Below are positions 1 through 64,000 of a stretch of 64,000 nt of DNA, piece after piece. The position numbers and the translations under genes are program-made. Under the pieces are notes generated by a model. It searched no databases. It was not told where the DNA came from and saw nothing but the letters and a program-made list of their open reading frames with translations. Within the stretch, counting starts at the first letter, position 1. Every line of letters starts with the position of its first letter. The DNA is from Phoronis australis (taxonomy: Eukaryota > Animalia > Phoronida), in NCBI GenBank assembly GCA_002633005.1, contig NMRA01000145.1, forward strand, positions 461,898 to 525,897. The letters are read 5' to 3'.

Positions 1-10
1 GTCTTGTCAG

Positions 11-3000
11 GAATTTCAAGGCAACGAGTACACCAAACAAGCGAGGCTCTTCCAAGAAGCACCATGGGTAAAACAAAGTGTTTTTTCGCAATTGTCTGTT
101 TATTGTACTTGCAATGACCATTTTATGCCAGTTTTAAGGTTCTTGTTGGTACTGAATGCTCGCTAGATCAAGTGACAATTTTTAAGTAGTTAAGTAATTT
201 GAAATTTGTTGAGTTTCATGTTTTTGTACCCAAACTGAATGATATGATCATAAACTCTATTAATTGGGTTTGTTTTCATTAAATGTTTTATTTTCCAGGG
301 GAAAGCATCAGTTCTTGGTGGCACCTTTTATAAATATAAGTCCTTGGTTTTCTTGGAGAGGCATTTTCAATGTTGATAACTGTTCCTTGGCGTGTATACA
401 CTCTCCCGGGAACAATAGAAAGTGATGTTATAACTTTTCAAAAGGCCTCCATCTTACTGATGCAGTCTCTTCCATTGAGCAATTACGAATGACCGACGCT
501 CAGTTCGTGTAGGATATTATGTATCCTTATCAGTGAATGTATCACCAAGATGCGACCTTTTTATCAGTTTAATTGAGTTTAATGCTAATGTCAAATATTG
601 TGTTATTCTGTTCCAGGTTTATGCGAAAAGCATCTACATTTATGAAGCAGACGTCACATGCACTAGAAGCGGGTAAAGTAGCACTTCTGATTTTCTTCAC
701 ATTTTCTCCTGAGCATTTGCTTTCTCGCAACAAGTTTTCAAATTTGTTCATAATTTCTCTACAAATTTGTGTTCATAATATGTGTACAAAATTTTGTATT
801 AGTTAATCTGTGGAATCTATGAAATTCAGTCTTGTTTCATATTATGTGTACATTCTGTCTTGTTCATGATCTTTAAAAAACAGTTTTCTTCAAACTGTCG
901 TTAATAATTTACTCATGACTTGCTTGGTGTCCATTTAAGGCAGTGTACGAAATAAACATTTACGATTGGTGACATTGTTGTAATGTCGTATGTCCATGAT
1001 TTTTATCAGGTGGACCACGTAAACATGCTTCATTAAGTATAGACTGGAGGGAGGAGGAGGAAGTAGAAAGCGACATCTACATCAACTGTGTGACGGCCAC
1101 GCTGAAGCTGGTCCAGAGTGAGGCTCAACTAATGACGCAGATCGTGCCAGACAAGTTCCAGCGAAAGCTGTTTGACCAACTTGTTCAACAGGCTTTGGAC
1201 AGTATTGTGGGAGAAGGAGAGGTAGGCTTTGTACAAGTTGACGCGTGCAATACCTAGTGAGACAATTTACTCGAATTGTGTCAATCTGGGCCGGTAATGC
1301 TGACCCAAATTTTCACAATTTTGATGTGGTATGAGTTTGTGTGGTTGTGTCAATTTGGCTCAGCACAAGGCATGTTCACTCTCTTGGGACGTTCACGTCG
1401 TGGATTAAGCTTAAAACTATTTACCATAACTAAACTTTTGTACCCATAACACTGTGCCTTTTGCCATACGAACTAAATTTTTTTCCTATTATGACCCTGG
1501 GTTCTGTTTCAGGAAAAGTGACTTAATACTGAAATTTGTTCTGGTGCTCCTTCTTCACAGTTGCCAAATAAAGGTTTAGGCAGTATAATTATAAGCCTGG
1601 AATTTATTTGTGCAAATTTTCTCAGTAATTAACAATTATGGGTATATTCTTAAATACGGTACTTTATTTTTTTGCTAACCTCAGTTTAAATTATTTTTCA
1701 AAAATAGTGATGTGGAGCATCATACCAAATTTCTGTCTTGAATCTTAAGTCGCTTTTTATGAAACAGACCCTTGGAGTATTTAATCCCATCACATTTCCA
1801 AAATTTGTTTGGACGGTTTAAAATGTATACCGCATAGTAGTATTTGCGATGACAGATTATAAGGTTATCGCAGGGTTTTGTGCAAAATTTTGCCATCAGC
1901 ACATTTTCCACTCAGAGGGTGTCACTTCCCATGTAACAGCATTGTTTTTCTCTGTTTTTTTCATACTAGCTATGCCTGCACCGTCTGTTTGTGACGGATA
2001 ATGTTCTCTTCTTTCTAGCAAATTTCATCAACGGCAAAAAAAGCGGTAGCCAAACACGAGTATGCCGCGGTGCTGTTATTGTTCCCAGTTGTCAGACATC
2101 TTCGTTCCATCAAGCCCGAATTTGACTTTGCACTGGAAGGATGTCAGACACCGACGCGTGCCAAGATAGCTTCTCTGATAGCCATTCTCGATAGCACGGT
2201 GAGCATTAGAATATGTAAAAATGTGCATCTTGTATTTGGAAGTGGAAGAGTGTATGATTGGTGTAGCAATACATTGCATGTATCATGTTGAAAGACCATG
2301 AATTGTTGCAACTTCTGATGCCATCACTGAATTCACCTTATTCACATCTTAACCCAAATTTTTATCTCAGTTCAATGGATTCAAAGTCACTGCACACAGA
2401 TGTGCTTTGGCTGCAATTGTCAAGAGGGCGTTGTTTCATGTACAAGGTTTTTGGTATCAAGGTCATATTTTTTAATATAACGGTAGATTATTTTTCTTAT
2501 ATTTGATCTTCTTTGATCTAGGGTGCCAAGGCGCTTGAAGATTTTATTGATGATGTCAAAAACGACCCCGACAAGGTCACAAACATGCCCAAGGATGGTA
2601 CTGTGCATGAAATTTCAACAAATGTAAGTCCTTCATAGTGTGTCTCAACAGATGTAAGTGGTTCTTAGTGAGTCTCAACAAATATAGTCTTTCATAATGT
2701 GTCTCAACAGATGTAAGTGCTTCTTAGTGAGTCTCAACAAATATAGTCCTCTGTACTGTGTCTCAACAAATGTAAGTGCTTCATAGTTTGTCTCAACAAA
2801 ATGTTCAGTAGTAAGTCACAACAAAATAGTCCTTCATAATGTGTCTCAATAAGTGCTTCTTAGTGTGTCTCTAGAAATATAATCCTTAAGTTTGTAGTGT
2901 GTCTCAACTAATGTAAGTGCTTCTTAGTGTGTCTCAAGAAGTATAGTCCTTCACACTGTGTCTCAACAAATGTATGTCCTTTATAGTATGTCTCAACAAG

Positions 3001-6000
3001 TGTATGTGTTTTGCAGTCATTCTCGACAAATGTAAATACTTCATAGTTATGAGGTAACTCATTCATTCCCTGTTACAATGACCCTTGCAGCCTGCAGCTG
3101 GTCACATAACTGGTGTTTTAGCTACATGCGGAAATACTAATGAAAACTAGTGGGTTAACCTGGGCAATGAAAACATGCATAGAGGAGACTGCATTTGTGA
3201 GCTTTATTAACAAGTACTACAGGCTATAGGTTATCAGACAGAATTCTCTTTCCTAGCTCTGACTGTGAATTCTGCTTATTCTCATCAGTCGTGATGGTTA
3301 AGTCCGTTTACAGTTGTCATGACATGGAATTGAAAGTCATTTTGTCTGACTATTTTTGTCATGTCCTTTACTTGATGAGACCCCATTTGACCACTTTTCA
3401 CTGTTCATCCTTGCTTGTAGACGGTGATATTCCTCCAGAACTTGCAGCAGTGTGTCGAGACTGCCGGAGCCATGCTTACAGCTGCACAAGGTAAGTGGTG
3501 CGCTTGCTGGTGGCTGTTACAATTAAGGAAGGGTCTCCAAGGTTGTCGTCAACACTTTGGTGATAACTTATCTTGGCCTTAAGATCAGTCAACATTCAAT
3601 TTTTAGTGGAGACATAATCTTCATTTCAATAGCCATTATCCAACATGGTGGTAGCGTAATGAAACACTTGTTGTCACTAGATGGCAGTACAGTAGTTGTT
3701 AGACACTGTTGTATGGTTTCAGAATGTACCTGAATGTAAGAAATTGCATTTTGTCGCTATGTACTCAGCCGGTCTGGTGCACTAGAACTAGAAACTGCAT
3801 CGAGTTAATAGGCACTTTTTGTTCTCCCATTGCTAAAGAGTTTTTCATTTTAATGTTTCCTATTGAAGCAATTTGGAATGGCTGGCCTATCCTGAAATAG
3901 TCTGAAACATCTTTTGATTCATAAATCCTTAGGAGGTTCTGTGTAGCAACAGAAATATAATCTATCAAGACAAGGAAGATTTTGAGAACAATTTTGTAGG
4001 GCTATATGCCTTCATGATTTGGATTTTTTGACAGTTAATGAGTGGGAATGGTGTTTTTAGTCTTTCACAGCCAGTGCGAGATGAGACTACTTTGCATGTC
4101 AAACAATCGCAGGTTCATGTGGGTGTTGGTTACATTCTTTACAACTGACGTGTCTCGTGTGACATTCTCGCAGATGCAGCACAGGAAAAGCCTCTTGCCT
4201 TGGGTGTAAGTGAGGTGGTGGCGTACTCACGAAAACTCGTGTCAGGATTTTATGGTGCGTCGACAGTTTTCTGGAGACGTTCTGACATAGAGAGCTGTGT
4301 TACACGTTGGTGTCCATTGCAGTGGTGCACCTCTCACGGTTGTTAGCAGACGGGGTCTTTTTGTTGCTTGCAGTAATCCCATTAGTAAAGCTGTGTGGGT
4401 CACATGTGTTTTGGTCATATTTGCACTTTTGTGTTGTGTGAAGAAGCTGAATTGTTTTGTTAGTGGGTAGATACACTTCAAAACTGGTGTCGCGCTACCT
4501 GAAAGGCAATCTTGCTGATGAGCAGATACTCGTTTCGACCTCAGTTTCATTCATGATCAAATTAATACACTCTGTGACTAATTTCACGTGGCTGATATTT
4601 TTATTCATATTTGAAGGCGGTGCATGCTGGAGCAGGCACTGATTTGTGACCGTGACTCTGGAGTCAATGAGCAGGCAAATGCACTTACCATTCTCATTTT
4701 CTCACAAATAAAATCCCCCCAGGATCACACACCCTGGATCCTCTTCAGAATCAGTCCACACAGTTTGTGTAATTTATGTAAATCATCTTTTAGTGCACAA
4801 TTCTTTTGATGCGTGTTCTTTCCAACAAAGTGATGATATTCCATTTCAGATCCCAGTGCCCTGACTCAAGACGCCAAAAAGTACGCTATGAAAGTGGCAG
4901 AATATATGAGTAAGTTAAGTTGTGTCCGACTGTAAAGGGACAATGCATGATTCATAAGTAGAATGCCTATGAATCTCTCGACTGTAAAGGGAGAGTGCAT
5001 GATTCATAGGTAGAATGCCTATGAATCTCTCGACTGTAAAGGGACAATGCATGATTCATAGGTAGAATGCCTATGAATCTCTCGACTGTAAAGGGACAAT
5101 GCATGATTCATAGGTAGAATGCCTATGAATCTCTCGACTGTAAAGGGACAGTGCATGATTCATAGGTAGAATGCCTATGAATCTCTCGACTGTAAAGGGA
5201 CAGTGCATGATTCATAGGTAGAATGCCTATGAATCTCTCGACTGTTACTTGGTTACTATTACACGGCCTCTGATTGGCTAAAATAAAAATGAATACAACA
5301 ACTTACTTTTACCCGGTAACATTGACGAAGCTGGTCTTGAAATAAAACCGTTCATTTCTGTCACCCTGACCACAAATGTCGCTATTTACAATCTGACCAA
5401 TCAGGCACTGCAGAAACTATAAACTCGGATTATAAATCAAGCACACTATACCAGTAATAGTTGTGTTTTTATTAAATGCACCTTAATAATAATAAATGTC
5501 ATCTTACTTATTTTATGTCACTTTTGCTTATGTGTCAGGAGGTTGAAAATTATTTCTTTTGCAGCTCGTGTGTTGTCAGCGCTGAGTCTCAACTTAACTA
5601 ACAAGGCGCAGTCATACAGTGACCCCACCCTCAACTCCGTCTTTATGATGAATAACTATAACTACATTATGAAGGCCTTGGACAGGTAATTGTTCTTTAC
5701 AGCGAAATCTTGGAGTTCCTTGGTGGATTTTCATGAAAGTTGGCAAGTATTTTTGTAATAGAGAGACGTCTATGCCAATTTTGGGCAGGTTTGACGTATT
5801 CCATGCCATCCAATGTCCATTTGTATGTTACCAAAACACCATTAATAGCACACCGTTTGCGTTTCAGTCATGGAAACAGTACAACGCTCCATGTTGCTCT
5901 TGTAAAAATTAAGTTTGTTTGGAAATGCAAGTTTTCTTTATGTACAAACCAGATTCAAATCTACTTTGTGATAAACAGACCTTCAGGCTTAATACAAGAC

Positions 6001-8539
6001 TAAGTCAACTAGCTTTTTATGTAGATTAGAAATCAAGGACGATAGAGTGCATGTTGGAACAGCTAGAGAGAAGAGTGGTTGCCAGACATGATGGGAAAAC
6101 TAGATTGTTTAGATTAGTTTAGGTCATACCGTTAGCACTCTTGAATGTCTTCTTTTGTCTTCGTCGTTATTCAGGGACGGTTTGTTGGATCTGATTCACC
6201 AGTGGAATCCGGATGTCAAAAAGTTTTACGAAGCTCAAATCATAGAACAGAAGAGGATGTACTCCCAGAGGTAACTATGCAGTTAAGATTTGAGATGGCT
6301 ATATTCCCTGAGGTAACGATGCGGTTAAGATTTGAGGTGGCTACTTCAGATTGTTTAACACTAGCTCATGTGGCAAAAACATGTTAGTGTTAAAAGTGTT
6401 TCTTCATTATATATTTAATATTCATCCATTTTGCTCGTCAATGAAATTCAAGGAAACATTTAATATACTATTTCCGCTTGATATTAGTTTAAAGAACTAG
6501 CCCATAAAATGAATTCTAGCAGAAATAATTAGGGCAATACCTATTCACAAAAAAGTTAAGTTTTGAATTTCTGGTGGTGCACCCTCAAAATGGCCACCAC
6601 AGTTGAATGCCAATGAACTTCAAGCTCTATGAAACTGTTAATAGAAAATATGAGCTGTAGATTGCAGAATGCCCCTACTCTGGTGATACCTTTCAATTGA
6701 TGAGACTCTTTCTATGTTCTCATCTATGTATCTAGTTTAAATATAAGTTAATAATCATAATTATAATAATAGCAATGCAGTAACAGTTAGTAAATAGTAA
6801 TATAACATTATAATAATGATCTAGTCATTATGTATAATGAATAATATTTTCCATGATGACACATTGTTCATAATTACAGCATCTATTATCTGACACATTG
6901 TTTTGTTAGACAGCTTATTTCAGCACTGTTATTGTTTTAACAATGTAGTTTACTGAATGGTTTCTACTTGTACAGTTTCAGTCGTGTAATGCACTATATC
7001 CTAGAAGTACACAAACCAATGTCACAACAGAAAACATCATCAGCAGAAACGATGAAGGTAAATAGTTTTAGATAATGAGCTCAAGTTGAGCTATGTTCTT
7101 TTCTTGCTATTGATGTTTTTATGGTTTGCAATGTCTGTAATACCCATCATCCAAGCCCCCTGTTGGCTGGAAAGGTAGACGTACATTCTCTGTTTTCATT
7201 GGTTGATTTCATTCAGGTTTGGATGACTTGTATCCCATAATCCATTGTGATGTGACATTATAAGTAGACTTTCCCTTGCTTTGCAAAATGTTCCCTCACA
7301 GTAGCATTGCTTTGCAGGATGATATTTTATGATCATTAATGGTCTTTCTTGTTTTCAAGGACACTTGTCAACCTACCTGTTTGGTATGAGGTTAACTGGT
7401 TATTTTCGCTTACTTTTCATTGATTTTGTTGTTTAGTTATTTTCACTATCTATTCAATATATAAGTCAATGAATGAAAATCTAATGTGCATTACTGCTAG
7501 AGTTTAGCGGTTAAACTAAAACTTGAAAATTGTTTTTTTCGATGACATTGCAGCTTAAAGACAAGGAAAGGCAAATAATTAAAGACAAGTTTGCCGTAAG
7601 TTTTTATAAGTTGACTTTTTATATCTGCAAGAAGTGGGTCACTGAAGGGAAAGGTGTGATTTCAACACCCTTGTACACACAAATGCTAAATCTCAGAGGA
7701 GGTGGGACGTGGAGGTAACTTGGGGATGCAGAAGTGATCACCACCGAGGGTGGATGAAAATGATGACGACTGGGTGGCTGAGTTTAACAAAGTTGAATAT
7801 GTACTCTGTGTCCCATATTTTTCCTTCCTACTGTTCTGCATAATAATACAGTAAACCATTCCTTTGTAAAAATCATTGTCCTAAACACCACTTGGGTTTA
7901 GTTCAATAGTTGTCATGTAGTTTCGATTTTAGAAGTGGTAAAATCTTGAGTAAGACAACCTTAATGGAATGTGTTTTTACCACACTGGCCCATAGGAAGG
8001 TGATGCAATCATGACAAGCCAAATCTGAAAAGTCAAAGAGTGGCTGTATTAAGATTTGTGGTCATCTTGACACTTGTTTCATAATGTGCGTGTGACTTTT
8101 TGAATTAGTACATTTGGTTGCTACACCAGGTTCTAGTATTGTTACATTTTGTCTAAATCTGAGACTCATTTGTCTCTGGGGTTAGTTTATTCCATGCACG
8201 ATCTATCAGGGTATTTAACAAGTTTGTTAATATGAAATATATCGAAGTGTATTCTAGAATCCACTAAGAATTCTCCCACATGATTTTATACTTCTTTTGC
8301 AGGGATTCAACAAGGAAATTGAGGACCTCTACCGTGTCCAGCGGGGCTATGCCATCCCCGACCCCGAACTGCAGAAATCTCTGATACTTGAAAATAAAGA
8401 TTATGTGATTACACGCTATCAGGTGTTTTTGGATAAATACCAACAGATGGCGTTCACAAAGAACATTACCAAATACATAAAGTATAAAGTGGCAGACTTG
8501 GAGCAACTGCTTGAGAAATTTTTTGATTCTGCATCGTAA
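11..8539 (+). CDS. EXOC7: Exocyst complex component 7 (Exo70), 5'-partial, spliced. Exons 11-67 (tentative), 1010-1221, 2019-2198, 2522-2623, 3421-3490, [4174-4254 or 4850-4909], 5565-5685, 6175-6270, 6976-7057, 7554-7595, 8303-8539
   Basis: GT-AG bounded exons with compatible phases. They translate to Exo70 hallmarks: DIYINCVTATLKLVQSEAQLM, GAKALEDFIDDVKNDPDK..MPKDGTVHE, FMMNNYNYIMKAL, LKDKERQIIKDKFAGFN, YAIPDPEL, FTKNITKYIKY..FFDSAS*. Confidence 0.95.
2614..3047. repeat. About 29-30 bp minisatellite (tctcaacaaatgtaagtgcttcatagtgtg) in an EXOC7 intron
   Basis: Roughly 14 degenerate tandem units that begin inside the 3' end of exon 2522-2623. Confidence 0.9.
4174..4254 (+). CDS. EXOC7: Candidate alternative EXOC7 exon (81 nt, phase 1-1): DAAQEKPLALGVSEVVAYSRKLVSGFY
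   Basis: cgcag acceptor and gtgcgt donor, open in the EXOC7 frame. Its end (YSRKLVSGFY) resembles the Exo70 helix preceding RVL..L.LNL. Confidence 0.55.
4927..5245. repeat. 52-bp minisatellite x6 with internal hairpin
   Basis: Units start at 4927, 4979, 5031, 5083, 5135 and 5187. Each contains the inverted pair gattcatagg...cctatgaatc. Confidence 0.95.
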
Positions 8540-8829
8540 ACAGGAAATGGAGAGATGAGCTGCCAATATGGTGGACAACTGTTTTTGTGCTCAATGGAGA
8601 GAAGAGGGTGTGCTTGGGAGGGCCACCATGATTGTGGTTTACTGACATAAATTATTTTATTGGAAACAGTATAATTACTTGCCATCTTTAAGAAGATTGA
8701 CAAGATTAATTTTCACAGTAAACGTGGTTTCTGCTAACATTGAGGTCTTGCTTTCCATCGACGTAGGAGATTAATCTACGTGCCCGTTTGGCCAGATGTA
8801 TTTGTAGCCGCTGATTGTAAATTTGGGCA

Positions 8830-9053
8830 GGTGCGTGTAATGAAAATGTTGTCACTACTGGCTGTAACAGTACAAGACATAGGGAGGTAGGGAGGTGCGT
8901 GTAATAAAAAGGTTGTCACTACTGGCTGTATTACAGTACAAGACAAAGGGATGCGCGTGTAATGAAAATGTCACTACTGGCTGTATTACAGTACAAGACA
9001 TAGGGAGGTGCGTGTAATAAAAATGTCACTACTGGCTGTATTACAGTATAGGA
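8830..9053. repeat. About 60-bp tandem repeat x4 downstream of the EXOC7 stop (probable 3' UTR)
   Basis: Repeated gtgcgtgtaatgaaaatg..tcactactggctgta..acagtacaagacatagggag. Confidence 0.85.
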
Positions 9054-12000
9054 CAAAAGTAATGGGAGTAAATACCATTTCCCTATCATGGTGGCTAATT
9101 CTGTTAGCAGCAAAAATTTCTGGTGAAGACTATTAGGGCAGTAAAACTGTAATTACGGAGTCACTTAGCCACCTTACTAACTTTCCTGCTGATTCCCCTT
9201 CATTTTTGGTCATAAGATTGAGTACTCTTGACTGTAAATTCGACTTTGGCCCAACCGTTACCATTAGGTACCATTGTCTTGCAGTGTAAAAATCAAGAAA
9301 TTTCCGCTATTACAATCTAATTTAGAATCATGCTGGATTAAACTTGTCCAGCACGCCTTTTGTGTTGGTACACAATACTATGGTTGAGCTGGTAAGACCT
9401 TGCAATCGCACAGAGGAATCAACAGGTGAAAGTTAAGTCTAATTTCCTTGAAAGTCAACCGGTTTTCTCCATTCGAAGTTTTTTTTTTGGTGAAAGTATT
9501 TCTTACATAACACATCTGCTTCACGACATTTGTTGAAAGTTGTTTGCAAATACTATTTTTAAATTTCGGTTGGCATCAGGCGCGCTGTTTTAAACAGAAC
9601 TGTTGGATTACATGAGCATCAGATGAAAGCAGACAATAAGAGAGCTGGATTGTGTAAACCGTGGTTTCCCACTGTCAAACTGATAACAATGTGGCTGTAT
9701 CCCGACTGGCGGATCAGTCAGTCGGATACTTGTTCCACACTGCGCGGGTGCCTAATGTTTTGGATGAATACTGCTGCCTTGTACTGTAAATATGTAATGT
9801 GTAAACCAACTCGGTGCAGTTTGTGTAGTCAGAAAATATTTGACCTTTGCTTAGACCTATAACAGCTGTCAACCTTGTCCTCTTAGATCAGTGAAAACTA
9901 CCATTGGCAGTCGTGGTAATAGAAAATGGGGATTTGTAATTTTGTGGGCCATGGGAGTTGCTGAAATTACATTGTGCAATAAAGAAAATACTGGTAATTG
10001 CTGGTTTTGTTCATTTTTCTCTGTCTGTTTACAGTTAAATATCCTGTACATTATAGAATTTAAAACAGTTCATGTGTTGCAGTACATGTGTCGAACTTTT
10101 TAAGGGGATTACAAAAACGTTATTTAGAATGCAGGTGACTTCTACTGTTTTCAAGTTGTCAACAGTGGGGAGGTTTGGTTGTGCGAATTGTGCATAGAGT
10201 TCATAGGGCATGTGGTACATTCAGAAGAGCAATAATTTCACTTGTAAATGTGTGATTGGAAATTAGGAGTTTGAGGGGTAAGTGATAACCACTGAGGGTA
10301 GCATGATAGGGGAAGAAATTGGTAAGTACACAATTCTAACCCATCGACTTCGCCAATCAGTTTCTGGGTATGCCCGTATTTTGTTCTCTGTTCCTGTATG
10401 TGAAGCTGTACCTACATGTATGTGTTGATTGGAAGGATCACGTGACCCTTTACAGTGTATGATATTATTTCCAAGCCAGGATTTGGTCTAGTGTCAGATT
10501 TAACGAGTGCTACGTAGTTTGGATCAATCAAGAGTATCGATAGATAATACATGCTGTGAGCATGCCCTTTACAACTGAGATTCCTTATCACAACCCCTTT
10601 TGTGTACATTCTTTCAGGGACTGCTTCTGTTGTGAGTTAGTGATGCGAAAATTAGGCGATATAAGTCATGCTAGAAACTACTTTCCCACGAATATCTCAA
10701 GGCTTGGGTTTTTATTAACAAAATCGCTATTTATACTTGATATATTTTGAAAATTCAATAATCCACGTAAGTCTTGATTCTACTCCTTTATTCAGATTTT
10801 ATGGTTTCCATCGGTTTTCGTGTCCCAAATAGAAAATCGAAAAAAAGACCGTGGATGCTTTCAAGCCTTGAATTTAGATAGGAAACAGTCATTATCCTGA
10901 TTACTATATGACCTTCCAGTGAATATAGATTCGCTCTCTTGATGACAGCGACAGTAAGGCTGGAATGTGGAGAAAACCAGTCCAGCTGACCATGTGACCT
11001 TGTCGGGAGAAATTCAAAAGATTTCTTCAAATTGATCCTTATATCGTTCGGTTTAAAAGGGTTTTACATCATGTAAAAGTAGACAATCGTTGAATTTGTG
11101 AAAGTGAAACCAAAACTGACTTGAAACTAGGCGTCTTCTCATAACTCGGCGATGAGGCATGACGTCTGAACTTATTCTCCCACAACAAAATGTGTGTAGT
11201 GGCATTACGTCTTCGTCTCCGTCAGGGGCAAGCGTCCCGGCGTCCAGGGTGGCGTCGAGCCTCCACCACCGTACATGACTCCAAAACCCCTGGATGGATG
11301 TTCGGTGAAATTTTGTAGAAAGGCATGCTTCCGACTATGAATGGGATGTACCTAGCCTATTCGACTACTTCTGTCCCCCTTAGTGACGACGCTAGCGTAC
11401 CGAGTGGCCTTGACGGATTGCCAAATAGATTTCTTAGTATTAAGCAGAAGAAAACTTCATATTTTATAACTGTTCTTTTCTGCGCTTAGTGTTTTTGGAG
11501 TCCTTTGTACTCTTACATTTGCCAAACCGATTCAAGGATGATAATGAAATATCACAGGCTCCATATGTTCCTGTTGAGATTGACCACAGTTGATTTTGAT
11601 TTTAGACCAGATCCCGCCACTGTTGCGTCCCTTAGTACCGTTTTGTAAATTTTCCTTTGGAAATTAAAGTTGGCCCCACCCCGTACGACATCTTAGATCC
11701 GCCAGTGTAACAAACTTATATCAATAGATTGGTTTGTAAGCTGGAAGATGCCATCGCCAGCCGGCATTCAAATGTTCTGAAGCGGGTTCACCCGGCTGAT
11801 CCGAGGGAGTGAATCAAGAGCAGGCCAGAGTAGTTGGCTAAAACCATTCAATAAAAATACCAAATAAATAGTATAACACTATGAACAGGAACACACACGC
11901 CTTACTTGTAAATCATGTATTTTCTTGAATTGCTTAAAAATTCAGCATGATGGTCTTATGCTTTAAGACCTTTCTCGAACATAATGTCGTGACAATAGAC

Positions 12001-12574
12001 ATCTTAATGCTGTGATGTCTACGGTCGTGACCTTGTCTAGATCGGAAGACGGTAGGCCTACGCACAGAGATGAGGTCTAGGCGTTATTTTAGGAGTTTAA
12101 TTTTGGGTCTTCGTCATGCAGTGGGTAAATTGATTTGCCACCATATTTTTAGCAAGCAGTTTGATTTTCTGAATATTTTTCGTTAAACAAACCCTTCCTT
12201 TCGAGTACAGGGTTGGGTGCTTTACATACCATAGCAGAAACGTACTCTGGCACTAAGTTGCAAGATCCGGTTGATCTCGCGTCAAATTCACGCTGAACAA
12301 TACTTCTTGTATTGAAATATAAAATGAACATGTTAAGAGGTTTTAAATGTCGGTTGTACAATATTTTTAATTACTGGTCAAACTTAGATAAAAAACTACA
12401 CCTGTGCACATAGGTGTGAAAAAATCACTTCATTCTTACGGTCTTACTGACACTTGCGACTCGATTCATCAGCCTTGTATCATCACTGCATGGTGACAAG
12501 GGTATGAACCATATATTCCATGTTTCAAGCTTAGGTTTTTACTGCTTGTAATAGGTTATTTTCGTGAACGCTTT

Positions 12575-12929
12575 CACGCGCGTTTACCTCTAAGTGGGAA
12601 ACTGTCAATCTTTCTTTCAATTTCTTTTAGAATTTGTCGGTCCCATCAACTTCAACTGCTCTACATGGTTTTAATACAGGCGGAATGTTCTTACATCCAG
12701 GCAACCTAACAGGGATTATGGTGCTGTCTTCTCCTCTTTCGCTCCTATCGGCAATAATTGACGTAAGAGTACGGAAAGCCACCGACGTGCCTGTGAAGAA
12801 GTCATCACTGCAGAAAACTAGTACATATTGACACGATTTGTCGAGGATAGTCCATGATTCGACAGTGTTCTCTCCACACAACAGATCTCGATCAAGAAAG
12901 AAGCACCGTACTTGCAACTGCTTCTCCAA
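12575..12929 (-). pseudogene. Out-of-frame TIR domain of copy 1
   Basis: LEKQLQVRCFFLDRDLLCG..VLVFCSDDFF..TIIPVRLPGCKNIP aligns to the copy 2 TIR. A second lesion (1-bp deletion giving TAA at 12627-12629) lies before the EI.RK.DSF tail. Confidence 0.85.
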
Positions 12930-14319
12930 GTACGTCAGACACTATTGCGGCAATTTGGTCGATGTCGTCATCATGGTAAACGACACCAAACTCGTACTCA
13001 TCTTCGTATTGTCCCCTAGCTAACCGTTGAGCTTTACTGCTCATTTCTTTTGCACTGTCTGAAGAACCCATTTTCTCATAAATATTCGCCCACAACTCGT
13101 ACAAATCGCTGTCTAGATTTCCGCCATGTTGTTCAGCCTGCTGGCACCGTCCAATGGCGGCATGGTATTCACCTTTCAGGAAATGGGCTTTTGCTAATTC
13201 CCGTGAACAGTACCACACATCAAACCCCTTTTCAATAGCAATTTTAAAACAACCTATGGCTTTGTTGAGTAACTTTACTTTCTCGGAAGAGTTGTCTAGC
13301 TTACACTCACAGTCATATTTCTCAAGACTCCACAGCCCTAGCAAATGGTGACCATAACCATTCTCCTCGTCCAAATCAATAGCTGCTTGCAAATCATCTC
13401 TGGCTTCAGGCATGAAACCCATGTTCATGTATGCGAGACTAGTGCGTCTGAGAATCATAGGCGCGTTTGTAGAAGTTGCTTTCTCATTAGCCTTTTTCAT
13501 ACAGCTTTGTACTGTGCAATCAGAAAATTCTTTTGGACAGTCTAGGCCTTCAACATCTCCCAGTCGTCTATATTTTTGCGGTCGATCGTATCTGGACATA
13601 AGTGATCCTATGAAGCACCATGCCTTTGGGACCGTGTCTTTCCATAACTCTTGTAGAACGGTATCATTCGAAGTTGGGGTTGGCTGTTTGGAGGTCACAA
13701 TCCTATAAAGGTATTCCATTGATTCTTTAAAGTATTTAGACTGCGTCTTGCCGTATGTGTTATCTGTGATGAAACAGAAGTAGGCATATCCGAGAGACCA
13801 TTCTATTTTGGTGTCCTTGGGAACTTCATTGCAATGTATTGCTTCAAGAAACAAACTTCGGGCTACTGGAATACCACCCGGTTGCAGTTGAGCATTGACA
13901 GCTGACATAATCCCAGCAAGCTCATACTTAGCGTACGCCTTACTTCTGTCTACCAACGAATCGTTGGACAGGATATCCTGGATTTTCGTCTCGTACTCTT
14001 CAGCTTTTGAAGGAAGTTTCATTTGTTCATAGGTGAACAGTAGGTTGAGTAGGGCGTTTATACTAGAGGGGTTTTCTGTAAGAACGTCTTCAAACCATCG
14101 AACAGCTTTGTCGTTTTCATTTATTTTGAAGTTCAAATATCCCAGTAAAATCATCATGGTGTGTCTTCTTGCATTCGGTTCACTTTTTATTTCTCTTGAA
14201 AATCGATGAAGGCACTTTTCAAACGTGCCTTTCATGTTCTGTAGAAAGCGGTTTGTGAAAAGGCTGGCGATGCCATCCTTACGCAGTTGCTTCACTACAT
14301 CCCTGCCTTCTGCCATCAT
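12892..14319 (-). CDS. TTC22/IFIT-like TPR protein, copy 1 (475 aa from ATG at 14319); TIR domain lost by frameshift
   Basis: Close paralog of 20188-21945. The true start MMAEGRD follows the acceptor tatattgcag. A 4-bp insertion at about 12930-12933 shifts the frame just inside the TIR domain. Confidence 0.8.
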   Translation of the reverse strand: MMAEGRDVVKQLRKDGIASLFTNRFLQNMKGTFEKCLHRFSREIKSEPNARRHTMMILLGYLNFKINENDKAVRWFEDVLTENPSSINALLNLLFTYEQMKLPSKAEEYETKIQDILSNDSLVDRSKAYAKYELAGIMSAVNAQLQPGGIPVARSLFLEAIHCNEVPKDTKIEWSLGYAYFCFITDNTYGKTQSKYFKESMEYLYRIVTSKQPTPTSNDTVLQELWKDTVPKAWCFIGSLMSRYDRPQKYRRLGDVEGLDCPKEFSDCTVQSCMKKANEKATSTNAPMILRRTSLAYMNMGFMPEARDDLQAAIDLDEENGYGHHLLGLWSLEKYDCECKLDNSSEKVKLLNKAIGCFKIAIEKGFDVWYCSRELAKAHFLKGEYHAAIGRCQQAEQHGGNLDSDLYELWANIYEKMGSSDSAKEMSSKAQRLARGQYEDEYEFGVVYHDDDIDQIAAIVSDVLGEAVASTVLLS

Positions 14320-15649
14320 GAATCTGCAATATAAATTAAAGAGTTTTAGATTCCATGAAAAACCATCCCACCCACATGTTATTTTTTTTTCCAGTACTGC
14401 TTCATACATTCATTCTCAATGAATCGTGACAAATGGTTCTCTCAATGAATCGCGACAAATGGTGAAGCCAATTTAATGTTCTGTTCACCACAGAGAATGT
14501 CCGAAATCATGAAACAACGTCAAAAGATCTTTAAAATAAATGAAAATATGTCTAATGTGGGTGCTGTTTCTTATGACCGGCCACAGTTTACATGTTAGGT
14601 GTTACAATGTACCATGTAGCACAGGGTTCCATAAAATTGCGTAAAGCTGAAAAAACGACAAGGTAGAAACAGGCTCCTTCTGTTATAAAAACTTGTCCAA
14701 TCGAAACGAATAATTGTGCTTGGGAAACTCAGGGAGACATATTCAAAGCAAAAGCCAACGTTTACTGAGTGACGCCAAATCTCAAAACATTTACGAGACC
14801 TCATTGGCGTGTTTTTGTACAATAACGTTTCAACAGATATTTCAGTGAATTCATGATCAATAATTCGTAATACAAAAAGACGACGATGACATTATTTTTT
14901 TAAGCCTTTGCCTGATCTGGAGGGGGCTGTGCGCTGCGGAATTTTTTGGAATCATTTACGAGACGTGCATAAACTCAACAATAGTGATTTAATTAAAATG
15001 AAGATGTAGAAACTAAAAAATTCTACTAATCTATGCTGATGTGCAAAATCAATACACAGCTTTAAAAGTTTTTGACGGACATTTAGAAAAAATAATGCTG
15101 GCCTTGCTTATCATTTACGAGTTTCATTTACGGGAGAACGATTTTCTAATTAGGCCAAGTCCAATAAATTCCACCTACTATTGGCATGTGTGACCTGAAT
15201 ATACAGGCCAATTTTTCAAAAACGAGCACGTGCGCTTCAGCCAACATTGATAGGTCTACTGTCTGAAAATACTCGGTAAAGCAGTCACCAGAACTTTTGG
15301 GTAAGTTTTCAGTAATTTCACTTTTATAATTCATATGTTTCAGTGTTGTTATTAAAGTGCTGAGGGAAGTGACGAAATGCTTCCTGTGAAACATAGTTTG
15401 ATTAGAATTTGCTTGACGTTGGTCTGATAAGTTCTCGCAAAAATTGTCACGTAAATGACATTCAGTGTCCCGTAAGGGATTTGTTTTATTTTTGCCCAAA
15501 TTAAACTCATTTCTTTAAGTAGTAAGTAAATTATTATATGTGACGATACACTGACTTAATGCAGCTGGGATTGCAAATATAGTGATGACATCTTTTTGTT
15601 TTATTTCATACTTATTAATTAAAGTTTGTCACCTTGGTTTGCGTTGCAG

Positions 15650-16107
15650 AATGCCAAAATCCAAGTCGCAGTGGATGAAAGAATACAGAGCCCGTAAAAA
15701 GACACAACTTGATGACGAATGGGTTAGAAGGGAAAGTGAACGAGTTATGGGGTGTTTCGTATCAGGGTCAAAAATGGCAGAAGTACAAAAAGTCGAAAGA
15801 CAAGAAAAGAATGTTACCCGAGTCCAAAGAAGTCGAGGTACAAGTGAAGCAAGGCGATTTTGTTGTAAGTCTCCGACATCTCGGACAAGTCGTGGACACA
15901 GATGATGACGACTTGCATGTGAAAGTCAACTTCTTGCAGCCGTCCAGTAAAATCATTGGATTGTTTATGTGGCCGAAGAAAACGGACAGGATTTGGCTAC
16001 GGAAAGATGACATCCTGAAGCTAGTCCTAGACCTCGCACACACTGGGACGAGCCGCAGAGTGTTCAAGGTGTCAGATGAATTGACGGATTATCTTTATTT
16101 CTCTTAA
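15650..16107 (+). mobile_element. Internally deleted DNA-transposon-like ORF relic (basic N-terminus fused out of frame to a Tudor-like C-terminus)
   Basis: MPKSKSQWMKEYRARKK N-terminus after a ttgcag acceptor. GDFVV..GQVV..V.VNFL..FMWPKKTDRIW..DIL..RRVFKV C-terminus, of a kind I associate with invertebrate transposon proteins. Repeated catttacgag motifs lie upstream. Confidence 0.45.
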
Positions 16108-16709
16108 TGACGTTTAAAGCCGAGTTGAAGATTAAAAACGAAATATTGTGGACGCGTGTATAAAGTTGGAAAATGCTATTGTGACTCACAGTTGAATTGT
16201 GGGCCGGTAGGCACTTGTTCAGTAAAGGTATTATAATTATAAATTAACAAAAATGATTGATGCTGCAAATAACTTGCTAACCAACTGCCGAGAGTTGACC
16301 TTGAGATTAAATATCCCACCTGTGTACGAAAACATTGAAAAGTCATTATTTGACGTATGGCTGACACTGTAGCGTGTACACTATGAATACTAACCTTAAA
16401 CAAGTAAAAAAACTTCACCATAATTCATCGTTTCTTTCATCTGTCAATTTCCGAGTCAGAAGTAAACTAAAATGAATGGTTAGTATTAACATTGTCACCT
16501 CGTCGCTTAAGCAATTCATTTCCTTGTGTGTTTATAACTGGTTTTGACGATTTGATGACCTGGTGACCCACATTTTGTTCACTCTGTTTTGTCACGCCAT
16601 CAAAAATGAAGTTTATGATGTTACAAAACGTTGATTCTACGAAGCTTTACCAAGATTTAACGGGGGATCTTCATTACCTAATATATCACGCATCTTCAAC
16701 AGAATGACG

Positions 16710-17270
16710 TGGTTGAGATTTCTGGGCCTGGCAGGTGCAGCCCAAATTGTATTTTGTCTGTCATAGGGCATTTAGTGACCAACGACATGTATTGAATCAC
16801 ATGGAATTGTTTGTGTGGCACTTCGAATGTATGATGAGCTAGCTCATTTGGGGGTCCTTTTTGGGTTTCTGGCGGACCCTTTCCAGAATGCAATTTGCCT
16901 GTCATGGATCATTCGGTATTCAGTGCGGTACTATTGTTCGTTTTAAATCAGTTTTAGATGGTACATCGAATATTTAATCTAGCTTAAATTTTCAATGGCA
17001 TACAGTGGTTAAAATTTGGCGGTTTCTGGCGGGCACAGCCTGGAGTGTATTTTGACTGCCGCGGGGCATTAAGTGATCAGTGACATGTATTGCATCACAT
17101 GAAATTGTTTTTTGTGGTACCTCGAATGTATGAGCTAGCTCATTTTTGGAGGGTCCTTTTTGGTTTCTACCGGGCCCATTCCAGAGTGCAATTTGTCCGT
17201 TTTGGATCATTCGGTATTCATTACAGTACTAATGTCCGTTTTTAATCAGTTTTGGCCGGTACCTCGAATT
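16710..17270. repeat. About 297-bp tandem duplication (2 diverged copies)
   Basis: Shared blocks gacatgtattg.atcacatg, gagctagctcattt and ggatcattcggtattca at about 16.7-17.0 kb and 17.0-17.27 kb. Confidence 0.85.
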
Positions 17271-20187
17271 TCTTACCTAGATCATTTGTGCCCCCCTTGT
17301 AAGTTCCCCACTGGCCACACCCAGGGTGCAGACAACGGCAGACGTCTATGAGGCATGTATACTGAGGTGGACTCTACGTGCTCCTATGGCCAGATGTTGG
17401 TCCCTCGTTCATCTATGCTAAGTGCTCTGGGTTGCCGGTCCAGTCGTTATCACCGAACGAGACGGCAGTTCAACTCGCACTCAATGCGTGCACGCGCTAT
17501 TCTCAAATTTTCAATTTTAAGGTTTGTCAAACTCAACATACATGTACGCCGAAGGGCTTTTTAATTGCTGATGATTTCAGTGTACATCTTAGAGATGATA
17601 TTGTTTTTCTTCTGTCACCTTTATTTTCTCATGACGAGGGCCCTAAGCTATCTGAAGTACCAGGCCGCACGACTAATTTGAGGTAAATTTCTGTAATTCG
17701 GTTCTCGTAACTAAGTACTAAAAGGAAGAAATTAACCAATTTGAAAGTCAAAAATGCAATATATTCCCACGTGAAAAGCTTTCACAATAATCTAGTGAGC
17801 ACTTATCGATTGCACACAATTAGCTTATGTGCGCTAAATGTGATACGACAATTTACTTGTTCATTTTATGATTTTGCGCGTTTTTGTTTTGATTTTTGAT
17901 TTTACGGCCGAAACCTTTCAGTTATATCTTCGTAATCAAGACTTCTTAAATTTTCCCTGTCTACGCACATACTACCTAACGCACATATTTTCTTGCAACT
18001 TCGCGGATGTCAATACACATTTTATTAGTTCAAAATGACCTTGATCTAGAGCAATTAGTGTGTGTGTGACTCAAAAACATTCTCAACACAGATTCCCCGT
18101 TTGGGAACGCTGACTCAATTCAATCTTTGCAGATTATTTGCCAGAAATCCTTGAAATCGTTTTCAGGAGCCAACCCAGTCAAGGTTATTCTGCTTCACGT
18201 AAGCATAGGTTGTCGTTAAGTTCGGCTGGTTGTTACGTCATCAATAATTCAACTGATTCCCGTAACTGAACTCCCGATGCGTTCAAGTAGACCAAAAACG
18301 AGAACTTGTCGGATATGTAACAGTACATAGCTTGAAAATGTGCATGTGGCCTAATATCCTTTGCGGTGCATCAGAAGGGCGCAGGCCTCATGGTTGGGCC
18401 CATTGCACAAAACACCAGTGAGCTAAAACTCACGAGAGCCCTGTTATGGCGGATCAAGAAGTTCTTCGTAGAGGTCGTTTTCAAGTCTGCTGTCTTTTAA
18501 GAAAACGGACAAACATTTTCATTTGCTGCCAAGCACTGTATCCTGTAGGCATGTAGTGGTGTCATCCAGTAGCTTTCTCTTTAGTCTATATAAAAACTTG
18601 CTGGGCAAGACAGTACGTGTATACAGCTACTCGAATACTCAAATTCACCTCCCGAGACTCAACTCGACAACTGTCCCGTATTTTTCTATTGGATGATCCG
18701 CATTGTTCTCACCGAGTTTTTCTTTACAAGATACTAAACCCTGTTTTGATGATTTCAGCAAGTTCTCGTTGTGTCACTTGCTTACCCACCATTGGTGTCA
18801 ATCTTGAACGATAAAAGCAGGAATTAACTGAAAATTCATACTCCCTTCTTGGTAGGTGGTCTTTCCTCACAGTTGCCGTGTAAATCCCTAAAAGCGTAAC
18901 AGATTTTGAAAGGAGTTTTTAAATTCTCCTTCAAACTTTCGAGGGTTGTTGTGAGTTACAGATGATTATTTTGTTTCAGAGAATTGGATGGAAAGTCGTT
19001 TTAATATCTGTTAATAGGCCAAAAGCGAGTTTGGTATCCCAATTATGTTTGCTCAGATCTTAGGAGAGAGGGGGAGACAATTACCACCTGCCCCGACGTC
19101 TAACCTCGAACATGGTTCCATGTTCCAGTGATCTCACTCGCTGCAGTCACAGCTTTATTTTTGACACTGTTGTTTGTTACCACACTAGACTGTACTTTGG
19201 CAATTGCCCGCCCCTTCCCGATTGTCCGTCCGGTGAAAACTAATCTTGTGAAAGAATGAAATTGTTTGCCCCTTCTTGTCAATCAAAAGATTGCGAATGA
19301 CGTCACATTGAAATTTGCTGCTATTCGCAAATGCAAATCGGTGCAAATTGGATTTTCTTTTTCAGTCTTACAAACTGCAAATAGGACATTGAAATAAAAA
19401 TTAATTTTCAATTTTCATCTTGCCAGCTTAAAATAGGATATCGAACAAAAATTAAAATTTTCCTTTTTCGTTTTGCGTATTGAAAATTGAATTAACGGAA
19501 TGCACCGTGATTGATTAGGTTCCAAACCCTGTTTATTTCAAACTAAAATAATATGACTTGGGACAGCTTTATTGAAACAAAGAAACTGGAAAGTATGCAA
19601 AATACCAGATGCACAATATTTTATATTCTGAAGAGACTGTGCTAACAAATGATTGGTCAAAATACACCTACTCAGTCTAAAAAATCTTACAATGTCGTTG
19701 TTACTTGTCATTTAATTGTTACTACAAGACACATGCGCGACATTCATTCCAGATTGAAGTTGGACGTTTTTGGCTTTTGACACGTCGCTGCATGACTCTT
19801 AAGCGAATATGAATCCGCCTTCCATCACAAAAAACATCCAACTTGGTTTAGATCACTTACCATTGTAGGCGAAGTTATTCTTAAAAGTAGTCTTTAGTCA
19901 AATCGTAGGAGGTTTCAGGGCTCCTAAAGAAGTGACGGGTCACTGTTGCGAGAGACCAGTTGAAGCTCTACAATCTGGCTTGCCGCGGAGCGCCTCTCAC
20001 GGAATAACGAACAGTCAGTTGTTTGCAAACCCAGACATCACTTTCCATTTGAGTAACGAACAAAATGAGACAAATTTTACACTAGTGTCTGCCCAAATCA
20101 GAAGTCACTTCTGAGTTCGCCCTTGGACAGAATGCAATTTATAATCGCTTTCAGTGTTCCTAACGCGTTTTACCAACATGCGTTATT

Positions 20188-21945
20188 TTAAAGAGCGTTG
20201 TCCTGGATGGTGAAACTTTCAAACTTTCTTTTAATTTCGTCTTTGAATTTATCTGATCCATCAGCTTCAATCGCTCTAAATGGATTTAAAACAAATGGAA
20301 TGTCCTTACATCCAGGTAACTTTGCAGGAATTATGGTGTTACGTTCTCCTCTATCACACCTGACATTTATAATAGACGTCAGGGTATTGTAAGCTACAGA
20401 AGTGCCCGGGAAAAAATTATCACTACAGAAAACTAGGATACAATGGCACATTTTTTCAAGTGCACACCATGTTTCGACAGTGTTATTCCCACATAATATA
20501 TCTCGGTCAAGAAAGAAACACCGCAGATGCAGCTGCTTCTCCAAATCAGTAATTAAAGCGGTAATATGATCAACGTCTTCGTCATGGTAAACGACACCAA
20601 AATCGTGCTTTTCGCTATCATACTGCCCCCTAGCTAACTTTTGAGCTTTATTACTCATTTCTTTTGCGCTGTCTGGACATTCCATCTTTATATAAATTTT
20701 TGCCCACAACTCGTACAACTCACTGTCTAGATTTCCGCCATGCTGTTCAGACTTTTGACAACGTCCGATAGCGGCATTGGGATTACCTTTCATAAAATAA
20801 GCTTTGGCAAGTTCTCGTAAACAATACCACATATCAAACCCCTTTTCAATAGCAACTTCAAAACAACGTATGGCTTCGCTGAGTAAATGTGTTTTATCAT
20901 TGGAGCTGCCTTGCGCACACACGTACTCATAATTCTTAAGAAACCATTGCCCAAGCAAATTGTGACCATAACCACTTTCCCCATCCAGATCGACAGCTTG
21001 TCGCAAACATTTTTCAGCCTCAGGCATCCACGTCTTACCCATGTCCATGTATACTAGACCAGTTCGTCTTAGAATCATCGGTGCGTTTTTCAAAGTTGCT
21101 TTCTCATTAGCCTTTTTCATACAGCTTTGTACTGTGCAACCAGAAAATTCTTTTGGACATTCTAGGCCTTCAACGTCCCCCAGTCGTATGTATTTCTGCG
21201 GTCGATCGTATCTGGACATAAGTGATCCTATGAAACACCATGCCTTTGAAACCGTGTCTTTCCATAGCTCTTGTAGGGCGGAATTATCATCATTCGTGGT
21301 GGGGGTCGGCTGCTTTGAGATAACAATCCTGTAAAAGTATTCCATTGATTTTTTGAAGTATTTATCCTGCGTCTTTCCATATGTATTATCCGTGTTGAGG
21401 CAAAAATATGCATAACCGAGAAACCATTCTACTTTGACGTCTTGGGGAACTTCTTCACAAAGTATTGCTTCCTGAAACAGGTCGTCGGCTACTTGAAAAC
21501 CCCCAGTTTGCAGCTGAGCATTGACAGCTGACATAACACCCGCAAGTTCGTACTTAGCGTAAGCCTTACTTCTCTCTGCCAACGAATCGTTGGACAGGAT
21601 ATCCTGGATTTTCTTCTCGTACTCTCCAGCCTTTGAAGGAAGTTTCATTTGTTCATAAGTGAACAGTAGGTTGAGTAGGGCGTTTATACTAGAAGGTTGT
21701 TCTTTAAGAACGCCTTCGAACCATTCAACGGCTTTGTCGTTTTTACTGGCTTTAAAGTTCAAGTATCCCAGCAGGATCATAACAGTGTGTCTTCTAGCAT
21801 ACGGTTCACTTTCTATCTCCCTTGTATAACGGTTGAGGCACTTTTCAAACGAACCTTTCATGTTCTGTAGAAAACGGTTTGTGAAAAGGCTTTTTATGCC
21901 ATCTTTACGCAATTGCTTCACCACGTCTCTGCCTTCAGTCATCAT
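20188..21945 (-). CDS. TTC22/IFIT-like TPR-TIR protein, copy 2 (585 aa, intact, single coding exon)
   Basis: TPR helices (ILLGYLNF..KAVEWFEGVLKEQPSSINALLNL; AWCFIGSLMSR; LAKAYFMKG). C-terminal TIR: DFGVVYHDED, LRCFFLDRDILCG, ILVFCSDNF, IIPAKL..IPFVL. Confidence 0.88.
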   Translation of the reverse strand: MMTEGRDVVKQLRKDGIKSLFTNRFLQNMKGSFEKCLNRYTREIESEPYARRHTVMILLGYLNFKASKNDKAVEWFEGVLKEQPSSINALLNLLFTYEQMKLPSKAGEYEKKIQDILSNDSLAERSKAYAKYELAGVMSAVNAQLQTGGFQVADDLFQEAILCEEVPQDVKVEWFLGYAYFCLNTDNTYGKTQDKYFKKSMEYFYRIVISKQPTPTTNDDNSALQELWKDTVSKAWCFIGSLMSRYDRPQKYIRLGDVEGLECPKEFSGCTVQSCMKKANEKATLKNAPMILRRTGLVYMDMGKTWMPEAEKCLRQAVDLDGESGYGHNLLGQWFLKNYEYVCAQGSSNDKTHLLSEAIRCFEVAIEKGFDMWYCLRELAKAYFMKGNPNAAIGRCQKSEQHGGNLDSELYELWAKIYIKMECPDSAKEMSNKAQKLARGQYDSEKHDFGVVYHDEDVDHITALITDLEKQLHLRCFFLDRDILCGNNTVETWCALEKMCHCILVFCSDNFFPGTSVAYNTLTSIINVRCDRGERNTIIPAKLPGCKDIPFVLNPFRAIEADGSDKFKDEIKRKFESFTIQDNAL

Positions 21946-22734
21946 GAATCTGCAATATTGAAAGGAATTTTTTTATGCAAAATAAAAGAAACACCCTGTC
22001 GTGTAGATGGAATTGCATGTCTTTCTGTCTCATAAACGAGAATGAAACAGCCCGTCCGACATATGTTCTAAACAATACACCATAGCTGGTACATCTGTAG
22101 CTAAAAAGTTACACGTTAACCGGGAAACGGTCAGTTTGATGGTATTAGGTCTGTTGTCGCTTATAAACGTAACCATTTTGCGATTGGTTAAACCTTGAAA
22201 AATGTTGTCATCACATACTTTGAAATTTCCACAACACGATGATTTAGGTTGTACATTCACAAAATTCGAATACACAAAGCTGACTTCTGAATCAACAATG
22301 TTGCATGAGAGAACTATTTCAGTTCTTTCAAAAGCTGTCCACGAGCGCGTTCGTATACTAACTAGCACTCACACATGTAGGCCCGTACGAAATGCCAAAG
22401 CATAGTTCAACCTGGTCTTTAAGTTTGAATGTACAAAGCCTTTAATCATAATACATAGTTAAGTATTTCGGCCAGGGTCCCTTTGATGCATTATTTAATG
22501 TCAAGTGTTAAAATAATTTGACGGCTTATAATTCGAACACATGGAAAACATCGTTTTTGTCTTTGCTTTTACTAATTATCCCAATTTCTTTGAAACTTAC
22601 TTCGGCATAAATCACTGTGCGACTGTAGATCCGTTTAATTACCTCCCCTGTGGGAATACCCTCCAGGTCTGCCATAACCTCACCCCGCATGTCTATGGTC
22701 CTTGAAAATTATTAGCATATTTGTACCATTGAAA

Positions 22735-23495
22735 ACTGAGGGACGGACGCCAAAAACAGACTCGAAAACAAAAAAATGGCCACTAGGTGGCGCAAAGTAT
22801 GAATCCATCGAAAACGAGAGGATAGCGTCATCTCACTAATAGATGTCTATGTGCCAAATTTTATGGAAATCCGTTGAGGACCTTTGAAGATACAGAGGTA
22901 AACGTAAAAAACTAAAACTGCCACTAGGGGGCACACCGGTACACTGACCTGTTCGAAAGTCGTCGTCGTCCGTTGCCAACTTCATATAAATACATTTGCT
23001 AAATTTAATAGAGATCCTGTAGAACGTTTAGGAGATACAGCCATGGGCGCAAAACAAACAAAACTGCCACTAGGAGGCGCCACTGTAGTCGAAAATCGTC
23101 AACTGTCTTCTTCATAGTAAGAACACACATGCTAATTTTCACAATCATCCTTAAAGTGGTTTGGTTGTTAGACGGGCGGACGCCAAAAAAAAACGACTCG
23201 AAAACAGTAAAAACTGCCACTAGATGGCGTAAAATGCCTCGAATCCATCCGAAAACGAGAGGGTAGCGTCAACTCATTAAAAGATTCCTATGTGCCAAAT
23301 TTCACAAAAATCGGTTGCGGACCTTTGAAGATACAGAGGCAAGCGTACAAAACTAAAATTGCCACTAGGGGGCACAGTGGTATTCGGGTCGGTCCGAAAC
23401 TCGTCGCCCTCTGTCGTCAACCCCATTGGAACACACTTGCCAAATTTCAATAACACCCTGCAAGGGGTTTAGGAGATACAGCCGCGGACGCCGGA
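22735..23495. repeat. Interspersed repeat with about 145-bp internal subrepeats (about 440-bp higher-order unit)
   Basis: CCACTAG(G/A)NGGC core at 22780, 22921, 23067, 23217 and 23362. 22740-22950 is close to 23170-23390. Confidence 0.85.
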
Positions 23496-24952
23496 GGCCC
23501 AGACAGGGATGACGGCAATATGCGACCACATACAAATATTTGGGCGCATAAAAATGGGTATACCATCTTTTTCCGAAATTAATGAAAAACGTATACAATT
23601 TCAGCGGTACGTCCTCACTTTTTCACTCGGAATGCTTCAGTAACAAAAGGAAATGTGGCCACACGTTAAATAACAATACTTCATTTGTCAATTTAAAATG
23701 ACGATTTTGCAACAAGCGACCACGGGCACGTCAAACTGGTAGTGGAAGTGAAACGGACTTACGTGCAATATTGCCTCTCGCAGCAAAAGGCCAATACAGT
23801 AGTAATAATATTGAACAGAGCGCCAATTTGTACTGGGATTGTTCATAGTTGTCATGGAATGGCTCTTGCGCTAACGCCTACTCTTTTGAAATAAAGACAA
23901 TAAAACTTAAATGTTCTTTTACTTTTACCCTGGCATCTACATGACCGCTGTACATACAGCACAGAAACCAAATTAACTTCATTCTGTTACCGTTTGAAGT
24001 ACCAAAAGCATCAAAACAGCCACTGAATTAAACACCGCATGTTCAAAGTTTGAGAACGATTAACTGAACATTACGGTGGCACTCAATAGTTTTTTGAACC
24101 ACAGTAACCNCCCCCCCCCCAACTTCATAAAAAATCTCGCCTGCTGAACTGGTCGGGTATTTTGAGATTTACTCCATGTGTTGTTGGCTACAAATGGCTT
24201 TTGTTAAAAACATGCAGTTGCCCCCTAGATCTACTTTCTCGTAACCGTGACTGTTCCTAAACACAGGGTCTAGCACTTCCTGATGGCTGGAAATTCAGGT
24301 ACCCCACAGACTTTTCAGGTTAGCAAAAACGGTCTGGTCGACCCCCATTGACTACACAACGTTTGGAATATGGAGTTATGGAATGTGTCTAGTAGTCGCA
24401 TGCGAGTTGTGGTGTTGGGCTGAAAACCACCACTTTTGTGTATCTGCTTGTTTTTCGTCATAGCCGCCTAGAACCGCAAAAGACACGTAATGTAAAGAAG
24501 ATTTATGCATGGTCAATACATGTATACGTTGTGTATTATGTGGTTTTGTTTTTGAAAAGTTAACTTGCTTTCCCTCCGTTGACCCTAATTATTAACTTCA
24601 ATTCAAAACCGAAGTGTTCCCATTGACTGAAACTTCGCTAATATCGAACCTTGGGAGCCAGTGGGAAAAGTCTCTTAATGACTGAAACAATTTATGGACA
24701 GCATGTGTACCTAAGGTAACAGACGAGCGTCAAAAGCTAGTTTCCTGAGATGAAAAAGACAGATATTGGCGAAAAAAGCTGGTAATATAGAATTGAAGGA
24801 CAAAGATTAAGAATGAAAATGATAGTTAAACGGAGATAACAAAGGACAGTTTCTTTACACTTGCAGTTTAAAAATGTGAATTATGAAGCAGGGGGAATAA
24901 CTCTCATCTACTTATATTGATTATTCATTATAGTGACATGGATGCATCACAG

Positions 24953-24988
24953 AATACAATACAATACAATACAATACAATACAATACA
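24953..24988. repeat. (AATAC)n microsatellite
   Basis: About 7 direct AATAC units. Confidence 0.95.
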
Positions 24989-27900
24989 AAAAATTGCCTT
25001 TATGTACAACATATCCCAGCCTCTTGGACTTGTATTAAGTTACCTTATACCACTAACACCCAAACAGTTACACAAAATATAGACTGCTCTAAGTAATCTA
25101 GTGCCCTAATGAAAAACCTCGCATGAGGTTCTGGATAGCTTCGAAACAAGTTTAGAAAGGAGGATGACTTGGAAACACCGTTCTTAAACTTTTATAAGTG
25201 GGGCAAGCAAAAATAAGATGCATTTCATCTTCGATTAAATTTTGGCTACCTGTTTTGCAGAATCTTTCATTTAATGGAGATCTGAAAACCACCTCTAATA
25301 GCAAAATTCCTGACCTTGACTCTGCTAACACAGATCTTGATGCAGCGGAACAAATGCATAGCTTTCAATACAGTATTCTGGCTTGAATGTCTTACAGAAC
25401 GTAATAGGTTTCGAGCCAACCAAATCTTTCCAAGCTCTTTCCTCTTCTTAAAAACATGAATAACCAAAATATTTTCATATATATGGTGGTCTCAAAAATT
25501 TGAGGTATGTGGGCCTCTGCCATCAAAACGAGTTTAAGAGTTCCCGAGCTACAATGAAGCGACCAGAGTTGGAGTGAATAACACTGGTGTCGAAATTGAT
25601 AACGTTTTGACAGTGCCCTCAATCAGTGACGGATTGGGAGGAGGGGGGGGGGGGGNATGTCTGACAGGCAAAATCCTGGCTAATTCTCTGCCCTGCCCCC
25701 CACCCCAAATCAAAATCCTGGAGATGCCCTTGTCAGCAGTCTTTAACCCATTTAAACCCACGATGAAAATCAGTTTCTATTACGAAATTGAACGGCCCGA
25801 GACATATTTTGGTTGTACTAAAATTGACCCATTTACCATCATTACATTCTTAAATGCTCTCGTGAGGCACTGCAAATGATATGCGTTCGTATAGGCCTTC
25901 TCGCTAAAGTGATATCGGCTAGCTGTGATGTTTTATGTGAATTGGCAAAAGCACAAAAGGTATGTTTAAGTAAGTCTTGATAGACAATGTACTCGTGATG
26001 GACAATTATTTGTGTACACTATACTCACTCATCCCCTATCATGAGAAAATTTACCTGGTCTCTAGCTACAGCAGTACAGCTCTCGGACTGCTGTTATGTT
26101 TATAACTTATAAAGTTTCAACTTACCGACCCCCTGTTATCACTGCTAGTAGTAAGTAAACATAGGAACTTAACACCCAGCCTAATATTCTGTACACGTAC
26201 ACGCTATAAATGAAATTTTATAAGATACTTAAAGACTTTTCGTTAAAATATTCAAAAACAGCACAAAAACAGTATATGAGAAGACATCGATTTCTTCTAC
26301 ATCCAATATTTATGATTTTACAAAATAATAAGTTGATGTGAAGGTGGTGTATGAATACAAAACTTGTAGTAGTTTTCATTACAGGCTTTGATGTTTTATT
26401 ACAAGCTTTTCAGTTTCATTCTTGCACTTTCGAGAACGTCATGATATTCTCGTAATAGTGGATATAATAGTTTTACAGCTATATCATATAATGAGAACTG
26501 TTTCAGTTTCTCAATTTCATGTCCAAGTGCAAGTTGGTTAAGCAGACGTCACTGGTGTCATCCATTTAAATGAACACCTGTGAGTATAACAAGACACAAA
26601 AATGTCAGTCTTTAATAAAGTTGGCAACTGTTGCCAAGAGAATCTTTGACAATATCAACCTAAATAAGCAATCGTGTTTATTCATTATTTATAGTTTTTC
26701 ATTTGGATGTGTAAACTAAAAATGGTCACTACAATGAATTTAACCACAGTAAACTAATTCTCCATTTTCGTACCAGTATTAAAAGAAACACTCTGAACAA
26801 GATTACTGTACACTTTATATGCATCCCAAAATGAGACTGAAGCTAACCAAGGTGACCTTACAGCGTAGAAATACGCTGATGTCAAAATTTTATAAACTGT
26901 TCTTTTTTCATGGTAGAGTGCAAGCTCTAAATCCATTTGACAATTCAAGGCGTTTCATTGCAACCATCATCATTGTGTTCGATCCCAGAATATGTTTTGG
27001 CTATATATATTCAGTCAAACGTTCCACATATGCTTGGTTAACAATACTGAAGTGAACAGGACAAACACACAGTTGAGCCATATGGCCGTAATTGTGTATT
27101 GGTTCAGTTCCTAGAATCCCATGTAAAGCAGTCTGTACACTGCATGTCCCTTTTTATTCCATTTGTTGTGATAGTAGTCTGTACCCTATTACTACCTTTT
27201 TGTTCTATTTGTTGTGATAGTGTGGGTTGTGACCTACAACCACTTCAGATAGAAACTGAGACTGATTCATATGTGACAGTGGAGATAAAACCAGGAAAAA
27301 TAGATGGGGAACTTCAGTCCCAAGACAGCACCAAAATACCCCACCAACACGTAAAGCTCCGTCATTAAGAGAACAGAAAATAGCTATGCATGTACTCAGG
27401 GTACCTATACAGGGTGCGTGTTCTAAATCATCCAGGGTATTTGATTTATTTTCCCTAGTTAATGGATTGAAGACGACGAAAAGTAAATTTAGCTGTAAAC
27501 AACAGTTTGCCTACCGGTACGTGAAACTTAATTCTTTCTCAAGGAGATCTTATCACTCACAGAGAAGAGGATCAGATGATGGCAAAAAAGTAACGCCAAA
27601 TGAGGTCCACGCTATCATGACAGGAAATGGTGGCAAATCCCAAAGAATTATATCCAATCTCACTAAGTCTTGATCAGCTATAAAATGGCACTTTTGTTTA
27701 ATTCTTATAACAGCAAATCAAAGTATCCCTGGTTTTCAAAGTGGCAGTCCCAGGTGGCCATCTGGTTGTTTCCTACTCTTTTATTTTAGATTATGTTGCA
27801 GGGAACACGCCTAAAATCTGAAAAGCTACATTTCTCTGAAACAAGCTGAACTCTGAAGTTTTTGAAGAGCTTTTTATAAAAGAAAACAATTTGGCTATGG

Positions 27901-28761
27901 GAAAAAGTTCATTTCACTAATAAAATTCACTGAATGGACTAAACAGAAAGGAAAGGTCAAAATTCCAACTGCTAAACACTTTATCAACTTATGAATAATG
28001 AGAACAAAAATTAATAATTTACAGGCGACATTTAAAAATCTTGTTATTGAAGAAAAAGAAGAATACTCCACTCTATATGAAACGTGAACAACTCAGATTA
28101 TTCAAGCCAAAAATAAGTTCCTCGGTTATTCGGACGTAAAGTCACATATAGGTCAGATTCTTCTGCATTTTCATCAAAATTGTAATTTTGTCATAATTGT
28201 TCATTTGTTTGGCTTTGTTTTGGTCTATTGGTCTGCCTGTCATCGCTCAAAAATCACCCAGACCCTGTGTTGGTGCCAGGAATGACATGGTTTTCAAATT
28301 GGTCTTGTTATCTCTTAGTTTACTAAGTTGTCTCTTAATTGAATCATTGTTCACTTTGGATTTACTTTTATATTAGCACAGCAAAAGATTTCAGATATGT
28401 TTCTGTCAACTAGCTTTGTTTTCTGTCGAGTAACTTCTGTGGCCCATCCAGCCTGAGTATCCATGTAATGTCAGAACTGCTCTTTTCTGTAGTAAACATG
28501 TTGATGTCGTAGACCAAGAAGGTCACCCGTCCAAACGTGGTCGGGTGACCTACTTGGTCTACAACTTCGACACATTGCCCATTCGAAGAAGCATTGCTTG
28601 CAAGCGACAGGATGATCATTAACATACATGTATGTTGCAGAAACAGCGGTAGTTGCTTTCTGTATGTCAGGGCACAAGTGATTTCGATTCAATAAAGTGC
28701 CGCTGAATGAAAGCGAGGTCTTAACATATTCTATCTATCCCCGTTTACATGACCCAAACAC

Positions 28762-29439
28762 TTGCAGCCGATTTCATAAAGGTGGTTTGAAGTTAAACGT
28801 GGTTTAAACTGGACGTAGACCAGGTTTAAAGATAAACTGCATTTCATAAAGGTGGTTTAACTTTTAGACCAGTGGTCTAGTAAAACCTGGTTTAACTCCA
28901 GCCTTTTTAGACCTGGTCTAAGTCAGTTTTCATTTCACCAACGATGTCTATATTCTTTAGACCTGTATTAAAATCTTAAACCAGGTTTAACTTTGGACTT
29001 GGTCAGACCCAGGATTACTGTTAAATGTGTCTGACTTGCATGGTATAGGTACAACTGAATGATGCCGCGGAGTGCATTTGCGACGCAGTTTTAGAGCCTC
29101 TAAAACTGCGTCGTAAATGCAAACCACAGCATCAACCAGTTGCACCTATATCGTACAAGTCTGTCATATTTGATAGTTTTAAACCTGGGTCTGACCAAGT
29201 CTAAAGTTAAACCTGGTTTAAGATCTTAATACAGGTCTAATTAAGTAATATATACCTCGTAGGTGAAATGAAAACTGACTTAGACCAGGTCTAAAAAGGC
29301 TGGAGTTAAACCAGGTTTTACTAGACCACTGGTCTAAAAGTTAAACCACCTTTATGAAATTCAGATTATCTTTAAACCTGGTCTAAGTCCAGTTTAAACC
29401 ACGTTTAACTTTAAACTACCTTAATGAAATCGACTGCAA
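28762..29439. mobile_element. About 680-bp near-perfect palindromic foldback/MITE
   Basis: ttgcagccgatttcataaaggtggtttgaagttaaacgtggtttaaactgga... pairs with ...tccagtttaaaccacgtttaactttaaactaccttaatgaaatcgactgcaa. The symmetry centre is near 29097 (gttttagagcctctaaaac). Confidence 0.9.
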
Positions 29440-31657
29440 CACCAGAGCCACTTCACACCTCACTGTTCACATGCTCTGCACTGACATAACAGACGGCTGC
29501 TCCAACGCATTATGCCTTAGTAATTTGTCTCATTATGTCAATTTTAACCTAATGTGTCAATTTTAACCCATTATGTCCATTTCACCCTAATTGAATTGCC
29601 GTTCTAGTCCACCCCAAGAACACTAAACTAGTTAATGGACCAAACTTGACCTCACGAGTCAAAATGGACAGGGTCAAAATTGACATAATGGGTCAGAACA
29701 GATCCGGTTCAAATTGAGACCGACCTTTTGTATCACCAGGTGTGATCAGATCGCATTTTAATCCAACTCTAAATAGCGAGCAGTATTGAACTTTCTTAGA
29801 AAATGTTATCGCTATGAAATGTTTCAAGGCAGAATCAATTAACGCTACAAATTCACTAGCCAACAACCGCTTCCAGGTGAGTGTGACCAAACAATTAAGA
29901 CAAGTAAAAGTTACCTTGCAGTGGGCGTAAACGAGATGTTGCCAACACCCCCCTCCCGATATTAGGCTGCACCTGAATTATGTTCTCGTCTTGGCGTCGG
30001 TAACCTGAACTACGTGTATTGACACATACCTTTTCAATGGTATGGTTTTTCCCATTGTAATTCAATACCATATTGATTGATATCCGTGTGTTCACGCACT
30101 GACTCCACCGGCATTCACAAGTTTATGAATATTAAATAGACGGTATAAATGAATGGGTTCAACTTCTTTTCAGACCTAACTAATCACGTGATGTGCCTAT
30201 AGTGCGTCGTAGGAGAGCATAATAGCCTGGATATTATTCCCCTTTCAGTTTCAGGGTGCTTGCCCCAAGAAATTTGTAGAATAAATTTGTAATAACACGA
30301 ATTGTGGAGTATTAAGAATTCAAGTTGTATTTGAAAACCACCGTGACAAAATTGATTGTTTATGCTGCCAGTACATTGAAGTGTCTTGAAATTTCTAAAA
30401 CTTTCCGATAGTACATGTATGACACGTAAGAAATGCACACGGCCACCCGCACAATCTCACGCCGCTCAGTGAGTGTCGCAAAACAATTCCCTTTCATAAA
30501 TAAATGAAGCTTTCCCAATAATTACTTTCTCGGAACCGATTATTTTGAATTTGTCACAGTGGCATGTTGTCTTTATCTAATTGTCTTCTACACTAGAAAC
30601 TCGTCTACATTTTGTTGCTGTCAGGCCGGACGTCTTGATGCCGCTTTGCGCATGACAATGTTTTGTGCTCTTCTAGAGCAATTCATTGTATTTCTCCTTC
30701 CTCGCCCAAGCAGTATTTCAGTCCCCTCTCTTCGATCTAAACTGTATGTTCTAAACGTTATCAATATGGTGCAAAACAGCTATCCTCGCGTTTGTCTTCG
30801 CACGCTGGTGTATTGCTATAAAACGAGTCCAACTTAATAACTTAAAGAGTTCCCACCATGCATTTTCTTACTTTTTCAGGTTTCAGTTAGCTAATAAGAA
30901 TCGAATACCATAAAATCTTGCTAAATAGGCACTTTTTATGCCAAATAGTCGCAACTTTTTTAATTTTGAAGAAAAAATACTTATTTCTAACTTTCCCGCC
31001 AAATGATGCAATGGGTGGAAGACGGTTGGCCGCTTGACAATCATTTGCAATGTCGGAACACTGCAGGTTAGAAGACAATGACAATATTGGGCGAGAATTG
31101 GACAATTATTATGTAGACAGAGAGGAGAGTGGATACGGGCATCACACTCAAGTAATTGAAGAATCAGACAATGAACTCGATTTCCCACTGAGCGAACTTT
31201 CGTCGGCTTTGAGGCCGTATGAATTCTACCCACTTGCACGAGAAATGACATGTGAGCCACAACCAACTCTACCAAGTGGTGGTCAATACTCACAAAATAG
31301 ACACTTACTAATTACTGACAAAGGCCACAGCAAACCTGGGTTACTCTTATTCACTATTGCCGTGATGGAAAGAGCACAGTCTAAACACAATATGCATAAG
31401 CCTATTTGTAGTAGCACTCGATCTGGGCCGGGGTCCACCCAGGGCCTGGCATCACTCGCCCTAGAATGGAAGCAGTTTGTTCGTTATTTACAAAATTTGC
31501 AAATGCACTTACTTGGTGGTGAGTCCTTCATTGTAACGCCTCTTATGTGTGTGGTCGAAACACGATTCTTTGAAATGTGCCGATCAAAGTGTGGCTTACG
31601 TCAAACTGAATCCCATGTTCCACACTGACACTCCACACTCTTGTTCGGCGCACAATC

Positions 31658-31810
31658 ATGGCCGGCGCGTGGCACAGCACTGAAAAAAGTGGGGGCTAAC
31701 CCCTCCCCCAGCCCTCCTGTGGTGCACCGCCTATAGACCATGGGCGGCTTAGCCCTGAAAAAGTGGGGGGTTATAGCCCAACCCCAGGCCCCTGTAGTGC
31801 GCCGCCCATG
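31658..31810. mobile_element. Short non-autonomous element with CATGG(C/G)CGGCGC inverted ends; relative at about 60085-60240
   Basis: catggccggcgc ... gcgccgcccatg, with two internal gcactgaaaaaagtgggggcta..ccc..gcccc..tggtgc units. Confidence 0.6.
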
Positions 31811-32920
31811 ACAAACCGATGACATTTCTGTGCAACTTTCACGTATTTAGGAAATTTGAACACTAAGACGTTCACAGTCAAGTTGTTGTTACCACAGTTT
31901 CAACAAACGCACCTTTTCATGTCTGAAAAAGACGGCTCCCCGCGGACTTTCTTCACAACTCCTCAGTATCGCACTGGTACGTAAAACAACAACAACTGAG
32001 GCGGTCTTCCACCCATTGCGTACAAACTCGATTACAGAAAAATATATTTTTAAAATTTTTAGCTTGTTTCGTAGCAACAGGTGTACTAAAGGCTATTAAA
32101 TCTGTTAAGATGTAATAATAAAATTCCTTTTGAAACACAGGGTCATGGTGGGAACTCTTTAAAGTACTTTTGTTCACGAATTATTGTTGGATATTGCAAA
32201 TATGCTATTACTCGCTAATTCTAAGCTATAAGTCTCTCGATAAAAATCAACAATCATTTGGTGTGCTGCGTACATTTTAAACAAAGAACATCAACAGGAT
32301 ACATTTTAGGTGTGGCAAAACGCCCCCTTTCATGTTCTGAAAAAACAACCTCATAGGATATATTTGTATTGGAACATCCACCACCCTTTCACTTCTTGTG
32401 AAATTTCACTTTTGAAATCACTGATGTGGGTATGATGAGCAAAATGTAATTTAATACATTGATGGAGATTGCCACTCGTCTTGCGGCGAAGTGCAACGAT
32501 GTAAGATTATCAACTCTTTCCTGGCCTTTCTTGAGAAGAGGTGAATCTATCCCATGGGTGAGTTTAAATTCACCCATCATTTTCCCCAGGTTCATCAGAC
32601 GATAACAGGAGCCTGCTTTGTATTTTAGGCTGCTCCCGAACAGGCAACGGATTTCTGTCTTGGCTCCGAGTTGTAAGCAGATTTTTGACTTGTAGCTTGA
32701 GCCATGCCAAGACTGATTCTTCACCTTAGAATAAAAAGACAACAGACTCTTCCGACAAACAGCCCTTTGATATTACTGAGGTCTGAATAAGTTGGCAGTC
32801 ACTGCGATAGTCGACGAAACGTTTTATTTCGAATAATTGAAGCCATGCCTCTTTAAATAGCGCTCAGATGTTAAGTAGATCTACCATGAACACTTACTTC
32901 CATATGAATTTTCAATCACA

Positions 32921-33009
32921 TTTACCTCGAAGAGACAAACTATCAATCTATCTTTTGCATTCATGAATTTATCTGACCCATCAACTTCAATTCCTTTGCA
33001 TGATTTTAA
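32921..33009 (-). pseudogene. Remnant of the 3' end of another TPR-TIR copy
   Basis: Minus strand reads LKSCKGIEVDGSDKF, versus LKPCRAVEVDGTDKF (copy 1) and LNPFRAIEADGSDKF (copy 2). The DNA aligns with 12582-12675. Confidence 0.8.
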
Positions 33010-34791
33010 GCCCCCACCCCCTCTGTCACACCCAAACGCTCTTGATAAATGACGTATTTTATGAAGTCACCGGTCTCGATTTCAACAAGTGCCTGGCAGA
33101 CAACAGTGAGAATAGGAACTTTGTAATCAAATCACAAAAACAATAGATTTTGGTTTTTCTGCTGAACCTGGTCAACGCTAATAACTTAAAGAAGTCTACC
33201 CCATCCAATATTAATCCCCAAATCGACTGTAAAACCGATAAAAAATTCCATTTAATGTTTAATTTACTTCAGAAACGGACCACTCTTTAGAGTTTCGAGC
33301 TTCCATGTGAGCCTTTTGCTCAAAATTTTGTTGGAAACATTACCCTTTTGTAAAGAAACTGCTGGTGAAAAAGAGACACTTTTCTGTGCGGTACGACCTG
33401 TTTCTCTTCAATGCGAGTGCCCATTAACATAATGAGTGGGGCTAGCTGCTCCCAGGGGCCAACATGGAAGGGGTGCCGAAAAGCTGTATACCCCCAAAAT
33501 ATAAAACCTATGCATAGCAATGTTTTCTGCTTATAAGGTGTGCTTTTTCCTTACGCACCAGTATCACACGAACCAGAATTTGTGAAAATGGTTCAGTTCC
33601 CACAAAAAACATTTGTGGTATTACTTCTATGGTACAATGTCCAAGGCTGTTAAAGTCATTCTTACACCCTCTTAAATGCACGGGCCTTCTAGAGTTCTCA
33701 TGTCATGCATTCCTTTGTCACGAACTTTGTCATTTCTTTCCTCATCAACCGCTGTTCTTACCACTTTGACAGGCTTAAGTGCATGCTTTGTAAACTATAT
33801 CAAAGCTACCTAGACTATGACGAAAGATGCGAAAGGCTTTTTAACACCAACCTGTTCAACAGTACAAAGAGGAGTGACGTGTAAAAATGAAAAAGGGGAG
33901 AAAAAATGAGAATAGTTGGAGGTAGTGGCTCATGTCTTTATCAAGACCGCCGTTCTCGTGGGTATTGAAAAAGGGATGAGATTTCCTGAGATCTCCTGGT
34001 GTGGGTGTAATCAAGATTCAGTAAACAGACCATGAGGTTATCACTGCCATGGCCGTATGATTTTTAAATCACAATTAAAAAAAATTCCGCCACTGTTTGG
34101 CATGATTTTGACAGATGTCGCTTTTTAAAAACATCTTCCTTCCTGCAGAATGAAGAGAAATACTAGTATCCAAATTCCTATAATTTTTTACTTCGACGAA
34201 CGGACATTTTGACTATCTTTGAATCCAGTAACCGCCGTGCAGAGTTGGAACTAATTTAGTCTTCTAGTTATTTATTTGTTGAACAAATTTCATTCGTTTT
34301 GCACGTCCGTTTTGAGTAAAGTTATTCCCAACCAGTCAAGCATATCCAAAATGCTCTAACGTCAATGTTTAAGTTGCTGAATATTAGTGACCTCAAGCCA
34401 AAAAGGATGTACGTGAAAACTTGGACTGCGAATCACAAATAACGTCAGTTAACTTTTTAATGGTGAAAAGAAAGACTGTACAAAGCATAGGAAATAAAAG
34501 GCGTACCGCATTTTCACGTGCTTAATGACAGATTTTGTCAAATTAATGATGGGTCAAATTTCGCTAACACACATGGTTTCAAAAAATATTTCATACAGTC
34601 TCATTACCACTTGCGCTTCACTCATCAGTATGGTGTCATGATAGTTGTCGCAGAAGAGACACATGTGTGTGACTGTTATTCCACTTTGAACGTGACGTAT
34701 TTGTCTTTCGATAGTGCGTGGTGTTCCTCATTTATAGTTTCTGGATGCTTCTTACATGCTACACCTGGACAAGTTATTTTCCCCAACGTTT

Positions 34792-36504
34792 TTAATCACG
34801 TTTATCCAAGCAGTTAACGTCTCTGTTAATTTCGTCGATGTATTTATCAGCGTCAACCTCTATAAGTGAATTTAAATCCCTTGGAATATCTTTACATCCG
34901 GGTAACTTTGCAAGAGTTATGGTGCTTTTATCTCCTCTACTGAACCTGCCATTTATAATAGATTTCAGGGTTACGTTAACTTCTGAATTGCTAGGGAAAA
35001 ATTCACCACTACAGAAAACTAGGATACGGCAGCACGACTTGTCGAGTGTATCCCATGGTTCAAGACTTAATACATCTCCATCAAGAAAAAAGATCCTCAA
35101 GCACAGCTGCTTTTTCAAATTATCAAGTATCGCAACAACTTTATGGATGTCGTCGTCATAGTAAACGAAACCAAAATCGTACTTTTCATCATACTGCCCC
35201 GTAGCTAGCTTTTCAGCTTTACTTCTCATTTTTTTTGCTTCTTCTGGATAATCCATTTTAACATAAATTTTTGCCCACAACTCATACAGCTCTTTGTCTA
35301 GATGTCCGCCATGTTTTTCGGATTGTTGACAACGCCTAATGGCGTCACTGCAATCACCATTCAAAAAATGAGCATCGGCAAGATCCAAATAACAGTGCCA
35401 CAAAATGAAACCCCTTTTAAGGGCATCTTTAAAACAGCCAATGGCTTCTTTGAGCAAATCAGTTTTCTCGGAGGTTTTATCTTGCTCAGGTGTTAACTTA
35501 TACTTCTTAAGATGCCATCGTCCTAGCAAATTGTAGGCGTAACCGTTTTCTGGATCCAATTTGACTGCATCTTTAAAATATTGTTCTGCCTCCACCATCG
35601 ATTCCATATCCATATATACAAGACCTGTTCGTCTCAAAATCACAGGCTTATTGAAACGATTTGCTTTTTCATTCGCTTTTTCCATGCAACTGTGTAGTGT
35701 GCACGCAGAATACCCTTTTGGACAATCTATAACACATTTCAGTTCTTCATATCTTGTGAATCGATCATATCTTGACAAAAGTGTTCCCATGAAACACCAT
35801 GCCTTTGGAACTAGGTCGTTGAATTCCGTCTCTTGTCTGGCAAACTCATCAGCATCCTCGCGTTGGACCGGTTTTTCCATTGTAACTATTCGATAAAAAT
35901 ATTCCATTGATTCTTTGAAGTGTTCAGGCTGTGTCTTTCCATAAGCAGAATCTATGTTGAAGCAAAAGAATGCATATCCAAATAGCCACTCTAACTTTTC
36001 ATTTTCAGGAACTTCACTGCAACCTATTGCCTCTTGAAACAAGCTGCGGATTACTGGAATACCCCCGGGCTGTAGCTGAGCATCAATAGCCGACATAATG
36101 CCCGCCAGTTCATACTTAGCACGGACTATACTCTTTTTTGTCAACAAACCATTTGACAGGATGTCTTTTATTTTCTTCTTGTATTCTTCTACTTCTCGTT
36201 GTTGTTTCATTCCTTCGTAGATATATAGTAGATGAAGAAGTGAGTTAATGTTATTAGCGTCATCACTGACAACTGTTTCAAAGTTTTTAATGGCTTCATT
36301 GCAGTTACCATCTTTATAGTTGAGATAGCCCAGCAAGATCCTTACGATGTGTGTTCGAGCATGCGGCTCTCTTTCTATTTCTTTTGAAAAGCGATCAAGG
36401 CACTCTTTAAGCGTGACTTTCATGTTCAATAGAAAGCGATTTATGAAAAGGCTGTCGATACCGGCTTCATGCAGTTCTTTTACTACGTCCATGTCTTCCG
36501 CCAT
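34792..36504 (-). CDS. TTC22/IFIT-like TPR-TIR protein, copy 3 (570 aa, intact, more divergent)
   Basis: Collinear with copy 2 (AKYELAGIMSA, AWCFMGTLLSRYDR, ILRRTGLVYMDM, YDFGFVYYDDD, ILVFCSGEFF). The acceptor ttattacag lies just upstream of the ATG. Confidence 0.88.
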   Translation of the reverse strand: MAEDMDVVKELHEAGIDSLFINRFLLNMKVTLKECLDRFSKEIEREPHARTHIVRILLGYLNYKDGNCNEAIKNFETVVSDDANNINSLLHLLYIYEGMKQQREVEEYKKKIKDILSNGLLTKKSIVRAKYELAGIMSAIDAQLQPGGIPVIRSLFQEAIGCSEVPENEKLEWLFGYAFFCFNIDSAYGKTQPEHFKESMEYFYRIVTMEKPVQREDADEFARQETEFNDLVPKAWCFMGTLLSRYDRFTRYEELKCVIDCPKGYSACTLHSCMEKANEKANRFNKPVILRRTGLVYMDMESMVEAEQYFKDAVKLDPENGYAYNLLGRWHLKKYKLTPEQDKTSEKTDLLKEAIGCFKDALKRGFILWHCYLDLADAHFLNGDCSDAIRRCQQSEKHGGHLDKELYELWAKIYVKMDYPEEAKKMRSKAEKLATGQYDEKYDFGFVYYDDDIHKVVAILDNLKKQLCLRIFFLDGDVLSLEPWDTLDKSCCRILVFCSGEFFPSNSEVNVTLKSIINGRFSRGDKSTITLAKLPGCKDIPRDLNSLIEVDADKYIDEINRDVNCLDKRD

Positions 36505-38112
36505 TATGAAACTGTAATAAAAAAATGAAATTTAATGCAACACATGTATGGGACATTCGATGGTCTGAAACAATAAATCTTCTGTATTCCACTAAAAACG
36601 CGAATGTGCAAAAAAGGAACTTAATTCTCTTGGTCAAACTTATTAATCTACACCAATTTATGGTCAACAAAATGTCCGAATAATAAAAGGGCGTTCCAAG
36701 ATCAAAGACAGTATACCCACACCAAGTTTACCAGTTGGGTACCAGTTACCAGAAAATACAACCCTTAAATATGAATTGTAACTGGAAATACCTTTATCTT
36801 TTTTGCCAAATTATACTAAAAGACATGGTCACATAACCCAATTAATGCCAGATTGGCACAAAGTTAAAAATGACGGTATAAAGACTTTCCACATTCATAA
36901 ACTATATACTTTTACAGCGCTAATTTGCACAAGTTTCCGATATTATTTGACCATGCTCAGACAAGTTTTTAACTTGTCCTCAGTACTACTCAGCTTATCG
37001 ACCAAAGTCAAAGTTTGGCTTTTAAATTTGAGCTATAGCAGTCTTGTATGTTTTACTGGTACAGTAAATCCACCAAAAGAAAGTACTTCCATCCAACCAT
37101 CCGTGGTGCTAGCCAACTGGCAACACCCTACAAACATGTCTAATGCGCCTGGTTATGAATACCCATTGTGTGACCTAGTTGAATAAGTGTCCGCTTCTTT
37201 CAAGGTCGAGTCGATTCCCATTCTGGCTGGGGCACACTGACCCTGGAGTCAGGTAACTAGCTCCTCAACTCAGCCGGTTTTAACTATTGATTAATAAAGC
37301 ATAAAAATGGTTCTAGGTGATAAGCGCAATGAACCCACCTGCGCACGTCTGATACAACTTGTATCTGATCGCTTTGATGCGTCTGTCAACACTAGTATTG
37401 CTTTTCAGAGCTTGGAGGGTCTTTAAAAAGATAAGATCTTGCAATAAAGTAGAGCAGTATCACAAATGAATTCCAAGCACTTACGTTGCACCAATCAAAT
37501 AACCGTTGCCAAAAGTTCGGTTCCCTTTGCAGTAAATCCTCCCGTCAATATTGAATTCGTGTCTTCGCTCTGGCTCCTACAATGGTCGTCACAGTTTAAG
37601 CTTCCGCGTAGAGTTCAAAGATCAAATAAATGATCTATAGATCTTGAAATTCAATAATAACTACAAATTACTTCTAGAATAAACTTAATGATTCCTCACC
37701 TTCACTAACAATCAAATGATTCCTAACTAAAAAGAAAGCAAACCATACCGATCTTTTGACGATCCATTACTCGACGCGTAAGGTTATTTATGTGTGCATA
37801 GTAACGCGTCTGTGCTGAGGTGTGAAACATCGATAGTATATAACGTAAAGAATTCCGTCTGCCCAGCTCCACTACCGGCCTCAGTTGCACCCATTTCGAC
37901 ACCGACTTTGTCACAGGTAGTGCATCTCACCTTTATTTAGATTCGAATTGTTCTTCCTGTTTCCTCGCAGGCTGTTTTTTTCGCGGACGCGGAGAGTTGG
38001 CCTACTAGTCTTGGCCTTGTGTTGACGTCGGACCGTCGGATTAATTTCACTCCCTCTGTATTCCACCTTAAATATTCTTCTTCGATCGGGCTTCGCTGTC
38101 GCCGCTAAACGT

Positions 38113-38276
38113 GGCAGTGGCGTATTAAGGAGGGGGGCGGGCAAGGGGACCATGCACCCTTTCTCCCAGATTCCATTTGGCATTGACGAGGGTGTGAATA
38201 TCTGACAGGCAAAATCCTGGGGTAATGACTCTGCCCTGACCCCTCCCTTAACTCAAAATCCTGGATCCGCTCCTGC
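38113..38276. mobile_element. Short G-rich non-autonomous element; related partial copy at about 25620-25735
   Basis: gcagtggcgtatt...ggatccgctcctgc ends. The segment tctgacaggcaaaatcctgg...ctctgccctg...caaaatcctgga is shared with 25660-25722. Confidence 0.55.
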
Positions 38277-39205
38277 GTGGCCACTCAGCTTCGCGGCAAT
38301 TGTCGCCAATGTTGTCACGTTTCGCCCGTGCTTTGTTTTGTCTTCATTTATTTCGTTCGTGTTTTGTCACGACTGAGAAAATCTTCGCACTCTTTGTTGT
38401 CTTTTTATTCCTGCATGATTTTAAGCGTGGGCACACCCGAATGTTTTCAAACCATTCATTGTGGTACAAAACAAAGCCAAAGTCACAGTTCATGGTGACC
38501 TCGTGAGGCAAGGAAAGGTCAGTCAGCGGCAAAACAGTATCTAAAAACATTGCGTGCAAATAACAAAGAAGTTTTAAAAACCATTACAAAAGTTTTTTTT
38601 CATAAAATCCGATCCAATATTGCATTTGCACACAATGATGTGTGCTATTGGGCCTCGCGGCGTTCCTCATGCTGTGAAGAACTATTTGCACGTCTTGGGT
38701 ATACAACCCTTAGTATTTAAATTTATGACGTGTCTTGAGTAAATACTCTGACATACTTCGTGTACAAATGCTACTAAAGAGATTTTGTAAAAAGGCGTTT
38801 GCATAAAGCCTCTTTCTGTCTTTTGCATAAATGTTTCACAATGTCATCGTGCTTGGTATGTGTATTGTGCCTCACATTCTCATAGTCTTCATTGCTGTGT
38901 AGAAATGTTTGCACGTAATTGGCCAAGCCACCCTGGGCTTGCAGTGTGTAATGTATATACATCTATGCTTGCAAAATCTGTCCTGAGAACTACATTTGAC
39001 ACAACGGTGTGTGATGTTGTGCCTCACAATCTCAATGAATCTAATTTGTGCTACTTAAGACAGGTTTTGTAAAAAAACATTTGTGCAAGCTCTCTTATTG
39101 TGGTACTGATGCATAAATGTGTCATAATGAATGCCATCGCGCTTAGTATGTCAATTTATGGTTACTAACGGTTTTTCATTGAGTGCTTCATTTGCACACA
39201 ATGGT

Positions 39206-39383
39206 AAATATATATAGGTAAATAAAACAACAAGAATGGATGGATCAACTGAAATTTTCGGATATATTAACATCCTCCGTCAACAGAAACGTGTCAACAT
39301 CTGTTTCTGTTGACGAAGTGTGTTATTATATCCGAAAAATTCAGTTGATCCATTCTTGTTGTTTTATTTACCTATATATATTT
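39206..39383. repeat. About 180-bp inverted repeat
   Basis: aaatatatataggtaaataaaacaacaagaatgga... pairs with ...tccattcttgttgttttatttacctatatatattt, with a loop near 39291-39302. Confidence 0.9.
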
Positions 39384-41619
39384 TACATTTCGTGAAACAA
39401 TAGTATCCTTGAGAGGATCTGGATCGCCTTATTTAGTTTCAGATTTATTTTCTACGTTATTTATACAATGAAATGGCATGTACGTATATTACTGCACCTC
39501 ACAATTTCATTATTTTTATTGCCGAGAATTCTTTACACGTTTTGGCCCTGTCATCCTTTTATGATGTGACTTTTGTAAATACATCTGTGTTCCTTGTGTA
39601 CAATACAGTATTTTTAAGCATTTCCTTAGTTTTCATTGTAAAGAATAGCTGAATATAGTACATGTACATTATATTACGACAGGGTCAAATGGTTTGGAAA
39701 GAAAAAATATTTGTACTACCTAGAGAAAGAATCGCGCATCCGCCCACTCTGCCTAAATCTGACAGAAATTCTGATTGAAGCTTTAAACAAAAAACGGTCT
39801 CTTCAAGAAATATTCATGCTTCATGTGATGAACACTAAGTGTTCACGTGAAGGTGTAGCTATTTCCCACCGGCATTCCCAGTATAAATAGATTTGTGGTC
39901 TGTGTCTGAACTGGGCCAACAAAGCTGACTCACGCTGAGGTCAGAGTCACATTTTAGTCTCCTGCATAATGTTTGTCTAAGCCTTCTTTACGTGACTCGT
40001 AGTCTCGGATTTGTGCTACGTAAGCCACAAGAGCTGGCTTATCAAGATGCTTCTGTGACCATTTTGGGCATTTTTGTTTTGATGTCGCAAATCATTGTAT
40101 TTCAGAAAAGTAATAAAGTCTCCATGTCCTACACATTTCCATGAAATTTAAATTTTAAAGTTGACTAAATGTGCAAATTATAGATGGAATGAAACATAAT
40201 TGAAAATTAAATTCCATGAGGCGTGGTACTACGACTTCAACTATTAATTCATTTACGTATTGTATCCACGACACGACAACAAAGATTTCCATCACAAAAC
40301 ATTCAGGAGGTTAGTTAGCAAAAAAGGTGTCGGTACGAGTAAATGCTAACACAAGTTAGTGAGTATTAATTCTGACATTGTCATTTTCTTTCCAGATTCA
40401 GCTATTCATAATCTACTCCTTTCCAGTGCCTCTTGTAAACGAGTTAGTGACGCAGGCTTTTTGTCTGTCCAGGAGAAGAACATAAAACGATTTATTGACG
40501 AACAAATGCCAATGACCTCAACATGTTTGTAGAAGAAGTTAATTTATAAACACTCTAAACATCTTCTCTTTTTTCAATTTACATGGTAAAACACAAGGAT
40601 TCAGCTACTTATTACCATTCACTTTGTATCGTTCGACCACAAAATCCTTTTGTTTTTTGATTTTATGATTTCCAATTCCTCCTGTTGGCTATCAGCTTCA
40701 TTCTCTGAAATCGAGGCCGGTGAATTTTTTCATATAATTCCCTTAAAACACCCTGCTATTTACCGAGTGGGGTTTAATTACCAAGAAAAGGGTTGGACTG
40801 CTACAGCTGAAGTCGGGGATTCGAATCGGTCACAGACTGATATGAAAAATACATTATTCTTGCCGATTGTACATCGTTTAGCCAAATATCTACAAAACTA
40901 TACATTTTAACTCAGTAAACGTGTTTTTTTTCTGAAAGTAGAAAAGATGCAGAATTCGACTTTTGATTTTATACCAAACTTGCATTGATTGGATCACGTG
41001 ACCATGTGCTTTAATTGAAATTAGCAAAAACGAAAGTTACTTCCATAACAAATCAACGGTATCAATAGCCTGATCAAATTCAGTTTGACATGAATATACA
41101 ATGTGTATTCTCAAAAACGCTGTTCCAGTTTTCTAAATTACCATTTCGTTTTCATTTGATGCTACTTTTCAGTTTTTTCATAAAAATGATAAAAGTTCAA
41201 ATTTTTGATAGCCCCTCATGCAAAAGCGGAAAGTTTAAAAAAAATCCTAAAAGCGTTTTGGACAACAGAGCACGAACTATGGTGCCTAAAAGTTTCATGC
41301 ATAAAGGGCAGTTTCTTCCCACTGGTATCTTAAACGTATCAATTATGAAGTAGGGGGATTAACTCTGACATATTGATCATGTTCCAATTGTTTTTAAAGC
41401 CCGGGGTGTACAAAATTTTGTTTAAAAACACGAACAGAAAAATAATATTATCAACCAATACGGCGTGCGCAAACAGTTTGCTTCAGGATTCAATAGACGA
41501 GACTCATTTCATGCCTCATCTGCACAAAGAAAACTTGGAATGGCACCCAAAATTATAACGAACAAGGTACGGTCAAGTCGAGGAGGTATCGGAAAAAGGG
41601 AACGTCAAATGGATCCCAG

Positions 41620-43170
41620 GAATTTTGAGCCGGAGGAACGTGGGGACGGGAGGACACAAAGTCAGAAGAACAGCAAATATTGAAAACATGACTGTAGCTT
41701 ATCTGGGAACATTGGAGCATTCATTTTGGGTGAACTGTGAGGGAGGAAAATGTTGGTACCGGAAAAACACTAATAGAGACGAAACGGAAGATGGTTCACT
41801 GAGACTTCTTGGGATCATGGTTACCTGACAGAAACCAGCGTTCCATAGACGCAAGACATTTGCGAAGAGAATTTTCACTGAAACAGCTAATCCTAGCGAA
41901 ACCACGCAAGACTACACAAATTCATGCAAGTGAAGGCGAGTGTTTACTGAGAAAGCTCGGGAACTTCAGTGTTCGTATGCATCACCATCTCGGATCAGTC
42001 TAGGAGACTGGGTAGCCAAGTACATTATTCCCGTTTCATAAGCCAAGATTTCTCGCAGCAAGTTTCTGGCGAGTGTTTTGCTCTACAGTACGCAGCCCAG
42101 TTTAGGCGAAGAACTCCGCGTACAAACGGACAGCTAGAAGATAACCTTCAGGTTTTGCCCAGAGGCAAATTTTGCACGCGGGCGACTCAATTTTCTCAGA
42201 TTTTTACCATTTGTTCGAATAAAACGAGGGATGTCCTCACATAGATCGAGAGATGTTCGAATGTGTTTGACGGGGTTTGCGGTTGGGAAATTAAAATACC
42301 AACCCGAGTCAGTATGCAGGATGAGAGTAACGAGAGTCAAGCGAATTAAGACGCGCACTTGTTAGGAGCTTCTGTAAAAATCACTTCCTCGTAGATTTTC
42401 CATCAAACTGAGCGACACGTTCCGAAAGTGCCACATACATTTATTGAAGTATCCCTGGCTAACATTGTCAGCGACAACAACCCGACTGGCGCCGTATACA
42501 AACAAAGGAGCATCCGAGTCATAATCAACACAAGAGGTCACTGTGAAAATTCTTGACTCATATGAGCTTATCAATAGACAAGAGAAACGGGCAGCAACAA
42601 AACCAGCAACCTACATTACGAGTATCATTTTCACTGCATGTTTATAGCTCTATTCCGTGTTGTTCAGGTCTAACGAATACCCGCTGAGCTCATTGACCGA
42701 AGTTGTTGAAAATAGACCAAGGTAAGTGGAATGCATCGAACAAGATTTCTGTTGTTGCGACCACGCAGTGACATTTTGATCTAAAGAACAGCGATCACTG
42801 ATTAAACCATCTATTTTGTACTTCCGTTTTTTTGGCTACGTGGTCGTTTATCGTAGGATAAAGTCTCATAAGATACACACCGAATTGTCAACAATTTCCG
42901 TAACGTACAAGCAATTTATTACGCTCATCTATGAATCAATTTCTTGGAAATCCAGGGGTTTAAACATATCTTATATAGTGGCAAGTATATTAGCTGCCAC
43001 CACTAGGCATCGAATTTCAGAGCAAATGGTAATAACCGGGGTCGTGTCCGCTCTTAAGCGGCTTTCTTATCATGTGACCACGTATTGTTATTAAAGACTC
43101 TATGAAAGAACAAACTGAAATGCCAGACATTTGCACTAGCAAATAAGTTGAAGTGGCAAAACTAAACCAG
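41620..43170 (+). repeat. Segmental duplicate of 57700-60490, upstream of both + strand TPR-TIR copies
   Basis: Collinear shared blocks, e.g. cattcattttgggtgaactgtgagggaggaaa, cacttgttaggagcttctgtaaaaatcac, tcaatttcttggaaatccaggg, caaactgaaatgccaga. Confidence 0.9.
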
Positions 43171-43644
43171 GGGGTGATTCGCCGTAAAATGAAACAATTG
43201 TTACGTTTTACGTGATTGTTAAATTTTACGTTGGTAAGCCTCTCCTAAAATGTAAGAAGTTGTTACATTTTACGTAATTATTACATTTTACGTCGAATGC
43301 ACATGCGAGAAATGTACCATTGTTACATTTTAAAAAACCAACGTCATATCACAAAGAAAATGACTAAAATCACGAACAAGTGGTATCTGACACGGCCGGG
43401 GTTACTCGTGTATTTTTGGACGAGTGGTGCCACCCGAAAAGGAACATTTTAAATAAATTTTTTTAGAAAACAGCACCATTTCGGAGAGTATTTTTGGTGT
43501 GTAAAAACACCCTTTTGGGCGGAACTTTTCGTATGCCTCTTCTATCGGAATACCCTCCGGACGGCTGACACGTCATAAATTTGGCTAACCATTATTATTA
43601 TTATTACTATTACTATTACTATTTCTATTATTACTGTTATACCG

Positions 43645-44760
43645 TGCGAGAAAGCTGCTGGTCTCGACGGGATACCTATTGAGCTTTACAAAACAGTATG
43701 CTTCTCCATAAGGAAGACTTATTGTTGCGTCTGTTCGCTCATGTGTTTAACTCTGGTTTCTACCACAGCCAGTGGTGTAAGGGTGTCACCATTGTTTAAG
43801 AATGATCCAAATAACTATCGTGGTATCACTCTACTTGACGTGGCAGGCAAAATACTTTCTAAGATACTCTGTAATCGCTTGAAGAAAATGAAACCCTATC
43901 GGAATGCCAAGCAGGGCTCCGAAAATGTTGTTCTACCGTAGACAACATGTTCATTTTGCATACCCTAATTATTAAGTACTTGTTGTTCACCAGAGGCCGT
44001 AACTATTGTCTATTCATTGATTTTAAAAAGGTATTTGACTGGACATGATGTGGTTTAAAATATAAATTGATCAGCCACAATTTATCTGGTAAAATATATA
44101 AAATATTGTGTGAAATGCATCGTGACGTGACGCCGTGTGTCCAGATAAACCAAAATGGTGAAATCACTGACTATTTTGATTGTTTGTGGGAAATGCATCG
44201 TAACGTGACGCCGTGTGTCCAGATAAACCAAAATGGTGAAATCACTGACTATTTTGATTAATTTTGGGAAATGCATCGTAACGTGACGCCGTGTATCCAG
44301 ATAAACCAAAATGGTGAAATCACTGACTATTTTGATTGTTTGTGGGAAATGCATCGTAACGTGACGCCGTGTGTCCAGATAAACCAAAATGGTGAAATCA
44401 CTGACTATTTTGATTGTTTTTGGGAAATGAGACAAGGCTGTCAGATTTCACCCTATATATTCTCGATAAATTTGAATGGTCTTCAACGCCACCAATAATG
44501 ATGCCGATGTGTCATTATAAGTATGTTGACGTTATACTGCTTGCTATTTGCAGATGATTTGGCTGTATTCTCTAAGACACCCATTGAATTGTAACGGCTG
44601 TTTAAGAAAATTAAAGTGTGTTGTAAACATGGAAACTAGTTATTAACATGCAAAAAACTACAATTGTGGTGCTAGAAAAGGGGGATACTTACGTAATTTT
44701 GAAAACATGGTTAAGGCTAGTAAGAAATATCATGGTACTTATTTTACAAGCTTTTTTCAA
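43645..44760 (+). mobile_element. Decayed non-LTR retrotransposon (LINE) reverse-transcriptase fragment
   Basis: Frameshifted RT motifs KAAGLDGIPIELYK, DPNNYRGITLLDVAGKILSKIL, VDNMFIL, FIDFKKVFD, RQGCQISPYIF and LLFADD. Confidence 0.9.
44112..44429. repeat. 78-bp tandem repeat x4 inside the LINE fragment
   Basis: Units gaaatgcatcgtaacgtgacgccg...gactattttgattgtttgtgg start at 44112, 44190, 44268 and 44346. Confidence 0.95.
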
Positions 44761-44896
44761 GAATGGTCTGATACTACCTACCACCTTACAGCCTGCGGAG
44801 TACCGAGATCAGGCAGGGCGCGGGGAAATAAAAGCGTGGGCTAATTTTTAAAAGAGCGGATCCACTGATTAGCGTTGCCTGTATTACAGGTTCACG

Positions 44897-45630
44897 ATGG
44901 TTAAAAGAGAAGCCTCCAAGATGCATCGTAAAGATGGAATTGATAACCTGTTCACCCATCGGTTCCTGCAGAACACGAAAGACTCGTCCAAGCAACCCGA
45001 GAACCGAGAACGCTTTTCAAGAGAAAGTCGAAGACGTCCCATTGTGATTATGCTGGGATATTTAAAATTTAAAGTTAAGAAATGCCCAAATGCTATCGGA
45101 TGGTTTAAAAAGGTCCTTAAAGAAGATTCATACAATTTAAAGGCCTTGCACAGTCTGGTACTCGTTCACGACCTATTGAAATTGCCAAAGCGGCTGGAGA
45201 GTATGAGGAAAGAATTTACGATGTTCTAGCGATGATTCTATGATGGACATTTCCATGGCGTGCGCCAAGTATGAACTTGCAGTCATTTAGACGACAGATG
45301 GTACTCATTTTCAGCCTGGTGGAGTTTCAGTAACCAAAAATCTTTTCTGTCAGGCTCTGTAAGGTAAAGAAATTCTCCACGTTGACCAGAAAGAAAGACA
45401 ACTTGCTTACGCATTTTTTGCTTTAAATTTAGACCAAGTTGACTGAACATTTCGTAGAAGCGGTGGGAAATTTCTATGGGATAATAACCATCAGTGAAGA
45501 AAAACACCTGGACGGAAGAACGCGCTGCGAGATAAAGTGACGTTAACTGCAAAGGCGTGGTGTTTTGGGGAAGTCTTTGGTTTAAACACAAATGATTTGA
45601 AGAGTACAGGAATTAAGAATGATTCCATAA
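44897..45630 (+). pseudogene. TPR-TIR family pseudogene, copy 4 (5' half only)
   Basis: MVKREASKMHRKDGIDNLFTHRFLQN.. followed by frameshifts, with recognisable AGEYEERIYDVL, AKYELA, QPGG and KAWCF. It has a 24-bp deletion relative to copy 5. Confidence 0.85.
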
Positions 45631-46704
45631 AAATTCTATATGAAAATGACAATACTCAAAAATTCACACAGTGCTAACAGTTTGTGCATGTGTTGAGATG
45701 CTGGCCAAAGTACACTGCTGCAATCAATGACCTTTGGTTACCAAGTTATGACCTGTTTGTCTATAAAGGTATATTTGCATTTTATAATGTGAGTAAAATT
45801 TCATTTTTTGAATGGAAAAAATCAGACCTGAAAAACTGGTTGCAAAGTTTGGCATTGTAGGTCATAAGGACTCGTGTAAGGTTACTAAGAAAATGATATT
45901 TGCAACTAGCAGATACAATTAAATTTCCAGCAAGGGAGGAAACAACGAGACCAGATTTCAGGCCTTTCACAAGTGGCAAGATGTTGATTAACCTGCCTGC
46001 TATATCGAAAACTATTTAAAGTTCAAATTCTCTGAGTAGATACTTCTGAGATTGAACTTTATGACCTGTTTTGTTTTCTTTTTTTAAACTGGTCTCAAAA
46101 ACATTTAGTGCTAAACGTAGTCCTCGAATTTGGGCATTTTTGTGATTTGGCTTTACTCACTGACTGACGACAGGATTGAGGCTAGTTTTTGGAGTTCATA
46201 GAATTTACCTAAAATTGTATGCTCTAATGTTATCCATGCTAACTTGACGTTGTGCATTGCGAGTTGAGATTTTATAACGGATGATGTATTCTAATTGTTG
46301 TTCATGCTCATGCTATCTTCTTGTTGTGCATTGCCTGTAAAAAATTCATAATAGGCAATGTGTTTTAGTTAAGTGTAGCGTCCTTATATCCACGTGTCCA
46401 TGCTCGCGATGGCTTGATCCTGTGCTTTGCCATGCAGTACAGATTTTATCACAGACGATTAGTTATATGTTCATGTTCATGATATCTTGGTGCTATTGTT
46501 ATAAAGATTTTATTCTAGTCAATTTACCCCCAGCATCGTCCAAAATAATAACAGGTTGCATTTGACAAAAAAGTTTTTGCTGTTGAGTGTTTACAGTTGA
46601 GCAGTAGAACTTCTAGTCAGCTACTTTCACGCATTCGCCATGTTTACAAATACCCATCGAAAACGAGGCGAGCAGATGTGACCTAGTTCCGCCTTTTAAC
46701 AAGC

Positions 46705-49050
46705 ATGTTCTGTTGTGTGCCGCATTGCAGCAGTTCATCAAATAACTGTAAACTTTCGTTTCATAAATTCCCTAAGGATGAAGTTCTTCGTCGTAAATGG
46801 ATTTGTAACATTCGAAGGGATCCTGGAAGACATTTCAAGGTAAATGAAGTGCTGAAATAAATATTTTATCGTCGCAAATTTACTTAACGTAATTCGTACC
46901 GATCAGCTGAGATTGATCGAGTGATATCTGCCGACTTGTCTTGATCATGTGTCAGTTCACTGTCGCAATTCCTTTCAAGCTGTGTTTTAACTTTCGGCAG
47001 GCTGTCAAGACTGTGACACAGTCTTAGCACATTTTGATAGATTTACGGTCGATTTGAATTACCTAATGAACCAGTCGTTTCACTCTGCCTGTTGGTGTTG
47101 CCAAGCAGTCTCTCAGACTCCCGGGGGTGATCACATTCACGGTCAAATCGGACAGGTTTCTGGAACTTCGGTAACTTCTACCTGCTCGTTGAACATAACT
47201 ATCTGACTACCGAAAACATTTTTCAAACACTATTGACTAATCTCGTTTGTCTTTGCAGGTAGCTCTTGCGTAATTTATTTAACTTTTTGATTTTGTAGCT
47301 GACTGGAAGTACAACAGTGTGTAGTGCACATTTCAAGCCTCATGACTATGTGTTTAATGGCTACTCCACAAGAAAAAAACTAAAACCTGGTGCGGTTCCT
47401 ACAGTTTTCAACTGGGCAGAAAATAAAATGAAGCGAAAATCACCAAAGAAACGATCAAGCTCGACAACAACGGTGTAAGTAGTAGTGACATATGACACTG
47501 ACTGGTGCCTACATAATATGAAAATTTTACGATTGGAATTTTAAATGACAGTTAGTTGTACAAACTTTAAAGTCACTGTTTATGTCAAAAGATTGCTAAA
47601 TCTACCCGGATAAAATTTGTTTTGATGTTGATCGTGCAAACTCGAATGTTGTTTCTGACTACTTTACATTGGCAACAAGTATAATTTGGAATACTTTCAC
47701 AGCTGAAAAAATGACAGGAGGAGGATTGGAGGGGATATTTCTCAAATTCCTATGTGTTACTGTTTTTCCAACCCAGGAATTGTAGGACCAGTTAAGGCTG
47801 GATAGATGGTTAAAATCATTCGAACATGGAGTATTGATATGTTTGATGCTGAATTCCTCAATCTAAAGATTGTTAACATTCTGACATTTTACAGGTCATG
47901 TCCCTTAAGTGTAACTGAAGTTGAGGCGCTTAGTAATGAGCTTGAACGAGACGGGGATTTGTGTTCAACGACAGATGTCCAAGATGTATCTCAACATGTA
48001 CCTTCTCAAGATCATGATTATGCAGTGCCTCAAGATGGTGTACCTGACCAACTTCTTGCAGCACAGAAAGAAATTGAGAGACTTCAGAACTTAGTAACAG
48101 AACTCCAACAAGAAAAGTGTTTATATTCACGCTTGGCTACTGATGAGAAAACTGTACTATTCTACACAGGGTTTAAAGATTATGAAACACTGATGTCATT
48201 CTATCGTGTCATTGAGCCATCCGCAGCTAATATGCTCAGGTACTCGCAGTACAGGCGACGTATTCTAGGGGAAACAAAACAAAGTCGGATATGTTTTGCA
48301 CCACAGTCCATTCCATTAGTCGATCAGTTTCTCTTAGTACTTAGAAGACTTCGGCTGGGCACTACAGACAGAGAGTTGTCCGATTCATTGAAAGTGAGTG
48401 AGTCGACAGTCAGCAGGATTTTCATTTCATGGATCAACTTTCTATATTTTGTCCTTGGGTCTTTGCCTTTGTGGCCTTCAAGGGAGACAGTGCAGCAGAC
48501 CATGCCAGATGCTTTTAAGGAAAGTTACAGTGCGACACGTGTAATTTTAGACTGCACAGAAGTTTACATTCAAAAGCCTTCGAGCTTGGTGCTAAACACA
48601 GAGTTTTACAGTCACTACAAGGGCAGGACGACCTTGAAAGGTTTGGTTGGGATTGCGCCTTCAGGAGCGGTGACGTTCGTCTCCAAATTATATCCAGGGT
48701 CCATTTCAGACAAAACTATCACACGCCAGTCAGGTATTCTGGACCTAATTGAGGAAGGTGACTCTGTCATGGCAGACAAAGGCTTTTTAATTCAGGATTT
48801 GCTGGAGAAAATCAATGCTCATCTTATAATTCCTGCATTTTTAACAAGCTCAAGAACACAACTTGAAAGTTCCGAAATCAGTGAAACCCAAGCCATTGCA
48901 CGTTTGAGGGTGCATGTGGAGCGCGTTATTGGCAGAGTGAAGTGCTTCCACATATTTAAGGGTGTATTACCTTTGTCACTTGCTGGGTCAACAAACCAGA
49001 TTTGGAGTGTGTGTTGCTTACTGACCAATTTTCAGGGTGACATTTTGTAA
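46705..49050 (+). CDS. THAP zinc finger-HTH-DDE transposase (about 488 aa). Exons 46705-46839, 47299-47474, 47895-49050
   Basis: THAP: MFCCVPHC..FHKFPKD..RRKW..VCSAHF..LKPGAVPTVF. HTH: LRRLRLG..LS..VSESTVSRIF. DDE: ILDCTE, SISD, MADKGF, RVHVERVIG. Splice phases are consistent. Confidence 0.92.
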
Positions 49051-50316
49051 CGTGTATTTGTAAGTTATAAACACTGTGTTGTATTGTGGAGTTGGCCATT
49101 TCTGTACATTAAACACATATTACTCTCCTCATTAAGTGTTGAAGTAATCCACAGGCAGTCAATCGTTTAACAGTTTATGGTACATTGCAGTTGACTGCAA
49201 CGGAAAAGTTTTCCACAATATGACATCCCAGTGAAATTTTGCTCAGTCAAATTAAAAAAAATGAAATTTTCGCTTCATTTTGTGCATTGTAGAGCTGTTG
49301 TCAACAAACACAAACTTTGCGCATTTTTAACAATGCTCTGAGCATTTGATCAATTGGAAAATGTCAATTTTGGCAATCAGTTTTGTTGAAGGAAACTTTA
49401 CCGTAAGTTCAAGTACTGCATACAGCTGTACCATGAATTTCCGAAAGATCACCCAGGGTGCTTTCAGAAAATGCACTTTGCGGCTTGAATTATTTTCCTG
49501 AAAAAGCGAACCATAAGCGCCCTTTCCAAGGAAAACAGGAGTGCTTTTCGGGAAAGCCAGTTTAACATAGGGAAGCGTTTGCATATGAAATTTATGTAAT
49601 TTTAGACTTAAAACAATTTTCTGATGCCTGCATGAGTCTGGTATTACAAAAACTGTCTTGTCATGTAGTAATCTAAAATCCCCGTTACATGTGCGGTTGC
49701 TCAGATAAACCATGGTCATCTAGCATTAGTCTACAGAAAAATACGAAAGCCATAATGATTAATTAATTACAGGTTAACTGTCGGGACATTATATTTTTTG
49801 TAATATTGTAATATTTAAATTTAACTAAAGCGAAAACAAAACACCAGACAAAACTATTTCTTAGAAAAATTCTCATTTTGCTTCGATACCATCAAACTGT
49901 TTAAATCAAAATGTAAACGACAAATGTAAAATTTCCAAAATAGCACCCATGGACATTCTTTCAGGGGGGGGGGCACTCTTTCAGAAATTCCTGGTTTCTT
50001 AGCCAATAAAGAAATTATCTTGTCCGGTGTTTAAGACTTTGCTGTCAACTGCCCCGTGACACTGCTGAGATTGCATCTTGCATCGTTTCAATTCAAAGAA
50101 ATCTATGAGACCATTTATATCAAAAGTAGAGATTTCTTCAATTTGGGATAAAATGCGACACCCAAATGCAGTCAAATTAGCAGCATGGAAGTGTACAAAA
50201 TGTGAAAACACTGAATAAAGTCAACAAACACATTCCTGTATTGCTTTGAAAATTTGTACAGTATTTACATATTTAACATGGACATACTTGTGGAAAAACA
50301 GGAGCAAGGTTTAAAT

Positions 50317-53062
50317 CTACTTCTTCAGTTTGACAATGGCTGGCAGGAAGTGACTAACAAAAAAACTATCCAACTTTCTTTTCATTTCCCGAAAGTAGTC
50401 ACTGTCCATCAAAATTCTCTCACGAAAGTACGTGTCCCCACACATAACAAAAAAGTCGCACCATTCTGCTCCTGTGATAGCCATTTGTCCAATGCATTGA
50501 TCGTAATATGCATGGCTACGCTTCAGCTCCAACCCGTTCTCGCTGTCATTTAAATATGCAACCTCAGCAAGGGTTTCCTTGGTGGAGCATTTCACCTCCA
50601 AAAGTCCCCACTGAGGTTGTCCATCAGGGTCAAATACGCGGCGATCAGGGCTGCACCCTAAGTGACAAGCCGATGGGTTTATGACAAAGCCAATGTCGTG
50701 AAGATCAACTCCAAACGTTTCAGAGTATTTTTTCGCAGCCACAGCCTCGTGGTCAATGCCATATTGCATGGCTGGCGTACTGCGGACTTTTTTTGTAAGC
50801 ATGTCTGTGGCCAACTCCTCAAACTTGCTACGCCGAGCTGTTACAGACCTAAACTTCGACGCTGTTAGTCGCAGCTCGCGTAGCCTAAACCACTCGGGGC
50901 ATTCACTTTGCTTTCTTGTCTCTCGCTCGTACTGAAGTGACTCTAGTAACGTAGTTTGTAGAGACTTAAGCACAATTTTCTGCGCATCGCTTGCTGCATC
51001 CATGTCGATCTCCATGGGGGGTAGTCGGGGGATGTCCAATTCGGGGGGAGTGCAAGGACCCAAGAAAACCATTTCTGGGACTGATTTTTCTTGATATGAT
51101 AATAACGAACCCTTCACTACGGGTCCAAAGTTTGAGTCCACTAAGGGTAAGTTGTCGCTGACGTTCCAAATCTTTACCCATTTGGGCGGCTTCCCTTGAT
51201 TTGTAAAAGTGGGCATCAGCTGGTCGACCATGCTTGGCACCGTGCTGAGCGGCGTGGAAAGAGGGTTCCACAACGTTGACTTTACGCCCTCTTCCACCCG
51301 CTTGCGTTTCGATGAACCTTCACCAGTTGACGAGGGGAAGACTGGCTTATTGACAATCACATCAGTGACAGGTCGAGTTGCGAAGCCCTTTGTTCGTGGG
51401 GGAATGGTCCAGGTGCATCGCTCGTCTGTTTTCGAAACAATTTCTGGGATCTTCTTTAACTTCAAGTTTTGGTAGTGATTTATCTGAAACAGTAGTGCAA
51501 CTTGATGTTGGCAGAATCCCCTTCCTGCAGTACACGAACAGCTGTGCTCTGTGATGTCAACACCATTGACATTTGTTAGTGTAAACTGAAAAAGAAAGTT
51601 AAGATTGAACTGATAAGTTTGGACAACTATATTACCATGTTCAAAAGCAATTTATCTGGAAGTTTTGAGAAAAAAATTCACGCCAAAGCCAAATGACTGC
51701 TTTAAGTGTCAAATACATTCAGTCTCACAATAACTTTCAACTGTCTTGCAAATTTTACAATTGTATCTTACATGGGTAACACCGCATATTCTCTCAATAT
51801 TGAAAGACATGTTACCAAAACAAAGTTATTAGCCACAATAATTAAATTCCATGTGTTGCTGTTTAAATAATTGGTCAACGCAATTACAAGACAACAAATC
51901 CGTAAAAAGTAATGGTTGAAGCAGCCATGAACCTGCATTCCCTCACAGAAAATGTAATGTATAATTCAAGTGATGTAACAGCTATACAACTGATCTTGTA
52001 ACTTCTCATCAGCTCACGTGTGAATAGGTTTCATGTCTGTTGAAATAGAAGGTAGGTTTATAACTGCATTACCTATTGAGAGTGGGTAAGTGACTAAAAG
52101 CAAGTACAAATACCTTAAGGGAATGTGGCTTCTCATTTTTCTTGAAACTTCTGTAGCAGCTGCACCTGACTTCATGACCGCTTGCACAGGCTCTCACTGA
52201 AAGAATCAGGAACGTCAAGTTATTAAAATTCAAAGCAACAACAGACAAATTGATTCAGGTGCTGGATATGGAGTGATTGGAAAGCATGCAGGAGCTACAG
52301 CCCGGGGACACTCAATCTCAATTTATTAGGAATGGTAGAGACGTGCTGCCCATATGGGTCATATTTTTCAGTGTTTTGGCATAAGTTTGGGTAGCTTTTT
52401 GCACAATTTTTGAAACTATAATTTGTGTGTCATTTTGCATTAAGTTGCAGTGCCCCCCCCCCCCCTCCAGGCACCCGGGAGCTGCATATTTACCCATTAG
52501 ACAAAAATGGGGTTACGTAATTCCCAACAAAGAGTACGGACATAAACTCTTCTGCCTTTTAAAATAAATACAAATCTCGTACTCAATGCGATTTTCACTA
52601 TCTTACTTAGGGTGATTGCAGAATGTGGCTTTGTCAAACTTTTGACGAATTTCCGATAGTCAGCACCAATCAATGCAGTACAAAGACTAAGGACTCGAGA
52701 CCCGAATAACACAAAACTGACAAGAGCTATAACCATGATTAAACTGCATCAAATTCCACCATTTCTTCGATAGTTATAACTTTCAGAGCATAAAAACCGA
52801 AACCCACGTCTGTTTTCGTTCGTTTTGTGACGGGCACACTGTCGCGGAAAGAAACCGCGGGAAAACTGCTGAATTTCCGACGACTCAAAAACTAAAACTT
52901 ACCTTCTACGTTGTGAATATAATGATCCCAAAAGAACTTGTAGCCTTTCTGAGTTGAATTTTTCGGCGTTTTTGTATATTTTTGGGAAATAGCGTCCACA
53001 CTGGAAAGACTGATAATTGGTAAACCGTCAATCAATTTTGACCAAGCACTGGGAGCTTCCAT
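50317..53062 (-). CDS. SWIM zinc finger + YqaJ/lambda-exonuclease-like PD-(D/E)XK nuclease (about 503 aa). Exons 53062-52903, 52196-52114, 51585-50317
   Basis: SWIM CSCTAGRGFCQH. YqaJ motifs TRKQS..WFRLR..RLTAS, AMQYGIDHE, LGCSPD, LEVKC, YYDQCIGQM, WCDF. GT-AG introns keep the frame. Confidence 0.9.
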
Positions 53063-54759
53063 TCTGATGCGTCGTGTAACCTCGTTTTCGAGCCGGGCGA
53101 TTGCAGCGCCGCTAAAGCGTGAAAGTAGAGACGATTTTTGTTGCTATGGGAAAGGAAGTTTTGATGTGTCTTCTTCAAGCTAAGATTGAATTTTTTCCCA
53201 TGTCGTGCTAGAAATGCCAGCTACCAGTTACATTTTGATTTAAATGGATTTTTGCGTTGCACTATAGGATTTTTGTTCCTGCTAATGTTGTGTTCATTCG
53301 TATCATAACTAGGTGACCGGGGTCCACCCTGGGTGAAATTGGGAAAGCATGGAAGATGACGCAAATTAAAGGCAACCATGGGGAGAGATTTGAGTGGTGA
53401 TCATTTGGGGAGAAATAATTGTAGCCACTGATGCTCAAGAATTAAAATCTTCTGTCACTTTTGACTGGCATTTTTTGTTTTATGTGCTATTTGAGGCTCG
53501 CTTGCTACACCGTTGTCAGTGTAACACGCGCGTAGGAATCTCTGTGTCAGTGCACTCTTTGCGTCAGTTCACGTATATGTGTAGACTGGCATTCTAGTTT
53601 GACAGCTCAGTTTTCACAGGCGTGTTTTACCTGTTGAAGTTAATAATTATTATATTATTTACAACACTGTCGTGTTTTTCGTATTATTATTTTGAGAACC
53701 GTTCATCTTAGAAATGAGTGCTGAGCAAAATAAAAGGACTTTTGTGTTCCAATAGGTCTTGTTTTCTTCAAACAAAATGCAGATTTTTGAAGGGGTGTGT
53801 GGATATGCACCAAACACTAAACCTAGCATAGCTTCAAAAACCTACGGGTTTGAGTCGCATGAATGGAGTCGACATATTGTGAAACTTTTATGCTGGTAAG
53901 TCGCATCAACACCCAAATGCTTAAATACTGGTTCGGAGCAGGTAATTTGGACACCACTGAAAGTATCATTTTTTCAACCGTAAATATCCATATCTGTCAT
54001 TTTTCCGAAACCGCAAATTCTAGTGGGGCACGTACTATCATGCTCGGCCTCTTGTATGGCAGAAGAACAACTGCGTGACCTCTTTATATGTCCAATAACA
54101 TTACCCCTCTGGTCGTATCCACTGTTCTCTATTTTAACTTTTAATGTGCTCTCGAAGATCTTGATTAGTTTTAGCATAAACTTTGCTAATAGTGGGGGGG
54201 GGTGGGGTGAACCTTTTCAAGCGCAGATCCAGGGTTTTGTCCAGGGCGTCCGAAAATGAACCGGCATGCACAGTAGGCAGTGCGTAGGATTCTTAGTCCA
54301 CTGCGGGGTTCGAAGACTGACCAGGGAGGTGGTTTAGGTCTCCTTTTAGAGCGAAACTTGCTTCTCTGTAGTATGAGACGGTGATGGGGGTTGTATTAAC
54401 TCATCAGTACAGTACAGTTGACTTTTTTCTGCTCTGTAATCCTGTAATAGATTTTCATGGTTGCACCTGCAAAACCCAGTTTGTTTCGTCACTGATGTAG
54501 CAATATGAATGATATTTGTTTGGCATCTTGCTCGATAGATAATTTCACAACCAGGTAGCGCCACCTAGAGTCTTTTAATCTAACTGAGAGTCACAGATTA
54601 ACAGGAAACTGTGTGAGTGTAAGTTATGTAAAAAATTGACTACACAAAAACAATGAAAGAGACAAGATTTTTTATTCTTGCGTTCGACTCAACAAAGACA
54701 ACAGCTCATGTTCCAAAAAATTTTCGATATAAATTTGGGAGAGCGATTCCAAACCAGTT

Positions 54760-55065
54760 TTTTATTATGAGTCCAGCGTCCGCAACTGTATCTCCTAAAC
54801 CTCTCATAGGACCTTGGTGAGATTTGGCAGATGTGTTTGCGTGACTGAGCTGACGACAGATGGCGACGAATTTCGGACCTATTCGACTATTGGTGTGCCC
54901 CCTAGCACCAATTTTTATTTTTTTACGTTTACCTCTACGCCTTCGGAGGTCTTCAACGTATTTTCATAAAATTTGGCATATAGGCATCTATTAGTGAGAT
55001 GTCAGTCGACGTCATTTTAGATACTGCGACTACTGCTGCCCCCTGGTGGCAGTTTCTATAGTTAG
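54760..55065. repeat. Reverse-oriented partial copy of the 22735-23495 repeat family
   Basis: ctgtatctcctaaac, aaatttggcatataggcatctattagtgagatg and gccccctggtggcagt are reverse complements of blocks at 22.8-23.5 kb. Confidence 0.8.
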
Positions 55066-57699
55066 ATTTTTTTGTGAAATTTTAACTTTGGCCAGTACAT
55101 TTCTATCGAGGAAACGATGACACATGCATGTTTGAGAGCGAAATTTCAATATTATTCTACTATTCTCTTAAGATATTTTGTTTTCTGTCTATTATCGTAC
55201 TTGAGGATGACTATTGTAACGCCGTTTACATGCTGAACTCCAGAGTCATATTCATTTCCCACTTCTAACTTTTAATTTGGCCAAATCTAATATTGTTTAC
55301 ATGCAAGTTTTAGAATGAGTCTAACCTGTGCTGACACAGCAGTCAGTGACAGTTTTAGCGCTTTGGAAACCATTCACATGTCTTACCTGTGCCCCTCCCC
55401 CGTCAGCAGTAAACTGATGCTATGCCCTGGTAACGTCCACCTTATTACCTGATAACAATTTTTACAGGATGCTAATCGCTTTACCGATCCCACCCAAATC
55501 TGATTTTGTCACTTGTTGTAACACTCCCATGAGAGATAAAAACGACATCTCTTAAAAATATTGAACGCACGGGTTTCAAAATTTCATTGTGGCTGAGGCT
55601 TACACCTAGCAAAATGATCTCAGTACAAATTAATACGCAAACTAACATGATAATAAAAGCCTTTTGCCATAATAGGGAACTTAGAATGTAAATTAATTGA
55701 AAAAAATCAGTAATACAGGCTGAATTAAGTTCACGTTAAGTATGAAAGTAGACATGCGTGGTTGTTACTATGGCGGCTGAGTACCGTAAAAGCATTCCTC
55801 CTTAAACTAGAATTTGACAAGCATGATAATAAATAATGTGAAGCTATTAGGCACAAAAATTCAAGTAAGCTTCACACTTCATAATCCAAACGTAACCAGT
55901 TTGTGTAAACCAAGTAAGGTTTTTCATATTTTGCCGCTTTGATACTTTCTTGAAGTAAAAAGTAACTAGTAACAAAAGCCTGAATCAAAAGCACAGTTTA
56001 TACGTGAAACTCAGACAATGTTGAGTCCTGTTGTGACACATAATCATACCTTGAACAGAAACTGACTTTCAAACAAAAAAAAAACGATTTCATGCAATTT
56101 CAATTATTAGAGTTTAGCAGAGTGCAAGGTCTATTGAATGGGCATTTCACATTGAAATAAATAGAAGATTCATGATACTTATGGCACAAGCACTGGAAAA
56201 TTGTACAAAACTGGTTTTTTGTAGCAACGTGTCGACAAATGCATTATAATTACATCTTCACCAATGAAAATGTAGCCGGTTAGACAATTCATGCCTTTCA
56301 GTTCAGTTCAGAAAAGTCGCCATTACGGGTAGAACGTGAACTGTGAGTACTTTAACCACTCAATAAGTTGACACCAGCGTGATTAAATTCTGGTGTAAAC
56401 TCTACAACTATAGCTAAAAATCTGATAACAAACCTATGTTTTGCTGTTTTGTTGGTCGATCGGTTTTAAGCCATTCACATTCTACTTTTTGGGACCTCAC
56501 GCTGCTATGGTCACCACGCGCGTTCAAAGTCGTGGTCGGTGGCTTATGACTGTCAGTAACATAGAGCGTCTAATCGTCGTCATGAACCTGTCATCTAGTA
56601 CGCAAACACACGACCCACTTGGCGAAGTTGGCCGGGTACGGCCCAAGCGATTACGTAAAATGCTTTGATTCAGAACCAAATTTTAAATTATTACCAACTC
56701 ATTTATTACGGCAGTTAGTAGTACCAGTAATAAATACAAAAATTTTGTTGATCATTTATATCCTATGCGTAACGAATATGCTGGGGCTGAACCTTTTAAA
56801 GGGGGGGGGGGGGGTGGGAGATCGAACCCCTCCCCGAACCCCCCACACTTTACGGGCCTGCGTAGTGGAGTGAAAGCGTTTAGTAAGGCGTGTCTGTGGT
56901 CAGTGGCTCACCATTAACGTCACGGTAGCTTGCGTATTTTTGCACTTTCTTAGATTCGAGAATCGTCGAACTTGGTCTCGAACCCAATGAGAAATACCGA
57001 CGAACAACTTGATGAATCTCGCTGACATGGTGGGGCGAATCGGGGGCACGCACCAGTGGGACTTGTTGACGGAGAGGAAGATTTGGGGTCAAAAGGGGGA
57101 TGGTGGCGATCAGGAGCGAACAGTCTGAATTCTATCGTGACCAGCGGTCATCAATGAAGTCTGCGGTAAAAAGTCTTGGACTACAAAAGCAGTTATGTTA
57201 AGCCGATCCGTTATACCAAACTTACCGGTAGACCAAAAATGGTAATGCCTTCCACCTTATGAATGGCAACTGATGTCATATGCATGTGTCTAGTGAGGTT
57301 TCAGTGTAGGTTTCGTGCAAGAATGTATGCCAGAATGCTGAACCTGTCTCTTGTCGCCAGTATGCACGCCCAAGATATCGTTTGTTTATGAAGAATCGGT
57401 CTTAACATGTGATTTACTTTAATTAACAATTAATTAATAGCAAAAGCAGCAATTACAGAAAGGTTAAAGCTGCTGCAAACCTCGGTGAATTAGATCACTT
57501 ACCGTTATGAAGTTGATCTCAACTTGTGAGTGGTTTTTGACTTGCAATAAATGACATTTTGTTACAGTTCATTACAAAAATTGACCTGCGTGACGAGCTA
57601 ACCTGTGAATTATAGTCTTAAGCAGCGGTTGATTCATAACCAGCCAAGAAATCGTATCTGACTTTCAGACTAATTTCATTACCCTAAGGGTTCCAGGAA

Positions 57700-60490
57700 T
57701 CTGATTTTGAGACCGAGAAACGTGGGGACGGAAGGAGCCAAAGTCAGGAGAACAGCGAATATTACAAACGTGACTGTAGCTTGTCTAGGAGCATTCGAAC
57801 ATTCATTTTGGGTGAACTGTGAGGGAGGAAATGCAAGTACCGGGAAACATTAATAGGGACGAAAACGAAAAAGGGCTAAGAAATGCCCTAACCAGAAAAA
57901 GCTATTACGGTCTTTGAGACTGAAATGAAAATGAATTTTGATATTTCAACGAAAATATTCTGCAAATTTATCCATCTTTATCCTAGAGAAGTTACAGTTG
58001 ACTTGTTACTGTAGCAACATTTGTCCAAATCCACACGAGACGGCAAAATGTAAAAGTATGCGGAATGGATTAACTATGATTGATGTTGATGATAAAATTG
58101 AGTGTACCATTCCCAATAAACTCAAGCGTTTTCCTCTTGAGTTGCATGTTCTTGTTTGTTGGTAACAGAAATAAAATTCTAACCCGGTGTTTAATGTTGT
58201 GCGCCCGATTGTAAAAGAGTACAAGGCGCAATCGCTTTTTGTTCTTTAGACATTTAAACATAGCGAAATGGAGCGACGTTCTTGGCAAGAGAGGTACATG
58301 TACATGAAGTTTTCCAGAAATGACCAGTGACTCGGAATCAAACCCCGCTTCCTACAGTGTATGCAGTAGGAGTCGGACGCCGCTGTGCCACAGAGCCAAA
58401 TCTCACGAACTAAATTGGAAATATTTTTTTCAAAAGCGGTTTTAATGCTATATATAGCACCGTCGGACAACGACGAGAATTAATGATTTGTATCAGAATC
58501 CCATAACACCACGGGTTTTGTTGTTTAGTAGCCAAGCTAATAACTGAACGCCGGGTTTTACCATCCAAAAATAATCCCCAAAATACGTCTTTCCGCAGTA
58601 AAACCTTTTAAACAACACGGATTAAAGCAAAGAAAATTTCCCGGAGACCCCTTCGGGTCATGGTTACCTCAAACCAGCGTTCTATAGACGCAAGACGCTT
58701 GCGAAGAGAATTTTCTATCATAGTTCAATGTCCAGTCCTTTCAGTGTCTGCCGTTTTACAAGGAAACATTAGTTAGCTTCCGAGCAAAAAATATTCGCCT
58801 TTCATTCGACGAGTGATTTTTGCTTGATCTTGCTTCATTATGAGTTTCTCTCGTGTTCAAAACGTACTTCAGAGGAAGGTCCCGAAGAACAAGTTTTTTG
58901 CGGTACTAGCGAGACCACGAAGGCGAAAGTTTACTGAGCAAGCTCGGGAATTTCAGTGTTCATTACATCACTATCTCGGATCATTCCACGAGACTGTAAT
59001 GGGTAGTAAGCTACATTATTCCAACTTCATAAGGCAATTAAGATTTCTGCCAGCAAGTTTCTGGTTTGCACTACGTTACGCAGTCCACTTTATGCGAATA
59101 ACTCCGTGTAGTACTGACGAACAACTAAAAGATTAACTTCAGATGTTGCCCCCTGACGACTTGGATTTTTTACCACTTGTTCGAATTGAATGAGGGATGT
59201 CCCTATCCACGAAATAGATCGGGAGGTGCTCGGCTATATTTGGTGGGTTTTGTGGATGGGAAATTGAAATACCAACCTTTCAGTAGAGAGTCGGCAGGAT
59301 GCGATTAACCAAATTCAATCCAGATTAAGACGCACACTTGTTAGGAGCTTCTGTAAAAATCACCTCGTAGAGTTTTCCAGCTTTTCACACAAATTATAAC
59401 TGAGAGGCACGTTCCGAATGAGCGGCATTCATTTATCTAAGTGAGCGACAACAACTGTCGACGTCTGCAACAACAGTAAAACAAAGGAGCATCCGAGTCA
59501 TAACCAACACAAGAGGTCGCTTTGTGGGAAAATTATTATTATTTCCTGATATGAGCTGATCGACCCACAACAGACAAGGCAGAAATAAAGAGATCAACAT
59601 ACTTTAGGATAATCATTCCTTCTACATGTTCATAGCCGTATTCCGTGTTGTTCAGCTCTAATACATACCTGAGCTCATTGACCAAAGTTGTCGAAGTTAG
59701 ACTAAGGTAAGTGGAATGCATTTTCAGGCCTTCATGTTACTGCGACCCAGTGACCTTTCGATTGACGACAATGTCATCAACTGGTCTAAAGAACATCGAT
59801 CACTGCTAAGCCATCCACTATGTACTTTGGCTACAGGCTGTGTACGTGGTTATTTATTGTAGGGTATAATTTCATAAGATACATCAAATTATCAAGAATT
59901 TCCGGAAAAAGGTACAAGCAACGTCAGAGATTATGCTGAGAATCAATTTCTTGGAAATCCAGGGACAAGCTTTTTCTGTGTTGGAAGCTAATTAACTTGC
60001 ATATCAATTTTAAAATTGGTGCTTCCTTGTTGGTGGGTGTAATGTTTTTGTTGTTTGTATTTGTAAACGCTCACTAAATTACGGATGGGCGTCACAGCAC
60101 TGAAATAAGTGTGTGTGTGGGGNGGGGGGGGGGGGAGGGCTACAGTCCTCTAGCCTCCCATAGTGCGCCGCTATGTGACCATGGGCGGCACATCACTGAA
60201 ATAAATGGGGGCTATAGCCCCCAGCCCCCTATGGTGCGCCATAGACCTTAAAGACATTTACAGAAGGGCCATGGAAAAAGCTGTTGGATTGTGTCACTCT
60301 GTAGATCTATTTAGATGGAATAGTGAACTGGAAGTATGTCAAACATTTTCTGCTTAAAAGCTAACAATAATCGTTATACCCTTTACTTATCATGGAACCA
60401 CGCTTCCTATTATTAAATACTCTCAGACAACAAACTGAAATGCCAGAGACTTGCACTAGCTATAGACCCTAAACCGAAGTGGCCAAAAAT
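57700..60490 (+). repeat. Longer copy of the duplicated block at 41620-43170
   Basis: Same blocks in the same order, with extra sequence at about 57870-58650 and 58720-58900 that is absent from the first copy. Confidence 0.9.
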
Positions 60491-62393
60491 GAAGCAGGGA
60501 CTGTCCAGGTGTCCCAAAATCCATCACACTTTTAAACCTGGAGAATTTCGTACATTCTACTTCCAGAATGCATCATTTGCGATCAGAAAAATGCGTTGTG
60601 AATAACGTCTCAAGAAATAGAAATATAGAAATATGCAATACGTACGTTTTCGTGAAGCATTGTGTTTTTCAAGATTCAGTTAAAGGTTGTTTACGATCTT
60701 ACACTAGATAGAATTGAATAGACATTAGTATTCAATTTTGATTGAGAACTCTTTCATTTGAAACAGTTCTTATGACAACAAGCGCGTGCATGCTTGCATT
60801 CACTCATTCAACACGAATCTGGTATCTGAGATGAAGACTTCATGCGAAGAATTCTGCAATATTGAGATGGGGACCGCTTTTCAGAGAGGAGTTTTATGAA
60901 ACAAAACGGCGACTCCCAATGACGAATGATCCCCGCAAAGCCCAAAGTATTTTGGGTTATTTAATTCACTCTGTTTAGTGCGTTTTATGCAGTTGCGTTT
61001 TATACAGTTATGTTGTTGAAGAAGCAGCTGACTGGTTTATTTGCATTAATTGCCAAGGGAGTCATTTTTTATTTACAAACTTGTGATATTGGTTTTGACA
61101 GCTGTATCAATGCTTTCGTACATAGATTTCCTTAGCGACTATTTTTGGATTCTCGTAATAGTTCCATTGTTTATGCTATATCTTTGATAACGCGGACAAT
61201 GTTTGCTTCAGACAACTTAAATTTTCCAAAACTCCAATGATACTTTGAGTTTTAAAAAACTAAAGACTTGAATTTTGTTGTGTTAACAAATTATGACTGT
61301 TGAAAATTTTTCCTTTATTCTTGCAAACTATTAAAATTATATTGCATTGAATCTTGAACATTTTCGGTATACCTTGGCTGCGGTTGGTAGACCAAGTTTC
61401 TTGCGAAAGAAGGGAGATCAAGCAATTCCACGCTAGATATCGCCATGCATTACAACTGAAACACACGACTCAACCAACTTTTCTCATGAATGCTCTGATA
61501 ATACCTAACACCCAATACACCGCGGAGTACTGTCTAGCACAGACAGGATTAAGGCGAAATAAAAAGGCGACCTAATACTCTTAGGAGTGACTCCATATAA
61601 AAACCAACAAGTAGAGTCGATATCCAAAACCACAGATTTTTTAGACATATAACATGAGGTTTGGTGAGATGTAGAAAAATCTCACTTTTTAAGAATTTTC
61701 ACCCATTATTTTTCTTTTTATGACATGTACCTAGCTTCATTTGGTTTCCCTTGCTGAACTCAGACCAGTTACAATATTGTGCGCCGGAGTAGACATATTT
61801 GAATGCATTTTGCTAGCATGTATTGTAAGCTCATAACAAACGAGTGATACGATTTGAAAGGAACATGATTGAATAAGTTAATGGCACAACATTCAAAATT
61901 CATTTTGAAATCTGTATGCTTTTGTGTGGCAAAAACGGCTATTTTGAACGTTTTCACTGAAGCCATTTTCGACCAGCTTTGGCACTCTTTAGCAGCCATA
62001 TTGCTCTATTCCAAGAACTGACCTTATAATATAATAATCTGTTCAGTCATTCCTATTCTGTTCATAATGTAAAATAAAAAATCTTGCCTATTACTTACGA
62101 AGGATTACACGACTAACCGCTGCGGCTGCTCCTATTTGCCTGTTCTCAGTTGCCTCAACCACCAATAGGAGGCTCTTGGAACATGAAATTAGCTTGCAAA
62201 ACACAGGCGACAGCTTGTATCATGGACAGCGCAGTACTGAAAAAGTGTGTGTGTGNCAACACAAGTAACGGTCTCAGTGAACTTCAAACATACCACGTGA
62301 CTGCCTCCGTAGCCTAGCAAGGGAGGGGGGTCAGGTGCCCCCTGGCGCCTGCCGAAGAGATTGCCATACAGATGTTGTCTAACACCAGCCTCC

Positions 62394-62534
62394 CGTTCAG
62401 TAACGCTAGGACCTAGCTTAAAAGCAAGACTTTGCGAGATTACGCGAGATATTGCCGTGTATTTTAAATACGAGCACGTGACCTTGACTAGCTTTTGGCT
62501 AGGTCCTAGCGTAGGTCCTAGCGTCTACTGAACG
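62394..62534. mobile_element. About 140-bp MITE-like element
   Basis: cgttcagtaacgctaggaccta ... taggtcctagcgtctactgaacg inverted ends. Confidence 0.65.
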
Positions 62535-63720
62535 CACGCCCGGTATCTGTTAACTGGGGGGCTACACCGCTAACAACCGGAGTGGGGTAGGGGGGTGCCA
62601 CTTGAGGTGTCGACAGGGGGCAAGGAAGTGCTCGCCACTAGACTGACTACTGTCATTTCAGGTGTTCAGGGTACAGACACTTTCTGCTTGGGTGAAAACA
62701 TCGCACACCTCACGTCTGGTCCTGCTCAGTCACAAATTTACCTACTCTGGTTAGTAAGAGCTCATCCTCTGGCACTGGTCTTGATTTATGAGGTACTTTA
62801 CAGCATTTTATATGTTCTGAAGTGCCTTTAGCATGACTGACCAAAGCCACAAAGCTTTCGTGATGCACTTTTTGAACATTCTCTAAATGACTTCCGTTCC
62901 CCATTTTGTCTTTAAGCACATGATACCCTGGACCAGTCTTTACAAATAACAATTCCTACAAGTTCAAAATTCAAAGAGTGTTTAAATTAACCTGTTAATG
63001 GAAGAAAACAAGAGCAGCTACATGTACAAGTTTTTGATATATTCTCAAACCTAATGTCAACTGACTCACTGAGCAAAGGTCACCGGGTTCAGTTTTGATA
63101 CTGACCGCGTAATACATCCAGAAAACAACTTGTTTTCATTTGAAAGAGCTTAGACTTGATTTTTAGAACAACTTAATGCAGAATTTGTGTTTATATTTTC
63201 GTCCAAATGATCTGTAAACTCATCATTTCCGAAGAAGTCTGTTTTGAAAGACAATTTTCACTAAAATAAAGCAAGATATTTTTTGCTCAAAGTGCAATAT
63301 GGCGGTAAGTGGGTCACTAAATTAGCTAGGAAAAGTGGATTATCTCCTCTGTCTAGCACGTAGCTATCAAATTTGAATAAATACTAAATAATTATGCACA
63401 GTATACATTGGTTATTGCAGACACGAAAGCACAACTTTTAAACTAGTTTGTAAGTTACTTATTTTCGTTGCTAAAAACATACAATTTTCAAAACAGCTAA
63501 TATGACCAATTAAGGTCTAATGCTCCAGCGGTGAAATTAAGGGTCATTGAGTGCACAAAATGTACGTTTTTGTTAGGATACCTATCCATGTACAAAAAGT
63601 GAAGTTGTTTTGAATTTTGACGTATAGACTATCTTTGAAGCTCTACTGGTTTTTATATAGCCTGCCTCTTAGTTCTTTAAAAGGAAATCCACTGATTAGC
63701 ATTGCCTGTATTACAGGTTC

Positions 63721-64000
63721 ATGATGGTTGATAGAGAAGTCTTCAAACAGCTTCGTAAAGATGGAATTGATTGCCTATTCACCAACCGGTTCCTGCAGAA
63801 CATGAAAGACTCGTTCAAGCAACCCGAGAATCGAGAACGCTTTTCACGAGAACTAACGAATGAACCGCATGCGCAAAGTCGAAGACGCCCCATTATGATT
63901 TTACTGGGATATCTAAATTTCAAAGTTGATAAATGCAATGATGCTATTGGATGGTTTAAAAAGGTCCTTGAAGAAGATCCAAATAATTTAAACGCCTTGC
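63721..64000 (+). CDS. TPR-TIR family copy 5, N-terminus (3'-partial; not in the ORF track)
   Basis: ttacag acceptor, then MMVDREVFKQLRKDGIDCLFTNRFLQNMKDSF...MILLGYLNFKVDKCNDAIGWFKKVLEEDPNNLNAL, open to the window end. Confidence 0.85.
   Translation, partial: MMVDREVFKQLRKDGIDCLFTNRFLQNMKDSFKQPENRERFSRELTNEPHAQSRRRPIMILLGYLNFKVDKCNDAIGWFKKVLEEDPNNLNAL

Follow-up and report, generated by a model that had tools for sequence, protein, structure and literature searches.

Results

Organization of the cluster

The analysed window, a 64,000-nucleotide stretch of the Phoronis australis contig NMRA01000145.1, contains six related loci within positions 12572-64000, as found by tblastn and blastn searches; all of the members that had been anticipated at the outset, including two intact copies, a pseudogene, a remnant and a copy at the window end, were recovered. 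Intact open frames are found in copies 2 and 3, and at most three of the six loci are intact. Copies 1-3 and the remnant are oriented the same way, and copies 5 and 6 the opposite way. Copy 2 (20188..21945, minus strand) encodes 585 amino acids, comprising a TPR region (residues about 5-441) and a C-terminal TIR domain (about 445-578), while copy 3 (34792..36504, minus strand) encodes 570 amino acids and ends in a degenerate TIR from which the BB loop is deleted. In copy 1 (12627..14319, minus strand) the TPR region is open, forming a 475-residue ORF that terminates at a stop at 12892. The original prediction regarded one copy as TIR-less, a description that fails at the DNA level: copy 1 still has TIR sequence, 61% identical to that of copy 2, shifted out of frame past a 4-nt insertion at about 12935 and damaged again at about 12628. 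A DNA contig, from the sample that is also the likely source of the window, matches copy 1 without a difference across positions 12850-13502.

The remnant (32910..33009, minus strand) consists of about 100 bp from the 3' tail of the TIR coding region and is 75% identical to copy 1 over 103 nt (blastn, E 1e-11). Copy 5 (44897..45566, plus strand) is a pseudogene covering the 5' part of the TPR region, interrupted by stops and frameshifts, and copy 6 (63721..64000, plus strand) is the 5' end of a further copy whose frame remains open up to the window end. Upstream blocks are common to copies 5 and 6 (41622-44804 versus 57704-61530, 70-85%), and an acceptor-plus-start motif is common to five loci (5 matches against 0.08 expected; none of 100 shuffles reaches five). 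Together, the broken copy, the pseudogene, the remnant and the common upstream blocks bear out the proposal of duplication accompanied by loss. The region is repeat-rich and adjoins EXOC7, with transposon genes and many repeats lying between the copies.

Transcription and 5' structure

Expression was assessed in raw-read RNA runs carrying the same species label. The genes are not silent: RNA was found for three copies, at low levels that differ between runs. Sense-strand RNA from copy 2 is present in all three runs (depth 1.1-3.9), and copies 1 and 3 are transcribed mainly in one of the three, X8, where copy 1 again yields sense-strand RNA and copy 3 accounts for 92 reads at ≥99% identity; contigs of copy 3 also occur in X5. 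Repeats dominate the read matches, and the splice junctions resolved are those of copy 3. Reads from unmatched paralogs or alleles are present in the runs as well.

In copy 3 transcripts the splice acceptor at 36511, which precedes the ATG by 7 nt, is joined to a donor exon at 37485..37576 (minus strand); 13 reads in X8 and a single X5 contig span the junction, and alternative donors lie at 37339 and 36910. All three joins lack an in-frame ATG and two of the three contain stops, the remaining one being stop-free across the 92-nt exon, which is most likely 5' UTR. The single-exon character first ascribed to these genes thus applies to their coding region alone, since upstream exons are present in the spliced transcripts of copy 3. 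An N-terminal coding extension, which could be imagined from Atlas relatives of about 750 residues, is unlikely, as the extra length of those relatives is a long linker between TPR region and TIR, the joins supply no in-frame ATG, and the structural alignment places residue 5 on IFIT residue 10. An origin by retrocopying was rejected, since the splice acceptor is retained in five copies and stretches of DNA upstream are common to two. Two ISRE-like motifs, 93 nt apart (26408..26518, minus strand), lie some 4.5 kb upstream of the copy 2 gene and constitute a candidate promoter element; such motifs number 14 against 6.3 in dinucleotide shuffles, an enrichment that is not significant against order-3/4 Markov nulls (6-15 of 100 simulations reach 14).

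The TPR region is related to TTC22

Gar TTC22 (XP_006635058.1) is collinear with the N-terminal 440 residues, as are TPR-TIR proteins from echinoderms, hemichordates, amphioxus, a bivalve and Lingula. An HH alignment to the gar protein (probability 97%, E 8e-11, 26% identity, 274 columns), along with this collinearity, confirms the TTC22 affinity expected of the TPR part. Among the ten Atlas matches listed for it, two are TTC22 and five are IFIT clusters, at 0.94-0.95. Profiles from which the window copies were left out give these copies 141-161 and 54-106 bits, whereas 22 generic TPR proteins score no more than 34 bits and 60 shuffles no more than 6; the test is partly circular, since its relatives were found using the window profile. 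Identity to any relative is only 17-21%. In a tree the window copies group on a long branch of their own (2.49), split from gar TTC22 with support of 72/50, and their placement is weakly supported. A word-based homolog search with copy 2 gave no match among 5348 candidates, and one with alignment A2 gave only 17 generic TPR proteins; P0104, likewise a generic TPR protein, was dropped.

Strict TTC22 features are not matched: a TIR is present, the GHF motif is absent (no N-terminal CH.TW/GHF motif was found in the window copies), and the coding region is one exon, whereas vertebrate TTC22 lacks a TIR and has its coding region divided among multiple exons, several of them in mouse (PMC13693868). 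Invertebrate proteins named 'TTC22-like' (Acanthaster XP_022102196.1, Holothuria KAJ8024572.1, Branchiostoma XP_035668305.1, Pinctada KAK3092866.1 and Lingula XP_013418613.1) resemble the window copies in having a collinear TPR region and a C-terminal TIR, but their linker between the two is much longer. The cluster very probably consists of tandem duplicates of an old invertebrate TPR-TIR gene related to TTC22 and IFIT.

Predicted IFIT-like fold

Neither a template nor any IFIT sequence entered our model of copy 2 (pLDDT is below 50 at residues 3-9 and 15-31), which replaced an earlier model from a three-sequence alignment in which the TIR was poor. With VIA-align, a Foldseek-seeded search, IFIT5 and IFIT1 occupy ranks 1-11 (Z 20.5-23.5 over 360-372 residues), with model residues 5-441 placed on IFIT residues about 10-413, and LGN reaches Z 20.2 over 261 residues; IFIT1/IFIT5 structures (PDB 4hot, 5w5h, 5udi) are here the best match over the whole TPR region. 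A wide structural search instead places LGN/Pins at the top (LGN Z 20.1), and the sole IFIT among the matches listed is IFIT2 (rank 15, Z 16.4); Foldseek E-values rank designed TPRs, SPY and OGT above the IFITs. A profile of the TPR region finds IFIT5 as its best natural protein (E 1e-13), with a margin over CDC27 of only about 200-fold in E-value, and no IFIT was among the PDB matches when gar TTC22 or a hemichordate relative was searched as a single sequence. The IFIT-like fold originally proposed therefore agrees with one of two structural searches, with the profile and with the Atlas matches, and the TPR solenoid of copy 2 is predicted to be IFIT-like, in register from the N-terminus.

The basic RNA pocket of IFIT5 is made up of Gln41, Lys150, Arg186, Tyr250, Arg253 and Lys257, of which only the 250-257 stretch was placed on the window copies, by a profile offset that assumes no gap over 12 positions. 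Arg293 then falls on Arg253, a reported RNA-binding residue (PMC9677429), whereas Tyr250 and Lys257 have no counterpart under this offset. The net charge of the TPR region is +3 in copy 2, -8 in copy 3 and -3 in copy 1. Like the window copies, IFIT loci form tandem clusters in which a short 5' exon precedes a single exon that holds nearly all of the coding sequence (PMC3688568); the ATG is in exon 1 in IFITs and in the last exon here. IFITs differ also in having no TIR and share 16-17% identity with the window copies, and IFITs are known for interferon induction and RNA binding, which are at most candidate properties of the window copies. In the passages of one account that bear on their origin, IFITs are described as restricted to jawed vertebrates, having arisen with them and with interferon, and the closest invertebrate matches are set aside as non-IFIT TPR proteins (PMC3688568).

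An atypical TIR domain

The copy 2 TIR matches Pfam TIR_2 with E 1.4e-5, its 26 bits falling slightly short of the cut-off (28). In the wide structural search its C-terminal model matches MyD88 (Z 16.6, rmsd 2.6 over 132 residues), the adaptor TIRs of MyD88, TIRAP, TRAM and TRIF spanning Z 14.2-16.6 (TIRAP, TRIF and TRAM 15.0-15.8) and SARM1 reaching 13.9. The C-terminal TIR fold expected of these proteins is thus predicted for copy 2, the copy that was modelled; the degenerate TIR of copy 3, taken alone, gave no TIR match in the searches run. Copies 1 and 2 keep a DRD.L.G BB-loop pattern, although the BB-loop proline is replaced by cysteine (Cys485-Gly in copy 2 versus Pro-Gly in MyD88); this proline is deleted in copy 3 and is absent from many relatives too. 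At the position in helix alphaC that we take, by alignment, to be that of the catalytic glutamate, copy 2 has Thr521 and copies 1 and 3 likewise have threonine; 7 of 20 relatives in alignment A2 keep glutamate there. The window copies accordingly resemble the adaptor TIRs in fold and in having no catalytic glutamate, and differ from the adaptor proteins in having no death domain or membrane anchor and in the change from proline to cysteine. The absent glutamate suggests a TIR that acts in scaffolding rather than as an NADase. Because the TIRs are atypical and that of copy 3 has lost its BB loop, the term 'receptor' may not fit every copy.

As had been noted from the translations, there is no obvious transmembrane segment, since the highest 19-residue hydropathy windows reach only 1.08 (copy 2) and 1.24 (copy 3), both inside the TIR. 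This absence points to a cytosolic location.

Selection among the copies

Pairwise dN/dS is about 0.2-0.3 (0.24-0.29 in the TPR region, at synonymous distances of 0.5-1.1), and positive selection was not found, with no 50-codon window exceeding 0.77. Of the turnover proposed, duplication with decay is supported, and its rapidity is borne out only in part, given the synonymous distances and constraint in the TPR region. For the TIR, dN/dS is 0.21 between copies 1 and 2 (CI 0.11-0.38), indicating purifying selection until recently; the highest value, 0.58 between copies 3 and 2 (CI 0.36-1.01), arises partly through a low dS. That low dS fits gene conversion, and the copies show a mosaic signal (0 of 1000 permutations).

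Distribution

Of the 21 matches scanned, 14 carry TIR_2, among them proteins of sea urchin, sea stars, sea cucumber, crinoid, acorn worms, amphioxus and pearl oyster; the domain is present in two Lingula proteins as well. Five relatives, at 26-88% identity, occur in Patiria, and relatives without a TIR in gar, Ptychodera and Glandiceps. The fusion envisaged as an invertebrate TPR-TIR family is thus present, but it is not peculiar to this animal, and conservation elsewhere as a single-copy housekeeping gene was not observed, several paralogs being found in other invertebrates. To judge from these sequences, the architecture is old and widespread across invertebrate bilaterians.

A 'TIR-TPR' class is listed, among adaptors, in an oyster immune survey (PMC4346834), the same term appears as an abbreviation in PMC9334734, and ecTIR-DC families are cited in PMC6321704. 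These classes likewise combine a cytosolic TIR with TPRs in invertebrates; the comparison is by class name, as the passages on 'TIR-TPR' give the name without sequences, domain order or a link to TTC22 or IFIT. We found no paper tying TPR-TIR proteins to IFIT or TTC22, although the bivalve ecTIR-DC classification may cover the family, and among the TTC22 titles listed none concerns invertebrates or TIR.

Discussion

Some immune role for these genes is rather likely. More specifically, we propose, with a probability of roughly 0.45, that the intact products are cytosolic immune sensors in which the TPR region detects and the TIR signals. A foreign ligand would be captured by the TPR clamp; it might be RNA ends, which IFITs recognise, though RNA is a tentative choice. 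Binding would then lead the non-enzymatic TIR to cluster and to recruit TIR adaptors. Copies 1 (TIR cut off) and 3 (no BB loop) would then be ligand-binding effectors or decoys.

A less probable reading is that the proteins are protein-binding adaptors or dampers, with a peptide partner seated in the TPR groove, in the manner of LGN or OGT, and with TLR/MyD88 complexes bound and then blocked or routed by the atypical TIR, which would not itself initiate signalling. The replaced or deleted BB-loop proline would suit such a role, although TRAM signals with cysteine at that position. LGN/Pins do lead the wide structural search and the TPR region is not net basic in two of the three copies, but IFIT5 and IFIT1 align some 100 residues further than LGN, in register from the N-terminus. 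Oyster surveys place TIR-TPR proteins among adaptors (PMC4346834) and TTC22 is reported to bind RPL4 (PMC13693868); against this, turnover of lineage-specific copies would suit foreign ligands that vary more than partners that stay the same. It is unlikely that the TIR is vestigial and the TPR region alone acts as a direct IFIT-like effector, sequestering foreign RNA or blocking translation, with the TIR being lost as in vertebrate TTC22 and some hemichordate copies. Copy 1, transcribed with an open TPR region and a broken TIR, and the TIR-less relatives are what this would produce, as is the TIR dN/dS of copy 3 against copy 2, but that value owes something to the low dS compatible with gene conversion; moreover, the copy 1-2 TIR was constrained until recently, and the copy 2 TIR models as a complete fold.

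Animal TIR domains act mostly in immunity or cell death, which makes it improbable that these are non-immune scaffold genes duplicated by chance in the repeat-rich region by EXOC7, with most copies drifting to loss. The transposon genes and repeats among the copies, low expression and lack of detected positive selection would agree with chance duplication, as would the dispensability of Ttc22 in mice, where knockouts have no phenotype and immunity goes unmentioned in the pertinent passages (PMC13693868); yet three copies have stayed under purifying selection over dS 0.5-1.1, and several paralogs exist in other invertebrates. Executioners of the SARM1 or bacterial type, in which a TPR ligand switches on NAD+ cleavage by the TIR, are very improbable here: bacterial TIR-TPR anti-phage systems exist (bioRxiv 10.1101/2023.05.26.542521) and a minority of relatives keep the alphaC glutamate, but all three window copies have threonine there and the match to MyD88 and TIRAP (Z 15.8-16.6) exceeds that to SARM1.

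Extending the immune-sensor reading, it is possible, though doubtful, that the family represents an undescribed class of cytosolic RNA-end receptors in invertebrate bilaterians, an IFIT-type clamp joined to a TIR, that predates interferon, evolves by birth-and-death turnover, and through TIR loss gave rise to vertebrate TTC22 and the IFITs. The loss would be caught under way in this cluster, with copy 2 complete, copy 3 without its BB loop, and copy 1 cut in its TIR yet transcribed. A widespread TIR-bearing invertebrate form would give IFIT and TTC22 an origin and suggest a function for TTC22, which to our knowledge has no known immune role, and would point to a candidate antiviral sensor for animals that lack interferon. 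Copy 2 is a compact single ORF, and copies 1 and 3 are its natural TIR-defective controls.

The cluster is made of DNA-level duplicates

Comparison of the window with itself by tblastn and blastn recovered all six of the related loci claimed in the original prediction, and the cluster is real and well supported. Copy 1 (14319 to about 12600), copy 2 (21945-20188; 585 aa), a 100-bp remnant of a TIR tail (33009-32910) and copy 3 (36504-34792; 570 aa) lie on the minus strand; a pseudogene, copy 5 (44897-45566), and the start only of copy 6 (63721 onward) lie on the plus strand. A DNA contig, the sample of which may be the window's own source, matches copy 1 over 12850-13502. The homologous TPR regions share 78% identity between copies 1 and 2, and 56-57% between copy 3 and either of these. 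The same splice acceptor lies a few bases 5' of the start codon in five loci (5 matches against 0.08 expected), and upstream blocks of 70-85% identity are common to copies 5 and 6, indicating that the copies arose by duplication at the DNA level; the same observations rule out a retrocopy origin. Decay is also evident: copy 1, previously described as TIR-less, retains its TIR DNA, but a 4-nt insertion has put it out of frame and a second lesion lies close to the TIR end. Copy 2 most likely has a complete TIR, copy 3 a degenerate one and copy 1 one that is cut off.

Pairwise Nei-Gojobori dN/dS is 0.24-0.29 for the TPR region (dS 0.5-1.1); for the TIR, it is 0.21 between copies 1 and 2, 0.19 between copies 1 and 3 (near saturation) and 0.58 between copies 2 and 3. 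Sites uniting copies 2 and 3 rise from 44/294 before about codon 294 to 96/277 after it (0/1000 permutations), a mosaic that fits gene conversion and to which faster change in the 3' half of copy 1 could add. The proposed birth and death, as duplication with decay, is therefore supported; neither positive selection nor a very recent origin of the duplicates is. Five relatives, at 26-88% identity, occur in Patiria, three of them on a contig of identical length, and two in Acanthaster.

The TPR region is TTC22-like and its predicted fold resembles IFITs

A profile of the three copies matched 361 proteins at E <= 0.001 among 1.84 billion; among the best 150, the majority are generic TPR proteins that match over short stretches. 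TIR_2 is present in 14 of 21 relatives chosen for long or collinear matches, named relatives coming from Ptychodera, Saccoglossus, Lytechinus, Anneissia, Holothuria, Asterias, Acanthaster, Patiria, Branchiostoma and Pinctada. A TIR is likewise present in two Lingula proteins that joined the set later; gar TTC22 has none, nor do proteins of Ptychodera and Glandiceps labelled 'TTC22-like'. The taxonomic spread of these TIR-bearing relatives is the basis for regarding the source as an invertebrate. Several relatives already carry the database labels 'TTC22-like' or 'TIR domain-containing'. The affinity to TTC22 proposed at the outset holds: an HH alignment to gar TTC22 (E 8e-11, 274 columns) displays the motifs that had been noted, and profiles of the relatives, with the window copies left out, give the copies much higher scores than any of 22 generic TPR proteins or 60 shuffles, in a test that is partly circular because the relatives were found by the window profile. 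Independently of the profile search, the ESM Atlas places the full protein with mollusc and echinoderm clusters at 0.97-0.98 (91% of the latter carrying TIR_2) and the TPR part alone with TTC22 and IFIT clusters at 0.94-0.95. Judged by sequence, the window copies belong to a TTC22-like superfamily. In a 24-row tree containing no IFIT they group as a single, long-branched clade, with placement support of 72/50, and so we do not assign them as TTC22 orthologues.

Two side observations concern the relatives. In a Saccoglossus protein (P0142, 1069 aa) the TPR region is shortened, the linker is long and of low complexity, and the TIR is central, with a long tail at the C-terminus; the layout is TRIF-like, and an 'IQIG' stretch in the tail is reminiscent of a RHIM motif. 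Three Branchiostoma proteins (P0178, P0182 and P0183) are shorter isoforms, 521-527 aa, of an amphioxus TPR-TIR gene, and P0178 ends abruptly within the TIR, which suggests TIR loss by splicing.

An IFIT-like fold, as originally proposed, is predicted from a model based on a 22-sequence alignment (mean pLDDT 83, pTM 0.69), with partial agreement between searches. Among 959 Foldseek-selected chains compared by VIA-align, IFIT5 and IFIT1 take ranks 1-11 (Z 20.5-23.5, rmsd 5.0-5.4 over 360-372 residues), superposing in register from the N-terminus, followed by LGN (Z 20.2 over 261 residues); but in a wide search of 48,161 representatives LGN comes first (Z 20.1), and IFIT2, at rank 15 (Z 16.4), is the only IFIT among the matches listed. 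Foldseek gives its best query TM-score to IFIT5 (0.45), and its E-values rank designed TPRs, SPY and OGT above IFITs. The best natural match to a TPR-region profile, whose alignment included P0178 with its partial TIR, is IFIT5 (1e-13; CDC27, 2.5e-11), and single-sequence searches with two relatives as query returned no IFIT. By offset from the profile-match start, Arg293 of copy 2 corresponds to IFIT5 Arg253, mutation of which reduces RNA binding according to passages of PMC9677429, and the positions of IFIT5 Tyr250 and Lys257 are Met and Leu. Homology of the TPR region to IFITs is likely.

A 'TIR-TPR' class has been named in oyster and Aplysia surveys (passages of PMC4346834 and PMC9334734), and ecTIR-DC families are cited in passages of PMC6321704 and PMC5549309. 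The passages seen of PMC3688568 confine IFITs to jawed vertebrates, dismiss the closest acorn-worm and amphioxus matches and do not mention TTC genes; those of PMC13693868 describe Ttc22 knockouts without phenotype and do not mention IFIT, TIR or immunity. Term searches of parts of PMC2575513, PMC11359984 and PMC12543323 gave nothing on a TPR-TIR family. Within the open-access literature searched, we found no paper joining TIR, TTC22 and IFIT.

The C-terminal domain is a predicted TIR

In the wide search, modelled residues 445-578 of copy 2 match MyD88 (Z 16.6, rmsd 2.6, 132 residues), TIRAP, TRIF, Hydra TRR-2, oyster TIR-STING and TRAM (Z 15.0-15.8) and SARM1 (Z 13.9), bearing out the predicted TIR fold; sequence matches point the same way, if weakly (Pfam 26 bits against a cut-off of 28; MyD88 E 0.0035). 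The copy 3 TIR, searched alone, gave no TIR match.

Copies 1 to 3 are transcribed

Three stranded RNA runs of the same species label (X6, X7 and X8) were each covered to about 18-19%. With reads counted from 90% identity for copies 1 and 2, to which paralogs may add, copy 2 has a sense-strand depth of 1.1-3.9 in all three runs and none on the opposite strand, and copy 1 a depth of 2.7-6.5 in X8 and 0-1.5 in X6 and X7. At >=99% identity, the copy 3 stretch has 92 reads in X8 and none in the portions covered of X6 and X7; most of the gene is also covered by contigs of a further set (X5). Splicing between its acceptor at 36511 and a donor at 37485, 37339 or 36910 is seen in 13 reads of X8 and one contig of X5, and no in-frame ATG is gained in any of the three joins. 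X6 and X7 also contain reads with substitutions foreign to copies 1-3 (depth up to ~30 in one place), suggesting other paralogs or distant alleles; differences between runs may reflect tissue, treatment or missing copies. Two ISRE-like motifs lie 4.5 kb 5' of copy 2, but the number of such motifs in the window is within Markov expectation.

Possible functions

As to ligand, cellular location and signalling, we infer, at a probability of roughly 0.45, a cytosolic sensor whose TPR clamp, on binding a ligand, would bring the TIRs together and so allow them to recruit MyD88-like adaptors; copies with a defective TIR would act as effectors or decoys. The position that we take to be that of the NADase glutamate is Thr in copies 1, 2 and 3, the BB-loop Pro of MyD88 is Cys in copies 1 and 2, and the loop is deleted in copy 3; these features make a scaffolding TIR most likely. 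Activity as an NADase is accordingly very improbable, even though seven of the 20 aligned relatives keep Glu at that position.

A protein-binding adaptor or damper is a tentative second choice, to which the lead of LGN in the wide search would be congenial. The damaged TIRs of copies 1 and 3 would suit an effector of IFIT type in which the TIR is vestigial, a doubtful reading beside the complete TIR of copy 2. Non-immune drift is less probable still, the TPR-region dN/dS being low. The sensor remains our preferred reading.

Neighbourhood and repeats

The left neighbour is a spliced, multi-exon EXOC7 (Exo70) gene (about 1000-8539, plus strand; Exo70_C in 2/4 exons scanned), which could serve as a synteny anchor in other genomes. 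An open frame at 47806-49050 (plus) encodes a DDE_Tnp_4/HTH_Tnp_4 transposase (E 6e-44), convergent with a SWIM and YqaJ-like exonuclease frame at 50317-51651 (minus; E 8e-19); the pair resembles ISL2EU-type elements of the PIF/Harbinger group, and a search found no clear terminal inverted repeats flanking the two frames together. Just 5' of the pseudogene, a short frame (43579-43941, plus) looks by eye like a decayed LINE reverse-transcriptase piece. Tandem repeats occupy 2615-3048 (unit ~60 bp), 4927-5245 (~52 bp) and 44105-44429 (~78 bp). A high-copy repeat at 22606-23839, with an internal duplicate (22738-23050 and 23171-23491) and a further copy at 54772-55001, has an RNA depth of 350-420 in each of the three runs, with a strand bias; these reads probably stem from copies elsewhere.
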